Below, in pieces: positions 1 to 64,000 of a DNA stretch of 64,000 bases. The stretch lies in assembly GCA_963700985.1 (NCBI GenBank), contig OY969554.1, forward strand, positions 1,824,001 to 1,888,000, in the 5' to 3' direction. Source of the DNA: an uncultured Chlamydiales bacterium (GTDB taxonomy: Bacteria > Chlamydiota > Chlamydiia > Chlamydiales > Rhabdochlamydiaceae). Position numbers and translations under genes: made by a program. The notes beneath the pieces were generated by a model. It saw only the letters and a program-made list of their open reading frames with translations. It was not told the DNA's origin and did not search any database. Positions within the stretch are counted from its first letter, which is position 1. Each line of letters begins with the position of its first letter.

Positions 1-1295
<1,295 letters not shown>

Positions 1296-1750
1296 AAGAG
1301 ATCGTAGGTTTACCTACATTTTCTAAGGTTGAGACAAGCTTCTCTCCCTCTCCACGTCACTTCCCTTCTGCTGTCAAAACAACAGATACAAAATCTGAAA
1401 GTTGAATGATGAAGAATGAATTTATTTCATACTTCTGACTTCTTCCTTCACGTTTTGTTTCGCTATCTCGAAAGATTGATAATGAGAATCAGAGAAGAGA
1501 ATCCTATTAAGGGTTTTGTTTCTTCGCAAGAAGAGCAATTCCCGCGGACCTAAGATATGATAGGTCCGAAACAAGCGTAAATATGAGCATCAAATTGCTA
1601 CAAACGGCGCTTGAGGAGAAGTACTTCACACATTTGTGTAAATAGGTGTTAGGAATGGCGTAAGCAAATAAGTAGACTGAATAGCGACCTATATCTCTTA
1701 TGAGACTAGGAAGCGTTCAGAAAGCTCAAATTAGTAGCGTATAAAGTTAA

Positions 1751-4700
<2,950 letters not shown>

Positions 4701-4869
4701 TTTTTTCTTTATATCGCTGGCTTTTCTCCTAATTTTAGGAGAATCGCCAGTGATTAACGCGTCAGACCTAACACCCTTGCAAAAGTGGGTGGAGGAAATC
4801 TCTTTCAAGCGCCTTTTATAGCAATTAAATGCTCCGCTGTTTTAGTAGGAAACAAAATATCTCGATTCA

Positions 4870-4985
4870 TCTTGGTGACCATAGAGAAGGGGAAATACCT
4901 GATCCCATCCCGAACTCAGAAGTCAAGACCTTCATCGCCGATGGTACTGCACACAAGAGTGTGGAAGAGTAGGACGTCGCCAAGA
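4870..4985 (+). rRNA. rrf: 5S rRNA
   Basis: Paired ends TCTTGGTGAC...GTCGCCAAGA, internal CCCATCCCGAACTCAGAAGTCAAG and CGCCGATGGTACT motifs; about 116 nt, downstream of 23S. Confidence 0.95.
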
Positions 4986-4996
4986 TTTTTACTTAC

Positions 4997-5033
4997 AACC
5001 CTAGTAGCTGAAAAGTTACTAGGGTTTTTTTTT
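4997..5033 (+). terminator. Rho-independent terminator of rRNA operon
   Basis: AACCCTAGTAGC-loop-GTTACTAGGGTT followed by a T run immediately after 5S. Confidence 0.85.
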
Positions 5034-5086
5034 GCTCGCTTGCAGCTGATGAATTCTTATATGGAGTGCGTGCGACTTGTCGCCGC

Positions 5087-5217
5087 TTTCATAGACATCG
5101 ACTTGTCGATGCCCAGTTGAGAGTCAATATTTGAAGCTTGTTTGTAATAAACTTGGCGTAAAAAAACATGATAAGTAGCACCTTTCGAAGAGCATCGACA
5201 AGTCGATGTCTATGAAA
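5087..5217. repeat. REPIN/MITE-like element: perfect 26-bp inverted repeat around a 79-nt spacer
   Basis: TTTCATAGACATCGACTTGTCGATGC (5087-5112) is the exact reverse complement of GCATCGACAAGTCGATGTCTATGAAA (5192-5217); each arm is itself a short hairpin. Confidence 0.75.
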
Positions 5218-5319
5218 ATGGAAAAGCCGAAATGAAAAACGACCAAAAGGACCTTAAGAACATCAACGACAATAAGAACAAGAAAATCTTTTTATTGTCC
5301 TTTGTGTCCTTTTGAACGC

Positions 5320-6042
5320 TTATATGTGTTGTCTGTATAGCGTTCTGATCCTCTCGTCTGTGGCCCATTCCAATCTGTCGGAGTTGATGAGCGTCCAAAT
5401 GGTGTTGCCCTCTTCCTGGTCAGTGATTTCTTTATTTTGAGCACGGACAAAATAAGATCTCACCGTTTGTGCAGAGAGTTCAGCATAACCTGCGAAGTCA
5501 GGAAAAATTGCGGCTCGTGTCTTAGTTGCTAAGTGCAGATTAAGGTTTTTCCAGTCATGCTTACCTGGATTCTGAGCTACAGGTGCAGCATCGCTACATC
5601 TAAGAAAGAGAGCTGCACTTAAGGCGTGAGGATAGAGCGTATTAATTGCCTGCCAATCGTTATGGGCAAAGTAAGGACGTATTTGGTGGGCAAGTGCTAC
5701 TAATTCTTTTCCTGTTGAAGGTATCATTGCCACTCGTCCTTCCGAGTTATGGTAAAACCCTTCTTCACGTAGGAGCATGATTCCATCGCACAGGTGCCAG
5801 TTAAAGATAGCCATAAACAGAGTGGAGATGGTGCGAGCGATAAGTGTCCACGAAGGGAGTTCGCAGTGCGTTATGTGCTGCCAGAGTTCGTGTAGTGGCC
5901 TAGTTACTACAATCGTGCCCGCTTCAAATCTTGCAAGAGGTGGAGGTGGCGGAAGTGGTTGCGGTTTAAGAGATGGTAAAGGAGGTGGTGGAGGATAGAT
6001 ACCAGGTGTTCTTTGCGCTGGTGCTGCTGCTTGTGTTGTCAT
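5320..6042 (-). CDS. Hypothetical protein, paralog 1 of 4 (possible permuted papain-like fold, Pro-rich N-terminus)
   Basis: 240 aa; shares PLHELW..CELPSW.LIAR.ISTLF, HLCDGI, EISAQT.RSYF-like and ITD.EEGNT..L..SDRLE motifs with the three upstream ORFs. Confidence 0.85.
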   Translation of the reverse strand: MTTQAAAPAQRTPGIYPPPPPLPSLKPQPLPPPPPLARFEAGTIVVTRPLHELWQHITHCELPSWTLIARTISTLFMAIFNWHLCDGIMLLREEGFYHNSEGRVAMIPSTGKELVALAHQIRPYFAHNDWQAINTLYPHALSAALFLRCSDAAPVAQNPGKHDWKNLNLHLATKTRAAIFPDFAGYAELSAQTVRSYFVRAQNKEITDQEEGNTIWTLINSDRLEWATDERIRTLYRQHI

Positions 6043-6140
6043 GTTTTTACTCTCGAGTAGATAATCGACAGTAGATTCTATGCTGTTTACTATTTTTAAT
6101 GTTTAAATCTATTTTTGAGTCTTTTGAAGCGGCAAATGAA

Positions 6141-6186
6141 TCTTGGTTGGAGCGCATACGATAAATCGCACGCGCTCCAACCAAGA
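6141..6186. repeat. GC-rich palindrome (REP-like element or terminator) between paralogs
   Basis: TCTTGGTTGGAGCGC...GCGCTCCAACCAAGA, perfect 15-bp arms. Confidence 0.6.
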
Positions 6187-6220
6187 AGGGAGATTTAAAA
6201 AGAAAAAGAATTCTCTGTTA

Positions 6221-6976
6221 TCAGTGTTTTAAGTACAGCGATTTGATAGCTTCTTCTTCGGCCACTTCCAATCGATCAGACTGGAGGAGCGTCCATAGGG
6301 TATTGCCCTCTTCACGGTCTGTGATATCTTGATGATAGACGCTGGCAAAGTAAGATCTTAGAGTTTGCGCAGAAATTTCCGGATATTTATCAAAGCTTGG
6401 AATAGCTACTGTTTGTGTCTCGCTGTCTGATTTCAGAATGAGATTTTTCATGTCATGCTTGGCAGGATTCTGCGTCACAGGAGTATTATCTCTACATCTG
6501 AGACAGAGTGCTGCGTTAGTGATATATGGGTACTGCAACAGAAGAGCATCCAAGTCCCCTCGATGGTATACAGAACCGTTGGTAGGTGGCTCGAGTGGGA
6601 AGAGCTCTGCTTCCACGCAGTAAGGGCGTATTACATTAGTTAAATCATCCATTTGTCTTCCCGTGAAGGGTATCGTTGCGACTGCTCCATCAAAGCTATG
6701 ATAAACCCCTTCACCTCGTATGAGCATGATTCCATCGCAAAGATGCCATCTAAAAATAGCCATAAACAGGGTAGAGATTGCACGCGCAATGAGTGTCCAA
6801 GAAGGGAGCTCGCAATCCGCAATATGAGCCCAGAGCTCATGCAGTGGCCGAGTAAAAACAATCGTGCCTTCTTTAAATTGACGAACGGTTTCTGGTTGCT
6901 GTTGCGGGAGTGGAGGTTGTGCGTAACGGTCTGATCCGCCGTGAGTTCCGCCTGTTGCTAAAGGTAATAGAGCCAT
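6221..6976 (-). CDS. Hypothetical protein, paralog 2 of 4
   Basis: 251 aa; same conserved motif blocks as neighbours. Confidence 0.85.
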   Translation of the reverse strand: MALLPLATGGTHGGSDRYAQPPLPQQQPETVRQFKEGTIVFTRPLHELWAHIADCELPSWTLIARAISTLFMAIFRWHLCDGIMLIRGEGVYHSFDGAVATIPFTGRQMDDLTNVIRPYCVEAELFPLEPPTNGSVYHRGDLDALLLQYPYITNAALCLRCRDNTPVTQNPAKHDMKNLILKSDSETQTVAIPSFDKYPEISAQTLRSYFASVYHQDITDREEGNTLWTLLQSDRLEVAEEEAIKSLYLKH

Positions 6977-7113
6977 ATTTGTTCCCTCAATTCATTATTA
7001 TTACCGATAATTATAGCAGCTTTATTAATTTTAATGATAATAATTAATAATTTATGTGATTTATATAAAATTACTTTGAAAAATGACTATTCCCTTAGAC
7101 TTCCATACAGTCT

Positions 7114-7836
7114 CTAAGAGTACATTGCGAAGGCAGTCTGCATATCGATTTGTTCTAATCGCTCTGAATAAACTAGGGATGCAAGAGTATTGCCCTCTTC
7201 GCGATCTGTGATCGCTCGGCCGTAGGCATTTGCGAAGTAGGATCTGATGGTTTGCGCTGAAATTTCCGGATATTTATCAAAGTTGGGAATAGCTGAAATG
7301 GAGGGTTTTCGGCCTTCTTCTGCGAAGTTAATCTCTTTCCATTCATGATCCCATGGGATTGGCAACTTGCGCGCTTCTCTTGTACATCGGAGATAGCATG
7401 CGGCAACAAGTATGCGAGGATATTGTTCTTCAATGATTAAAGTATCTCCGCCTGTATAGTAAGGCGCTACCCTGTCAATAGATTGATGATGTGCTCTACC
7501 TGTGGCTGTTACCATTTCAATTCTTCCATTAAAGCTGTGATACAAGCCTTCGGCACGCATGAGGAGGATGCCATCGCAAAGATGCCACGTAAATAGGGCC
7601 AAAAATAGTGTGGAAATAGCACGGGCAATGAGCTGGAATGAAGGAAGTTCGCAGTTCGTGATGTGCTGCCAGAGTTCATGCAAAGGCTGCGAAAGTATAA
7701 TCGTTCCTTCTTCAAACTTTGTAACGGTTAGTGGTTCACGATGTGGTGGAGGGTAGCCATTGGCTGATAGAGGTGGGTAGGAATTGTAGGGGTCAGCCCC
7801 ATGTCCTCCTGATCTGCCTAAAGTTACTGTGGCCAT
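7114..7836 (-). CDS. Hypothetical protein, paralog 3 of 4
   Basis: 240 aa; same conserved motif blocks as neighbours. Confidence 0.85.
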   Translation of the reverse strand: MATVTLGRSGGHGADPYNSYPPLSANGYPPPHREPLTVTKFEEGTIILSQPLHELWQHITNCELPSFQLIARAISTLFLALFTWHLCDGILLMRAEGLYHSFNGRIEMVTATGRAHHQSIDRVAPYYTGGDTLIIEEQYPRILVAACYLRCTREARKLPIPWDHEWKEINFAEEGRKPSISAIPNFDKYPEISAQTIRSYFANAYGRAITDREEGNTLASLVYSERLEQIDMQTAFAMYS

Positions 7837-7920
7837 AGATTGTGCTCCAAATTTTAAATTGGGGGACTAAAAAATACGCTGTGATTTTGTTCACTACGTC
7901 CACTTTCCGTCCATCGCTTC

Positions 7921-8568
7921 CTAGGAGTATAGCGCATGGACTCTTTGCACATCTATGATCTGTAATCTATCAGAGTAGATTAAAGTTGCTAAAGTATTGT
8001 CCACTTCGCGATCTGTGATCGCGAGATCATAGGCATTTGCAAAATATGCTCTCATTGTTTGTGCAGAAATCTCTGCACAACGTGAAAAGTCAGGAATGCT
8101 TACGATTGTGTTAGGCGGTGCTTTATCTGAAACTAGATCTAAACGTTCTTTCATCTTATATCCTTCCGAGCTTTGCGGAGAGGGAGTCTCTTTTTTGCAG
8201 CTTAGATATAGAGCTGCCTCCATGAGATGAGGGTAGCTTGCATTAAATTCTACGCCATCTTCCAATCTATAAAAAGGAAACTTGAATTCGTTTTGGGAGT
8301 CGTTATGTCTGCCTGTGGCAGGCATCTCTTCGATTTTTCCGTGAAAGCTATGGTAGATGGCTTCGGGCCGCAGAAGTAAGATGCCATCGCAGAAATGCCC
8401 TCTAAATAGAGCTAGGAAGAGCGTAGAAATTGCGCGTGCGATTAACTGCCAAGAAGGGAGTTCACAATTCTGAACATGCAACCAGAGTTCATGTAAGGGG
8501 CGCGATAAAACTAATGTGCCTGGATCGGGGAGTTCAATATAATTTTTAGTTACAGCTGGAATTGTCAT
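7921..8568 (-). CDS. Hypothetical protein, paralog 4 of 4
   Basis: 215 aa; same motif blocks, shorter N-terminus. Confidence 0.85.
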   Translation of the reverse strand: MTIPAVTKNYIELPDPGTLVLSRPLHELWLHVQNCELPSWQLIARAISTLFLALFRGHFCDGILLLRPEAIYHSFHGKIEEMPATGRHNDSQNEFKFPFYRLEDGVEFNASYPHLMEAALYLSCKKETPSPQSSEGYKMKERLDLVSDKAPPNTIVSIPDFSRCAEISAQTMRAYFANAYDLAITDREVDNTLATLIYSDRLQIIDVQRVHALYS

Positions 8569-8673
8569 ATGCTTTACTCCTAAATTTTTTAGAAGTAATA
8601 GCTTATATTTGTCAGTGTTTTAATTAAATATGTTAAATAATTTTGATGGGGTCTGAGACAGTGTCCGTAAAAT

Positions 8674-8710
8674 AAAAAAGCCGCAGGGGTTGCCCCCTGC
8701 GGCTTCTTTT
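8674..8710 (-). terminator. Intrinsic terminator (bidirectional form) downstream of RRM gene
   Basis: AAAAAAGCCGCAGGGG-TTGC-CCCCTGCGGCTTCTTTT. Confidence 0.8.
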
Positions 8711-8730
8711 CATTCACGCGTTAGCGAGAA

Positions 8731-9105
8731 TTACTCTCGGGAAAAGCGATCTTGTCTTCGTCCTTCGCCAGACCAGCTGCCACGACGCTCTCTGCGCTCG
8801 CCGCCACCGCCGCCGCCACCACCACCGAAAGAACGCTCTCTTTTTTGCTCAGGGCGTGCTTCGTTGACGATAAGTGTACGACCGTTCAACTTCATGCCGT
8901 TGATAGCTTCGATGGCTTTTTGTGCTTCATCGCCATCTGCCATTTCAACGAAACCGAAGCCTTTAGATTGGCCCGTAAATTTGTCTGTGATGATACGGAC
9001 TGACTCAATCTTTCCATAAGCGGAAAAGAGGTTGTGTAGCTCCTCTTCTGTAACGCTGTAAGGTAGGCTTCCGACATAAAGTTTCTTATTTGCTGCTTGA
9101 TTCAT
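8731..9105 (-). CDS. RNA-binding protein, single RRM with Gly/Arg-rich tail
   Basis: RNP2 LYVGSL and RNP1 KGFGFVEM; start reassigned to MNQAANKK (ATG 9105). Confidence 0.93.
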   Translation of the reverse strand: MNQAANKKLYVGSLPYSVTEEELHNLFSAYGKIESVRIITDKFTGQSKGFGFVEMADGDEAQKAIEAINGMKLNGRTLIVNEARPEQKRERSFGGGGGGGGGERRERRGSWSGEGRRQDRFSRE

Positions 9106-9551
9106 ACTAAAAAAAATCTCCTTAAGATCATAAATACATACTATACGAACCTGCCCAATTAATTTTGGCGCGGGCCCATACTTCAGGAGTTGACTCGGGA
9201 TTTCCAATCGGCGGGAACAAAAAACTTGAAACTGCTCGCTGGACAGAACTGCTTGATTTCCACTTAGGTGAAGAAGATCTAATCGTCGAGTTAAAGCTGC
9301 TTACATTATATAAGCCGCCTTTTCTCAGTGTCTTAGATGGGTTCTTTTTAACTAAATTAGCCATGAAGCTCGGTTCAAAAATACTCGGGATCAACAACGT
9401 TTTTAATTCTATCACACCGAGCTTTTGACTGTCTATGCATGAAAAAGCAGGTAAAGAGCTCTCTTTTTAAAGCATTCTAGATTAGATGCTTGCGTATTTG
9501 GTTTCTTAAAATACTAAAAAAATTTATCTACAGTAGGAGGAGCACTCGAAT

Positions 9552-10301
9552 ATGCAGATGAGAATTTTTGTTTTAACGCTATTGCTAGGTTTTTCCTTCA
9601 TCGGGAAAATCAGAGCGGCAGACGCAGGCTTTTTGCTGGTCGAGCAAGAGTTTGTAAAGTTTGGCAAAAAAGAGCTTTATGAGCAGCAGAAGAAGGAGTG
9701 GTTGCAAGCATTTACGCAATTCAGCGCAAAAAAAAATGCATCTTCTATTTGTGCGATTTACGATCAGGACGCTTCTCAATACCTCTATCTGATGCCGATG
9801 AAAAGTTATGCGGACATTGGCAGCTATTTCCAGCTTAGACAAGATTTCAGAAATTCTTTTTCTAAAGATGCAGAAACGAACCGCGCTCTTTTGACAGATA
9901 GCACGTTAAATTTTCGTGTGTTGTCTTTTCATCAAAACCTGCCGCGCTGCTCCTATGCTCCAGAAAATGGGCTGCAAGATTTTTTCGATAAGCCATTCTT
10001 GCATTATCACATATTTGGGATAGCTCCAGGAGATGAAGAACTTCTCGAAAAGCATCTCGAAGAGATGGTAAAGACGCACAAAAAGAATAAATCCACCGCG
10101 ACTTGGCGTGTCTGGAAAGTAATTTTTGGCTCTGACGTGCCGAAATATGTCGTGTGTGTATTTGACAAAACTCAAGAGGGTTTAGAAAAACAGGTTAAGA
10201 CTCTCACGTTTGTCGATCCGCGTATGCGCGAGATGTTGCGTCGAGACCGACAGGGCGATGTGGAAGTGCGAAGGGATCTTTCGCTTCCTTCGAATAAATA
10301 G
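9552..10301 (+). CDS. Putative exported hypothetical protein
   Basis: 249 aa; AGGAGG RBS; signal-peptide-like N-terminus ending IRA-AD. Confidence 0.75.
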   Translation: MQMRIFVLTLLLGFSFIGKIRAADAGFLLVEQEFVKFGKKELYEQQKKEWLQAFTQFSAKKNASSICAIYDQDASQYLYLMPMKSYADIGSYFQLRQDFRNSFSKDAETNRALLTDSTLNFRVLSFHQNLPRCSYAPENGLQDFFDKPFLHYHIFGIAPGDEELLEKHLEEMVKTHKKNKSTATWRVWKVIFGSDVPKYVVCVFDKTQEGLEKQVKTLTFVDPRMREMLRRDRQGDVEVRRDLSLPSNK

Positions 10302-10310
10302 CTGAGGCAT

Positions 10311-11273
10311 ATGAGTCATCCCCATTTTTTACCCGATCACCATCGCTACATCGATCGTCTACCGCGGATTCCACTTGTGGGCGTGGCGCTCAAAGATAGA
10401 GATCCTCTCATCTGGTGTAAGTTAGAATTTCTCAATCCTAGCGGTTCGATCAAAGATCGGATTGCTCGCTTTATTATTGAAAAAGCTTGGCGTCAAGGGC
10501 ATGTGCAAAAAGGCAGCTTGGTCATCGAAGCTTCTTCGGGCTCGACTAGCATTGCACTCGCGTTAGCGTGTGCGCAGATGGGTATAAAATTCCTGACTGT
10601 GATGCCTGAGGGCGTAAGCTTAGAAAGGATACTCATGATCCGTGCTTTTGGTGGCGAAGTTGTTTTTTCGCCTAAGGAAGATGGCATGCGTGGCGCGATG
10701 TCCATGGCAGTTGAAATGGCTGAAAAACAAGGCGCCTTTTTTACACGCCAATTTGAAAACCCTGATAACGCCGAAACGCATCATCTCTGGACTGGGCAGG
10801 AAATTTTAGCGCAGATTCCCGGAGGGATTGTCGATGCGGTAGTAAGCGGTGTAGGCACAGGTGGCACAATCGTGGGTCTAAATCGCGCTTTTAAAGAGGC
10901 CGGCTGCACGAGCATACCAGTGGTTGCGATTCCTACTTCTCTAAGTGGAATTGCAGGGGCTGAATGTTCTAGTTTCAGCTGTCGCATTCCGGGTGTAGTG
11001 GACTCTTTGTCGAAGCTCTACGACAAAAAAAATATGCCTGATGCAATCGAAATTGAAGTGGAAGATACACTTGCTATCCAAACCACGCACGAACTGATCA
11101 ACGTGGGCTTTCCAGTAGGTCCAAGTTCAGGCCTCAATTATGCTGCCGCACGCATGGTGGCTGAAAAGTTTGGTAGAGATACACAAATAGTTACGGTTTT
11201 CCCAGATCGTATGGAAAAGTATTTTTCTACGGAACTCTTTGCGCCATTTAATGAGGGAGTTTCTAAAAGGTAA
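10311..11273 (+). CDS. PLP-dependent cysteine synthase family protein (CysK/CysM-like)
   Basis: KLEFLNPSGSIKDR (PLP lysine), EASSGST, GVGTGGT, GPSSG, VFPDRMEKY. Confidence 0.9.
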   Translation: MSHPHFLPDHHRYIDRLPRIPLVGVALKDRDPLIWCKLEFLNPSGSIKDRIARFIIEKAWRQGHVQKGSLVIEASSGSTSIALALACAQMGIKFLTVMPEGVSLERILMIRAFGGEVVFSPKEDGMRGAMSMAVEMAEKQGAFFTRQFENPDNAETHHLWTGQEILAQIPGGIVDAVVSGVGTGGTIVGLNRAFKEAGCTSIPVVAIPTSLSGIAGAECSSFSCRIPGVVDSLSKLYDKKNMPDAIEIEVEDTLAIQTTHELINVGFPVGPSSGLNYAAARMVAEKFGRDTQIVTVFPDRMEKYFSTELFAPFNEGVSKR

Positions 11274-11343
11274 AAAGTCTATTGAAGAATATCTTTAAAC
11301 CGCCTACATATTGCGGTGTAAAATTACTAATTGGAGATCGTGT

Positions 11344-11610
11344 ATGGCATTGAAGAATACAATCAACGCAATGAGAACCCTTCTTGAAGGGATTTGCGGA
11401 GATTTAGAAAAATCTGAAGCTGGTAATAGAGCTGCTTCGCAAAGAGTGCGCACCTCATCAATTAAATTTGCCAAGATCAGCAAACTCTATCGTAAAGAGT
11501 CGATTGCAGAGGAGCGCAAAGGTGGCAAAAGCGGTAAAAAAGCCAAGTCAACGGCTAAGGCTGCTAATTCTAAAAAAGCTAAAGCTAAGCCTGCAGCTAG
11601 AAAAAAATAA
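11344..11610 (+). CDS. hctA: Chlamydial histone H1-like protein Hc1
   Basis: MALKNT...GNRAASQRVRTSSIK...YRKESI plus Lys/Ala-rich tail; start set at ATG 11344. Confidence 0.92.
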   Translation: MALKNTINAMRTLLEGICGDLEKSEAGNRAASQRVRTSSIKFAKISKLYRKESIAEERKGGKSGKKAKSTAKAANSKKAKAKPAARKK

Positions 11611-11654
11611 GAGTACGGCTTTAACCTTTATTCTCGATGGTTTAACCTGGTCGC

Positions 11655-12869
11655 ATGACCTGTTTATCCGTATCTCTATGCTCGCATGTTCCGCTATGCG
11701 GAGGGTGCAGCTGGCAACAAATTGAATACTCTGAGCAGCTGAACAAAAAGCGCGAAAACGTGAAGAAGCTTTTTGAGCCGCTGGGCGTATTTGACTCAAT
11801 GATTTTCCATGAGATCTTGCCTTGTCCTGCGCCCTGGCGCTATCGCAATAAGATGGAGTTCTCCTTTTCGCAGAATAAAGCCCAAGATCATTTCCTGGGT
11901 TTGATGATCGCGCGCAGTCGAAGGCGCGTCTTCAATCTCGAAGAGTGCTACCTCACTGCCCCCTGGTTTGCAGAAACACTTTGTAGTGTGCGCAACTGGT
12001 GGAAGGCGAGTGGGTTAAAAGCCTATCATGCGCATTACAATACAGGATCACTGCGCACGCTTACTTTGCGTGAAGGAAGGCGAACGGGCGATAAAATGGC
12101 CATCCTCACAGTTTCGGGCGAGCCCGAGTTTTCTTTAAATAAGGAGCAGCTTGCTGGGTATGTCGAAGCTGTTAAAAGTGCGCTTCCAGGAGAAAATGTC
12201 AGCATTTTTCTGCGCATTCATCAGATCAAAAAGGGCACGCCTACGCAATTCTATGATATGGTGCTCTCAGGGCCAGATCATATCACCGAGAAGTTAGAGA
12301 TTAAAATCGGCGGAGAGACCCGCGCGTTTACGTTCAAAATTAGTCCGATGTCATTTTTTCAGCCTAATTCTCTTCAAGCCGAGCTTCTTTACAGCCGCGC
12401 GCTTGAGATGTGTGCCGTAAACAAAGAGATGCATGTGTTTGATCTCTATTGCGGTACGGCTACGCTTGGTATGATCTTTGCGCAGCAGGCGGGACGCGTC
12501 TCTGGGATCGAACTCAATCCAGAGGCGGTCTTTGATGCGGAAAGCAATTTGCAATTGAATGGAATCGACAATGTTCAGATCCATCAGGGCGATGTAGGGA
12601 AGATCCTCCAAAGTTGGGAAAAAGATAAGCTCAAGCCCGATCTGGTGATTGTCGACCCGCCGCGTTCGGGCTTAGATGCCACTTCCATTGCGCAGATCTT
12701 GCAACTCGCTCCAAAAGAAATTCTATACATTTCTTGTAATCCCGAGACGCAAGCGCAGAATGTGAAGGTATTTATCGAAAATGGATATAAGCTGCTCGAA
12801 CTGCAGCCTGTAGATCAATTTCCCCATACGCCTCACCTTGAAACCATCGCTAGACTAGCGTCAAATTAG
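11655..12869 (+). CDS. rlmD: 23S rRNA (uracil-C5)-methyltransferase, RlmD/RumA family
   Basis: CGGC Fe-S motif, YRNKMEF, SFFQPN, DLYCGTATLG, VDPPRSG, YISCNPET, DQFPHTPHLE. Confidence 0.92.
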   Translation: MTCLSVSLCSHVPLCGGCSWQQIEYSEQLNKKRENVKKLFEPLGVFDSMIFHEILPCPAPWRYRNKMEFSFSQNKAQDHFLGLMIARSRRRVFNLEECYLTAPWFAETLCSVRNWWKASGLKAYHAHYNTGSLRTLTLREGRRTGDKMAILTVSGEPEFSLNKEQLAGYVEAVKSALPGENVSIFLRIHQIKKGTPTQFYDMVLSGPDHITEKLEIKIGGETRAFTFKISPMSFFQPNSLQAELLYSRALEMCAVNKEMHVFDLYCGTATLGMIFAQQAGRVSGIELNPEAVFDAESNLQLNGIDNVQIHQGDVGKILQSWEKDKLKPDLVIVDPPRSGLDATSIAQILQLAPKEILYISCNPETQAQNVKVFIENGYKLLELQPVDQFPHTPHLETIARLASN

Positions 12870-12914
12870 CTCATTTTTCTTGATTTTGGGGCTGTTTTAG
12901 GGCATGCTCAGGCA

Positions 12915-13343
12915 ATGCATTTTTTTAACAAGGGAACTATTATGAACAAGTTTTTTACTTTTTGCCTCAGCCTTTCTGCGCTGGTTTTCAGCTCTCTTCC
13001 GCTCTTTGCACAAGATGCGCCAGCAGCACCAGCTCGTGAAAACAGCTTCATGCAGACGCTGATCATGATCGGTATTGCACTGGTCTTCTTCTATTTCATC
13101 CTCTGGCGCCCAGAACAAAAACGTCGCAAAGCGATGGAAAAACAACGCAGCGGCCTGAAAAAGGGCGATCGCGTTACTGCAATGGGAATCGTGGGCACAG
13201 TATTCAAAGTTCAAGAGACAACTGTAATCTTGAAGATGGTTGATGGTGCTAAGATTGAAATTCTGAAGGGTGCAATTACAGACGTTCAAGCTGGAACTGA
13301 TGAAGATTCCAAGTCTGTTGAACTGACTCCTGACCCTAAGTAA
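12915..13343 (+). CDS. yajC: Preprotein translocase subunit YajC (start may be 12942)
   Basis: FYFILWRPEQKRRK, LKKGDRVTAMGIVG. Confidence 0.92.
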   Translation: MHFFNKGTIMNKFFTFCLSLSALVFSSLPLFAQDAPAAPARENSFMQTLIMIGIALVFFYFILWRPEQKRRKAMEKQRSGLKKGDRVTAMGIVGTVFKVQETTVILKMVDGAKIEILKGAITDVQAGTDEDSKSVELTPDPK

Positions 13344-13367
13344 GTAGCCTTAAGAAATTTTCCATAT

Positions 13368-13414
13368 AACTCATATTTTGCGGGTTTTTAAAACCCCAGA
13401 ATATGAGTTTTTTT
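13368..13414. terminator. Hairpin terminator between convergent genes
   Basis: AACTCATATTTTG...CAGAATATGAGTT followed by a T run. Confidence 0.65.
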
Positions 13415-13415
13415 A

Positions 13416-15467
13416 TTAGTCAATATTGTGAACATCTAGCATGCGTTGCTGTTCTGGTGTCCGTGCAGCCGCTCTTTTTGTGCGTTCTTGCAGCATCTCA
13501 TAAAGAACCCTGACGCGAGTATCTAATTCGCCTTTTTCAAGCTCAGCTTGTCTGATACGCTTTTCCATTGCCTTAATGGTTTTCTGCATTTTTTTAAGCT
13601 GCTCGTCAGCAGTATTTGCGCTCTCTACAGCTTTGTCACGAGCTGCAATCAATCTATTCATATATTCTGTCTGTGCTTTTATCGTGTTCAAAGCACCAGC
13701 AGTCGTCTCTGTTGAGGCTTTGACGACCTCTTGCGCGCGCTCCTGCTCATCGTCTGAATCAGAACTCGCTTTATTAATTTGTTGCTTTAAAGCTCGAATT
13801 TGTAGCCCTTGCTTATCTCTTAGCTGTTCGGCTTCATTACGCTGTTTTTCAAGCATGCTCATCTGCTGCTTCAACAACCCAATTTCTCGATCGTGCTCTC
13901 TTTGTGCATGTGCGCTTGCCTGATCGTAAGCTGTTTGGTTTTGGCCTATCTTATGATCAAAAGAAAGATTTCGCTCTTCGCTCTCTTTAAAGCGTTGTGT
14001 TACGGATGTAAGTTGTTGCTTAGCTTGGCTTTCAGAATCTTTTAGGTTCACAAATTCTGCATTTAGATCCTCGACCCTGCTGGCCAGTGATTGCGCCTGC
14101 TCTACTAGCTCACCATTTTCGATTTCTTTATGCGCAAAAGCGTGCTCAAGCTCACTAACTTGGAGCGCCAATCGGAGGTTTGCTGCTCTTTGAGTTTCAA
14201 GCTGCTTGCTTAAAGCAGTCACTTCGGTAGATCGATCTGGGTAAGCTGGTTTTTGTGCAGAAAGTTCAGTGATTTTTCTCTCTGCTTCGCTGACATCATG
14301 CTCGAGCTCCAAGATGCGCTTTTCGAAATTAAATTTTTCTGAAGCAAGTTGTGTCTCTAGCTCAGCCACTCTTTTATTTGCATTTTCTAATTCAGTCGTA
14401 AGCACGTCGATTTCTGGAAGAATCTGTTCAATATAGTCTTCTAACTCGACTTTTTCTTTTTGGAGTATTGCAACTTCGTTTTGGGCTTTGGCAAAAGCTT
14501 GCTCGAGTTCTTGGATTCTCGTTTCTAACGCTGTCTTGTCTGAGGTCTTGTCGTCTTGCGCTGCAGCGAGTTGTGCCTCTAGCTCAGCCGCTCTTTTAGT
14601 TGCTTTTGTTAATTCAGATCTAAGCCTGTCAATCTCTGCATTTGCAGTTGCAATGTTTGCTTCTAACTCGCTTTTCGTATTTTTGAGAGCAGCAATCTCG
14701 GCTTGGTCTGCATTAACAGCTTTTTCGAGCTCGCCGATTCTTGCTGCTGATTCAGCTTTATCTGCAACGCTGCTTTTTTGTAATTCAGACAACTCTTTTT
14801 GGAGTTGTTCAATTCTTTCGTCGAGGTCGCGGATTTTTTGCTTAGCTGCTCCATATAGTTCGAGCTGGGTTTTCAAAGTGCCAGTAAGTTCTTCTTGAGA
14901 AGCTGAGCACTGCGTATTTTCTTGAACAAGACGTGCATTCTCTTCGGCTAAACCTCTGACTTGACCTGTAAGATCTTCAACTCGATGCGTAAGCCCGGTT
15001 TTTTCGTCGGTTAAACGGTCAATCTGAGAGCGTAATTCTTCCATTGCTGCAGGATTTACTGCGCTTTGGGGTTCAGGTGATGGCGTAAACGTGCGCGGAA
15101 AGCTTAATCTTCGGGCAGACTCAGATGAGGGGGAAAGTCCGCGGTTAGCGATTTTTATGATTTTTTTGCAGACCTTCTGAATCTCTGGAGTCTGTTTAAC
15201 AGGCATGCTTGCATGGCTGTCTTTGAGGGAGACGGTCAGTCTTTTAGTTGGGCCATCGATGTCTAAAAGCAGGCGTTGGCCCGCAGTAATCGTGCCATTT
15301 GATTTTAAAATTTGGACGAGTTTAGCAACATGCGTTTGAGTTTCATTAATGAAGCTGCTGTCAGCTTTTTTAGCCGTTGTACGACCGCCTTTGCCTGGGG
15401 AGGTATATTTGATGCGTGTAATGCTATGCGAGGGCGAGCTATCAGGTCCTGTTAATGCTAATGACAT
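13416..15467 (-). CDS. Long coiled-coil protein, candidate secreted effector
   Basis: 683 aa; Ser/Pro-rich N-terminus then more than 500 aa of E/K/Q/L/A heptad-like sequence; no Walker motifs. Confidence 0.8.
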   Translation of the reverse strand: MSLALTGPDSSPSHSITRIKYTSPGKGGRTTAKKADSSFINETQTHVAKLVQILKSNGTITAGQRLLLDIDGPTKRLTVSLKDSHASMPVKQTPEIQKVCKKIIKIANRGLSPSSESARRLSFPRTFTPSPEPQSAVNPAAMEELRSQIDRLTDEKTGLTHRVEDLTGQVRGLAEENARLVQENTQCSASQEELTGTLKTQLELYGAAKQKIRDLDERIEQLQKELSELQKSSVADKAESAARIGELEKAVNADQAEIAALKNTKSELEANIATANAEIDRLRSELTKATKRAAELEAQLAAAQDDKTSDKTALETRIQELEQAFAKAQNEVAILQKEKVELEDYIEQILPEIDVLTTELENANKRVAELETQLASEKFNFEKRILELEHDVSEAERKITELSAQKPAYPDRSTEVTALSKQLETQRAANLRLALQVSELEHAFAHKEIENGELVEQAQSLASRVEDLNAEFVNLKDSESQAKQQLTSVTQRFKESEERNLSFDHKIGQNQTAYDQASAHAQREHDREIGLLKQQMSMLEKQRNEAEQLRDKQGLQIRALKQQINKASSDSDDEQERAQEVVKASTETTAGALNTIKAQTEYMNRLIAARDKAVESANTADEQLKKMQKTIKAMEKRIRQAELEKGELDTRVRVLYEMLQERTKRAAARTPEQQRMLDVHNID

Positions 15468-15671
15468 AATTATATGTTCCTTATTATTGCTATTGTTAAT
15501 TATTATACTAAATTATTAATATATAGTCAAAATAATATTAATATTATTATAACTAGAATAAAGTCATAAATCATTGAAATTAAGGCGTTTGTATTTTTAG
15601 CTCTAGAAAAGAAGGATAGAATTAATTTGGCCATAGACGCATAGCCTAGATTTGTCTAAAAATAGCGGCCT

Positions 15672-16907
15672 ATGCGACGAATTTTGCTCTTTTTTTGCCT
15701 ATTTTCGGGTTCCATTCTGATTGGAGCACAGACTCCTTCCAAAGAGCCAACGGCCCTATACCTAAGTTGGAAAAGAGACCCGACCTCGACCATGGTCATT
15801 CAATGGCACACCTCTAAAAAAGAGGCTATTTCAGAGATCTCATACAAACGTGAAGCAGAAACAACATGGCGCTCAGCTACTGGCATCGTAACTCCTTTTG
15901 CCAAGGAAGCGCTTTTGGTGCATACAGTGGAACTCACTGATCTTCAGGCGGATACGATGTATCAATTCCGCATAGGCCAGAGCAAAAACATCTATAAATT
16001 TCGAACTTGCCCCAAGAATTTAGAAAGGCCGCTGCGCTTTGCCATTGCAGGGGATGTCTATTTTTACCTCTATCTTCTGAGAAAGATGAATCATGAGATT
16101 GCACAGAGCGATCCAGATTTTGTGGTGGTGGGTGGTGACATCGCTTATACCAATGGGCATAAGTCGCTCTTTAAAGGCAAAGATTGGGAGCGTAAACGCT
16201 GGGGCACTTTTTTCGAGGAGTGGCATAAACAGATGGTTGCTCCTGATGGGCGGCTAATTCCGATGGTGGTCGTGATTGGCAATCATGATGTGAAATCGAA
16301 AGTAGAGGGTGGCTCTTTTTATAAACTCTTCGCCTTTCCAGAAGAGAACATACCTTACCGCGCGCTTGATTTTGGCACGTATTTCAGCCTCTTTTTGTTA
16401 GATACAAATCACACATATCCAATTGAGGGTCTGCAATCCGCCTGGTTAAATGAGGCATTAGCTAAGCGAGAAGCTGTGTCTTTTAAAATTCCGGTCTACC
16501 ACGTGGGGGCTTATCCTTCGGTTTATCGATATGATGGGCACATCCCGACTAAGATTCGTGACATGTGGGTGCCACTTTTTGAAAAATATGGCGTGAAGTT
16601 CGCATTCGAAAATCACAATCACGCTTACAAGCGCACACATCCCATCAAAGCGGGAAAAGTAGATCAAACTGGGGTGATCTATTTAGGTGATGGGGCTTGG
16701 GGCGTCGCACCACGTAAACCGAAACCTATTAAAGATCAGTGGTACATGGCTACATCAGCCCAGAAAAACTGCTTCTGGCTGATTAGCTTAAGCAAGGAAG
16801 GGTATGCGGTGAAGTCTCTCGATGGCGAAGGAAAATTAATCGAAGAGCTTCCTCTAATTCCAATTCCTGCTAAACTTGCTTCCCCAATTACACCGAGCCA
16901 AAATTGA
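15672..16907 (+). CDS. Purple acid phosphatase-like metallophosphoesterase with N-terminal FN3-like domain, exported
   Basis: Signal peptide; GD, GGDIAY, GNHD, YH, HNHAY, YLGDGAWG motifs. Confidence 0.88.
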   Translation: MRRILLFFCLFSGSILIGAQTPSKEPTALYLSWKRDPTSTMVIQWHTSKKEAISEISYKREAETTWRSATGIVTPFAKEALLVHTVELTDLQADTMYQFRIGQSKNIYKFRTCPKNLERPLRFAIAGDVYFYLYLLRKMNHEIAQSDPDFVVVGGDIAYTNGHKSLFKGKDWERKRWGTFFEEWHKQMVAPDGRLIPMVVVIGNHDVKSKVEGGSFYKLFAFPEENIPYRALDFGTYFSLFLLDTNHTYPIEGLQSAWLNEALAKREAVSFKIPVYHVGAYPSVYRYDGHIPTKIRDMWVPLFEKYGVKFAFENHNHAYKRTHPIKAGKVDQTGVIYLGDGAWGVAPRKPKPIKDQWYMATSAQKNCFWLISLSKEGYAVKSLDGEGKLIEELPLIPIPAKLASPITPSQN

Positions 16908-18148
16908 TGAAATTTCTGAAGTTTTTTGCACCTCTAGTCGTGATTGTTATCGCAGTCATCTTTTTTAAAACTTATGAAAGTGCCAAGGTTCCATCTGCCC
17001 TTTATCTCACCTGGCTGCATGATCCTACGCACACTATGACGGTGCAGTGGCACAATGAAGATGGCGAGAACACACAAGTTTATTATCAGAAAGAAGGCGA
17101 ATCGACTTGGCATGCAAAAGTGGCCGCTTCGCATCAGGTTGCAAATGGCACCCTTTTATGGGGAACGCTTTTTGTGCATACGGCAGAGCTGACTGAGCTT
17201 CAACCAGACACTGTCTATGCTTTCCGTTTAGGGACTCACGATGTTCTCTATCGTTTTAGAACCATGCCAGATACAACGCTGGGCCGGCCTGTGCGCTTTG
17301 TGGTGGGCGGCGATCTCTATCAAGACAACCTTTCGCGTTTCAAAAAAATGAATGGCCAGGTGGCCAAAATGGATCCCGATTTCGTGGTGCTAGGCGGCGA
17401 CATCGCTTACACGAGAGGTCATAGCGCTTTTCTGAAAGGGCGCTACTTTGAAATCAAACGCTGGCAGACCTTCTTTAAAGCTTGGAAGAATCAGATGGTT
17501 ACATCTGATGGCCGGCTGATTCCTGCGCTCGTGGCCATCGGCAATCACGATTTGGAAAGTTCTCACCCTGACCCGCGCGTAAAGTCGGTGCTGTTCTATG
17601 AGTTTTTTGCCATGCCTGAGCTTTTCACAGCATATCGCACGCTCGATTACGGAAACTATTTGAGCTTGTTTCTTTTGGATACAGGACATACCTATCCGAT
17701 CAGTGGCAAACAGACAAAATGGCTGCAAAGTGCGCTTGCACAAAGCGACATGCCGCATAAGATGGCGGTTTATCATGTCTCTGCCTATCCATCAGTCTAC
17801 GATTTTAACAAAGGCAATCGGAAACTCATTCGCAAGCACTGGGTGCCGCTCTTTGAGCAATATGGAGTGAAGACTGCTTTTGAACATCACGATCACGCTT
17901 TTAAACGCACTTATCGCATAAAAGAGGGCAAAGTAGATCCAAATGGAGTTCTCTATCTCGGTGACGGCGCTTGGGCGATCGATGTGCGCGAGCCGCGCAA
18001 AGCCGAAAGCACCTGGTATCTAGAAAAAACGCAAGCGATCAACTTTGTCTATCTCGTTACTCTGCAAGGAGCTACGCAGATCGTGCAAGCCATCGACAAT
18101 AATGGCATTACCTTTGATCAGATCTCTTTCACGAACTTATCTAAATAA
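16904..18148 (+). CDS. Purple acid phosphatase-like metallophosphoesterase, tandem paralog
   Basis: N-terminal hydrophobic anchor; GGD, GGDIAY, GNHD, HDHAF, YLGDGAW motifs. Confidence 0.88.
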   Translation: MMKFLKFFAPLVVIVIAVIFFKTYESAKVPSALYLTWLHDPTHTMTVQWHNEDGENTQVYYQKEGESTWHAKVAASHQVANGTLLWGTLFVHTAELTELQPDTVYAFRLGTHDVLYRFRTMPDTTLGRPVRFVVGGDLYQDNLSRFKKMNGQVAKMDPDFVVLGGDIAYTRGHSAFLKGRYFEIKRWQTFFKAWKNQMVTSDGRLIPALVAIGNHDLESSHPDPRVKSVLFYEFFAMPELFTAYRTLDYGNYLSLFLLDTGHTYPISGKQTKWLQSALAQSDMPHKMAVYHVSAYPSVYDFNKGNRKLIRKHWVPLFEQYGVKTAFEHHDHAFKRTYRIKEGKVDPNGVLYLGDGAWAIDVREPRKAESTWYLEKTQAINFVYLVTLQGATQIVQAIDNNGITFDQISFTNLSK

Positions 18149-18159
18149 AAGCTGAGATT

Positions 18160-19743
18160 TTAGTCGGGTTGCGGAAGGCTCTCTGGAGTTAGCGTGCGGC
18201 TGCTGCGGAAGAGCTGGATGCCAAGACAGGAGAGCAGACCATAGACGAGGTAATAAAATCCGAATCCGATAGCGTAAAGTATTTGCATGCCCCAAGAGGT
18301 GCGTATCGCTTCATGTTGAGCGATTTCTGGCCCGCGTAGGGTGTTGTCGAACTGTGTATCTAATTCAGCTCTTGGATACTCATATGTGATCACAGCCGGC
18401 ACTGGAGGATTTATAGTGTATTCGGGCTCGCCGGGGCGAAATGCGTGGGGGCCGAGCACCTCTCCTACCTTGCCAATATCAAGGCTATTTTGAAATTCGG
18501 TCAAATGTACTTCTATATAGGGGTTGTCTGGGTGAATGCCCAATCCGAAATGTGTCTCTCCCAAATAATCAGAACGATCTCCACCCGAGACTGTGGTGGC
18601 GCGATTGCGGTAGACTTCGACGCGACATTTTGGCCCAAGTGATGGATCCGTGCGCGTATTGATCATGTTGCTAAAAGCTGTGACGGTTTCTCTATCGGGG
18701 CTTGGTCCACAAAGTAGAAGGGCTTCTTCAACATCTGCCCAGAAATCCATCATAAATCTTTGCGCCTGCGTGCTTCCCTCGCTATAGGCGATAACGCGAA
18801 TTTTTTGTCCATCTAGCGTGCGAAAATTGCCATCTTGGAGGAGCGTAGCAAAATCTGCTTTGGCTGCAGCATAGCCAGTTAGTCCCATGCATCTTTCGGT
18901 GCCGTTGGCGATGCTCATAAAAAAATCTTCGGCTACAAAAGCCACTTGCGTTGGGCGAAAAACAAGCGAGGGGACAAGTGTGGAATTTTTGCTAAGCGGT
19001 TTGAGTGCAAAGGCCACTAGTCCATCACCCGTGCCGATTTTGCGGTAGACTTCGAAGAAGTCGAGCTTACCATCACGTGTGAGTGCAGGGATGATCTCAC
19101 CTTCAGTAAGTTCCAGGCTCGAAAAGACCTTGGTCAGACGGTCACAGAATGCATAATCTGGCACGCGTGGGAAACGGCCTGGATTATAAAGATCTAAAAT
19201 ATCAGGCGAGAGTTGCTGACGCTTCTGATCTAAAAGAAAAGGATCATAGACGAACATGTCGCGCATAGTATCGGGCCCGCCCATGATTCTAGTGGCGGGT
19301 TTTTTGGGGCCGAGATAGGGAGCGGCTTGCAGCCTGGCAGCAATCTGCTCTCGCGGCATCTGCGCAACGCCCAGAATATCGTTTGTAAATACACGTGAGG
19401 CGCCCACTCCCACTTTAGCGACATGACTTAGCTCAAGGAAAGATCCTTTGTCCTGTTCTCGCTGAAAGTTTAGGTCGTAACGCGTGCAAAATCTCTTTAT
19501 TTGAATGGGAGAGTAAGCCGTTTTAACGGCTCTTTCAAAGGCTTGCCATGTGCGCGCATTGGCCGCACGCTCTTCTTCTGAAAGAGAAGAGCAGCAGCCC
19601 GGCTCTCTAGCTTCAATGCGCACAACTCGATCATGTGCGAGCTGAAGAAACGAAAATTCCGCCTCTTGTTCTGCCGCGTCAAAAAAATCCTGAATAGTGG
19701 GCTCGAAGGCAACTTGTGAAGAAGCTAAAGCAGTAGCATTCAT
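18160..19743 (-). CDS. Hypothetical protein with divergent lipase class 3 / alpha-beta hydrolase-like region and C-terminal hydrophobic helix
   Basis: LVFRPT (cf. xFRGT) and VIAYSEGSTQAQ (cf. GHSLGG.LAQ); C-terminal ILYAIGFGFYYLVYGLLSCLG. Confidence 0.6.
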   Translation of the reverse strand: MNATALASSQVAFEPTIQDFFDAAEQEAEFSFLQLAHDRVVRIEAREPGCCSSLSEEERAANARTWQAFERAVKTAYSPIQIKRFCTRYDLNFQREQDKGSFLELSHVAKVGVGASRVFTNDILGVAQMPREQIAARLQAAPYLGPKKPATRIMGGPDTMRDMFVYDPFLLDQKRQQLSPDILDLYNPGRFPRVPDYAFCDRLTKVFSSLELTEGEIIPALTRDGKLDFFEVYRKIGTGDGLVAFALKPLSKNSTLVPSLVFRPTQVAFVAEDFFMSIANGTERCMGLTGYAAAKADFATLLQDGNFRTLDGQKIRVIAYSEGSTQAQRFMMDFWADVEEALLLCGPSPDRETVTAFSNMINTRTDPSLGPKCRVEVYRNRATTVSGGDRSDYLGETHFGLGIHPDNPYIEVHLTEFQNSLDIGKVGEVLGPHAFRPGEPEYTINPPVPAVITYEYPRAELDTQFDNTLRGPEIAQHEAIRTSWGMQILYAIGFGFYYLVYGLLSCLGIQLFRSSRTLTPESLPQPD

Positions 19744-19755
19744 CTCTTTTCCTAC

Positions 19756-21576
19756 TTATTGGCGTTCAACCAGCTTTTCGAGAATCTGGCTTGAGCGCGT
19801 GACGTACTCAGAAAGTGCAGAGGGCTCGAGCTCTTTTTGCGAGAGCAGCGAGAGATCATAAAGATGGCGGACCATCTCTTTGGCCAGCGCAGGTTCTTTA
19901 TTCTGCATCGAATAGAGTCCCGAGATCAATTTGCTATTGGTATTGACTACGAAGGTGCGTTTGCTGGTGATACTTGGCGGTAAATTCTGGCCGGTCATGG
20001 CCATGTAGTCGCGCATGCGTCTTAGCTCTTCATCGAGCACAATAAAGCTTGGCAGTGTGTCACTGGTTAAACTCTTGGCTTCGACTTCTACTTTTTCTAA
20101 GTTAAGGGAAGCGCGGATGAAATCAGCGATCTTGCCCGCTTGGGTCTTGCCGTCGGCATCCAGAAGGGTTTTTTCGCGCGTGCTATCTAGTGTCGCGCTG
20201 TCGATCGCGCCATCTAGACGTTGAAATTTAGCCGGCTGGAATTTTTCTTCCAGAGTGTTCATCAGCGCAGTGTCAACCGGTGAAGTGGCAAAGAGAACTT
20301 CATGGTCTTTGTATAATTCGAGCAGATGTGAAGGTGTTTTCTCTTCGGTGGTATAGAAGATCTTCTCCTTTGTTTTCTCGCGGTTGCGCGCAAGATACTC
20401 TTCGGTGGTGGTCCACTCGCTTTTAGTATTTTTCCAGATGAGAGCGCTTTGTACGCGCTCGTAGAACTTCTCATCTTGAATCGCTCCGAGTTTGACGATG
20501 AGTTCGATATCGGGCCATGCCTCTTCGAATTTTGCGCGGTCAGTTTGATAGAGGCTGACTAAGCGGTCTGAAACTTTTTTAGAGACGTGCGCCGCCAGCT
20601 GTCTAACGGTGCGGTCCATCTGCAGTGTGCTTCTGGAGACGTTCAAGGGGATATCAGGGCTGTCGAGCGCGCCTTGTAGCACGGCTAGATATTCAGGGAT
20701 CAAATCTTTGCAATTGTCAGATACGAAGACACGGTTGCAGAAGAGTTTGATGTTTGCGCGGTTCCAATCAAAGCGTTTTTGGATTTTAGGGAAGAAGAGA
20801 ATGCCTTTGAGATTGAATGGATAGTCGACATTTAGATGGATCCAGAAAATCGGCTCTGGCTCCATGGGGTAGAGATCGCGATAAAAATCTAGGTAGTCTT
20901 GATCTGTGCACTCAGAGGCGTTTTTTAGCCAGAGGGGGTCTTTGTGGTTGATCTTCTCGCCATTTAAATAGATAGCAAAAGGCAAAAATGCGCAGTACTG
21001 TTTGAGGATCTGCTTAATGCGATTTTCTTCTAGGAACTCATCGCTTTCTTTATCGACAAAGAGAGTGATCTCTGTGCCGCGCATCTCACGTGTGCCTTTA
21101 TCGATGGTGTAATCTGCGGAGCCGTCGCACGACCAGAAAACCGCTTCTGCATCTGCACGATACGAAAGAGTATCGATTTCAACTTTAGTGGAGATCATGT
21201 AAGCAGAATAGAAACCGAGGCCGAAATGGCCGATGATCTGATCTTGCTCATTTTGGCTTTTGTATTTGCTTACAAACTCTTCTGCGCCAGAAAAAGCCAC
21301 TTGAGCGATATATTTTTCCACCTCTTCATGGGACATACCGATACCAGTATCGATGAACTTTAAAGTGCGGCCTTCTTTATCGATCACGAGGTCGATGCGC
21401 AGCTCTTCATCCGTTGTCTCAGCTTCTTTTTGCTCTCTTAGAATACGCAGCTTATGCAGGGCGTCGCAGGCGTTGGAAACAAGCTCACGGATAAAGATAT
21501 CCTTGTCGCTGTAGAGCCATTTCTTGATAATAGGAAGAAGATTTTCAGTGTGGATCTTTAGTTTTCCGAGGGCCAT
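19756..21576 (-). CDS. htpG: Molecular chaperone HtpG (Hsp90)
   Basis: LYSDKDIFIRELVSNACDA, DTGIGM, IGHFGLGFYS, IPLNVSR. Confidence 0.96.
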   Translation of the reverse strand: MALGKLKIHTENLLPIIKKWLYSDKDIFIRELVSNACDALHKLRILREQKEAETTDEELRIDLVIDKEGRTLKFIDTGIGMSHEEVEKYIAQVAFSGAEEFVSKYKSQNEQDQIIGHFGLGFYSAYMISTKVEIDTLSYRADAEAVFWSCDGSADYTIDKGTREMRGTEITLFVDKESDEFLEENRIKQILKQYCAFLPFAIYLNGEKINHKDPLWLKNASECTDQDYLDFYRDLYPMEPEPIFWIHLNVDYPFNLKGILFFPKIQKRFDWNRANIKLFCNRVFVSDNCKDLIPEYLAVLQGALDSPDIPLNVSRSTLQMDRTVRQLAAHVSKKVSDRLVSLYQTDRAKFEEAWPDIELIVKLGAIQDEKFYERVQSALIWKNTKSEWTTTEEYLARNREKTKEKIFYTTEEKTPSHLLELYKDHEVLFATSPVDTALMNTLEEKFQPAKFQRLDGAIDSATLDSTREKTLLDADGKTQAGKIADFIRASLNLEKVEVEAKSLTSDTLPSFIVLDEELRRMRDYMAMTGQNLPPSITSKRTFVVNTNSKLISGLYSMQNKEPALAKEMVRHLYDLSLLSQKELEPSALSEYVTRSSQILEKLVERQ

Positions 21577-21674
21577 ATTTTAAATCTCAAGTTGTGTTAT
21601 TTATTGGAAATGATCCAAGTGCTGAAGTTTGATGTCAAGCGAGCGCTCGAAAAATAGGCTAAAAAAAAGATATT

Positions 21675-23321
21675 ATGCGAATTCTAGCTGCCCAGCTTAA
21701 TCCAATCGTGGGAGATCTTGAAGGAAATACGTTAAAAATTCTTCAAATCCTCGAGAAGGCCCGCATCCAAAAAGCCGATATCGTAGTTTTTCCTGAGCTG
21801 GCTATTTGTGGTTATCCACCGGAAGACCTCTTGCTACATGCCTCATTTATCGAGGCGATCGAGCCCCAACTTGAAAAAATTATACATGCTTCTGCAGGGC
21901 TAATGGTGGTGGTAGGGCTAGTGCGCAAGAACCCCTCACATACAGAAAAAGCGCTGTTTAACAGCGCGGCAATTATTCAAGATGGCAAGTTGGTTGGTTA
22001 CGAAGATAAGTGTTTATTGCCTACATATGACGTGTTTGATGAGCGCAGATATTTTGAGCCAGGGAGCTCGATTAAACTCTGGGAGTTCAAAGGAAAGAAA
22101 GTCGCGGTCATGATTTGTGAAGACATTTGGCAGCACTTTGGGTGGCAACACTCAGGTGTTGAGTTCACTCACTATTTACGCGATCCAGTGGCTGATTTAG
22201 CCTCTTCCAAACCAGACTTTTTGATTAATATCTCCGCCTCGCCCTATCAATTTCAAAAACCCAGTGTGCGTTTGGAAGTGTGTGCCAAAAGCGCTAAAAC
22301 TTTAAAATGCCCAGTGATTCTCTGCTGCCAAGTAGGGGGCAATGATCAGTTAATCTTCGATGGATACAGTCTCTGTGTTGATCAAACGGGCACACTGCGG
22401 CAAGTTGCAAAAGGGTTTGAAGAAGATCTTCTGCTCGTCGACCTCAATGCGCTGCCACCACCGTCTACATTTACGTCCGATGCTGTTGAAGATCTCTACC
22501 GCGCGCTGGTTTTAGGTGTGCGCGATTATTTTCATAAGTTAGGTTTTAAAAAAGGATGTCTCGGTTTATCAGGTGGTATCGATTCTGCATTGGTGGCATG
22601 CATAGCGGTCGATGCACTTGGGAAGGAGAATGTCTTAGCGATAGCAATGCCTTCGCGGTATAGCTCTGAAGCAAGTTTATCCGATGCAAAAGAACTTACG
22701 CGTAGGTTGGGGATCAATCTCGTTGAAGTGCCCATTGAGGCACCATTTGACTCCTATTTAAATCTCTTAGAACCTCACTTCGAAGGCAAAAAGCCTGACG
22801 TCACTGAAGAGAATTTGCAAGCGCGCATCCGTGGCATCATCCTAATGGCATTTTCCAATAAGCTAGGCTACATCGTAATGAGTACGGCCAATAAGAGCGA
22901 AATGGCTATGGGTTACTCCACACTTTACGGAGATATGTGCGGCGGGCTTGCGGTGATTTCTGATGTAACCAAAACGCAAGTCTACACAATTTGTCGTTGG
23001 CTCAATCGCAAAAAAGAGCTTATTCCGCAGGCGATCATCGATAAACCTCCCTCCGCAGAGCTTAGGCCAAATCAGAAAGATTCAGATACGCTACCCGATT
23101 ACGCCATCGTCGATGCTGTGCTGCAAGCATATGTTGAAGAGTTTCATGCGCCTGAAGAGATCGCTGAAAAACAAAAACTTCCCTTAGATCTCATTCTCGA
23201 TTTGATTCACCGAATTCATCTCGCCGAATACAAACGGCGTCAAGCCGCACCTGGCATACGTGTTAGCAAGAAAGCTTTCCGTGTCGGACGAAGGTATCCT
23301 ATCGTTCAGCAATGGATGTGA
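21675..23321 (+). CDS. nadE: Glutamine-dependent NAD+ synthetase
   Basis: Nitrilase-like domain (FPEL, K, ICEDIW) plus GLSGGIDS, ENLQARIR, PPSAELRPNQKD. Confidence 0.96.
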   Translation: MRILAAQLNPIVGDLEGNTLKILQILEKARIQKADIVVFPELAICGYPPEDLLLHASFIEAIEPQLEKIIHASAGLMVVVGLVRKNPSHTEKALFNSAAIIQDGKLVGYEDKCLLPTYDVFDERRYFEPGSSIKLWEFKGKKVAVMICEDIWQHFGWQHSGVEFTHYLRDPVADLASSKPDFLINISASPYQFQKPSVRLEVCAKSAKTLKCPVILCCQVGGNDQLIFDGYSLCVDQTGTLRQVAKGFEEDLLLVDLNALPPPSTFTSDAVEDLYRALVLGVRDYFHKLGFKKGCLGLSGGIDSALVACIAVDALGKENVLAIAMPSRYSSEASLSDAKELTRRLGINLVEVPIEAPFDSYLNLLEPHFEGKKPDVTEENLQARIRGIILMAFSNKLGYIVMSTANKSEMAMGYSTLYGDMCGGLAVISDVTKTQVYTICRWLNRKKELIPQAIIDKPPSAELRPNQKDSDTLPDYAIVDAVLQAYVEEFHAPEEIAEKQKLPLDLILDLIHRIHLAEYKRRQAAPGIRVSKKAFRVGRRYPIVQQWM

Positions 23322-23439
23322 ACGGAACCGTCGATGACCCTCCTTTGAGAGAAGAGTTCTCCAAATTAGTAACGCGTTAATTCCATGATTTCTGTACACT
23401 AGTTACCTTTATTAATTTTTTTAAATCAAAAGGTAGTTT

Positions 23440-23988
23440 GTGGCAGGTGTAATATTATCTAGTTTAGACAGCGTTTTAGATCACGTAACGGCGCAGATAG
23501 ATTTAGTGGTGGATTTGTTAAAAAATGGTGATAACGCTGAAGCAACACGGCTCTTTAAACTGTCAATTCATCCTTATCTCGGGGATTTAGATAGTTCAGG
23601 AAGGATAGAATATAAAGCATGCCGAGCGATGTTCCTGCCTTCCAGTGATCTTGAGCGGGCAAGGAAGATTATTAAAATTGCTGAGCACTATTTTCTTGGC
23701 TATAAATGTCGAGTAAACTTGAATCCAGAACCCGAGCCTTTAAGAGAAGAACCTGAAGAACCTATTGTTATACAGATACCAAAGCTAGTTTTACCTGCAT
23801 TGCCAGAAAACAAATCGCAACCAGCCGCTTTTGTTGCAGTTTCCAAAAATGCTGCTCTGCCAAGGCCTAAGGAGAATCTCATGACATCTGATGAAATTGT
23901 GGAAGTAGATGATGAGGTTGCAGCGATCATGGGAAACTTAGATAAGGAACTTGAAATGGCCCGTTTACTAGCAACGACTTATAACTAA
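23440..23988 (+). CDS. Hypothetical protein
   Basis: 182 aa ORF with GTG start filling the intergenic space; no recognisable motif. Confidence 0.6.
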   Translation: MAGVILSSLDSVLDHVTAQIDLVVDLLKNGDNAEATRLFKLSIHPYLGDLDSSGRIEYKACRAMFLPSSDLERARKIIKIAEHYFLGYKCRVNLNPEPEPLREEPEEPIVIQIPKLVLPALPENKSQPAAFVAVSKNAALPRPKENLMTSDEIVEVDDEVAAIMGNLDKELEMARLLATTYN

Positions 23989-24011
23989 TCAAGAATTTGC
24001 GTGCTAATTTG

Positions 24012-26951
24012 TCAGAGCTCTTGGCGTTTTAGCATTTCGGCGAAGAGGCCTTTGGCTGCAGCGAGTTCTTTATACGTGCCAACTTCGATGATTTTTCCTT
24101 GATCCATCACATAGATACGATCGGCGTTGCGTGTAGTGCTCAGCCGGTGTGCGATCATAACGCGTGTGATATTGAGCTCGGTTAAATTTTTGTCGATTAG
24201 ATTTTGAGATGTATTATCGAGCGCGCTTGTCGCTTCATCGAGGATGAGGATTTTTGGCGAAGCAGCAAGTGCCCTAGCCAGATATAGGCGTTGCCGCTGC
24301 CCTCCAGAGACTGTATTGCCTCCTGTCGACATGACCGTATTTAATCCCATGGGTAAGGCTTTAAGGTCATCATCTAAATTGGCCATATGGATGGCTTTTT
24401 GAATGTCCTCAATGGACAACACCTTAGATCCTGCGATGATATCATAAATGCTCCCGCCTAACATGCCTTCGTTTTGAAGAACGGTGCCTATCTGTTTTCT
24501 AATTTGGCGGATGTCGTAATCAAAAATACTACGATCGTCAAAGAGAATTTCACCTTGTTCGGGTGTTTCGAATCCGAGCAGAAGTCTAACGATGGTCGAT
24601 TTGCCGCATCCTGAAGGGCCCACAATCGCAATCATTTCGCCAGGATGAGCGAAAAGGGAGACATTATCCAATGCGAGTGGCCCATCGGGAGAATAACGGA
24701 AATTGACATGCTCAAGCGCAATGGAACCTTTGAGCACGATGGGCGCACTCTTTTCAGGTAACGCTTCAGTTTCCGATTGAACGAGGACTTTTGATCTCTC
24801 CCAATAGGGCAGAACAGTCCAGATTGAAAATGCCATTTGGAAGACTTCGAGCGCGGAAGCTATTAAAAGCGCATAGGCAGTATAAAAGCCTAAGAAAGCT
24901 CCGAGCGACTGCGAAGGGTTTATCGAGGATGAGACTTTTGGATCGTTGCGGAATGTGATGATTGCTACCCAAAAGAGGAGTGTGGCCATGAGCACAGGAA
25001 AGATCCGATAGACAAGTCTTTCAATTGCGGTAACGATAAGCAGCTTTAAATCGATCTTCTTTTTCTGGCTGAAGACATTTCCCCATAAGCTAAAAAAGCG
25101 GCCCTCTGCGCCTGAGATGCGGATTTTTGCGATGCCGGAGATGATCTGTACGACGATTCCCTGAATTGTGGTTCCCAAAGCGAAACTCTTTTTGGTCAGT
25201 CTGACTTCTATGGCAATGCAAAGAGTAAAAACAAGAGCGGCTACGAAGAGGCCGATTAATCCTATGGTGGCAAATTTTGAATTATAAGCGAAAAGCATCG
25301 CGAAGTAATAAAGGCAGAAAATGGAGGTCACGCAAAGATTTATGAGATTAGAGCTAGTCTCGTAGCGAACTTTTTCGTAAGCCATGATCCGCGTAATGAG
25401 GTCACCCGAGGTGAACTTGCGAAAAAATGAGAGTGGGAGCTGAAGGACGCGTAACCAGAGACCAGTTTGCATTTCGCTTTTAGATAATCCTTCGATTCGC
25501 AATACGAGAAAATTTTTGCAAAAAGTATAAATTGTCGTGCTAAATGAAACCAGGAGCAGTCCGAGCACAAATTGCTTAAAAAGAGAGATATCTGTTCCAA
25601 AAAGGATCTTGTCGAAGAGCTCTCGCGTAGCAAAAGGAAGAAACAGGTTGAGAGAGCCGATGACTATCGCAATAAAGAGAATCCAAACAAAATTCTGTTT
25701 ATTGTATTCAAACGAGAACTTTGCAATGCGGAAAAGGGTCATTTCTCCTTGTGGAAATCCTCGATAAAAAACGTAGGCGCGCTTGGAAAGCTCTTTGGCT
25801 AGCAGAGGGGTAAGTGTTAGCCTTTTTTTCTCTTGAAGATCGACAATCTCATAATTGTTTTTGATGGGCATCAAAGCCACAGGGCGCTGCTCTGGGCCAA
25901 AGAATCCCAAAAGTGGTTGCATGGCCTCTTTCCACCACCGACCCTTCAAAGTAATGCGACGGAAGTTGATATTGCTATTCAAGCAGATCTCGATCACTTC
26001 ATCATCGACTGTCGTGGCTTTTGTGGGCGTATTATCAAAGCTTAGCCCCATTGTTCGACCAATTAGATCGCACGTTTGAAAAAGAAGGTCTCCTTGATGC
26101 AAATGCGCAACCGTGATCTCTTCATTTAAAACAGAGCCGAGGCTGAGCAGCGTCTGCTCGATTAAGTCTTCTTCAAGGGTCTGTTTCTTTTGCAACCTTA
26201 AAAGGGCATTTTCTAGCTCTTCATTCTTCTGTTTGACGACAGTTTTAAAAAGCTCATATCCTAGTGCTTCAATTCCTTTCCAAAATTCAGGTTTCTCCAA
26301 AGCTTGAGTGGTTGAAAAAGTTGCCAGAGTCGATTCTACTTCACTTCTCAACCAGTGAGATTGCGTGATAGGATAGAGAGTTCCAGTTTCTTTGAAGAAT
26401 AAAGAGGAGGCTTCATCTAAAAAGCTGCAACTGCCTTTCAATACCTCTACCCAAAAAATGTGCTCTTTTTCTTCTGGTGTGAAGGATTTTTGTGGGCCAG
26501 CGACTTCTCCTGGCTGTAGATCTGTATTTTCACCTACTTTAAGCACCTTTTCAATGCGCTCTTCTCGATGTGGAAAAGGCGAAAATATTCGATGGATGTA
26601 ACTCTCGAGTAATTTGATAATGCTCTCTTTTAGGACAGCATCCTTAGCCATCTCTGCAAGCAGGGTATTTGCGGAGACTTTACGCAGCGTTGTTTTTCGC
26701 GGAGAGAGGAAAAAAAGGCCGTAGTTTTTTTCTTCAGATGTAGCTCTTCCCAGGATTAGATCGCCCTGTTTGATATGCGCGACAAAAATAGGTAGAAAGT
26801 GGGGATCTTTTGGATCGTAGAGAAATAGATCTCCAACCTCTTGCTCCATCACCCAAACAGTGAAGGGTTCATTGAGATTGTAGCGAACGCTGGCTTCAAG
26901 CGAGATCTCTTCGCCAATATGTGATGGCAGCACGAGTGAGCTATCTTGCAT
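24012..26951 (-). CDS. NHLP bacteriocin-system ABC transporter without peptidase domain (NHLM ABC2 type)
   Basis: 979 aa; long N-terminal region, RRITLKGRWWK..QPLLGF..PVAL block, TM domain, GPSGCGKST, VSGGQRQR, LDEATSALD. Confidence 0.88.
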   Translation of the reverse strand: MQDSSLVLPSHIGEEISLEASVRYNLNEPFTVWVMEQEVGDLFLYDPKDPHFLPIFVAHIKQGDLILGRATSEEKNYGLFFLSPRKTTLRKVSANTLLAEMAKDAVLKESIIKLLESYIHRIFSPFPHREERIEKVLKVGENTDLQPGEVAGPQKSFTPEEKEHIFWVEVLKGSCSFLDEASSLFFKETGTLYPITQSHWLRSEVESTLATFSTTQALEKPEFWKGIEALGYELFKTVVKQKNEELENALLRLQKKQTLEEDLIEQTLLSLGSVLNEEITVAHLHQGDLLFQTCDLIGRTMGLSFDNTPTKATTVDDEVIEICLNSNINFRRITLKGRWWKEAMQPLLGFFGPEQRPVALMPIKNNYEIVDLQEKKRLTLTPLLAKELSKRAYVFYRGFPQGEMTLFRIAKFSFEYNKQNFVWILFIAIVIGSLNLFLPFATRELFDKILFGTDISLFKQFVLGLLLVSFSTTIYTFCKNFLVLRIEGLSKSEMQTGLWLRVLQLPLSFFRKFTSGDLITRIMAYEKVRYETSSNLINLCVTSIFCLYYFAMLFAYNSKFATIGLIGLFVAALVFTLCIAIEVRLTKKSFALGTTIQGIVVQIISGIAKIRISGAEGRFFSLWGNVFSQKKKIDLKLLIVTAIERLVYRIFPVLMATLLFWVAIITFRNDPKVSSSINPSQSLGAFLGFYTAYALLIASALEVFQMAFSIWTVLPYWERSKVLVQSETEALPEKSAPIVLKGSIALEHVNFRYSPDGPLALDNVSLFAHPGEMIAIVGPSGCGKSTIVRLLLGFETPEQGEILFDDRSIFDYDIRQIRKQIGTVLQNEGMLGGSIYDIIAGSKVLSIEDIQKAIHMANLDDDLKALPMGLNTVMSTGGNTVSGGQRQRLYLARALAASPKILILDEATSALDNTSQNLIDKNLTELNITRVMIAHRLSTTRNADRIYVMDQGKIIEVGTYKELAAAKGLFAEMLKRQEL

Positions 26952-27027
26952 CTTCTCTTTCCCTCTATGTTTGTCACATTAGAGGAATAGAGTCATTTCA
27001 GCAAGCCACCCTTAATATGAAAAGATG

Positions 27028-27142
27028 ATTTAACCACAGAGGCACAGAGAACGCAGAGTAAAGAAGGAAGATTATTTTTTTGTTTCTCTTACAAAAAACG
27101 GCTTCTTTCTTCTCTGTGTCCTCTGTGCCTCTGTGGTTAAAT
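27028..27142. repeat. Palindromic intergenic element with 9-nt periodic arms (CACAGAG units)
   Basis: TTTAACCACAGAGGCACAGAGAACGCAGAG vs CTCTGTGTCCTCTGTGCCTCTGTGGTTAAA: 30-bp inverted repeat with 2 mismatches. Confidence 0.8.
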
Positions 27143-27193
27143 TATTTAAGATTTATTTTGATTTTTGAGGGGTGTTGTGCAAAATGCAGATCT

Positions 27194-28507
27194 ATGCAGC
27201 CAATTTTTTTTCGTGGAACACCATTTTCAGCGCGCAAAGGCTTCTTTGAGGGGACTCATCGCATCCAAAGCCCTGAGCAGACTTGGAAGCAGATTGCACC
27301 GCTTGCACCTTTAATTGGAGTGTCTCGGGTTGCGAACATCACAGGTTTAGACAAGATTGGCATTCCAGTGACGATTTCGATTCGGCCTGGGGCTTTCACG
27401 TTATCTATCTCTTCGGGCAAGGGCCTCTCTCTGGTAACTGCGCAGGTCTCTGGCCTAATGGAATCTTTGGAAGTTTTCTGTGCAGAAACAGCCAATCTTC
27501 CCTACCTTCTTTTTTCCTATAACGAACTGATTAAAAGATATACGGCGCCGCTTTTAACCCATTTATCTTATCGATCTCACGCGTTATTTCATCCTGATCT
27601 GCCGGAAAAATGGGTTTTAGCATGGGATCTATTTGGACAAGAAGAGGTGGCAGTTCCTCTGCAAAGCGTCATGCAAGATTATCGCGTAAGCAGAAATGAA
27701 AATCAGGAGCTTTACTCAATTCGCATGGACACAAATGGCCTGGCTTCAGGATGCCATTTTTTAGAAGCAGTTGCCTCCGGGGTTTATGAACTCATCGAGC
27801 GCGATGCGATGAGCTGCTATCTCGCTCTTAAAGAGCGCCACCATCAGCCATTGAAAAGAGTGAAGCTTGATACGATCCGGTATCAGAGTGTGTTAGAAGC
27901 TCTGGAACAGATTGAAAGAGCAGGAGTTCAAACCCTCTTATACGATTGCACGGTGGATACTGAAGTGCCCGTATTTAAGGCCTCTATTTATGATAAGCAC
28001 CTTCGCCATAGTATGGGCATCTGCGAAGGCTATGGCGCACATCTCGATCCAGAGGTAGCCATGATTCGTGCCATTACTGAAGCCGTTCAGGGAAGAACCA
28101 TCGCGATTTCGGGCTCCCGAGATGACATTTTTATGTCACAATTCAATGCCATGAAGAAGAATGATGTAGCTGAAATTATTCAAATCATCGAAGCCAATCC
28201 TGCTACCATCGATGCCGCTTCTTATACATCTGGTGCAGGTGCCACTTTAGAAGAAGATATTCACATTCTCATGCGTAAACTTAAAAATGCCGGCCTTTCA
28301 CAACTGCTGGTGTTCGACTTAAGCCAGGAAAAACTGGGCATGTCTGTGGTACGTGTCATTATCCCGGGTCTAGAAGGATACTATTCTCGTAATTTTGATC
28401 CGGGATTAAGAGCTAAGAAGTTTATCTCAGAAAGAGCAACTACAATTAAAAAAACGCCATGCGATCAAAGAGAAGGTACGCACTTTCCTGCAGGAGCGCT
28501 TTTATGA
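27194..28507 (+). CDS. ycaO: YcaO-family enzyme, TfuA-associated (thioamide-forming type)
   Basis: GTHR, SRVANITGLDKIGIPV, SGKG, MESLE, TNGLASG, ELIERDA, GYGAH, RAITEAVQGR, VVRVIIPGLE. Start moved to ATG 27194 because the longer ORF runs through the palindrome. Confidence 0.93.
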   Translation: MQPIFFRGTPFSARKGFFEGTHRIQSPEQTWKQIAPLAPLIGVSRVANITGLDKIGIPVTISIRPGAFTLSISSGKGLSLVTAQVSGLMESLEVFCAETANLPYLLFSYNELIKRYTAPLLTHLSYRSHALFHPDLPEKWVLAWDLFGQEEVAVPLQSVMQDYRVSRNENQELYSIRMDTNGLASGCHFLEAVASGVYELIERDAMSCYLALKERHHQPLKRVKLDTIRYQSVLEALEQIERAGVQTLLYDCTVDTEVPVFKASIYDKHLRHSMGICEGYGAHLDPEVAMIRAITEAVQGRTIAISGSRDDIFMSQFNAMKKNDVAEIIQIIEANPATIDAASYTSGAGATLEEDIHILMRKLKNAGLSQLLVFDLSQEKLGMSVVRVIIPGLEGYYSRNFDPGLRAKKFISERATTIKKTPCDQREGTHFPAGALL

Positions 28508-29898
28508 CCATTTCTCCCGATGATATTCTCATTTTTCTTGGACCATCTCTTCCAGTTGAAGAGGCAAAATCAATCTTAGATGCCCGCTATCTCCCGCCGG
28601 CCAAACAGGGAGATATTCTGAGCGTTGCAGTGCAGTTTCAACCCAAAGTTATCGGATTGATCGATGGAACCTTTATGCAGACCTTATCGGTGTGGCATAA
28701 AGAGATCCTCTATGCGATCGATCAGGGGATCATCGTATTAGGAGCCAGCAGCATGGGCGCGTTGCGCGCAGCTGAAACCGCTGACTTTGGCATGATCGGG
28801 GTTGGAAAAGTCTTCGAGCTCTACCATAATGGCACGGTGATCGATGATGATGAAGTTGTGCTCATCCACGGGCCCAAGGAAGAAGGCTATATTCCGCTTT
28901 CCCTTCCTCTGATTAACATACGTTTTACCTTAGAGCGCGCTAAAAACGAGCAGAGAATACCTGCGGATGTTTGCGAGGCCTTCTTTGCGCTTGCACAAGA
29001 GCTTTATTATCCTGAAAGAACCATCGAGAACATTATTGAGTGCGCTCGTAAAAAAGGCTTTTCAGAAGAATTAATCGGCGATGTCACTGGGTGGATGCAA
29101 GCACACTATGTCGATCAGAAAGCTGATGATGCACGCCTTCTCTTACAAAAAATCAAAGCTCTATCTCTTTCAGAGACAGTAGAAAAAAAAGAATTTTCAA
29201 GGACATCGCTTTTTGAGGTGCTCTTTCATGCAGATAGGCGCCTCTCTTTCTCCGAAGTTGAGCTTACCCAAAGGCAGATTGCTCAGCATTTTGCGCTTCA
29301 TGATCCGCATTTTCCAGAGATGCAGTTCAATGCGATGAATCAAGCTATGGCCAATGCGCTTTCTAAAATTTACAAGGTTGAGGTTTCCGTTGAGGAGATC
29401 AAAGAGGAAAAAAAGCGCTTTCGCAGACGCCATCTGCTTCAGGAAGATTGGATGTGGACATCTTGGCTTGTACGCAATCATTTAACCGAGAAAGAGTTCT
29501 CTTCTCTTGCAGAAGAAAAAGCAAAAACACGCAAGCTTCACGCCTGTTTTTCCAGTGGGCAATTTCCTTGGAAGCAGGGAAAGTTTTTACTTAACGAGCT
29601 TAAATGGGCTGATCGATACGAAGAGGGCCTAGAAAAAGCAGTTGCACAGGAAGAAATATTAAACGAAATCGCCCGCTATTACAATGAGACTGATTCATCA
29701 GAAATCTATCAAGCAAAGTTCATCGACGCTCACAAGGAGGCGACTGGCTGGAATCCCGATATGCCTCTTAAGGAGTGGGCCGAAGAAGCTGGCTTCGAGG
29801 ATCTTTTAAAGCTTGTCACGGAGATTCACAAATCTAAGATCGCGCGCGATCATCTTAATAAGATAGTCGAAGCCGGCCTTGACGAAGCCAGTCAATAA
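28504..29898 (+). CDS. tfuA: TfuA-like protein with long C-terminal extension
   Basis: FLGPSL, PPAKQGD, IDGTF...SVWHKEI, GASSMGALRAAE, GMIGVGKVF, DDDEV, DQKADDA; ATGA overlap with the ycaO stop. Confidence 0.93.
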   Translation: MTISPDDILIFLGPSLPVEEAKSILDARYLPPAKQGDILSVAVQFQPKVIGLIDGTFMQTLSVWHKEILYAIDQGIIVLGASSMGALRAAETADFGMIGVGKVFELYHNGTVIDDDEVVLIHGPKEEGYIPLSLPLINIRFTLERAKNEQRIPADVCEAFFALAQELYYPERTIENIIECARKKGFSEELIGDVTGWMQAHYVDQKADDARLLLQKIKALSLSETVEKKEFSRTSLFEVLFHADRRLSFSEVELTQRQIAQHFALHDPHFPEMQFNAMNQAMANALSKIYKVEVSVEEIKEEKKRFRRRHLLQEDWMWTSWLVRNHLTEKEFSSLAEEKAKTRKLHACFSSGQFPWKQGKFLLNELKWADRYEEGLEKAVAQEEILNEIARYYNETDSSEIYQAKFIDAHKEATGWNPDMPLKEWAEEAGFEDLLKLVTEIHKSKIARDHLNKIVEAGLDEASQ

Positions 29899-29929
29899 CC
29901 ACAATTTTGCGACCGATCAGGACGAGAAA

Positions 29930-30208
29930 TTACTCCAAAGTCCAGATTACTACTTGTGTAGCCGCTGCCGCCGCAATTTGTTTTAAATCTGCCTCATCAA
30001 GTTCGGTGGCATTGGTGGGAGCTGGCGGTAAAAGAAAAGTGAAATGACGCGCATCGTCTTCTTGAATACGCACTTCAACATTGGCAGGAATGTCATAGCC
30101 CATTTCTTTTAAGGTCTCTTTAGGCTTAGCGATGAGTTTTTTGCGAAAAGCTGGATCTTTCCAAGCTTTTGCAATAATTTTTGCCCTTATGTCTTTATTT
30201 TTTGGCAT
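29930..30208 (-). CDS. NHLP-family RiPP precursor 1 (tail ...IAAA-AATQVVIWTLE)
   Basis: Leader IIAKAWKDPAFRKKLIAKPK..L..G...P..V.V..ED.....F.LP and ELDEADLKQIAAA. Confidence 0.92.
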   Translation of the reverse strand: MPKNKDIRAKIIAKAWKDPAFRKKLIAKPKETLKEMGYDIPANVEVRIQEDDARHFTFLLPPAPTNATELDEADLKQIAAAAATQVVIWTLE

Positions 30209-30292
30209 ATTCTTTCTCTTTGTTAGTTAACTTTTATCTAAATAAATTGAGGCTGGTCTTGGTAATGCTAGTCATTGAGGGTTCAGCTCCTC

Positions 30293-30571
30293 TTAATCTC
30301 TCTTTAACTGGCGGGCTGCAACAAACCCTGCAGCAGCAATTTGTTTCAGTGCAGCTTCATCCAGCGTTTGAGCATTCTTAGGTGCAGCCGGTAAAACAAA
30401 AGTGAAATGACGTGCATCGTCTTCCTGGATACGCACCTCTACGTTAGCAGGAACGTCGTAGCCTATTTCTTTTAGAGTTTCTTTGGGCTTAGCGATGAGT
30501 TTTTTGCGAAAAGCTGGATCTTTCCAAGCTTTAGCAATAATTTTTGCTCTTATATCTTCACTTTTCGGCAT
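30293..30571 (-). CDS. NHLP-family RiPP precursor 2 (tail ...IAAAG-FVAARQLKRD)
   Basis: Same NHLP leader. Confidence 0.92.
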   Translation of the reverse strand: MPKSEDIRAKIIAKAWKDPAFRKKLIAKPKETLKEIGYDVPANVEVRIQEDDARHFTFVLPAAPKNAQTLDEAALKQIAAAGFVAARQLKRD

Positions 30572-30621
30572 ATTCTTTCCTTGTTTTACTGCGTAACCAG
30601 TTAGAGAGAAGAGGATTTTTC

Positions 30622-30900
30622 TTATTCTGGTCTTATTTGTAGGCCATAAGCAAGACCGGCCGCTGCGAGTTGTTTTAGCTCTGCTTCATCCAGCTCCTGA
30701 AAGTCCTTAGGAATGGCTGGTAAAACAAAAGTGAAATGACGCGCATCGTCTTCCTGAACACGTACCTCGATGTTCGCGGGGGCTTCATAACCCATTTCTT
30801 TTAAAGCCTCTTTGGGCTTAGCGATGAGTTTTTTGCGAAAAGCTGGATCTTTCCAAGCTTTAGCAATAATTTTTGCTCTTATATCTTCATTTTTTTTCAT
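30622..30900 (-). CDS. NHLP-family RiPP precursor 3 (tail ...LAAAG-LAYGLQIRPE)
   Basis: Same NHLP leader. Confidence 0.92.
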   Translation of the reverse strand: MKKNEDIRAKIIAKAWKDPAFRKKLIAKPKEALKEMGYEAPANIEVRVQEDDARHFTFVLPAIPKDFQELDEAELKQLAAAGLAYGLQIRPE

Positions 30901-30923
30901 ATTTTCATTTCCTTAAAATGCAT

Positions 30924-31199
30924 TCATCTTGATCCAAGACGGAACCCTACACCCCGACCTGCAGCAACGTTCTTCAACTCCGCTTCATCCAGCTCGGTGA
31001 TGTTTTTAGGAGCAATCGGCAACACAAAAGTGTAATGACGCGTATCATCTTCCTGGATACGCACCTCTACGTTGGCAGGAACGTCGTAGCCCATTTCTTT
31101 TAGGGTCTCTTTAGGCTTAGTGATGAGTTTTTTGCGGAAAGCTGGATCTTTCCAAGCTTTAGCAATGATTTTGGCTCTTATGTCTTCATTTTTTGACAT
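30924..31199 (-). CDS. NHLP-family RiPP precursor 4 (tail ...VAAG-RGVGFRLGSR)
   Basis: Same NHLP leader. Confidence 0.92.
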   Translation of the reverse strand: MSKNEDIRAKIIAKAWKDPAFRKKLITKPKETLKEMGYDVPANVEVRIQEDDTRHYTFVLPIAPKNITELDEAELKNVAAGRGVGFRLGSR

Positions 31200-31230
31200 G
31201 TTCTCTTCTCTTTAGAATATTTATTTGTAC

Positions 31231-31512
31231 TCAATGAGGAAATCCACCACCACAAAAAATCCAGACACTCCCAGCAGCAACTTGTTTTAGCTCTGTGTCA
31301 TTCAGTTCGCCGAGATTAGTGGGTGCAGGAGGCAGGGGGAAAGTGAAATGACGCGCGTCATCTTCTTGTATACGCACCTCTACGTTAGCAGGAATGTCAT
31401 AGCCCATTTCTTTTAGAGTTTCTTTGGGCTTAGCGATGAGTTTTTTGCGGAAAGCTGGATCTTTCCAAGCTTTAGCGATGATTTTGGCTCTTATATCTTC
31501 ATTTTTTGGCAT
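31231..31512 (-). CDS. NHLP-family RiPP precursor 5 (tail ...VAAG-SVWIFCGGGFPH)
   Basis: Same NHLP leader; start set at MPKNED (31512) after an AAGGA RBS; only core with Cys. Confidence 0.92.
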   Translation of the reverse strand: MPKNEDIRAKIIAKAWKDPAFRKKLIAKPKETLKEMGYDIPANVEVRIQEDDARHFTFPLPPAPTNLGELNDTELKQVAAGSVWIFCGGGFPH

Positions 31513-31525
31513 TTTTTCTTTCCTT

Positions 31526-31588
31526 TCATAGTGCATCCACTCCAATAACGTGCCCCTGACCCGCAGCAGCAATCTGCTTCAACTCTGC
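31526..31588 (-). pseudogene. Leaderless NHLP core cassette AELKQIAAAG-QGHVIGVDAL*
   Basis: Begins 2 nt after the precursor 6 stop; 31556-31588 matches 31624-31656 at 30/33 nt; has its own TGA but no ATG/RBS. Confidence 0.8.
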
Positions 31589-31590
31589 GA

Positions 31591-31872
31591 TCAATAAACG
31601 TTCTTTGCAATGTGCCCCATGCTCTGACCCGCAGCAGCAACTTTCTTCAACTCTGCTTCATCCAGCTCGTTGATGTTTTTCGGAGCGATCGGCAATACAA
31701 AAGTGAAATGACGTGCATCATCTTCTTGTACACGCACCTCTACGTTAGCAGGAATGTCGTAGCCCATTTCTTTTAGAGTTTCTTTGGGCTTAGCAATGAG
31801 TTTTTTGCGGAAAGCTGGATCTTTCCAAGCTTTAGCGATGATTTTGGCTCTTATATCTTCATTTTTTGGCAT
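31591..31872 (-). CDS. NHLP-family RiPP precursor 6 (tail ...VAAAG-QSMGHIAKNVY)
   Basis: Same NHLP leader; AAGGAG RBS; start at MPKNED. Confidence 0.92.
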   Translation of the reverse strand: MPKNEDIRAKIIAKAWKDPAFRKKLIAKPKETLKEMGYDIPANVEVRVQEDDARHFTFVLPIAPKNINELDEAELKKVAAAGQSMGHIAKNVY

Positions 31873-31922
31873 ACACACTTCTCCTTGTGTTGTTTATCTC
31901 TGTGTAGGCGATCTCTTGCTTT

Positions 31923-32981
31923 TTATAAAGTATTTTTTTGAAGAGCTTCGATTCCACCAATCAGAGAAAAGATGTTTTCTAAGCCTTTGCTTTTCAAGGC
32001 AAGTGTGAGTTTGGCGCTGCGTATGCCTCTACGGCAGAAGAGGGCATACTTGATTTGAGGGTCTAACTGGGACATGTCGAAAGAGCTCATGGGCATTTTA
32101 AGGCAGGGTCTTTCGAGGTAGGGGTTTGAATCAGTCTCTTCTACCTCTCGAATATCGATTAGTTCAAAGAGGCTCGTTTCGAGATCAGAGGCATGCAGCT
32201 CCCACGACTCTTTTTCGCAGGGTTGCTGGAGTGAGGGAGCCTCACCACATAGAGGGCAGCTAGGCTTGCGTTCGAAAGAGATAACGCGTTGTGAATAGTA
32301 AAGAAGATCCGTAAAGAGGATCTCATGCGCTTGCAGGGTTGGTAGTCCTAGGAAGAACTTAATTGCCTCCATAGCTTGCAAGATTCCAAAGTAGCCGGGT
32401 ACAGGACCTAAAACCCCCACTTGTTGACAAGTTCCCACGCATCCTTCTTGAGGAACTTCTTCCCAAAGACAGCGTAGGCAGGCATCTTTTCTGGCCGGCA
32501 AATAGGTTTGAATCTGTCCCTCGAATTGGTAGATGCTCGCACGCACAACAGGCTTTTGGGCGAAGTAGGCCGAATCATTGATCAGAAATTTGGTGCGGAA
32601 GTTATCGGTGCAATCCAACACGATGTCATAGAGTAAAAAAAGGGAAAGGGCATTTTCGGCAGTTAGGCGATAAGGATAGGAGACAACGTGGATTAGGGGA
32701 TTGAGATTTTTCACGCGCTCAGTAGCTAAATCAGCTTTTGATTTACCCACATCTTTTGCGTTATAAATCGGTTGGCGGTGCAGATTGCTCTCTTCGAGTA
32801 GATCACCATCGCAAATCCCTAAAGTGCCAATGCCGGCCGCTGCTAGATACAAAAGGGCTGGCGCTCCCAATCCTCCTGCTCCAACAACTAAGCATTTAGC
32901 ATTTTGCAGACGCGTCTGGCCTTCGTTTCCAACTTCAGGAAGACGCATTTGTCTAGAATAATAGAGATTAGGGTCTACCAT
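31923..32981 (-). CDS. MoeB/ThiF-family sulfur-carrier adenylyltransferase fused to a rhodanese domain (MoeZ/MOCS3-like)
   Basis: YSRQ, GAGGLG, SNLHRQ, DCTDNF, CLRC and CPLC zinc motifs, C-terminal CRRGIRS. Confidence 0.92.
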   Translation of the reverse strand: MVDPNLYYSRQMRLPEVGNEGQTRLQNAKCLVVGAGGLGAPALLYLAAAGIGTLGICDGDLLEESNLHRQPIYNAKDVGKSKADLATERVKNLNPLIHVVSYPYRLTAENALSLFLLYDIVLDCTDNFRTKFLINDSAYFAQKPVVRASIYQFEGQIQTYLPARKDACLRCLWEEVPQEGCVGTCQQVGVLGPVPGYFGILQAMEAIKFFLGLPTLQAHEILFTDLLYYSQRVISFERKPSCPLCGEAPSLQQPCEKESWELHASDLETSLFELIDIREVEETDSNPYLERPCLKMPMSSFDMSQLDPQIKYALFCRRGIRSAKLTLALKSKGLENIFSLIGGIEALQKNTL

Positions 32982-33226
32982 TACCCTCCTGCAACAGGGG
33001 GGATTAGTAAGACGGTGTCTCCCTCATTCAGCGAGGTCTCCCAAGAGGAAATTTTAGAGTTGACCGATGCCTTGACTTGCGACTCTAAGAGCTTAAAGGC
33101 ATGACGCTGTTTAAGCTCTTGATAGAGTTCGCGAACCGTTGCTACCTCAGACTCAACAACCTCTTCAGCAAGGCCTCTTTCTTGTCTGAGCAAGGCGTAA
33201 TAACCCACGCGAATTTTCTTTTTCAT
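32981..33226 (-). CDS. MoaD/ThiS-family sulfur carrier protein
   Basis: 81 aa beta-grasp size; ends LNEGDTVLLIPPVAGG (C-terminal Gly-Gly); stop overlaps the moeB start. Confidence 0.92.
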   Translation of the reverse strand: MKKKIRVGYYALLRQERGLAEEVVESEVATVRELYQELKQRHAFKLLESQVKASVNSKISSWETSLNEGDTVLLIPPVAGG

Positions 33227-33268
33227 AGCGCTTCTGTAATTATCGTTTATCTTTGCAGAAAACCTCGA

Positions 33269-33547
33269 CTAAGGCTGCAGTGATAGGTATGCTAAGCTAG
33301 CTCCTGCGGCAGCCACCTGTTTCAACTCTGCTTCATTTAACTCATTTACGTTCTTAGGAGCAGCCGGCAGCACAAAAGTAAAATGACCGGCGTCATCTTG
33401 CTGGATACGCACCTCAATATTAGCAGGAACGTCGAAGCCCATTTCTTTTAGAGTCTCTTTGGGCTTAGCAATGAGTTTTTTGCGGAAAGCTGGATCTTTC
33501 CAAGCTTTAGCAATGATTTTAGCTTTCAGATCTTCATTTTTTGCCAT
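33269..33547 (-). CDS. NHLP-family RiPP precursor 7 (tail ...VAAAG-ASLAYLSLQP)
   Basis: Same NHLP leader; GGAG RBS; first gene of the minus-strand operon. Confidence 0.92.
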   Translation of the reverse strand: MAKNEDLKAKIIAKAWKDPAFRKKLIAKPKETLKEMGFDVPANIEVRIQQDDAGHFTFVLPAAPKNVNELNEAELKQVAAAGASLAYLSLQP

Positions 33548-33579
33548 ACTAATTCTCCATTTTGTAATCGTGCATTTAG

Positions 33580-33604
33580 ATTGACAGTTAAGCTATTTGT
33601 CAAT
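33580..33604. promoter_or_regulatory. Palindrome ATTGACA-N11-TGTCAAT in the divergent precursor/lanM intergenic region
   Basis: Two opposed TTGACA hexamers; -10 boxes not clearly identifiable. Confidence 0.4.
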
Positions 33605-33642
33605 TTCTATACAGATATTTCTAAAACAGGATAGGTTCAGAG

Positions 33643-36495
33643 ATGTGGCACGAGCTTTTTTTGGACGAAAATGTATCTGGTGAAATACCCCGTGAAGTTT
33701 CTGCTCTGCCCTTTGGAATGGTGGTTTGGCCTTGGGCAGTTGCCATCAGAAGGCAGCTACGCTCTTCGGAAAGCTTATCTAGCATTGCATATGACCAACT
33801 TCAGTTCGCTCTTGCGCAAGATTTAAGCCTATTATGTGCGCCTGCAATGACTATGGAACTTGGGCTCGCGCGTTTAACAGGTCGATTGGAGGGTGAAACT
33901 CCCGAGGAGCGGTTCCAGAATTTCGCACGCCAGAGATTAATGCAAAAAGAGGGCCTGGAAGAATTTTTTGCTGAATATGGCGAGCTTAGGAAATATGTCG
34001 AGTTGGCTGTGCATTTCTGGATTGAGCATGTAAATGAACTGATAGAGCACTTAGAGCAAGACTTGCCTCTACTTCAAGAAAAATTTGGGAAGGGCACTCT
34101 GCTTGGGCAGGTAAGTGAGATAGTTTGTGGCGTTGGAGATAAGCATCAAGAGGGAAGAGAGGTCTTTATTTTGCACTTTGCTGGTGGGCAGAAGTGTATT
34201 TATAAACCCAAAGATCTAAAGATTGTCGCCGCATTTCAAAACCTGCTTGAAATCGCTAATTCGCTAAACCCTTCTATTAAGCTCAAAAATTATCTCGTGT
34301 TGCCGCGAGGAGAGTATGGATGGGAGGAATATGTCCCCGCTTTTGCTTGTCTTAATCAAGCCGAGGTAGAGCGTTATTTTACGCGGTCGGGCATGCTGCT
34401 TTGTCTCTTCTATTTGGCTGGCGGATCAGATGCGCATTTTGAAAATCTAATTGCATCTGGTGAAAATCCCATGCTGATCGATTGTGAAACACTTTTTTTC
34501 GCTAGGATTGCTTATTCCTATTCTCATGGCTCAATACAAAAGCCAAGTGTTTTGAACACAGGTATGCTTCCATTTTTGTACGTAGGTAAGCTCGGGAAAA
34601 AAGGCATAGATATGAGCGCGCTAGGATCGGAATCAGATCAAGTGATTCCGAATCTCTTGCCATATTGGGCTAATATGAATACCGATGAGATGCAGCTCAA
34701 TTATCAAAGTAGTGTTTTGGAAACGAGTAAACAGCAGGTGTTTTTAGCAGGCAAGCCGATTGCTGCTAAAGAATATGTTGAACAGATCGTTCAAGGCTTC
34801 AATGAGATGTACAGTTTGATCGGTAGCAGCAAAGCAGTGATAAGTGCATGGATTGAGGAAGCAGCTGAGCATCCTGTCAGATTCATTGCAAAACCTACCT
34901 TCGTTTATTTTCTGCTGCTGCGAAACTTGCGTCAGCCTCAGGCGCTTTTGCATGTGGAGGAGCGCCAAAAAATCCTCGCTCACCTAGATGAGCTTCTTCA
35001 AGATCAGGAGCGATTCAAGGCGATTCGAAAAGAGGAGGAAAGGGCTCTTTTTAGAGGTGATATTCCTATGTTCCACTCCTTTCCCAAGAAAACTGATCTC
35101 TTCTGCGGCAGCAAACTTATTCTTGAGAATTGCCTGAGCGGCAGCGCTTATGATGCAGTAAAAAAACTGCTTGATCAATGGGGCGAAAAAGACCGGCAGC
35201 TGCAAGCGCGCTTCATACGCGATGCTTTTCTTGTAAAAGAGTTAGCCGTGCATGAGGAGGCAGAGCTGCCTGTTTCTGACGCGCCTTTGATTGTTAATAA
35301 AAATGAAATTTGGGAGAGCATTCTTGCCATTGCTCATGATTTGAAGAAGCGGGCGATTGTCTCAGAAGATGGCTCGCTTAATTGGGTTGGCTTTGAGCCA
35401 AATGCTTTAAGCGATCAATATACGCTTCAGCCGCTCAGTGAAAATCTTTACTCAGGAAAGATTGGCATCGCTCTTTTTTTTGCAGCTTTGGCGGCTGCAG
35501 GTCATCCTCAGTGGGAAGAGGAAGCCCTTAATACTTTAAAGGGGATAAGGCAAATTTTAGCGCAGGAAAAAGAAGCTATTAATCAATTTGCTGGGCTTGG
35601 CGTAGGCGCTATGTCGGGAGCCAGCGGAATTGCTTATGTGCTTTTGTCGGTGGGCCAGATGTTAGACCTGCCCGAGCTTATCGAAGAAGCGCATAGATTT
35701 CTGCTGCTGCTTGATTCTGAAATTATCGAAAAAGATACATTCAATGACGTGATTGGAGGGAGTGCGGGTTTAATTCTCGTTTTACTAGCTGTGTATCGAA
35801 AGGTTTTAGATCCCAAATTGTTAACACTTGCCAGCACGGCAGCGGATAGTTTGTGTAAAAAAGTCGTTGCTATTGAACAGGGAATGGCCTGGCTAAACAA
35901 CAATACCCCAGAGGCACTTCTTGGGTTTTCGCATGGCACTGCCGGATGCGCCTATGCTTTGCTTAAGCTTGCAGAATATGTTCCAAATCCCCAATACCAG
36001 AAAGTTGCAGCGGGAGCTTTAGCTTATGAGCGCAGTTTATTTTCTAAAGATAAGCAAAATTGGCCTCACTTCACACCCATTGGTACAAAAGAAACCGTGG
36101 GCTGGTGTCATGGAGCTACCGGGATTGGACTGAGTCGCCTGGCGCTCAGCAAGATAATGCGGAATTCGAGCATCGAGGAGGAGATCCAAGTTGCGCTTGC
36201 CACCACATTGCGTGAAGCTGAAACACACTTTTCGTGCAATCTATGCTGTGGTTCTCTTGGCCACCTCGAATTTCTCCAAGAAGCCGCAAAAATCCATCCA
36301 CATCCTTTATTGAATGAGGCCATCGAGAAATTGGTCTCAAGAACCGTTGCGCACCATAAGAGAATCAGCAAAAATGGAACCGACGGTGGATTTCATGTGC
36401 CTAGTTTCATGAAAGGCGCAGCAGGTGTTGGCTATACGCTACTACGCCATCTTCATCCCGAAAAAAACTTCCCTCAAGCTCTCCTCCTCACATAA
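33643..36495 (+). CDS. lanM: Class II lanthipeptide synthetase LanM (ProcM-like CCG cyclase motif)
   Basis: Dehydratase motifs GDKH, YKPK, YGWEEYV, DAHFENLIA, IDCETLF, RFIAKPT; cyclase motifs LYSGKIG, GFSHGTAG, GWCHG, LCCG, FMKGAAG. Confidence 0.93.
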   Translation: MWHELFLDENVSGEIPREVSALPFGMVVWPWAVAIRRQLRSSESLSSIAYDQLQFALAQDLSLLCAPAMTMELGLARLTGRLEGETPEERFQNFARQRLMQKEGLEEFFAEYGELRKYVELAVHFWIEHVNELIEHLEQDLPLLQEKFGKGTLLGQVSEIVCGVGDKHQEGREVFILHFAGGQKCIYKPKDLKIVAAFQNLLEIANSLNPSIKLKNYLVLPRGEYGWEEYVPAFACLNQAEVERYFTRSGMLLCLFYLAGGSDAHFENLIASGENPMLIDCETLFFARIAYSYSHGSIQKPSVLNTGMLPFLYVGKLGKKGIDMSALGSESDQVIPNLLPYWANMNTDEMQLNYQSSVLETSKQQVFLAGKPIAAKEYVEQIVQGFNEMYSLIGSSKAVISAWIEEAAEHPVRFIAKPTFVYFLLLRNLRQPQALLHVEERQKILAHLDELLQDQERFKAIRKEEERALFRGDIPMFHSFPKKTDLFCGSKLILENCLSGSAYDAVKKLLDQWGEKDRQLQARFIRDAFLVKELAVHEEAELPVSDAPLIVNKNEIWESILAIAHDLKKRAIVSEDGSLNWVGFEPNALSDQYTLQPLSENLYSGKIGIALFFAALAAAGHPQWEEEALNTLKGIRQILAQEKEAINQFAGLGVGAMSGASGIAYVLLSVGQMLDLPELIEEAHRFLLLLDSEIIEKDTFNDVIGGSAGLILVLLAVYRKVLDPKLLTLASTAADSLCKKVVAIEQGMAWLNNNTPEALLGFSHGTAGCAYALLKLAEYVPNPQYQKVAAGALAYERSLFSKDKQNWPHFTPIGTKETVGWCHGATGIGLSRLALSKIMRNSSIEEEIQVALATTLREAETHFSCNLCCGSLGHLEFLQEAAKIHPHPLLNEAIEKLVSRTVAHHKRISKNGTDGGFHVPSFMKGAAGVGYTLLRHLHPEKNFPQALLLT

Positions 36496-36675
36496 AGATG
36501 GAAGATGAGGTTCTTCAGGAGACACCCAAAGCAACCTAAAAAGATCTCCAGAGAATTTATTGGGACAGGCTCTGGGAAATCCCAGTCTTTCGGTTGTTAA
36601 AATTCTCCCTATTTAGCTAATGTCACTTAAAGAGGATAGAAACCCTAAGGCACGTGTTTAGCAGAGAATAAATGG

Positions 36676-37344
36676 ATGATTATCACATCTCGATCTCACA
36701 ATTTATCTTTGCCTGAGCTAAGGGGAGCACTCTTTTATATAATTGAATTGCAGAAAATTCAAGATACAGAAATCGAACAGGCAAAAGCATATCTTGACAG
36801 TGCAACGCTAGATCGAGCTCAGAAATTCATATTTGATGAAGATCGAAAGAGGAGACTTCTTGTTCATGCTATTTTGAGGTTTCATCTTGAAAAACTAATA
36901 AAGCAAAAAGCTTCCTCGATTAAGATTTTACGTGATGGTATTGGCAAACCTTATCTCGAAGGGCACCCGATTCATTTTAATCTTTCTTATTCCGACCAGT
37001 ATGCTTTTCTAGCATTTCATCCTCATTCTCCCATCGGAGTAGACATCGAACGAATTCAAGATGGTTTGCCTTTTCTAAGAATTGCCGATCTATTCATGCA
37101 TCCTTCTGAAAAGCGACAAATGAATGAAAATAAAAACCCTCGCGACTATTTTTTTACCTTATGGTGTGCCAAAGAAGCTCTTCTCAAAGCTAAGGGGCTT
37201 AATTTTGATGGGTTACGCTATTTACAGCTAGAAAACGCATCTTCATCTCACGATGTCGAGCACTTTTTCTCAATGGATTTTGAAGTTTACGTCTATAAAA
37301 ATAGGGTTATGAGCCATAGAATGGCTACATGTCATGCTTTATGA
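36676..37344 (+). CDS. Sfp-type 4'-phosphopantetheinyl transferase
   Basis: GKPYL, HFNLSYS, IGVDIE, LWCAKEALLKAKG. Confidence 0.9.
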   Translation: MIITSRSHNLSLPELRGALFYIIELQKIQDTEIEQAKAYLDSATLDRAQKFIFDEDRKRRLLVHAILRFHLEKLIKQKASSIKILRDGIGKPYLEGHPIHFNLSYSDQYAFLAFHPHSPIGVDIERIQDGLPFLRIADLFMHPSEKRQMNENKNPRDYFFTLWCAKEALLKAKGLNFDGLRYLQLENASSSHDVEHFFSMDFEVYVYKNRVMSHRMATCHAL

Positions 37345-38526
37345 AGGCTCCCTTTCTATTGCTATAGCAATAGCCTCCCCTCCGCCAAGACATGTTACTG
37401 CGATGCCGCGCCGCATGTTTTTTTGTTTCAGGGCATATAATAATGTCACCAAAATTCTAGCTCCTGAAGCCCCAATAGGATGACCTAACACTATAGAACC
37501 ACCGTTAATATTGACTTTATCATTTGAAATATTTAGTTCTTTTATAACGGCGAGTATTGCTACTGCAAATGCTTCATTGATTTCAAATAAATCCACTTCG
37601 TCTTTTTCCCAACCAACCTTCTTGAGCAAGCCGTTGATAGCTCCAATGGGGGCTGTTGTAAACCACGACGGCTGGTGTGCATACGTATAATGGCCGATGA
37701 TTTTTCCTAAAAAATTGAGGCTTCTTTTTTCCGCTTCAGCTTGGTCCATTAATAGTAGCGCTGCAGCTCCATCTGCAAGTGAACTGGAATTAGCTGCTGT
37801 TATGGTGCCCTCTTTGATAAAAGCAGGAGGTAGAGTAGCTATTTTGGAGGGAATTACTTTTTTAAGTCCTTCATCGGTGTGTACGGAAATTTTTTCATTT
37901 AAATCATTTTCAATCGTAATCGGTACTATTTCTTCTAAGACTTCTCCTTTTTGACTCCGTTCAGCTCGTATAGCTGTTTCCAAGGCATAGGCATCTTGCG
38001 CTTCACGGGAGATATGATATTTTGTTGCACATTGTTCTGCCAGATGTCCCATCGACTTACCTTTATCATAAGCATCTTCTAATCCATCTCGCATCATATG
38101 GCTAAAAATTTCTGGCCGCGATGAAGTCGAGCCTGGTCGAGGGGCTATCATTAAATTAGGCGCTCGGCTCATATTTTCCATTCCACCAGCAATGACTATT
38201 TTGTAAGAACCTGCCAGAATTTCGTCATGAGCAATAAGAACGGCTTTCAGTCCAGATCCACAGACTTTATTTATTGTCGTGCAAGGAACGCAATTGGGAA
38301 TGCCACCGGCAATCGCTGCTTGCCTTGCAGGTCCCTGACCCAAACCCGCTGTTAAAACGCAACCCATCAAGACTTCTTCAACATCATTGGGATTTATATT
38401 TGCTCGAGAAATGGCAGCTTGGATCGCTATGCTGCCTAATACAGTAGCCGGCATATTTTTAAAGTAACCGTGTAAACTGCCGATTGGTGTGCGAGCCGCG
38501 CTAACGATAACTATTTTTGTTTTCAT
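37339..38526 (-). CDS. Thiolase (acetyl-CoA C-acyltransferase)
   Basis: INKVCGSGL, GGMENMS, NEAFA, GHPIGASG, CLGGG; catalytic residues intact. Confidence 0.94.
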   Translation of the reverse strand: MKTKIVIVSAARTPIGSLHGYFKNMPATVLGSIAIQAAISRANINPNDVEEVLMGCVLTAGLGQGPARQAAIAGGIPNCVPCTTINKVCGSGLKAVLIAHDEILAGSYKIVIAGGMENMSRAPNLMIAPRPGSTSSRPEIFSHMMRDGLEDAYDKGKSMGHLAEQCATKYHISREAQDAYALETAIRAERSQKGEVLEEIVPITIENDLNEKISVHTDEGLKKVIPSKIATLPPAFIKEGTITAANSSSLADGAAALLLMDQAEAEKRSLNFLGKIIGHYTYAHQPSWFTTAPIGAINGLLKKVGWEKDEVDLFEINEAFAVAILAVIKELNISNDKVNINGGSIVLGHPIGASGARILVTLLYALKQKNMRRGIAVTCLGGGEAIAIAIEREPS

Positions 38527-38550
38527 ACACTATTGGAAGGGGGTTGATCC

Positions 38551-41500
38551 TTAAGAGCTCTCATTTAAAAGAGGTGATATTTCGTCTGCAAATTTGGTAA
38601 GTAAGGAATAGTGATTGCCTGATATTTTTTCCACTTGAATGCCTCCCTCAGTATATGGAGACCACATAGTGCGGGCTTCATTTTTTGGTATTTTTTTTAT
38701 GTCGCCAATAGATTCTGAGGCTACTAAAACAAGAAGAGGGCTCTTTATGATATTAGGCAAATGCTCCTTAAGAGATCTCGCATTTAGCTGAACTTGGTAG
38801 ATCCATTGTTTGATTTGATCGATCCCCATCTCTTCATGGATCACTTTTGCTTCTTTAGCCTTACTTAAAAGAAGATGAATTTGTTCGTCTAAGGATAAAG
38901 GCTCTAATTCTTCTTGAGAGATATTTAAGACTATACCGTAACGAGAGGCGACATCTAAGGCAAATTGAGTCAAAACCCAAGCGGAATTATCAAAAGGATA
39001 AAGTTTTTTGCCCAGCCATAAGCTACTATCAATTAAAACAACACGGGCAACATTTTCACCCGCCTTTTCCAATTGGTAAGCCATTTCGTGGGCAATCACT
39101 CCTCCCATGGACCAACCGATAAGTGTATAAGGACCTTTAGGTTGTACTTGTTGCATTGCCCGAATGTAAGTGGCGGCCATCTGTTTTATGGATTCATGCT
39201 TATCGAATATGAAGATCTGTTGAATCCCATAAAAAGGTTGGTTTTTCCCTAAAGAACGACTTAAATCTATGTACCAATACGCATTTCCTCCAATAGGATG
39301 AACGGCAAAATAGGGTGTGTTGCTGCCCTTAGTTTGAATAGATACTATGTGTGATGCTAAGAAATTTTCGTTAGGTTGTTGAATGACTTCCGATAATGCA
39401 GAGATAGTTGGATTTTCAAAAACAATACTGAGAGGAACTTCTATTTGAAACTCATTTTTTATTCGAGATAGCATTTGAATAGCTAATAGGGAGTGTCCTC
39501 CAATATTAAAGAAACTGTCATTGATGCCAAATTCATCTGTTTTTAAAATATCGGACCAAATTTTTGCCAATTGTTTTTCAATTTTAGTTTTAGGCGGTTG
39601 ATGTTGTTTTTGTGTTACTTTATCTTTATGCAGTTCACCTAGTTTTTTCTTGTCTACCTTATTATTAATAGTAAGCGGAACAGTTTCGATAGGGATATAT
39701 ATCTGTGGCAACATGTAATCAGGCAAATGATCTTTTAAAAATTTCCGCAGTTGTGATTCTATTTTTGAAATAGGATTTTGTTCTGGGATGCTTGGGGCCT
39801 GCTTTAATTCATTATCGATGTACCCTCCGAGTATACCACATAAAAATGTTTCATTAGGTGCAATCAATGGTATCGAATGCATTGCTTTACTGCTTATGGC
39901 TGCTAATGGCGAATAGAAACCTATATCGCCTTCTAATCTATTTTCCATGATTTTTTGGATTTGCTCACCGACTTCTCGCAAAACCAATGGATTAGATTCG
40001 CCAATAAAAAAGATTGAAAAGGCAGCTTCATTTAAAAGATCTGCATTAAATCCGTACGCATAAGAATCTAAAACATAAGAAGGGTCTATGATTTCCAGTT
40101 TATTATCTTTCCAAATATATAATCCCTGAATCAAATCATAAAATCGATCGGGCTTTACATAGACAAAAACTTTTGGTGACTTAATGTTTTGAGAGCTTGG
40201 AAAAGTTTTTGAGGAATTGATGTAAAAGACAGATAACAAATGGTGATTTTTATCTAATTTCAATAGATCAAGCCACAGAGCTTCTTCCAAGTCATTTTCA
40301 CCTTCAATACAGCTGTATTTTTTTTCTTCGCAGGCGGATTTTAATAAATGCTGCATGCTGCCCGCCTCCAGTTCACATAATCGCATTGCTAGTGGCCCAT
40401 AAAGTGGGCTAATCGCATTTAGATTGGCAACAAACTCTATTCGTATTTCGTCTACTTGAGTTGGCGTAACTAAAAATAAGCCATGTAAAATTGGATTGTA
40501 GTAATAAACCCCTTCGGCCAGCTTGCAAGGATTCTGTGCAGTTAACCAAACATAAACATTTACAGGGTATAAACGACCGCCGGAAAAATAACGGTAATTC
40601 GGTAAAGCTAGATCTTTAGCGTAGGCTGCGAAAACACTTAACAACTGATCCAGGCCTTCTTCTGTTACGAGGTTGCACCCGACAACTTCTGTATCATCTT
40701 CGATATCGGTTTCTTTGATTGGAATCAGCTCTAGCAATCGAACAAGTTGGCGATGCTTTAACGTCCCTTCAGCAAATTTGCGATAGCGCTTTTGGTAGAA
40801 ATATTTTTCCTCGAAATTGAGAATATTATCTAGAGAACCTATCGGATACATCTTTGTATTAGATGGGAATTGTCTTATGCCTATTTGTTTAAGCCTAAAC
40901 GCATTTTTCTTTTGGAAGTCTCGAATTACTGCTTGACCCAACATTTCGTCTTCTTCTTTAATTCCCTTTGGCAATATATAAGCAACTAATTGACGATATG
41001 CTCCTTCACCAACAGCGTCAACAATGGCTTGTTCAACTGAAGGATTCCGAGATAACTGGTATTCAACTTCCCCTAACTCAACGCGGTGTCCGCTTATCTT
41101 TACCTGAAAATCATCTCTTCCTAGAAATTCGATATTTCCACTAGGCAGATACCGACCTAAATCCCCAGTATTATATAGCCGTTCTTGAGTTAGTGGATGG
41201 AAAATAAAACTGTCTCGAGTCATCTTTTCATCTTTCCAATACCCCTGAGCTAAACCTGAGCCGCCAATATATAATTTCCCTATAACCCAAGATGGTCTTA
41301 CTTCAAGGTTATCATCAAACACCCAAATTTGCTGATTGGATAGCGGCTTGCCGTAAGGGATGCTTTTCCAAGAGTCTTCAATTCGCTTTATAGGATAGTA
41401 AACAGACCAAATTGATGCTTCCGTAGCACCGCCCAAGCTAATGATTTCTATGGGAGAACTGCTTAGTTCATGAATTTTTGGAACGAGTTCCAAAGGAATC

Positions 41501-43974
41501 CAATCGCCACTTAGTAATATAAGTCTTAATGAATGAGGTATTTTTTGTTTTTGGCCTTGTAAATATTCTACCAGCATTTGCATCGCCATCGGAACTGAAT
41601 TCCAGATGGTTACTTCGTGCTGTTCAATCAACGCAAGCCAATGGTCAGGGTTCTTTATTTTATCTGCATCGGGAATTACGATGGATGCTCCCTCTGATAA
41701 CATACCAAAGATGTCATAGACAGATAGATCGAAGGATAAAGAGGAAAATGCCAGAATTTTATCCTTCTTTGAAATATGAAAACGTCGATTGATGTCGATA
41801 ATAGTGTTCATTGCGGAACGATGTTGGATCATTACACCTTTAGGGTTACCTGTGCTTCCTGAAGTGTAAATCACATAGGCTAAATCGTCGCTTTTTTGAA
41901 TTACTTTTAATGCTTGGGTGTCTTTGGTCTCGAGATAAGTGTCTACGCTAATGAGGTTTATGTTTTGGGGCCATAAGAGGGTATCTTGAAAGTGCTTTTG
42001 TGTTAAAACGATCTTGACTTCTGCTTGGGCTAATAAGTCTTTTAAACGTTGCGGCGGTATTGCGGGGTTGACTGGCAAATAGGCTCCGCCTGCTTTCTGA
42101 ATTGCTAGCACACTGACAATTTGCTCCCATCCCTTATCACAAACTATGGCAATTAATTCCCCAGATTTTATTTTGTGATTTTGAATTTGAAGAGCAAAAT
42201 TATTTGATAAAACATCTAATTCTCTGTACGTTATTTGTTTATTCGAAGTAATTATGGCTATTTCATCTGGATTTTTCTTAGCTTGAATTGAAAAAGGTGT
42301 AATCATTAACTGGCTAGGAATATCAGCTGATGTCGAATTGATCTGATCGCACAAACTCTGCATAACCTGAGAGGTCAAGTTATGTGTTGTTGCTTCCCAA
42401 GCTTTTTGATCCAGTAATTGAAGCAGGAGCCGTTGATACGCTTCAAACATGTCGTCGAGCAAATGTTGAGGAAACAAGGCTTCAATGGCATCCCAGCTAT
42501 AATGTAGTTCCCCATTTTCTTCTGCCACTTGATGATCTAAATAGACTTGTGGAGTTTCAGTAATAGCATATTTTATTTTTCCGAATCTTTCTTTATAAAG
42601 ACTGCCAATTCCCAGCCAACTAGTGAAAACGACAGGCATTAAAGGAAAAGGATTATGCTGGGCTTTTCCAAGCATCCGCAATACTTCTATCCCATGAATA
42701 ACGCTATGACTTAAATCTTCCAGTAATTGTTTTTGTGTTATTTGAGTTCTGTCAAAAAAACTACGGGTGATTGCGTTTTGGACTTCAAGCAAAATCAATG
42801 TTGTAAAATCTCCAACAAGTTGATTAACTTCAGGATGCATCGGAAAACGTCGAAATTGCGTTAAATTTAAAGTGAAATGCGGCGTTTTGCTCCAGTGACC
42901 TAATACTTCACAAAAAACCGTTATTAGTAGTGCTGCAGGGGTAATATTGGCTTCTTGAGCCAGCAACTGCAATTTCTGCCATTGCGTTTTTGTAAGTTTG
43001 CCTTCTCGACGGGAAAAATGAGATTTCTCTTTTAGGCTTTTAGTGAGTATTGGCAGTTCAGGAGGCCCAGGCAAACTTTGGACGCGTGATTGCCAATAGT
43101 TTAAATCATTTTGGTAAGCATCCGTATTTTTTAAAGTTGCTTCAGCTAATACATATTCACGAAAACTAATATCTAAATGTTTCGGTAATTCTTTGGGATT
43201 ATTATAAAGCCTGAATAGCTCATCCATTAAAAGGACGTAGCTCCACGCATCTCCAATTAACAAATCATAGTTAAAATGAATCCGTGTAAGATTGCCAGGC
43301 AGATGGCTGGCTTGCAAAGTAAATAAAGGCCAACGATTTGTGGACAAAACCTCATGCGATAATTCTGCTCGGGTCTTGGCTAGAGAGAGTTTTCTTTCAT
43401 TTTCAGGCAGCTCTCGCAAATCATGACATTCTATACGATAGTATTTAACTTCTCGTAAAATTCGCTGCTGTCCATCTTCTTCAATGATAGCACGCAACAT
43501 ATCATGTCGCTGAATGAGAAGATTCCAAGCTTTTTCAAATCGTTCTAGATCTAAATCTTTTGAGTCAATTTCAACATATATGTGGCAGGATGTCCCTCCC
43601 CAAATAAATTCACTTCTTCTACCCACCCAATATGCTTGCTGAATAGGGCTTAAGGGGAACGGCTCATATCTATTCTGAAGGTCGGCCTCAATTTGCGGAA
43701 TTTCTAAACCCTTATGTGCCTTTTTTGGGGCAATTTTGGCGATGTCCGCTATCGTTTGATTAAAAATATCGAGAATATTTAAATCTAAGTGCAGCTTTTC
43801 GTTAATTTTGTCTGCAATTTGAGCTGCTAGTAGAGAATGACCACCCAGCGCAAAAAAATTATCATGGCGCCCAATCTTTTCAAAGCCAAAGACTTCTTCC
43901 CATATTTTTGTTAGCTTTTCTTCTATTTCCCCTTGAGGAGGCTCGAAAAAACTTTCAGGATTATCATTCGACAT
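38551..43974 (-). CDS. Single-module NRPS: PCP-Cy-A(Cys, Ox-interrupted)-PCP-TE
   Basis: PCPs FFALGGHSL and FFNIGGHSL; Cy FPLSPIQQAYWVGR, DLLIGDAWS, PVVFTS, TPQVYLDHQ; A YTSGSTGNPKG, FDLSVYD, TGDLG; Ox YFSGGRLYPV, YYYNP..H, PLYG...LEAG; TE GWSMG and GNH. Confidence 0.92.
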   Translation of the reverse strand: MSNDNPESFFEPPQGEIEEKLTKIWEEVFGFEKIGRHDNFFALGGHSLLAAQIADKINEKLHLDLNILDIFNQTIADIAKIAPKKAHKGLEIPQIEADLQNRYEPFPLSPIQQAYWVGRRSEFIWGGTSCHIYVEIDSKDLDLERFEKAWNLLIQRHDMLRAIIEEDGQQRILREVKYYRIECHDLRELPENERKLSLAKTRAELSHEVLSTNRWPLFTLQASHLPGNLTRIHFNYDLLIGDAWSYVLLMDELFRLYNNPKELPKHLDISFREYVLAEATLKNTDAYQNDLNYWQSRVQSLPGPPELPILTKSLKEKSHFSRREGKLTKTQWQKLQLLAQEANITPAALLITVFCEVLGHWSKTPHFTLNLTQFRRFPMHPEVNQLVGDFTTLILLEVQNAITRSFFDRTQITQKQLLEDLSHSVIHGIEVLRMLGKAQHNPFPLMPVVFTSWLGIGSLYKERFGKIKYAITETPQVYLDHQVAEENGELHYSWDAIEALFPQHLLDDMFEAYQRLLLQLLDQKAWEATTHNLTSQVMQSLCDQINSTSADIPSQLMITPFSIQAKKNPDEIAIITSNKQITYRELDVLSNNFALQIQNHKIKSGELIAIVCDKGWEQIVSVLAIQKAGGAYLPVNPAIPPQRLKDLLAQAEVKIVLTQKHFQDTLLWPQNINLISVDTYLETKDTQALKVIQKSDDLAYVIYTSGSTGNPKGVMIQHRSAMNTIIDINRRFHISKKDKILAFSSLSFDLSVYDIFGMLSEGASIVIPDADKIKNPDHWLALIEQHEVTIWNSVPMAMQMLVEYLQGQKQKIPHSLRLILLSGDWIPLELVPKIHELSSSPIEIISLGGATEASIWSVYYPIKRIEDSWKSIPYGKPLSNQQIWVFDDNLEVRPSWVIGKLYIGGSGLAQGYWKDEKMTRDSFIFHPLTQERLYNTGDLGRYLPSGNIEFLGRDDFQVKISGHRVELGEVEYQLSRNPSVEQAIVDAVGEGAYRQLVAYILPKGIKEEDEMLGQAVIRDFQKKNAFRLKQIGIRQFPSNTKMYPIGSLDNILNFEEKYFYQKRYRKFAEGTLKHRQLVRLLELIPIKETDIEDDTEVVGCNLVTEEGLDQLLSVFAAYAKDLALPNYRYFSGGRLYPVNVYVWLTAQNPCKLAEGVYYYNPILHGLFLVTPTQVDEIRIEFVANLNAISPLYGPLAMRLCELEAGSMQHLLKSACEEKKYSCIEGENDLEEALWLDLLKLDKNHHLLSVFYINSSKTFPSSQNIKSPKVFVYVKPDRFYDLIQGLYIWKDNKLEIIDPSYVLDSYAYGFNADLLNEAAFSIFFIGESNPLVLREVGEQIQKIMENRLEGDIGFYSPLAAISSKAMHSIPLIAPNETFLCGILGGYIDNELKQAPSIPEQNPISKIESQLRKFLKDHLPDYMLPQIYIPIETVPLTINNKVDKKKLGELHKDKVTQKQHQPPKTKIEKQLAKIWSDILKTDEFGINDSFFNIGGHSLLAIQMLSRIKNEFQIEVPLSIVFENPTISALSEVIQQPNENFLASHIVSIQTKGSNTPYFAVHPIGGNAYWYIDLSRSLGKNQPFYGIQQIFIFDKHESIKQMAATYIRAMQQVQPKGPYTLIGWSMGGVIAHEMAYQLEKAGENVARVVLIDSSLWLGKKLYPFDNSAWVLTQFALDVASRYGIVLNISQEELEPLSLDEQIHLLLSKAKEAKVIHEEMGIDQIKQWIYQVQLNARSLKEHLPNIIKSPLLVLVASESIGDIKKIPKNEARTMWSPYTEGGIQVEKISGNHYSLLTKFADEISPLLNESS

Positions 43975-44072
43975 AGTTATTCTCTAAAGACGGCAGATTT
44001 AATTAGTCGAGTTTGTTTTGAGACATACAACTTTTTGATATTTTGAAATATAAGAAAATAGCAATAGTCCTC

Positions 44073-44162
44073 TTATTTTTTATCCAAGCTTTTATCTTCT
44101 TTCAGCATGTTTAGCGTTCCGCGTCTTATTACTGAGAAACTTTTTGCGCCATCTTCACCCTG
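44073..44162 (-). mobile_element. Probable ISAs1-family transposase C-terminal relic
   Basis: Startless frame EDGAKSFSVIRRGTLNMLKEDKSLDKK* resembles the ISAs1 consensus GAENFSxLRRIALNLLKxDKS (recalled from memory, not searched). Confidence 0.5.
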
Positions 44163-44189
44163 ACAAAAACTCCTTTTCCCAAGTCCTTA

Positions 44190-46394
44190 TTAGAGGTTGC
44201 CGGTTTGGACGAGATCGCGGTAGGTGCCTGGAGTGCTCTTGAGAGCTTCGTGGTTGCCTCTTTGGATGATTTTGCCTTTAGCAAGGACGATGATCTCATC
44301 GCAGTCACGAATGGAGCTTAGGCGGTGGGCGACCATCACGCATGAGCAGCCGCGCTGGCGAATATTTTGAATGATGGCTTCCTCGGTTTTGGTATCTAAG
44401 GAGCTTGTCGCTTCATCGAGCACGAGAATTTTGGGGTTGAGCAGAAGGCCGCGGGCAATTTCTAACCTCTGCCTTTGCCCGCCCCCGATATTCATGCCTC
44501 TTTCGGTCAATTGATAGGAGTAGCCGCCGGGCTTTTGCATGATTTCCTCGTGGATGCAGGCGTCTTTGGCCGCACGAATAATCTCATCATCACTCACGGT
44601 GTGATCATAGAGAGTAATGTTGTCTTTAATCGTTCCACTGAAGAGAAAGATCTCTTGATCGATTGTTGCAAGCGAAGCGAAGAGATCTTGCCTTGAATGC
44701 TCAAGGCGTGTTTTTCCATCGAAGAGAATATCTCCCGTCCAGGGTTGGACGAGCCCCGAAATCAATCTTCCAATTGTAGTCTTGCCGCACCCGGATGGCC
44801 CTACAAGCGCAATCTTTTGCCCAGGAGTGAGGTGCAAGTTGAAATCTTCGATAAAGGGTGGGTCGAGAGGTGAGTAGCCATAACTGACATTTCGCAATTC
44901 TAAATACCCTTCCAGGCGTTTTATGGGCTCTGTCCTCTCCTTATTCTTCTGAATGTCTTCATCTCTAAATAAGGGGTCGATGGGATTTTTCATGACATCA
45001 TCAATCCGGGCCATATCGATTTTGAGGTTCTGAATCGATTGGCCAAGATCCACGAGCTCTTTTACAGGAGTAGTAAAGTTAGTAATGAATAGTTGTAAGG
45101 AGGTGTAAAGACCCATGGTGAAATTCTCAGTCATGAGCATCCACCCACCAACTCCGAATAGAACTGTTGAAATAAGAGTCTGAGTGAAGGTGGGAAGAGA
45201 GATGCAGAAGACATTGATTTTGCCTAGCCGCTGCTCGGTGTTAAGTGATTTCTTAAAATATCCGATTAGCTTTGAGAAAAAAGCTGATTCATCACCCATC
45301 GCTTTGATCGACTCAATGCAACTTAAGCCTCCAATTGTAAATCCCATGAATTTGCCATAATCCTGTTGCAGCTTTGCATAGGCATCATTGCGACGCTTTT
45401 GCAGGAGCACAACAGCCACAAAATTGAGAGATGTTAACAGAATTACAATCACGGCGATGGTCGCGCTGAAAAGGAACATGAGGCTGGCGTAGATGATCAT
45501 GAAGAGCAGGCTTATGCAAGCAGGGGCAAGCCGGCCTGTGAGCTCATTGATTACTGTATCATTTAAGGAGAGACGATAAGCGATCTCTCCACCATAACGC
45601 TGTTGGAAAAATGTAATCGGAAGCTTAAGAATATGCATTAAATACTGGCCAGAAAGCGCGATGGAGAGCCTTGTATTCAGCCGGGTCAAAAGATATTGCT
45701 GTAGCCAGACCAAGAGTCCCGTCAATAGGACCAGCAGGCACATCGAAAAAATAAACCAATTTGACCAGGAGAACATATGTTTTTCGATGATGATGTCGAA
45801 AAATATCTTGTTAAAGAAAGGATATAGAGCGCCTGCAATCATGATGCAAAAACCGCTGAACAATAGAAAAAAGACCGCGGGTTTTGAATTTTTTAATCTG
45901 TCGAAGACGCCTGGCCAAATTGAAGGTGGCCTTCCAGAAGGTTTGAAGCTCTCAGTTTTAGCAAAAGTAAATACAATGCCGGAATAACTCTCTTCAAATT
46001 CAGAAAAGGGGATCTTTCTTGGACCAGAAGCCGGGTCATTGAGATACACATGGGTTTTCGAAAAACCCTCCACAACAAGAAAGTGACGAAAATCCCAGAG
46101 TACAATGAAGGGCAGTTCGAGTTCTTGTAGCTCCTCCACACTCTTTTTAAAGACTTTGGATTGCAGGCCGTAGGTCTCAGCCGCCTTTTTTATGTTTAGG
46201 GCGTTGCTGCCATCACGAGAGACGCCGCACTCAACCCGAAGCTCTTCTAAAGGGATAAAGTAGCCAAAATAGCCGAGAATGATGCCAAGAGAGGCCGCTC
46301 CACACTCTACGGCTTCCATTTGGATAACCGTCGGAGTTCGGACACGCTTTACGTGGCGCCAAGCTGAAAAAAAGGATTTCAGCTTCTCTATCAT
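44190..46394 (-). CDS. NHLP-system ABC transporter with C39 peptidase domain (NHLM ABC1 type)
   Basis: VRTPTVIQMEAVECGAASL, CGVSRDGS, HFLVVEG, NDPA; Walker A GPSGCGKTT, LDEATSSLD. Confidence 0.94.
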   Translation of the reverse strand: MIEKLKSFFSAWRHVKRVRTPTVIQMEAVECGAASLGIILGYFGYFIPLEELRVECGVSRDGSNALNIKKAAETYGLQSKVFKKSVEELQELELPFIVLWDFRHFLVVEGFSKTHVYLNDPASGPRKIPFSEFEESYSGIVFTFAKTESFKPSGRPPSIWPGVFDRLKNSKPAVFFLLFSGFCIMIAGALYPFFNKIFFDIIIEKHMFSWSNWFIFSMCLLVLLTGLLVWLQQYLLTRLNTRLSIALSGQYLMHILKLPITFFQQRYGGEIAYRLSLNDTVINELTGRLAPACISLLFMIIYASLMFLFSATIAVIVILLTSLNFVAVVLLQKRRNDAYAKLQQDYGKFMGFTIGGLSCIESIKAMGDESAFFSKLIGYFKKSLNTEQRLGKINVFCISLPTFTQTLISTVLFGVGGWMLMTENFTMGLYTSLQLFITNFTTPVKELVDLGQSIQNLKIDMARIDDVMKNPIDPLFRDEDIQKNKERTEPIKRLEGYLELRNVSYGYSPLDPPFIEDFNLHLTPGQKIALVGPSGCGKTTIGRLISGLVQPWTGDILFDGKTRLEHSRQDLFASLATIDQEIFLFSGTIKDNITLYDHTVSDDEIIRAAKDACIHEEIMQKPGGYSYQLTERGMNIGGGQRQRLEIARGLLLNPKILVLDEATSSLDTKTEEAIIQNIRQRGCSCVMVAHRLSSIRDCDEIIVLAKGKIIQRGNHEALKSTPGTYRDLVQTGNL

Positions 46395-47698
46395 GGATTT
46401 GTGTCCTTAGATAAGTGGCGAAAGATATACGGAGCTATTTTGTCAGGCAAAATGTACATGATGGGGGGCTTTTCATCTGTAATAGTAAGCACTGTGCCTG
46501 TTGTGCCTGAATCGAGTAGCCATGGCGGCCCTTGTCCGGTAGACCAGCGGTAACCACTCTGTGTATGTGGGTCTTGATCTAAGCGGATAATTGCGAGGTA
46601 GACCAGTTTATTGTCATCCTTAAGAAAGTCGACAATGTCTTTGTTTTTTACTTGAGCCATAAGTTCTTGGCTCGTCACAGGGTAAGGCGTGATAAACTGC
46701 GTGGTGCCGAGAAGATAGCCATATTCTTTTGGATCGACACCTGACACTTCGATTTCTGTCTTGAGATTAACATCTAAGCTCTCTCCAAATTCTGCTCCAT
46801 AACAAGCGACATATTGAAGGAGCTGACCTTTTTGAAGCGGCAGTTCCAAAGAAGCAATTTCCATGCCAGAATCGACGTGATCTCCAGCCGAGACGACAAT
46901 CTCTAATACTTTGCCTGTTTTTCCTGCATAAACATTCAAAAACTTATCTTGTAATTCGAGGCGAGCAAGCTCATCTTTTTGGGCATCAATCACAGCTTTC
47001 TTAGCATTGATCTCATCTTGGGCATAAGACTTAGAAAATTGCGCTTGCAGAGATGAAACTTGAGCCATGTTCGACTCAATATCGAGATGCGCTTGCTGAA
47101 GGGCATTTCGCGCATTTTCTACATCGCGAGGTGCTAAAATTCCTATTTGCTCAAGTCGAATTTTGGAAGCTAAATCTTTTTCTAAAAATGGGATCTTACT
47201 TTGGGCAGACTTCATGGCGAGTTGAGTGGCTTCGATCTGCTTTTGGATAGAACTTTTTCGCGCAGCGTCTTCAGATTCTATTCTTACATTATAGGCTTGA
47301 AGATCGTTTTCGCTGACCTGGATTTGTTCTTTTTTCAACTGAATATCGAGCGCAAGGGAGGCGTTTTGTAGCCTTGCGATTAAGGTTCCCTCTCCCACGA
47401 GCTGTCCAGCTGTAGCATAGACTCTATTTACAGTTCCTGCAATCGATGTAGTAATGACATAAGGTCCTTCTTGAGTAAGAGAGATTCCCGAGCCCTTTAC
47501 CTTAATAGGAATGGTTCCAAAGAAACTCCAGACAAGGGCTATGAAGATAATCGCAAACGAAGTGCTGAGCGTGAGCCAGCTTTTAGAGGTGACGATTTGC
47601 ATCAACTCTTCTAAATCTTCGGCAGAAGTCAACCTGGTAAATTTTGCTTTTTCGTTTTCCTTTTCGACAGCTTCAGGATTTGGATTTTCTGCTTCCAT
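46391..47698 (-). CDS. NHLP-system HlyD-family membrane fusion protein
   Basis: RLTSAEDLEELMQIV, TM segment, GTIPIKVKGSG, coiled coil, SGYRWSTGQGPP. Confidence 0.9.
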   Translation of the reverse strand: MEAENPNPEAVEKENEKAKFTRLTSAEDLEELMQIVTSKSWLTLSTSFAIIFIALVWSFFGTIPIKVKGSGISLTQEGPYVITTSIAGTVNRVYATAGQLVGEGTLIARLQNASLALDIQLKKEQIQVSENDLQAYNVRIESEDAARKSSIQKQIEATQLAMKSAQSKIPFLEKDLASKIRLEQIGILAPRDVENARNALQQAHLDIESNMAQVSSLQAQFSKSYAQDEINAKKAVIDAQKDELARLELQDKFLNVYAGKTGKVLEIVVSAGDHVDSGMEIASLELPLQKGQLLQYVACYGAEFGESLDVNLKTEIEVSGVDPKEYGYLLGTTQFITPYPVTSQELMAQVKNKDIVDFLKDDNKLVYLAIIRLDQDPHTQSGYRWSTGQGPPWLLDSGTTGTVLTITDEKPPIMYILPDKIAPYIFRHLSKDTNP

Positions 47699-47703
47699 GA
47701 TGG

Positions 47704-49347
47704 CTATTCTCCAGGGGCTAATTTACAGCGTTCTTCAATGAAGCACTCAACTGGCGTAGAAGGAGTAGAGAGAACCACCGGATATGTCAATACATCCTCC
47801 ACTTCTGTCACAATTTCACCTTCTCGATCCCAACTGATAAGTGTTCCGGAAAGAAGACGCAGCTGCAGCAAATTCTCTGTAAATAGAGTTTGCGAATTGA
47901 TTAAGCTGAGAAGTGCAGTCAGCCAGTTATTTTCTAAAGTTAATACGACGAAGTAAGAACTGAGACCGTTTTGCAATTTTATTTTCTCCGCTTCCACAGT
48001 CTTTCGATATTCTTCAGCAGCCAGTTGGTTTTTCTTTACTTCTTCGAGCAGGGCGTTTGTGGATGTATAAGAGGTTTTAAAACTAGAGATAATCTGACTC
48101 TCTAAAAGATCCATATTCACGATGGCCTGAGACCTTAAAGCACGCTGCTGTTTGACAAGGCCTCTTGCGGTGTCATTGAAGATCGGGAATGAAAAGGTGA
48201 CTCCAACGGTGTAGTCTTTTTCTGGATTTTGCGCTCTAGTAGAGTCGAACACGTGTCTTGCCCTTCCGAGAGCCGCTGTATTAAGGAAATTCGCTTCACC
48301 GACGAGATCGACAGCTGGCAGAAGCGAATTTTTAGCCGATCTCAAGTTGAGCTCTGCGATTTTAATGAGAAGGTTTGCAGAGAGAATGTCAGCTCGATTA
48401 AAGGGGATTAGGTTGAGTAAGCTGTCATACCAAGTTAGATCTAGACCGCTATAAGTGTTGAAGTCTGGAAAATCCTCTATGTTGAACTCGGGAACCTGCT
48501 GATTTTCGTCAGGAATGAATCCCATGTTGAAAAGCAGAGTGTTATAGGCGGCTTTTAAATTTTGTTCGGCTTGAATTCGATTCGCTGTGGCTAGATTTAG
48601 ATCGGCATGCGGTTGATAAGCAGTTGTGTAGCCCTCTTGCCCCTCTTTAACCAACTCATCCGCATAGCGGGCAATTTCACAAAAACGCATCTCGAGATCT
48701 TTTTGAATAGCTAACACCTTTAAGGCAGAGACGTATTGCCAATACGCCGTAATCGAATTAAAGATCGCATTGGCGATATTCTGCACGTTTTGTAAGCGAA
48801 AGGCTTTGAGTTGTAGCCGCTGCGTCTCTTCGAGAGTAGTCTGTGGACTATACAGAAGGTTGCGCAAGAGCGGCTGATTAACCGATACCCCCACGGTGGT
48901 GGAATCTTGAGGCGAAGGGATAATTGTGGGGTTAATGATGTTGTCATTCGAGAAATTGATCGAATAGGTCGTTCCGAATCGAGAGAGCGTTTGCAACGAG
49001 ACTACGGTATTCGTGGTTCTTCCATGAAAATGGGTTTTATTTCCCGGAGGATTTTGAATATCTCTTTGAAACAGACGTGTTCCTTCTGAGGTTAGCAGGG
49101 GATTAAAAGCTCCCGTTGCCTGTTCAAGCAAGCCCTCTTGAGTCTTAATAGTAAGCTCGGATGTCTGCACAGACCATTGAAACTCAAGGGTATGCATGAT
49201 CACTTCATCCAAAGTAAGCAGAGGCTTTTCTTCCAAATACAGAATGGGCGCAGCGTGAACTGCAAGGGAAAACCCAACGACAAAAGCGATGGATAGATAG
49301 GCGAAAATCATGTCACTTCTGTGATATTTAAAATATTTGCTTGTCAC
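47704..49347 (-). CDS. TolC-family outer membrane efflux protein (start may be ATG 49311)
   Basis: Signal peptide, VNQPLLR, KNSLLPAVDL, GVTFSFPIFN, E..KLQNGLSS.F.VL repeats. Confidence 0.85.
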   Translation of the reverse strand: MTSKYFKYHRSDMIFAYLSIAFVVGFSLAVHAAPILYLEEKPLLTLDEVIMHTLEFQWSVQTSELTIKTQEGLLEQATGAFNPLLTSEGTRLFQRDIQNPPGNKTHFHGRTTNTVVSLQTLSRFGTTYSINFSNDNIINPTIIPSPQDSTTVGVSVNQPLLRNLLYSPQTTLEETQRLQLKAFRLQNVQNIANAIFNSITAYWQYVSALKVLAIQKDLEMRFCEIARYADELVKEGQEGYTTAYQPHADLNLATANRIQAEQNLKAAYNTLLFNMGFIPDENQQVPEFNIEDFPDFNTYSGLDLTWYDSLLNLIPFNRADILSANLLIKIAELNLRSAKNSLLPAVDLVGEANFLNTAALGRARHVFDSTRAQNPEKDYTVGVTFSFPIFNDTARGLVKQQRALRSQAIVNMDLLESQIISSFKTSYTSTNALLEEVKKNQLAAEEYRKTVEAEKIKLQNGLSSYFVVLTLENNWLTALLSLINSQTLFTENLLQLRLLSGTLISWDREGEIVTEVEDVLTYPVVLSTPSTPVECFIEERCKLAPGE

Positions 49348-49427
49348 ATCTTAGACATAGTTGATTCAAATATTTTTTAATAGCTGATTTACCAGTCGTA
49401 TAAAACGAGCAACAAAAGATACAAACG

Positions 49428-49484
49428 AATAGAACAGGATAAGCAAGATAAAAGATTAAAATATCCTTCGTATCCTGTTTTATT
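49428..49484. repeat. Imperfect palindrome with periodic AGGAT/ATCCT units at the right edge of the biosynthetic locus
   Basis: AATAGAACAGGATAAGCAAGATA vs TATCCTTCGTATCCTGTTTTATT. Confidence 0.5.
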
Positions 49485-50434
49485 TAAACAGGTTGAGTCG
49501 TGCTTAAGGAGGAGGGGAGGACTTCGCAGATGTGGCTTTTTTGATGGCGAAGCAGCATCAGGCGATCGAAGCCCACGGCAACGCCGCAGCATTCAGGGAG
49601 ACCTCGGTCTAGGGCTTGAATGAGAATCTCATCAAGAGGCAGGGGGGCTTTGCCTAGTTTTTGCCTCTCTTCATTGGATGCCAAAAACCGCCGCCGCTGT
49701 TCGACAACGTCAGTCAGCTCATGATAGCCATTAGCCAGTTCGATGCCGTTGAAGTAGACCTCAAAACGTTCGGCAATAGCTTCACCATCGCGAAGGCTCG
49801 TTCGGGCCAGTGCTGCTTGTGAGGCGGGAAAATCGCGAATGATAACTAACTCTTCTTTTGGCAGCTTGGGCTCAACTACAAAACTCATTAGACAATTTAG
49901 CAGAGTGTCGCGGTCCCACTCTTCCTTTTCAAAAGAGAGCGCAAGTTCATGCCTTTTCGCGCAATCGATGAGCTGCTCGATGGATGCCTGCATATAGTCG
50001 ATGCCAGCGTGGGTCTTGAAGATCTCGCGATAGATAAAGGTGGTTGAGGTTTTTTTTCCTAAGAACAATTGGATGAATTCGAGAGTCTCAGAAATCATCT
50101 TCTCAAAGGAAAATCCGCAGCGATACCACTCGACCATGGTAAATTCTGGCTCATGACGCGCGCCGATCTCACCCTTGCGAAAGACGTGGCTGAGTTGATA
50201 GATGTCGCCGATTCCCAAAGAAAGCAGGTGTTTCATGCCATATTCGGGAGAGGTATGGAGATAGCCGTTTTCTCCCTCTTTAACCTTTACTTCCATCACA
50301 TCGATGTGAGTATCGATATTGGCCGACAGGCTTAAAGCAGGACAATCTACTTCAAGCACAGATCTTTCTGCAAAAAAAGAGCGGGATCGCGCGAACATGC
50401 TCGCGCGATCTTTAAGCACATGAATTTTAGACAC
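49484..50434 (-). CDS. epmA: EF-P lysine beta-lysylation enzyme EpmA (GenX/PoxA)
   Basis: LHTSPEYGMK, FRKGE..RHEPEFTMVEWY, ERFE...IELANGYHEL, GVAVGFDRL; no anticodon domain; next to efp; GTG start at 50434 inferred. Confidence 0.92.
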   Translation of the reverse strand: MSKIHVLKDRASMFARSRSFFAERSVLEVDCPALSLSANIDTHIDVMEVKVKEGENGYLHTSPEYGMKHLLSLGIGDIYQLSHVFRKGEIGARHEPEFTMVEWYRCGFSFEKMISETLEFIQLFLGKKTSTTFIYREIFKTHAGIDYMQASIEQLIDCAKRHELALSFEKEEWDRDTLLNCLMSFVVEPKLPKEELVIIRDFPASQAALARTSLRDGEAIAERFEVYFNGIELANGYHELTDVVEQRRRFLASNEERQKLGKAPLPLDEILIQALDRGLPECCGVAVGFDRLMLLRHQKSHICEVLPSSLSTTQPV

Positions 50435-50993
50435 GTGAAACGTATTCACCGGTGCGTGTATCAACTTTAATTTTTTCGCCTTCATTGACGAAAATAGGAA
50501 CTTGGATTTTAGCGCCACTCTCAGTAAGAGCAGGTTTAAGCACTCGACCAGATGTGTCACCGCGTAGGCCAGGAGAAGTTTCGACGACTTTCATTTCCAT
50601 AAACGTCGGAGGAGTAAAGTCGATTGGCTCGCCTTTATAGAAGATCACGTCATAGACGGTCTCTTCCATCAGCCACTGTTCCTTATCGCCGATCATTTTT
50701 AACGAAATGGTGATCTGATCGAAGGTCTCATCGTCCATGAAGACCACGCCATCACTCTCTTTGTAAAGCATGCGCATCTTGGATTCTTCTACATCCGCCA
50801 GATCGAGTTTCTCACCCGATTTGAAGGTATGCTCAACCACTCTGCCTGTTTTGAGGTGCTTGAGTTTAGTGCGATTAAACGGCTGGCCTTTGCCTGGCTT
50901 GACAAATTCATTGGCTACGATGGTATAGGGTTCGCCATTGATTTCGACTTTCAGACCCGTTTTAAATTCATTAGTAGCGACTTGCTTTGCCAT
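50427..50993 (-). CDS. efp: Elongation factor P
   Basis: FVKPGKGQPF, PGLRGDTSG, VDTRTGEYVSR. Confidence 0.96.
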   Translation of the reverse strand: MAKQVATNEFKTGLKVEINGEPYTIVANEFVKPGKGQPFNRTKLKHLKTGRVVEHTFKSGEKLDLADVEESKMRMLYKESDGVVFMDDETFDQITISLKMIGDKEQWLMEETVYDVIFYKGEPIDFTPPTFMEMKVVETSPGLRGDTSGRVLKPALTESGAKIQVPIFVNEGEKIKVDTRTGEYVSRV

Positions 50994-51048
50994 AAAACCC
51001 CAATGTAAAAAACGAAACTTTAGCGTGAGGATCGATAAACTTCAAGTT

Positions 51049-52293
51049 TCAGGTGATGGGAGGCTTAGCTTTTGCAGCTAGTTCTTGCAAAATCTTCAAT
51101 TTTTCTTGAATTTTGCTTTCGAGCGCTATAAGCGTCGCATTTTTTGTGTCTTCGAATTCTTTTAGCTGCTTGGTAAATGCATTTTCGGCTGTCACGACTT
51201 GTTGTTCTGCAGTCCTGAGACGTTCGAGCGTTTTTTGTAGTTCAGCCTGAGTGGCCGAGTTCTTGGCATTTAATTCTTGAAATTTCTTGTTTTGCGCTTC
51301 AAGATCTTGTTCGGCTTTTACAAAGGCGTTTTTAGTTTGAGTTAGCTGAGTCGAAAGTGCCTCTAGATCTATATTTTTTTGTTTAATATCAGCGTCAAAT
51401 TTTTGCAATAGTTCTAGCTTACTAGCCATGGCTTGTTCGCTTTGTCCTAATGCAAGCTTTGCTTCTTGGAGCTGTTTTATGGTGGCGTCAAGAGATTTTT
51501 GATGGGTAGTATAGTCTATCAGAATCTTTTTCGTAGCTTCATCAGCTTGAGCGATTTTATTCGCCAACTGCTGCATGAGCTGATCGACTAGTTTGTTAAA
51601 ATGCTCTGTTCTTTCTTTTAACTGACTGTTTTCTAGAGTAAGTTGGGTTTTCTCTTGTCCAAGCACACCGATTTGTGCGCCGAATTGGAGTTTTTGAGCA
51701 GTAAAATCATCCACAACTTTTTTAAGAGCTTCGATGTCACCATTTAGCGGTTGAGAGCGCAGCTGTTCATCTTTGATAGTTTGAAGCAGCCGTGCATTTT
51801 CTATCTTAAAAGCCTCTTCTGAAGCTCTCTGATCAGCGAGCTGCTTTTCTAAGCTGCTGACACTGCCTTGAAGATCGCGGTTGACTTTTTGCAGATTTGC
51901 AACGCTATTTTTGCCGCTTGCCACAGTCGTGCTAACTTTTGTAGCTACTCCTTCTAGTGCAACTCTTTCTTGATTCACATCCTGCTCAACAACCTCGAGT
52001 TCGGCCGCATCTCGCTCGATTTCTAGATCATCGGAAGATTGATAGTTAGCAAAGAGGTGATAGCCATTAATGAGGGCACTGACACTGCAAATAAAGACAA
52101 GTTCCAGCGAGCCATGAAAAAAGGCCAGGGCTATGCCAACTACGGATAAAACTGTGGCCGTTGTCCAGAGACATGAATCTATCCACTCATAAATCCTTCC
52201 GCAAATATCTGCCGGAATACAAGGAAAGGAGTCAAAAAACTGCTGCTGGACTACAAGATTAGGCTGTGTGATCAGTGCCAAGGATTCGGTCAT
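51049..52293 (-). CDS. IncA-like candidate inclusion membrane protein
   Basis: Bilobed hydrophobic segment near residues 40-82, then long coiled coil. Confidence 0.72.
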   Translation of the reverse strand: MTESLALITQPNLVVQQQFFDSFPCIPADICGRIYEWIDSCLWTTATVLSVVGIALAFFHGSLELVFICSVSALINGYHLFANYQSSDDLEIERDAAELEVVEQDVNQERVALEGVATKVSTTVASGKNSVANLQKVNRDLQGSVSSLEKQLADQRASEEAFKIENARLLQTIKDEQLRSQPLNGDIEALKKVVDDFTAQKLQFGAQIGVLGQEKTQLTLENSQLKERTEHFNKLVDQLMQQLANKIAQADEATKKILIDYTTHQKSLDATIKQLQEAKLALGQSEQAMASKLELLQKFDADIKQKNIDLEALSTQLTQTKNAFVKAEQDLEAQNKKFQELNAKNSATQAELQKTLERLRTAEQQVVTAENAFTKQLKEFEDTKNATLIALESKIQEKLKILQELAAKAKPPIT

Positions 52294-53513
52294 AGGTTTT
52301 CTATCTCTGCAAGACGCTGTTTATCGCGTTCTTGTTGGCTCTTTAAGCCATCTGTAATTTGGGCTGCAGTTGCAAGGAGGGGACCGAGCTGCGCGGTGGC
52401 AGAAGAGAACTCCCCAGATGCTTTTGCAAGACCCTCACCAATCTGCTGCGACTGCGCTAAGCTCGCTTGGAGTTTGGTTCTTTCTTCGGCGAGAGTGGTA
52501 GCAAAAGCAGCGCGCTCTTTTTCTAGCGTTTGGGCAAGAGCTGCATAATCCAGACGCGTTTTTTCTACTGCAGTTTGCAATTGAGCATATTTATCTTGCA
52601 GCGCGGCAAAATCGCGGCTCTCTTTACTCAATGCGCTAGAGGCTTGAGAGACTTGTGTAGCATCGCCTGCCAAACCTGTTTCGACTAATTCTAGAGTATG
52701 GCTTTTGGATGCAAGATCGGCAGCGATCTGTTTTTGTATGAGCTCCGTTTGGCCGATCTGCTGCGCGAGGTCTTTAATGTCCTTAGCGGTTTGGGCATCG
52801 ACTTTATCGAGAATCAACCCAAGATCTTTTTGCTCTTTCTGATCGAAACCTGTTTGCGCGCCAAGCTCTCTCACGTTGGATTTAAATCGCACCAACAAAT
52901 CGTTAGCTTGTGAAAGTTGTGTTTTAAAAGCACGGATAACAATTGCTAGCTGTTCGATTTGGGCGGCTTGCGTTGAAACGGTTTTTTGCAGGGCTGAGAG
53001 GTTGGTTTTTAGCTGCTGATTTTCCATATGAAGAGCGCTATCGGTTTTAGAGAGGTCGCTCGCAGCGCTTTCTAATCCGACTTGCGCGCCACTAAGCGCT
53101 ACCGTTCCTTTCTGCCATTCTGTTCCTGCAGTGTTAAGCTGAGCTGCGCTATTGTGAACAGAAACAGTAATCTGTCTTAACTGAATGTTTTCCGTGCCGA
53201 TTTTGGCCACAACCTGCTGCGCTACTCTATGCTGGTGCCTGGCGTAATAGTGCCCTATGAGTGTGACTGCAAAGAACAGCGCAGTGATGGCTTTAGCTGT
53301 GTCGCCTTCCCCACCACTAAACTCGAAAAAGGAGGCGATGAATCCCGCCGCTGCCAAGCCCTCTGCCAAACCAAATAGCGCATCATAGAATCTACAAGCA
53401 CCTGGCTCTTGACTTAAAAAAGACGGAACCACCGTTGTATCGATGACGGAGGGGAGGACGTCGAGACTGACCACCCCAGTATTAGTAGCAGCAGAACTCA
53501 AAGCAGCAGTCAT
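52290..53513 (-). CDS. IncA-like candidate inclusion membrane protein
   Basis: Bilobed hydrophobic segment then coiled coil; ATGA overlap with the next gene. Confidence 0.72.
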   Translation of the reverse strand: MTAALSSAATNTGVVSLDVLPSVIDTTVVPSFLSQEPGACRFYDALFGLAEGLAAAGFIASFFEFSGGEGDTAKAITALFFAVTLIGHYYARHQHRVAQQVVAKIGTENIQLRQITVSVHNSAAQLNTAGTEWQKGTVALSGAQVGLESAASDLSKTDSALHMENQQLKTNLSALQKTVSTQAAQIEQLAIVIRAFKTQLSQANDLLVRFKSNVRELGAQTGFDQKEQKDLGLILDKVDAQTAKDIKDLAQQIGQTELIQKQIAADLASKSHTLELVETGLAGDATQVSQASSALSKESRDFAALQDKYAQLQTAVEKTRLDYAALAQTLEKERAAFATTLAEERTKLQASLAQSQQIGEGLAKASGEFSSATAQLGPLLATAAQITDGLKSQQERDKQRLAEIENL

Positions 53514-53514
53514 A

Positions 53515-54489
53515 TTATGTCACCAAACCTTCATTTTGGAATTGAGAGAGGCCGAAGCCAGAAGATCCTCCTTTTTGCGGAGAGAGAAATCCTTGCGAGG
53601 CAGTAGCAAGCTGTCTTACAAGTATGTGGGCGTCTATCGCCGTTTTTGCCATTGAAGCTTCGCTTTTTGCCATTGTATCTTGGCTAGAAGCGGCTGCTTT
53701 ATCAAGAAGTTCGGTTGCTTTTGCAAGTTCTTGCTTACGCAACTGAAGTTCTCGACTACTCTCTTTCAAATCTTTGCTAACTTGAGCACTTTGCTCGAGC
53801 TGAGCTTTTAGATGCGCTGACTGGGCTTCTATCTGTACGTTCTGAGCTTTTATCTGCTCATCTGCCACAGCTTTTTTTGTTTGGAGATCGCTGACCAAAT
53901 TAACAAGTGTTTTCACTTTTCCGTCGTCAAATGCTGTTTGAACTAATTTTGTAGCATTAATTAGATTTTGTTCTACTTGGGTTATTTTTACCGTTACAAC
54001 TTCAAGGCGCTCATTTTGAGCATCGAAGCGATTGAGTTGACCTTCTTGTGTGCCGATCTGCGTATCGACTTTCTCGAGTTGAATTCCATGCGTGTCGAGT
54101 TGCTGAGTAAAGAGATCAGCAGCTTTTCCAACGCGATCAACTTGCTCTCTCAACTCTGCATTGGCTCTATGCAACTCTTCGATTAGATAGTGTTGGATAA
54201 CGTAACTAGCAGAAAAGAGCAGAACGCTTGCGCAAATCACGAAACCAAGAGAGGTCATGACCATGCCAGAAAATAGAGATTCAATGGCGTGAATGACACA
54301 CCAGACTGTCATAGCGAGAATAGGGATGACTTGCCAGAATTGCGTGACGCGCCCGATGAGATTTCCAATGTCGCAGCAGCAGTTGCTGATGCATGATTGC
54401 ACGCCTTCCCAAGCCGAATTCCAATCGCATTCGATGCACCAGCTTGTTTGAGCAAAAACCGCATTAGTACCATTAATTTCCTGTGTCAT
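53515..54489 (-). CDS. IncA-like candidate inclusion membrane protein, Cys-rich N-terminus
   Basis: Bilobed hydrophobic segment then coiled coil; GGAGG RBS favours ATG 54489. Confidence 0.72.
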   Translation of the reverse strand: MTQEINGTNAVFAQTSWCIECDWNSAWEGVQSCISNCCCDIGNLIGRVTQFWQVIPILAMTVWCVIHAIESLFSGMVMTSLGFVICASVLLFSASYVIQHYLIEELHRANAELREQVDRVGKAADLFTQQLDTHGIQLEKVDTQIGTQEGQLNRFDAQNERLEVVTVKITQVEQNLINATKLVQTAFDDGKVKTLVNLVSDLQTKKAVADEQIKAQNVQIEAQSAHLKAQLEQSAQVSKDLKESSRELQLRKQELAKATELLDKAAASSQDTMAKSEASMAKTAIDAHILVRQLATASQGFLSPQKGGSSGFGLSQFQNEGLVT

Positions 54490-54667
54490 AGCCAACCTCC
54501 CGCATAAAGCTTTTTGAGTGGCTTATCAAAATTTTGGCTTTCGATTTTTGCCAAAGTTTGAAAATACACTCTGGTTGCGGGAACTTATATAATTTTAACA
54601 ATGTTTTTATGCAATCTTAATTTTATTTGTCATCTGTCTCCGTGTCATAAGAGAGATTGAAGAATTG

Positions 54668-54768
54668 CACCACCGAGATCACAGAGCACACAGAGGAAGA
54701 GGGAAGAAGAAATAAGATGTAAGCTTTACTTCTTTTCTCACTCGGTGTTTTCTGTGCTCTCGGTGGTG
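54668..54768. repeat. Second copy of the CACAGAG 9-nt periodic palindromic element
   Basis: CACCACCGAGATCACAGAGCACACAGAG vs CTCGGTGTTTTCTGTGCTCTCGGTGGTG: 28-bp arms, 4 mismatches; same unit as 27028-27142. Confidence 0.75.
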
Positions 54769-54855
54769 AAAATTCTTCCTCCGAAATGCGTAAAGCATCT
54801 GTGTATTGCTTTTTGCAGGATCTTGCATTACGATGCCGATAAAAGGTTTAAGACT

Positions 54856-55683
54856 ATGATAACAGTAGATCCACGCGAAGCACAATTTGCCAAAGACACT
54901 TTAGAACGGTATGCCGGATGCAACACAGAAGATTTCCAAAGCAATCTTCTGCTCACGAATTTTCCCCGCTATGTCGATTATTTTGCACAAAAGCGGAAAG
55001 TGAAAATTGTTGAGGGTGCGATGTTCAAGGTGGCGCACTGCCCCGAAGAAGGCATCAGCATTCTCGATTTTAAGATCGGATCACCTGCCGCTGCATTAGT
55101 GGTCGATCTCTGTTCATTTTTGCCCATTAAATCAAGCGTGCTACTAGGCATGTGTGGCGGCCTTCGAAGACGCTATCAAGTGGGCGACTATTTAGTGCCT
55201 GTGGCCAGCATCCGAGGTGAGGGCACCTCAGATTTCTATTTTCCGCCCGAAGTACCGGCTCTGGCTAATTTTCTTATGCAAAAGGCCGTAACTAGCGTCT
55301 TAGATGAACAGAAGGCAAATTATCACATCGGCATCACCTTTACGACGAACATGCGCTTTTGGGAGTTCAACGAAGAATTTAAAAGCCGCTTAAAAATGAG
55401 TAAGGCGCAAGCAATCGAAATGGAGTGTGCCACGCTCTTTGCTGCGAGCTACAAGCGTAAATACACTCTAGGTGCTCTGCTTCTCATCTCAGATCTACCT
55501 TTAAATGCGGACGGGATCAAAACAAAAAAGAGTTCCGAATTTGTTTATGAAAAACATATGCCCGATCATGTGGAAAAAGGCGTAGCTATCTTGAAGCTTG
55601 CGTGCTCATTGCAAGCGCATAACGTCAAAGGTGCATACCATCGTAACATAGGCCAGGTGCCACCCCAAAAAGAGGTCAAATGA
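54856..55683 (+). CDS. amn: AMP nucleosidase (short chlamydial/Bacteroidetes type)
   Basis: [47 protein letters not shown]; start moved to ATG 54856. Confidence 0.88.
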
Positions 55684-58541
55684 CGAACGTTTTTAAAGCC
55701 CTAAGATCTTTAAAAAGCGATAAACGCGTTTATTATTACGCCTTATCTGCATTAGAGGAGCAAGGCATTGCAAAGATTAGTCGTCTGCCGGTCTCCATTC
55801 GCATTATGTTAGAATCTCTTTTACGCAACTGCGATGGGAAAGCTGTAACTGAAGAAGATGTTAAGCATCTGGCACAGTGGAAACCTAAACATGGCCATGC
55901 TGCAGGTCAAAGCGGTGGCGTGCCTTTTGTTGTAGCGCGTGTGCTCTTGCAAGATTTTACGGGCGTGCCGCTGATCGTAGATCTTGCCGCCATGCGCGAT
56001 GCCACAGCTAAAAAAGGGTTTGATCCTTCGATGATCGAACCGCAAGTGCCGGTTGATCTCGTGGTCGATCACTCTGTGCAAGTCGATCGCTCCGGCACAG
56101 AAGATGCGTTTTTATTCAACCTCAAGCTGGAATTTGCTCGCAATGGAGAGCGTTACTCTTTTCTCAAATGGGGTGAGCAAGCGTTTCAATCCTTTGGTGT
56201 TGTTCCCCCGGGCATCGGCATCGTACATCAGGTGAATTTAGAATATCTGGCAAGCGTTGTTATCGAGAAAAAAACTGAAGAGGGCACGCTTCTTTACCCT
56301 GATACATTGGTGGGAACAGACTCGCATACCACCATGATCAATGGTTTAGGCGTAATGGGATGGGGAGTCGGCGGCATCGAAGCGCAAGCGGCCATGCTCA
56401 GCCAGCCTGTAACAATTCCAACTCCAGAAGTGATCGGAGTGCATCTTTCCGGCAAATTGAATGAGGGCGTGACTGCCACCGATTTGACCTTGCGTATCAC
56501 CGAGATGCTGCGCAAAGAAAATGTGGTGGATAAATTCGTCGAATTTTATGGAGAGGGCGCTAGCAGCTTGACCGTTGCCGATCGAGCCACCATCGCCAAC
56601 ATGGCGCCTGAATATGGCGCAACAGTGGGCTTTTTCCCTGTCGATGACAAGACGCTTGAATATTTGCGCATGACCGGAAGAGAAGAGAATGCGATTGCTT
56701 TGATTAAAGAGTATCTCTCAGAACAGGGATTGTTTGGCATTCCGCGCAAAGGTGAAGTAGATTTTACCAAAGTGCTCGAGCTGAATCTTTCTGAGATTGT
56801 GCCTTCCGTTGCTGGCCCTAAAAGGCCCCAAGATCGTCTTGCGCTACCGCGTTTGAAATCGAAGTTTCAGGAGCTTTTAAAAGCGACTACAACAGACGGC
56901 GGCTACGGGAAGGGGAGTGAAAAAACCCCACCAGAGGTGTTTTTGCATACCGATGGATCTTTCTCGCTCAAAGCTCACCATGACGCAGGCGGTAAGGAAT
57001 ATCTCGGTGAAGATCCCTCGAAAAAACGCGGATGGAGCGAAGATGAGATGGTCTCTAATAGACCATTTACTGATCCGGTAGTTAACCCTGGCTATTCTGA
57101 ACTTCCGCCTTGTGATGCGATTTTAACACACGGGTCGGTGGTGATTGCGGCCATTACTAGCTGCACAAATACGAGCAATCCATCGGTGATGGTGGCAGCT
57201 GGGCTTGTGGCTAAAAAAGCTGTTGAGCGCGGATTAAAGATTAGCCACGCAGTGAAGACGAGCTTAGCGCCAGGTTCGCGCGTGGTGACCGATTATTTAA
57301 AAAATTCCGGTCTCCAAAAATACCTCGATGAACTCGGATTTGATCTGGTGGCATACGGGTGCACAACCTGCATTGGAAATAGCGGGCCGCTAGATGAAAA
57401 AATTGAGAACATCATTAAAGAGCATGATCTCATCGCGGCAAGCGTGCTTAGCGGCAATCGCAATTTTGAAGCGCGTATCCACAGTGCAGTTAAGGCCAAT
57501 TTTTTAATGTCACCGCCGCTTGTGGTGGCTTTCGCTTTAGCTGGTCGCATCGATATCGATCTCGAGAAAGAACCCGTGGGTTATGACAATAAAGGCTCTC
57601 CGGTGTTCTTGCGCGAGATCTGGCCGACTTCGCACGAGATCGAAACTGTGATGAAAAAACATCTGCAGCCGGAAATTTTCCGCACGCGCTATGCAAACAT
57701 TCGCAAAGACAACCCTGTGTGGGGTGAGATAGCCGTTGTAAAAGGTGCTAAGTATGCTTGGGATCCGAAGAGCACCTACATTCAAAATCCTCCCTATTTC
57801 GAGGAGTTCACGCTCACAGAGTTTCACCGCAGAGAACTTAAAAATCTGCGCTGCCTCGCGATTTTTGGCGATTCTGTCACCACCGACCACATCTCACCAG
57901 CAGGCTCATTTAGCAGCACGTCACCTGCCGGCAAATATCTCTTATCTCTCGGGGTGAAAGAGAACGATTTTAATAGTTACGGAAGCCGGCGCGGTAATCA
58001 CCAGGTGATGATGCGCGGCACCTTTGCAAATGTGCGCATCAAAAATAAGATGGCTGATGGAACAGAAGGCGGCTATACCAAAGTCATGCCTGAGGGCACC
58101 ATGCAGACGATTTTTGAGGCTAGTCAAGCTTATGCCAAGCGGGGAGTGCCCTTAATTGTCTTTGCCGGCAAAGATTATGGCATGGGGAGTTCACGCGACT
58201 GGGCCGCTAAAGGCACGATGCTGCTCGGCGTTAAAGCCGTGGTGGCTTGTAGTTTCGAGCGCATCCATCGTAGCAACTTAATCGGTATGGGAGTGCTTCC
58301 ACTTGAATTTCCGCATGATGAGAGCGCAGAAAGTCTGGGCATTAAAGGCGATGAGACCTTCACAATTCATGGAATCGATGGCAAACTTACACCTGGCCAG
58401 GAAGCCACTCTCGAGATCACACGAGGCGGAAAAGTCGACCAAGTTAAACTCCGCGTGCGTCTAGATACTCCCATTGAGATCGAGTATTACACACACGGCG
58501 GCATCATGCCCTACGTGCTTCGCAAAATCCTCATCTCCTAA
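55680..58541 (+). CDS. acnA: Aconitate hydratase AcnA
   Basis: [63 protein letters not shown]. Confidence 0.97.
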
Positions 58542-58568
58542 CAAGCTTAAGTAGATAAGGTTTTTTGC

Positions 58569-58913
58569 TTAGGCAAAAGATGCTTTTGCGATTCCAATGT
58601 TTTGCTTAATACGAAGGATTTCTCCGTTTTTGAGGATCGGCTTAACTTGAACATGTTTATGTTCGTACTCTTCAACCCATAGGTCATAATTTTGCTGTAA
58701 ATTAAGCCATAGTTGTGGAGTTGTATCAAGTGCCTCGGCGAGAGAAAGGGCAATAGAAGGGGTTATACTTGCTGCACCATCTCTAATCTTAAACAAGGTG
58801 TTGCGAGCGATGCCTAACCTATCAGCGAACTTCTGCAAATTCAGCTGTAGAGGTTCAATGTAAAGCTTATCGAGGATTTCTCCTGGATGTGAGGGCTTTC
58901 TTTTTTTTGCCAT
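58569..58913 (-). CDS. higA: HigA-family antitoxin (HTH)
   Basis: PSHPGEIL, HTH, TTPQLWLNLQQNYDL. Confidence 0.9.
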   Translation of the reverse strand: MAKKRKPSHPGEILDKLYIEPLQLNLQKFADRLGIARNTLFKIRDGAASITPSIALSLAEALDTTPQLWLNLQQNYDLWVEEYEHKHVQVKPILKNGEILRIKQNIGIAKASFA

Positions 58914-58929
58914 AAAATTACATTCTCTT

Positions 58930-59211
58930 TTAATGATAATCTATTAAATCTACGTCGCTGGCTTCACCATTTTCAAAGCGGAAAATAATCGTCCAGTTCC
59001 CATTGATGTGAACTGAATAAAATCCTTTGAGGTTTCCTTTTAATGGATGAAAGTCGGACCCTGGAAAACTCATATCTTTAACATCTAAGGCGGAGTTAAG
59101 AAGATCTAAAATAAGCTCGATTTTCTTAACATGAGCTGCTCGAATCCCAGCCTTACTTCCAGAATCAAAAAGCTTCTTCAGCCCTTTATGCTTAAAATTC
59201 TTAACCGCCAT
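58930..59211 (-). CDS. higB: HigB-like (RelE/ParE) toxin
   Basis: FKHKGLKKLF, FHPLKGNLKGFYSVHINGNWTIIFRF, DYH; start moved to ATG 59211; toxin-first order. Confidence 0.9.
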   Translation of the reverse strand: MAVKNFKHKGLKKLFDSGSKAGIRAAHVKKIELILDLLNSALDVKDMSFPGSDFHPLKGNLKGFYSVHINGNWTIIFRFENGEASDVDLIDYH

Positions 59212-59229
59212 TAAACTCTCATTTAGCTT

Positions 59230-59259
59230 AATGTAACCAATTAGGTTACATTTTGTCAA
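59230..59259 (-). promoter_or_regulatory. higBA promoter with overlapping palindromic operator
   Basis: Minus-strand TTGACA (59259-59254), 18-nt spacer, TACATT; inverted repeat AATGTAACC-N5-GGTTACATT (59230-59252). Confidence 0.7.
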
Positions 59260-59470
59260 GATGGCTCCAATGTTCAGCCATGATGCCATTTGAGAAGGGG
59301 AGTTTTTCTTTGCGTAGGTTGAGTAGCGCAGCCTTTTCAACCGGATATTCACTTTTAAACTGCACTAATGCGCGTGTCATTTCAGCATTAGGGGATGAAG
59401 AGAATTTGATCTCGTAAGCTTCAAAACGATCTCCCAGATCAACTAGTAGATCATCTATTGAATCCTTTAA
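59246..59470 (-). pseudogene. C-terminal remnant of an AAA+ ATPase/DUF4143-type protein
   Basis: Frame following an in-frame TAG, with no start before the motif: LKDSIDDLLVDLGDRFEAYEIKFSSSP...HWSHLDKM*; DLL...AYEIK fits a PD-(D/E)xK-like tail. Confidence 0.55.
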
Positions 59471-59511
59471 CTAAGGAAAGCGGGATAGCTGAAATAGTAT
59501 TAACGGTTTTT

Positions 59512-62500
59512 TTATTTAATAACTTTTAGCTGAAATTCTTGTGATAGAGAGGCGATGACCTCTTTTTCGAGCAAGGCAGGATTGGTGTTCTCTTTATAAA
59601 AGAGACGTCTTTTCTCGACTTCTTGGCCTACTTGTCGTTCGACATGCAGGGTGCGCGTTTCAAACTTGAGCAGAATGAAATGGTGCGCAGAGGCGAAGAG
59701 GCGCAGGCGGGTGAGATGGTAGAGCCAGAGGACCTCGGAAGGAGGCTCGCCGAAGCGGTCTTTAATCTCTTCCAGGATGGCATCGACCTCTTGTGGAGAA
59801 GAAGTTTCACCGAGACGGTGGTAGAGTTCCATGCGGAGCGAAGGCTCAGCGATGTAGTTATCTGGAAAGAGCGCTCTGAAAGGAAACTCCATCTTAGTTT
59901 CATAAAAGGTAGGAATATTCTTTTTGCTCATCGCATCGATGGTGCGCTTCAAGAGTTTGCAATAGAGGTGAAAGCCGATGGCAGAAACTTGGCCAGATTG
60001 TTCTGTTCCCAAAATATCGCCTGCTCCACGAATTTCTAAATCGCACATAGCGATTTTCATCCCGCCGCCAAAGCCTGAGGATTCCATCAAAGCGGCTAAG
60101 CGTTTGCGAGAAATTTCAGAGAGTTCGCGCTGTTTCGGCACAAGAAAATAGGCATAAGCAGGGCGGTTCCATCTGCCTACTCTTCCGCGTAATTGATAAA
60201 GATCTGCCAGGCCAAAGGTATCGGCGCGGTCGATGATGATGGTGTTGGCGTTGGGGATATCCACGCCATTTTCAATGATGGTGGTCGCCACCAGAATATC
60301 TGCAGAGCCTTTCTTAAAAGCATGAAAGACTGTGTCGAGCTCTTCGGCTGCCATGCTGCCATGTCCGGTGACGATGCGCGCTTGTGGCAGAAGCTTCTGG
60401 ATTTCATCAGTGATATGGAAAATGCTTTCCACGCGATTATGCACGAAGAAGGCTTGACCATCGCGTGAAAGCTCTCTTAACAGCGCATTTTGAATAATGC
60501 TGTTATCGCGCTCGACGATGATGCTTTTTATCGGCAGGCGATCTTGCGGAGGGGTGTTGATTGTCGAGATCTCACGTGCGCCAATTAAGGTGAGATAGAG
60601 TGTGCGTGGAATGGGCGTTGCAGTCAGTGTGAGACAGTCGACACCTACTTTGAGAGTTTTCAGCTGCTCTTTGGCACGCACGCCAAAGCGCTGCTCTTCG
60701 TCGATGATGATTAAGCCGAGATCTTTAAAGCGAATATCTTTGCTGAGTAGGCGATGGGTGCCCACAAGAATATCGATCTGGCCATTTTGAACTTTTTCAA
60801 GCGTGTCTTTAACTTCTTTTGCAGAGGAAAAACGCGAGATGTGGGCAACTTTAACCGGGTAATTGGCCATGCGCTCGACAAAAGTCTCATAATGTTGCAG
60901 AGCCAAAACCGTGGTAGGCACAAGCACGGCAACTTGCTTACCGCCATCGGCAACGGCTTTAAAGGCTGCGCGCATGGCTACTTCAGTTTTGCCATACCCA
61001 ACATCACCACAGATCAAACGATCCATGGCTTTAGAAGAGCACATGTCACTTTTTACAGCTGTGATCGCCTGTTGCTGATCTTCTGTTTCGGTAAATGGAA
61101 AATCGCTTTCAAATGAGATCATGTTTTCGCCGTCAGGCGCAAAGGCAAAGCCGCCGACAATGGCACGTTCGGCGTTGATTTTCAGCAGATCTTGCGCATA
61201 GCCGATAATGGCTTTTTGTGCGTTGAGGCGCGTTTTCTGCCAGCGCGTTGTCCCAAGCGTGGAAAAAGTGGGCAGCTCTTCTTTTGCGCCAATGTATCTG
61301 CTGACAAGATGCGATTGGGCGATGGGCACGTAGAGTTTGCTGCCTTCTGCATACTGAAGAGAGAGAAATTCCGTTTCCTGACCGACATGATTTGGACGTT
61401 TTTCCGTACCGAGAAATTTCCCAATCCCATGATGGAAGTGAACCACCACGTCTCCAGGTGCAAGGCTGTGAAATTCTGAAGGAGGAATATGCGTGACGGA
61501 ACGCCATTTCTGCCGGCGCACGCGCATGCGATGCGTAAATTCAGTCATGGGAATGAGCGCAGCTGAGCTATCAGCGAGCACAAAACCACTTGAGAGGTAG
61601 TTCAGCTCAAAGATCGCTTGCTCAGGGATAATGACCTCTTCTTTGGCCATTTTCTCTTTAAAAGCACGCTCTTCAGAAGCCGTTGCACAAAGAAAATAGA
61701 GTTGAAAAGCAGATTTATAAGCGCGATTAACGATTTGTAAAAGCTCTTCGGCAGTGAGCGCGGCTTGATTTTCGGCGCCCGAAAAGAAAGTAGCGATCTC
61801 TTGAAACGGATGTTGCCAGCGCTTTGTTTTGACCTCGTTTCCAAAGATGGAAAAATTTAAGGATTGAAACGGTTCTTTTCCGGTGTAATAGTCACGGCCG
61901 GTGCGTTTAGAAACTTGCACCTCGGAGAGTTCTTCAATGCGCTCTTTCGACCAGAAAAGTTGTTGGAAAGAAGCTACCTTCTGCATCAACTCTTCAAAAG
62001 TTAAGAAGAAGCGCGATGCCGCGCCCGGCATATTTTTGAAAGCGACATAACGGTCTTCGATCGCTAAGAGATCGTCAAAAACTACAAGTGTATTCGGCCC
62101 CAAAAATTCTAACAGTGTAACGGGCGCGGTTTCCGTTTTGAGCACGTCGAGCTCAGATGCGGGGCTCAAGAAGAGCGTCTCAACTTTTGAGATCGATTTT
62201 TGTGAGCCTGGATCAAAAAGACGAATAGCGTCGAGGGTATTTCCAAAGAAGTCGAGGCGATAGGGTTGTGTCGCGGTTACTGGAAAGAGATCGACCAGCC
62301 CACCACGAATGGCAAATTCACCCTTATCAGACACCACGGCTGCGCGTTTGTAGCCCAGAGAAACTAAAAAAGCGGGGAACTCATCAAATGAGAGCTCATC
62401 TCCAACTTTTAGGCGCTTAAAGAGTGATTTCAGGCGATTAGAAGCGGGGAGTTTCTGAAGACATGCTTGCAAGGGGCAGAGAAGCAGCTGAGGTTTTTTT

Positions 62501-62826
62501 TCAGAGAGAAGCTTATGCAGAATTTCAAAACGTCTACCGACGATGTCGCTACTGGGTGCGATCTCTTCGCCTGGCAGAGTCTCCCACGCAGGAAATTCTA
62601 GCGCTTCACTAAACCCAAAATAAGGGAGATCGTCTAAAAGACGACTCTCACGAGGCTCGCCCGTGATCACTAATAAATTTTTACCGGTGGCTTTTTGCGC
62701 AAGATGGAGGAGACACGCTTTGGGTGCATCCCAGAGATCTTCAATGAGCAGAGAGGGCTCTTTGGCGAGCGCCTTTTGAAAGGCTTCGAGCGCGGGACTG
62801 CGCTCGACAATGTCTAGGAATTGCAC
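59512..62826 (-). CDS. mfd: Transcription-repair coupling factor
   Basis: GEFAIRGG, VVHFHHGIGKF, CGDVGYGKTE, IDEEQRFG, TATPIPRT, QLRGRVGR. Confidence 0.97.
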   Translation of the reverse strand: MQFLDIVERSPALEAFQKALAKEPSLLIEDLWDAPKACLLHLAQKATGKNLLVITGEPRESRLLDDLPYFGFSEALEFPAWETLPGEEIAPSSDIVGRRFEILHKLLSEKKPQLLLCPLQACLQKLPASNRLKSLFKRLKVGDELSFDEFPAFLVSLGYKRAAVVSDKGEFAIRGGLVDLFPVTATQPYRLDFFGNTLDAIRLFDPGSQKSISKVETLFLSPASELDVLKTETAPVTLLEFLGPNTLVVFDDLLAIEDRYVAFKNMPGAASRFFLTFEELMQKVASFQQLFWSKERIEELSEVQVSKRTGRDYYTGKEPFQSLNFSIFGNEVKTKRWQHPFQEIATFFSGAENQAALTAEELLQIVNRAYKSAFQLYFLCATASEERAFKEKMAKEEVIIPEQAIFELNYLSSGFVLADSSAALIPMTEFTHRMRVRRQKWRSVTHIPPSEFHSLAPGDVVVHFHHGIGKFLGTEKRPNHVGQETEFLSLQYAEGSKLYVPIAQSHLVSRYIGAKEELPTFSTLGTTRWQKTRLNAQKAIIGYAQDLLKINAERAIVGGFAFAPDGENMISFESDFPFTETEDQQQAITAVKSDMCSSKAMDRLICGDVGYGKTEVAMRAAFKAVADGGKQVAVLVPTTVLALQHYETFVERMANYPVKVAHISRFSSAKEVKDTLEKVQNGQIDILVGTHRLLSKDIRFKDLGLIIIDEEQRFGVRAKEQLKTLKVGVDCLTLTATPIPRTLYLTLIGAREISTINTPPQDRLPIKSIIVERDNSIIQNALLRELSRDGQAFFVHNRVESIFHITDEIQKLLPQARIVTGHGSMAAEELDTVFHAFKKGSADILVATTIIENGVDIPNANTIIIDRADTFGLADLYQLRGRVGRWNRPAYAYFLVPKQRELSEISRKRLAALMESSGFGGGMKIAMCDLEIRGAGDILGTEQSGQVSAIGFHLYCKLLKRTIDAMSKKNIPTFYETKMEFPFRALFPDNYIAEPSLRMELYHRLGETSSPQEVDAILEEIKDRFGEPPSEVLWLYHLTRLRLFASAHHFILLKFETRTLHVERQVGQEVEKRRLFYKENTNPALLEKEVIASLSQEFQLKVIK

Positions 62827-64000
62827 AACTTTTCTACGTAACGCTTAGCGGTTTCAAAGGCATTGTTTATACCTGAAGGATCTTTTCCTCCAGCTTGGGC
62901 TGAATCGGGTTTTCCACCCCCACTGCCTTTAACAAGGGGCGCAATCTCTTTAATGAGCTCTTGTGCACTAATTTTTTTGGAAGTTAGATCAGGGCTTACT
63001 CTGACAAGCAGCTGACAGCGATCGCTTAGTTTTAGCGCCAGCACGAGAATCATAGATGGTTGCTTACTCATCAAGTCATCGGCAAGCAGCAGCAGGCCTT
63101 CTTGATCCAGGTCGACGATTTCAGCTAGAAAATGCACAGAGCCAATACGCACAGCGCGCTTTGCAAGTGTCTCAGCCAGCTCTTTTAGCGAGCCGCGTTT
63201 TAAAGTTTTCAGCTGTTGGGAAAGCTCCTTGTGCTCATCGAGAAGAGCTGACACTTTGCTTGGAAGAGCAGGCAGCGTAGTTTTAAGAAGAGCCGAAGCT
63301 TGTTGAGCCAAATCTTCATTGTGATAAACGAAATCTTCCGCAGCTTTACCGCAAACGGCTTCAATTCTGCGCACGCCGGCTGCGATGCTGCTCTCTTTTG
63401 TAATGCGCACAAAGCCCAAAGTGCCGACGCTGGTGGTGTGTGTTCCCCCGCATAGTTCCTTGGAATAATCGATATCGATTACGCGCACTTTGCTGCCATA
63501 TTTATCCCCGAAAAACTGCTTGATATCGGGATGTTTCTGCGCCTCTTCATAAGAAAGTTCATACGCTTTAACAGGCGTGTCTTCGCGGATTTTGTCGTTG
63601 ACGATTCGCTCGATTTGGCGCAGCTCTTCATTTGAGAGGGGCTTGTGATGGTTGAAATCAAAACGCAGCCTGTCGGGTTCAACCAGCGAGCCTGCTTGGC
63701 GAATATGTGCGCCTAAGACTTTGAAAAGTGCATAATGCAGCAAGTGGGTGGCAGTGTGGTGGCGTGCGATTTCATTTCGTCTCTTCTGATCAACTTTAGC
63801 CAGCACGGGTTCGCCTAAGATGAGAACGCCGCTTTCAAGCTTGCCGATATGCACGATCACACCAGGATAGGGATTCTGGCAGCTATTTACGATGAAGCGT
63901 GCTTGTTTATGTGAGAGCGTGCCCGTATCGGTGCTCTGACCGCCTTTTTCCGCATAGAAGGGAGTCTTATTCAAGATGACCATGCCCTCTTGTCCTTCAG
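62814..64000 (-). CDS. alaS: Alanine--tRNA ligase, C-terminal part (5' end outside window)
   Basis: TPFYAEKGGQ, HHTATHLLH, RFDFNH, ELCGGTH, GVRRIEA, GGGKPDSAQAGG. Confidence 0.96.
   Translation of the reverse strand, partial: EGQEGMVILNKTPFYAEKGGQSTDTGTLSHKQARFIVNSCQNPYPGVIVHIGKLESGVLILGEPVLAKVDQKRRNEIARHHTATHLLHYALFKVLGAHIRQAGSLVEPDRLRFDFNHHKPLSNEELRQIERIVNDKIREDTPVKAYELSYEEAQKHPDIKQFFGDKYGSKVRVIDIDYSKELCGGTHTTSVGTLGFVRITKESSIAAGVRRIEAVCGKAAEDFVYHNEDLAQQASALLKTTLPALPSKVSALLDEHKELSQQLKTLKRGSLKELAETLAKRAVRIGSVHFLAEIVDLDQEGLLLLADDLMSKQPSMILVLALKLSDRCQLLVRVSPDLTSKKISAQELIKEIAPLVKGSGGGKPDSAQAGGKDPSGINNAFETAKRYVEKLCNS

Follow-up and report, generated by a model that had tools for sequence, protein, structure and literature searches.

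A chlamydial gene cluster predicted to make and export a library of short, sulfur-modified peptides

We describe a chlamydial gene cluster that is probably a thioamide RiPP cluster with an optional lanthipeptide synthetase (LanM) and exported products. We infer the chemical steps, substrates, cleavage site, and biological role from the genes, and we consider this explanation, including that the cluster is functional, probable. The host genome is closed, 2.07 Mb long, and 99% complete; the window, meaning the whole stretch of its DNA that was analyzed, covers 64,000 nucleotides. An earlier note on this DNA had listed the cluster genes, and each one proved to be an intact open reading frame (ORF) with a strong family match. 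All 19 cluster genes are open and full-length against family models, and all parts score over, or just under, the curated family cut-offs. The boundaries given in that note also stand, with nadE (21675-23321; family match) and an adjacent 182-aa ORF that matched no family on the left and epmA (49484-50560) and efp (50427-50993) on the right. So does the assignment to the chlamydiae, since NadE has its nearest relatives in chlamydial MAGs and the TLC ATP/ADP-translocase gave three matches in the host genome versus 0/14 control genomes.

Seven NHLP precursors are encoded in the window, all on the minus strand, as ORFs of 91-113 aa that match NHase_alpha, and all seven exceed the cut-off of TIGR03793 (leader_NHLP; p2, 77 bits vs 50.9). 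The set of seven recorded previously is therefore all present, but it reaches outside the window: three further precursors with the same leader (x1-x3) form two unlinked units about 259 kb off. All ten have one leader type, about 80 residues long and 65-85% identical to p2. Among the window precursors the leaders are 76-84% identical and the C-terminal ends hypervariable; in a DNA alignment, leader column identity is 0.9-0.97, and the cores and flanks are unconserved. The leader/core boundary is predicted from alignment only, with leaders ending in Ala-Gly, but in Ala-Ala in p1. The predicted cores are ATQVVIWTLE for p1 (29930..30208), FVAARQLKRD for p2 (30293..30571), LAYGLQIRPE for p3 (30622..30900), RGVGFRLGSR for p4 (30924..31199), SVWIFCGGGFPH for p5 (31231..31512, the ORF extending to 31572 with a probable start at 31512), QSMGHIAKNVY for p6 (31591..31872), and ASLAYLSLQP for p7 (33269..33547). 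Across all ten precursors the predicted cores have 8-12 residues, share no common motif, and lack Gly in four cases. Cys occurs in three, of which p5 is the only one in the window, and Ser, Thr, and Cys are all absent from two (p2 and p3). Such predicted cores are open only to a backbone-modifying enzyme.

The DNA alignment of the array also exposed a relic cassette (31526..31588, minus strand), which on translation proved to be an orphan leader end and a 10-aa core (AELKQIAAAG-QGHVIGVDAL-stop) without a leader body. In addition, the promoter region between the divergent p7 and lanM genes contains a 19-nt motif (33603..33621, minus strand) that recurs upstream of both unlinked precursor units and links the three units. 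With at most one mismatch it has only three sites in the 2.07-Mb genome, every one upstream of a precursor unit, and five shuffled genomes contained 0-2 sites even at up to three mismatches.

The enzymes YcaO and TfuA are, by sequence, nearest to a thioamide-forming pair. YcaO (27080..28507, plus strand; PF02624, 237.6 bits) probably starts at Met39 (27194), and its homologues begin to align at residues 33-42. Its best NCBIfam model is TIGR03266 (McrA-Gly thioamidation YcaO; 237 bits, below the cut-off of 365), and among solved structures it is closest to MJ1094 (6pe3, E 6e-35), followed by the cyanobactin heterocyclases MusD, TruD, and LynD (E 1e-19 to 3e-15). The TfuA is a long form (28459..29898, plus strand; PF07812, 151 bits, residues 69-188) with a probable start at 28504, which gives a 4-nt overlap (ATGA) with the ycaO stop. 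Its best NCBIfam model is NF033432 (225.9 bits, below the cut-off of 235.2), and, among solved proteins, the 217-aa TfuA 6xp8 aligns with residues 9-220 (E 2e-37). Because both scores fall below the equivalog cut-offs, the two proteins are relatives, not members, of the McrA pair. The roles of TfuA, ThiS, and YcaO were reportedly established by Mahanta in 2018 and Liu in 2021.

A predicted sulfur supply is encoded within the precursor array. The ThiS/MoaD carrier (32981..33226, minus strand; PF02597, 59 bits) ends in VAGG, and its stop is overlapped by the start of moeB (31923..32981, minus strand; PF00899, 238 bits), the gene for an E1 adenylyltransferase of the MoeB/ThiF type that carries a rhodanese tail at its C terminus. 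The nucleotide loop, zinc cysteines (CxxC motifs), and rhodanese Cys of MoeB are intact, and the MoeZ model NF005902 covers residues 7-349; the rhodanese match itself (20.3 bits; loop CRRGIRS) is just under the cut-off of 22.2. No paralogue of ThiS or MoeB was found elsewhere in the genome. Nor was MoaE, which was detected in 11/14 control genomes, and ThiG gave no match above cut-off, compared with detection in 13/14 controls. ThiS-MoeB, the sole such pair, would therefore be a dedicated sulfur relay. Alternatively, YcaO might form azolines or amidines, with MoeB as an E1-like docking partner and TfuA and ThiS as accessories. YcaO enzymes make both groups according to the RiPPER paper, and after MJ1094 the best solved matches here are MusD, TruD, and LynD. 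We consider this very unlikely, given that TfuA-associated YcaO enzymes are of the thioamide class and the McrA-type pair matches best, that two cores offer no Cys, Ser, or Thr nucleophile, that the MoeB sites are intact with translational coupling to a GG-ended ThiS, and that both a dehydrogenase and an RRE-bearing C-protein are absent from the cluster.

Dehydration and ring formation fit only part of the library. LanM (33643..36495, plus strand) is a class II lanthipeptide synthetase with a dehydratase and a LanC-like cyclase (TIGR03897, 817 bits vs a cut-off of 304; also PF13575 and PF05147). Among solved structures it is closest to LicM2 (6st5, E 4e-78) and CylM, and it carries the motifs WCHG and LCCG; the C-C-G motif of the LanC part is ProcM-like. 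The proposal that the peptides are "thioamidated and/or dehydrated" keeps its biosynthetic logic, but dehydration fits only a subset, because Ser, Thr, and Cys are all lacking from two cores and Cys occurs in only three. From the predicted cores, a thioether ring is possible in at most three of the ten. In two sister genomes (L001 and G031), the LanM-adjacent precursors have diverged leaders and Cys-rich cores, a kind of precursor missing from the window, so LanM is perhaps under-used here. LanM accompanies the module only in the host genus and one related MAG.

These observations raise the possibility of a division of labor, in which the precursors share a leader type and exporter but YcaO/TfuA acts on only some cores and LanM only on those with Ser, Thr, or Cys (p5, p7, x1-x3, and others), with no hybrid product. 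In both sister genomes, the LanM-side precursors have distinct leaders and Cys/Ser/Thr-rich cores, and those adjoining ThiS-MoeB/YcaO have short, Cys-poor cores. Moreover, the 19-nt motif is present at the p7/lanM promoter region and at both unlinked units, and every core in those units has Ser or Thr. Against this, all ten host precursors have one leader, so that LanM and YcaO would face an identical recognition element; in addition, thiS-moeB runs in the same direction as p7 and p6-p1. We regard a division of labor as doubtful but worth keeping in view. In favor of the preferred reading, in which LanM is optional, p7-thiS-moeB-p6...p1 lie on a single strand, and coupling of the genes is suggested by this operon layout of overlapping ends and a shared strand.

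Export would proceed through a complete type I system. ABC1 (44190..46394, minus strand; TIGR03796, 931 bits vs 853), NHLP exporter subunit 1 (PCAT), has an N-terminal C39 peptidase (PF03412, E 1e-34), and tblastn found no second C39-bearing ABC transporter in the genome. ABC2 (24012..26951, minus strand), exporter subunit 2, is a permease/ATPase without peptidase; TIGR03797 (714 bits vs 709.4) spans residues 288-977, and the extra N-terminal 288 aa matched nothing in Pfam or NCBIfam, an Atlas search giving only a sub-threshold lead (cNMP_binding, 0.85). The membrane-fusion protein is of the NHLP HlyD type (46391..47698, minus strand; TIGR03794, 190 bits vs 156), and its gene overlaps abc1 by 4 nt; next to it lies the gene for a TolC/OEP-like outer-membrane channel (47704..49347, minus strand; PF02321 in two stretches, E 2e-31; TIGR01844, 85 bits, below cut-off). 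The NHLP/Nif11 bacteriocin system that Haft, Basu, and Mitchell described in 2010 reportedly had a cyclodehydratase, a LanM, or a radical-SAM enzyme as its maturase, and its definition did not include a thioamidation partner of the TfuA type. Our locus resembles that system (TIGR03793-03797) in that its leader, ABC1, ABC2, and HlyD pass the cut-offs.

Between lanM and abc1 lies a mixed-strand block (36676..43974) of an Sfp-type PPTase (36676-37344, plus strand), a thiolase (37339-38526, minus strand), and an 1807-aa NRPS (38551-43974, minus strand) with the order T-Cy-A(Cys, embedded Ox)-T-TE. The earlier description of a thiazole NRPS is well founded: the Cy motif is DLLIGDAWS, and the oxidase insert between A8 and A9 has one solved-structure match, the NRPS oxidase BmdC (E 1.5e-5). 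Cys specificity of the A domain is presumed from a by-eye reading against the known code. In a search of 5.8 billion proteins, the insert region had no relative except one 98% identical protein. Like bacillamide BmdB/BmdC and EpoB-type Cy-A-Ox-T modules, this NRPS has a Cy DxxxxDxxS motif and a Cys-type A code, and it has a PPTase alongside; it differs in being a stand-alone single module whose first T has no A domain to load it and in its adjoining thiolase.

The NRPS is embedded in the physical sense, but its membership in the pathway is contradicted. GC3 in the block is 0.296-0.318, which among 908 long ORFs ranks no higher than the 2.4th percentile, compared with the 28th-93rd percentile for the RiPP genes. 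A 25-nt imperfect direct repeat, with copies inside the lanM 3' end (36445..36469, plus strand) and in the NRPS/ABC1 intergenic region (44147..44171, plus strand) that agree at 22/25 positions and lie 7702 nt apart, brackets exactly this block. Neither L001 nor G031 has the block within about 40 kb around TfuA. A strong Cy-A match occurs in none of the seven other TfuA genomes and in 11 non-TfuA genomes, and the block is unique to the host among the eight TfuA-bearing chlamydial genomes and one MAG. A true RiPP-NRPS hybrid, for example with a thiazole acyl cap, might still be argued from the position between lanM and abc1 and from a second sample of the same study (X2) that has identical pieces of both parts; the TE domain, however, points to free-acid release, and together with the composition, repeat, and distribution this leaves a hybrid extremely unlikely. 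By sequence, the block is a compositionally foreign insertion, a neighbor rather than a component of the RiPP pathway; acquired independently, it would yield an unrelated 2-substituted thiazole-4-carboxylate.

The RiPP module itself recurs among relatives. Long TfuA is present in 8/400 genomes of the phylum, the host included. Of the seven others, YcaO adjoins TfuA in six, ThiS-MoeB is present in five, NHLP or Nif11 precursors lie within 20 kb of TfuA in six, and five have PCAT-type ABC genes inside the same distance; the MAG locus L001 has all four features. A silent or decaying cluster without product would be consistent with the relic cassette, with the few suitable LanM substrates, and with genome G053, in which ThiS-MoeB and the nearby precursors are apparently lost and YcaO aligns only from residue 148. 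We nevertheless judge it unlikely, given 19 open, full-length genes, strong leader conservation over ten paralogues, and retention of the module across four genera.

Behind its N-terminal TfuA domain, the long TfuA carries a helical C-terminal domain of about 245 aa (29158-29898, plus strand) that is undescribed and matched nothing in Pfam or NCBIfam. The domain was found in 205 representative clusters and in most cases spans positions ~225-450 of proteins that are 440-480 aa long. Within 10 kb of TfuA, NHLP/Nif11 precursors occur at 22/44 long-form, 1/13 intermediate, and 0/23 short loci, and a C39 transporter at 16/44, 0/13, and 0/23, respectively, in counts that include related genomes (Azospirillum supplies 9 long and 11 short loci) and that used precursor search models seeded from chlamydial precursors, with 32/40 candidates confirmed by Pfam. 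Long-TfuA loci with such precursors fall under about nine phylum-level labels. The domain probably recruits the precursor peptide. It was modeled with AF2 (pLDDT 92), and a SurA-like peptide-binding nature has weak support: Foldseek gave no hit at E<=1e-3, the best VIA Z of 7.8 is inside the range of common arrangements, and hhalign against chlamydial SurA_N_3 proteins gave a probability of 1.3%. The association of long TfuA with precursors across phyla also bears on the idea that the target of YcaO-TfuA-ThiS-MoeB is a cellular protein, in the way that McrA is for the archaeal pair, and that the module sits among lanthipeptide genes by chance. The McrA-modifying pair is indeed the closest curated family match, but a methanogenesis context is absent, and with precursors and PCAT-type genes near TfuA in most of the chlamydial TfuA genomes and L001, we give this idea scarcely any credence.

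Among known systems, the archaeal McrA YcaO-TfuA (MJ1094, 6pe3/6peu; TfuA, 6xp8) provides the best curated and solved relatives of both enzymes, and the sulfur chemistry is, by analogy, presumably the same; it differs in acting on a protein rather than exported peptides and in its short, ~217-aa TfuA. Thioamitides (thioviridamide and thiostreptamide S4) and thiovarsolins likewise acquire RiPP backbone thioamides via YcaO-TfuA, but they are actinobacterial, have short unstructured leaders in place of the ~80-residue NHLP leader, use AviCys-forming and other tailoring enzymes absent here, and lack PCAT/T1SS export. Prochlorosin-type systems (ProcM with Nif11/NHLP precursors) similarly combine one LanM, many precursors (some unlinked in the genome), a long conserved leader, hypervariable cores, and PCAT export; their cores are longer and Cys/Ser/Thr-rich, in contrast to the 8-12 residues and three Cys cores seen here, where a complete thioamidation module is added. 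In the clusters listed by Malit et al. (2021, PMC8120280), YcaO-TfuA adjoins double-glycine Nif11/NHLP-type precursors and dedicated transporters, and Simkania, itself a chlamydia, is among the genera whose TfuA clusters have Nif11-like precursors. That listing gives no product, TfuA architecture, or chlamydial survey, and relative to its clusters our locus has NHLP rather than Nif11 leaders, a LanM, and ten dispersed precursors. The earlier statement that no characterized pathway in Chlamydiae has this combination agrees with the searches made, yet the combination is less novel than that note supposed, with Simkania already listed, long TfuA in 8/400 genomes, and long-TfuA loci with such precursors in several phyla. 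The kind of pathway has been flagged by genome mining and has no characterized example; what is added here is a larger library, a dedicated relay, a foreign NRPS block, and the association of the TfuA C-domain.

In sum, the interpretation of NHLP precursors, YcaO/TfuA, the cluster's own ThiS-MoeB, and C39/type I export as one system is supported by gene content and comparison, but with LanM serving a subset and the NRPS outside. The suggestion that the peptides serve in defense or in manipulating the host is speculative. At least ten precursors with a common ~80-residue NHLP leader and hypervariable 8-12-residue cores would enter the pathway. The Gly-Gly end of ThiS would be adenylated by MoeB-rhodanese and then made a thiocarboxylate, from which TfuA would release sulfur to YcaO, and YcaO would activate a core backbone amide with ATP to give the thioamide. 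LanM would additionally dehydrate Ser/Thr where present, but could close a thioether ring in none but the three Cys cores. The C39 domain of ABC1 would then cut the leader after its Ala-Gly or Ala-Ala end, and ABC1, ABC2, HlyD, and TolC would carry the ~10-residue products over both membranes. The source organism is an obligately host-dependent soil chlamydia, and it most likely exports sulfur-modified products of about ten residues, made from about ten gene-encoded peptides by chemistry that we infer from their genes.

The RiPP cluster at 24012-49347 is real and intact. The ORF listing and the Pfam and NCBIfam scans recovered, each in its place, all of the genes that the earlier note had named, no stretch between 24012 and 49347 remains without annotation, and that reading proved largely right, with families scoring over the curated NHLP-system and LanM cut-offs. 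In the NCBIfam scan, the C39-peptidase exporter subunit (ABC1; TIGR03796, 930.7 bits versus a cut-off of 853.3), the second NHLP ABC subunit (ABC2; TIGR03797, 714 versus 709.4 bits), and the HlyD protein (TIGR03794, 189.9 versus 156.2 bits) all exceeded their thresholds and are predicted to form one NHLP bacteriocin export system. LanM is full-length, matching TIGR03897 with 817.3 bits (cut-off, 304) over residues 42-938 as a DUF4135 dehydratase joined to a LanC-like cyclase; its relatives of solved structure are LicM2 and CylM. The ycaO and tfuA genes are adjacent, overlap by 4 nt, and encode PF02624 (237.6 bits) and PF07812 (151.1 bits) domains, respectively, which is the gene arrangement expected of a thioamide-forming pair. 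The first 288 residues of ABC2 (26088-26951, minus strand) matched no Pfam or NCBIfam family; this N-terminal extension is partly conserved in a Nostoc ABC2 (tblastn alignment from residue 26), and Atlas features gave a subthreshold lead to cNMP_binding. Pfam and NCBIfam likewise returned no match for the 182-aa ORF at 23440-23988.

The cluster is a variant of known thioamide RiPP systems and not a new kind. Both equivalog models for McrA-glycine thioamidation scored under their cut-offs (TIGR03266, 237.4 versus 365; NF033432, 225.9 versus 235.2), which makes the window's YcaO and TfuA relatives of the McrA-type pair and not members of it. Thioamitide (thioviridamide-like) membership was rejected, as no HFCD flavoprotein, kinase/lyase pair, or thioviridamide-like precursor occurs in any ORF of 24012-49347 and the precursors are of the NHLP type. 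Proteusin membership, which calls for a radical-SAM epimerase or other proteusin maturases alongside the NHLP leader, was also rejected, as family scans found no radical-SAM gene in the cluster, and cyanobactin membership was considered and discarded. The degree of novelty claimed earlier was overstated; Malit et al. 2021 (PMC8120280) lists genera in which TfuA clusters contain Nif11-like precursors, Simkania being one of them. The RiPPER paper color-codes nitrile-hydratase-like peptides near actinobacterial tfuA genes, and Dharamshi et al. 2022 describes chlamydial families whose clusters include NRPS-like and RiPP-like ones.

The window belongs to a genome (G000) represented by one closed contig of 2,067,302 bases that is 99% complete. 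The nearest relatives of NadE are from chlamydial MAGs (best, 82% identity), the genome has three matches to the TLC ATP/ADP-translocase (0 of 14 control genomes), and the best DNA sample match for the window is a soil metagenome. A complete rRNA operon lies at 1-4985, ~19 kb upstream of the cluster, with a 16S gene cut by the window edge, a 23S gene, and a 5S gene. A chimeric assembly, which the earlier note had named as a way in which the locus could be artifactual, is unlikely: the contig is closed and single, and RiPP genes flank the NRPS block (36676-43974) on both sides, so that a chimera would need two misjoins. Among the pieces listed for sequencing run X1, contigs of at most 1.2 kb gave depth in 30/30 bins of 31500-50500, and a second sample held identical pieces of both parts of the cluster. 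Two further runs (X3 and X4) yielded diverged fragments only.

The precursors form a larger library than the earlier note had described; its seven in the window (p1-p7) stand, but 12 genes across G000 score over the curated leader_NHLP cut-off of TIGR03793 (50.9 bits; p2, 77.1 bits), of which 7 are in the window. The seven window precursors have leaders that are 76-84% identical, ending in AAAG or AAG (AAAA in p1) as a putative double-glycine-type cleavage motif, followed by hypervariable cores, and their C-terminal ends cannot be aligned. At the DNA level, per-column conservation is 0.9-0.97 across the leader and collapses in the core and flanks. Outside the window, this leader recurs in three precursors at G000 44187-46543 (L110:6187-8543), ~259 kb away around the circle, with cores IASWFFPC, GEVLCGHLSM, and QAQHAFTTGLDL; another two precursors, with a diverged leader, map to G000 1437079-1438963. 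If cleavage directly follows the aligned Ala-Gly, each of the ten precursors that share the leader has a core of 8-12 residues, and Cys occurs together with Ser/Thr in 3/10, Ser/Thr alone in 5/10, and neither in 2/10 (p2 and p3). The three unlinked precursors form two units, with which a gene for a SAM methyltransferase of the CMAS type (44666-45859) is interleaved; the neighboring genes encode an MIP channel together with an RHS-repeat/DUF687 protein of 1760 aa.

Directly after the p6 stop, at 31526-31588 on the minus strand, lies an orphan leader end with a 10-residue core (AELKQIAAAGQGHVIGVDAL) and no leader body; this dead cassette is a relic of recombination that turns cassettes over in the array. 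A 19-nt motif (GAAATATCTnTATAnAAAT) may be an operator or promoter shared by the dispersed units. It occurs with at most one mismatch at only three sites in G000 (window 33603-33621, and G000 44518-44536 and 46602-46620), in every case on the upstream side of a precursor unit, with the window site in the divergent p7/lanM promoter region, and shuffled genomes gave 0-2 sites even with up to 3 mismatches allowed.

The sulfur relay is dedicated to this pathway. ThiS (PF02597, 59 bits) ends in Gly-Gly, and MoeB (PF00899, 238 bits) has two CxxC motifs (Zn cysteines) and, in a rhodanese tail whose Pfam score of 20.3 is slightly below the cut-off of 22.2, the Cys loop CRRGIRS. Searches of the closed, 99%-complete genome by tblastn found no second ThiS, MoeB, YcaO, TfuA, or LanM. 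MoaE was not found in G000 (found in 11/14 control genomes), nor was ThiG above cut-off (13/14 control genomes); thus, the ThiS-MoeB pair cannot serve molybdopterin or thiamine synthesis.

We infer the chemical steps of the pathway as follows. The MoeB-rhodanese protein would convert ThiS to a thiocarboxylate, TfuA would release the sulfur of ThiS to YcaO, and YcaO with ATP would make a thioamide from a backbone amide within the core; these roles of TfuA, ThiS, and YcaO reportedly go back to Mahanta in 2018 and Liu in 2021. LanM would dehydrate Ser/Thr, with cyclization onto Cys possible in three cores. The leader would then be removed by the C39 domain of ABC1, which is the only C39 exporter in G000, and the product would leave the cell via ABC1, ABC2, HlyD, and TolC.

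The earlier note had also described a thiazole NRPS embedded in the locus. The NRPS is present and has the domains for thiazole formation, but its place in the pathway did not hold up. Its domain order is T-Cy-A-T-TE (Pfam: C, A, two PP-binding, and TE), the Cy signature is DLLIGDAWS (pattern DxxxxDxxS), and the A-domain specificity code, read by eye, is putatively of the Cys type. An insert of ~400 residues between A8 and A9 has as its only relative of solved structure the NRPS oxidase BmdC (E 1.5e-5), and a homologue search with the insert found a single protein, 98% identical. The protein is thus predicted to be a thiazole-forming module with Cy, Cys-activating A, Ox, carrier, and TE domains. 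When 908 long ORFs (mean, 0.442) are ranked by GC content at third codon positions (GC3), the PPTase (0.296), thiolase (0.316), and NRPS (0.318) genes fall at the 0.8th-2.4th percentile and the RiPP genes at the 28th-93rd. A 25-nt imperfect direct repeat (22/25), at 36445-36469 inside the 3' end of lanM and at 44147-44171, exactly brackets the block, which is missing from the DNA examined around TfuA in a further chlamydial MAG (L001) and in genome G031. Elsewhere in the phylum, 11 genomes encode strong Cy-A relatives (37-46% identity), and 0/11 of these genomes have TfuA. The low GC3, the bracketing repeat, the absence from L001 and G031, and the Cy-A relatives without TfuA together indicate that the block is a foreign neighbor, acquired separately and extraneous to the RiPP pathway. 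The 182-aa ORF, the PPTase, and the thiolase had no tblastn match in related loci.

Within the phylum, a long TfuA was found in 8/400 sampled genomes (4/212 genera) and additionally in L001. We compared ~40 kb around each TfuA where the contig allowed (6.4 kb in G336), with the seven TfuA genomes other than G000 as the denominator and L001 counted separately. YcaO lies beside TfuA in 6/7 genomes and in L001 (tblastn), ThiS-MoeB is nearby in 5/7 (G031, G247, G308, G060, and G324) and in L001, and PCAT-type ABC genes, of the C39-peptidase exporter type, are nearby in 5/7 and in L001. ThiS-MoeB was not found in the DNA around TfuA in G053 or on the 6.4-kb contig of G336, and PCAT-type ABC genes were not found in the ~40 kb examined in G031 and G324. 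The module is accompanied by NHLP precursors in the window's genus (G031 and G336) and L001 and by Nif11 precursors in G060, G324, G247, and G308. In G053 (L015/L016), where a long TfuA is retained along with ABC genes, the YcaO alignment does not start before residue 148, and ~38 kb around TfuA yielded no match to ThiS, MoeB, or a precursor; the module may be decaying in this genome.

LanM has a narrower distribution. Full-length LanM within the examined DNA was limited to G000, G031, and L001 (two copies in L001), and G336 has one LanM on a different contig. More broadly, DUF4135 proteins occur in 45/401 genomes of the phylum, with LanM-sized ORFs in 9 of these, including G000. Precursors adjacent to LanM in L001 and G031 have diverged leaders and cores rich in Cys/Ser/Thr; those by ThiS-MoeB or YcaO have short, Cys-poor cores, and all of the window precursors carry the leader type of this second group. 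In L001, the stretch from the LanM genes to YcaO also holds two ORFs, of 366 aa (3526-4626) and 394 aa (8640-9824), that have no counterpart in the window.

TfuA itself extends well beyond its recognized domain. Residues 9-220 match a solved TfuA of 217 residues (6xp8, E 2e-37), and no Pfam or NCBIfam model matches the C-terminal domain of ~245 residues that follows. A homologue search with this domain found only 3 close proteins; the full HMMER scan of 1.84 billion representatives placed it in 205 clusters, 118 of them at E<=1e-10, mostly at positions ~225-450 of 440-480-residue proteins and in some cases in proteins of 250-300 residues. Its AlphaFold model is mostly helical (pLDDT 92.2, pTM 0.82, 80-row alignment), and Foldseek gave no match at E<=1e-3. 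In VIA-align, SurA, PEB4, PrsA, or trigger factor made up 7/10 top rows over model residues ~25-135, with Z values of 5.3-7.8 that, per the tool, can reflect a common arrangement. Atlas features gave weak SurA_N family matches (0.90-0.91, few shared features), and PF13624 (SurA_N_3) weakly matched 15/80 members of the C-domain family (best E, 0.0031); families other than this and TfuA itself matched at most 2/80. An hhalign comparison with 15 chlamydial SurA_N_3 proteins gave a probability of 1.3%. Since these profile and fold matches are weak, the likeness to SurA-type chaperones is a lead rather than a finding.

The genomic association of the long TfuA with NHLP/Nif11 precursors is firmer than this structural likeness. 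By full-length TfuA alignment, the 80 loci closest to the window's, among at least 561 confirmed matches, comprised 44 long-form, 13 intermediate, and 23 short-form loci. In this set, where related genomes do not count as independent (Azospirillum alone contributes 9 long and 11 short loci), some contigs are short, and the precursor search models were seeded from chlamydial precursors, NHLP/Nif11-type precursors lay within 10 kb of 22/44 long, 1/13 intermediate, and 0/23 short forms, and a C39 transporter lay within 10 kb of 16/44, 0/13, and 0/23, respectively. Pfam confirmed 32/40 candidate precursors from these 80 loci (29 Nif11 and 3 NHase_alpha), and the positive long-form loci among them fall under ~9 phylum-level labels: Chlamydiota, Nitrospirota, Cyanobacteria, Actinomycetota, Myxococcota, Chloroflexia, Alphaproteobacteria, Gemmatimonadota, and Acidobacteria. 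Many Nif11 precursors at the non-chlamydial long-TfuA loci L116-L154 show recurring core types, for example (S/T)(S/T)xxW with a hydrophobic, Ala/Gly-rich tail behind it or a stretch of 7-9 Thr ahead of V(T/F)AA(A/S)SAA; an Azospirillum precursor (L144) carries four copies of SASAIETADG(R/Y)ALAP plus a fifth, diverged copy.

A joint reading of these data is possible, and we offer it tentatively, as a proposal that we consider rather doubtful in its full extent. Long-form TfuA would mark an unrecognized thioamide RiPP class under the ~9 phylum-level labels, in which the helical C-terminal domain, possibly related to SurA/trigger factor, would take over the part of an RRE and capture large, folded precursors with NHLP/Nif11 leaders for YcaO. 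The class would have merged with a ProcM-like LanM in this chlamydial genus to give a dispersed, coregulated library of peptides of ~10 residues with thioamide, dehydro, or lanthionine groups, secreted by an obligate intracellular bacterium into the host vacuole via a single PCAT/type I system.

A second RiPP-like locus, at G000:C1:1437079-1440090 (L111:6079-9090), is a tandem duplication of a unit comprising a diverged-leader NHLP precursor and a protein. The precursor C-terminal ends are ...SGAGDDYFPH and ...AAGGEGPSDYISDKYIHYGK, and the proteins (363 and 373 aa, 52% identical to each other) had no Pfam or NCBIfam match. An AF2 model with a pLDDT of 81.7 shows five alpha-alpha-beta-beta repeats, and of its 117 Foldseek matches at E<=1e-3, the best 50 are all aromatic (ABBA/PT-barrel) prenyltransferases. 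This locus probably makes prenylated NHLP peptides that rely on the window's PCAT exporter.

Backbone thioamides are rare. To our knowledge, characterized YcaO-TfuA systems act only on one protein (McrA) or on short-leader actinobacterial peptides, and we know of no reconstitution of the long NHLP/Nif11-leader thioamide family, which mining studies have listed. In the literature covered, which lies mostly outside subscription journals, neither a characterized product of this type of cluster nor an account of the C-terminal TfuA domain was found. As a test case, the locus is compact and complete: it combines the precursors, YcaO, and TfuA with a ThiS-MoeB relay and an exporter of its own. An undescribed TfuA domain that tracks the NHLP/Nif11 leader type gives a concrete hypothesis for precursor recognition, and ten very short hypervariable cores behind one leader would be a natural platform for thioamide-containing decapeptides. 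In a 2 Mb energy-parasitic chlamydial genome, roughly 20 kb is devoted to secreted modified peptides, and this peptide cluster, together with the second, prenyltransferase-type NHLP locus, argues for chemical interactions with hosts, or with competitors inside the host, as the putative role of these peptides.
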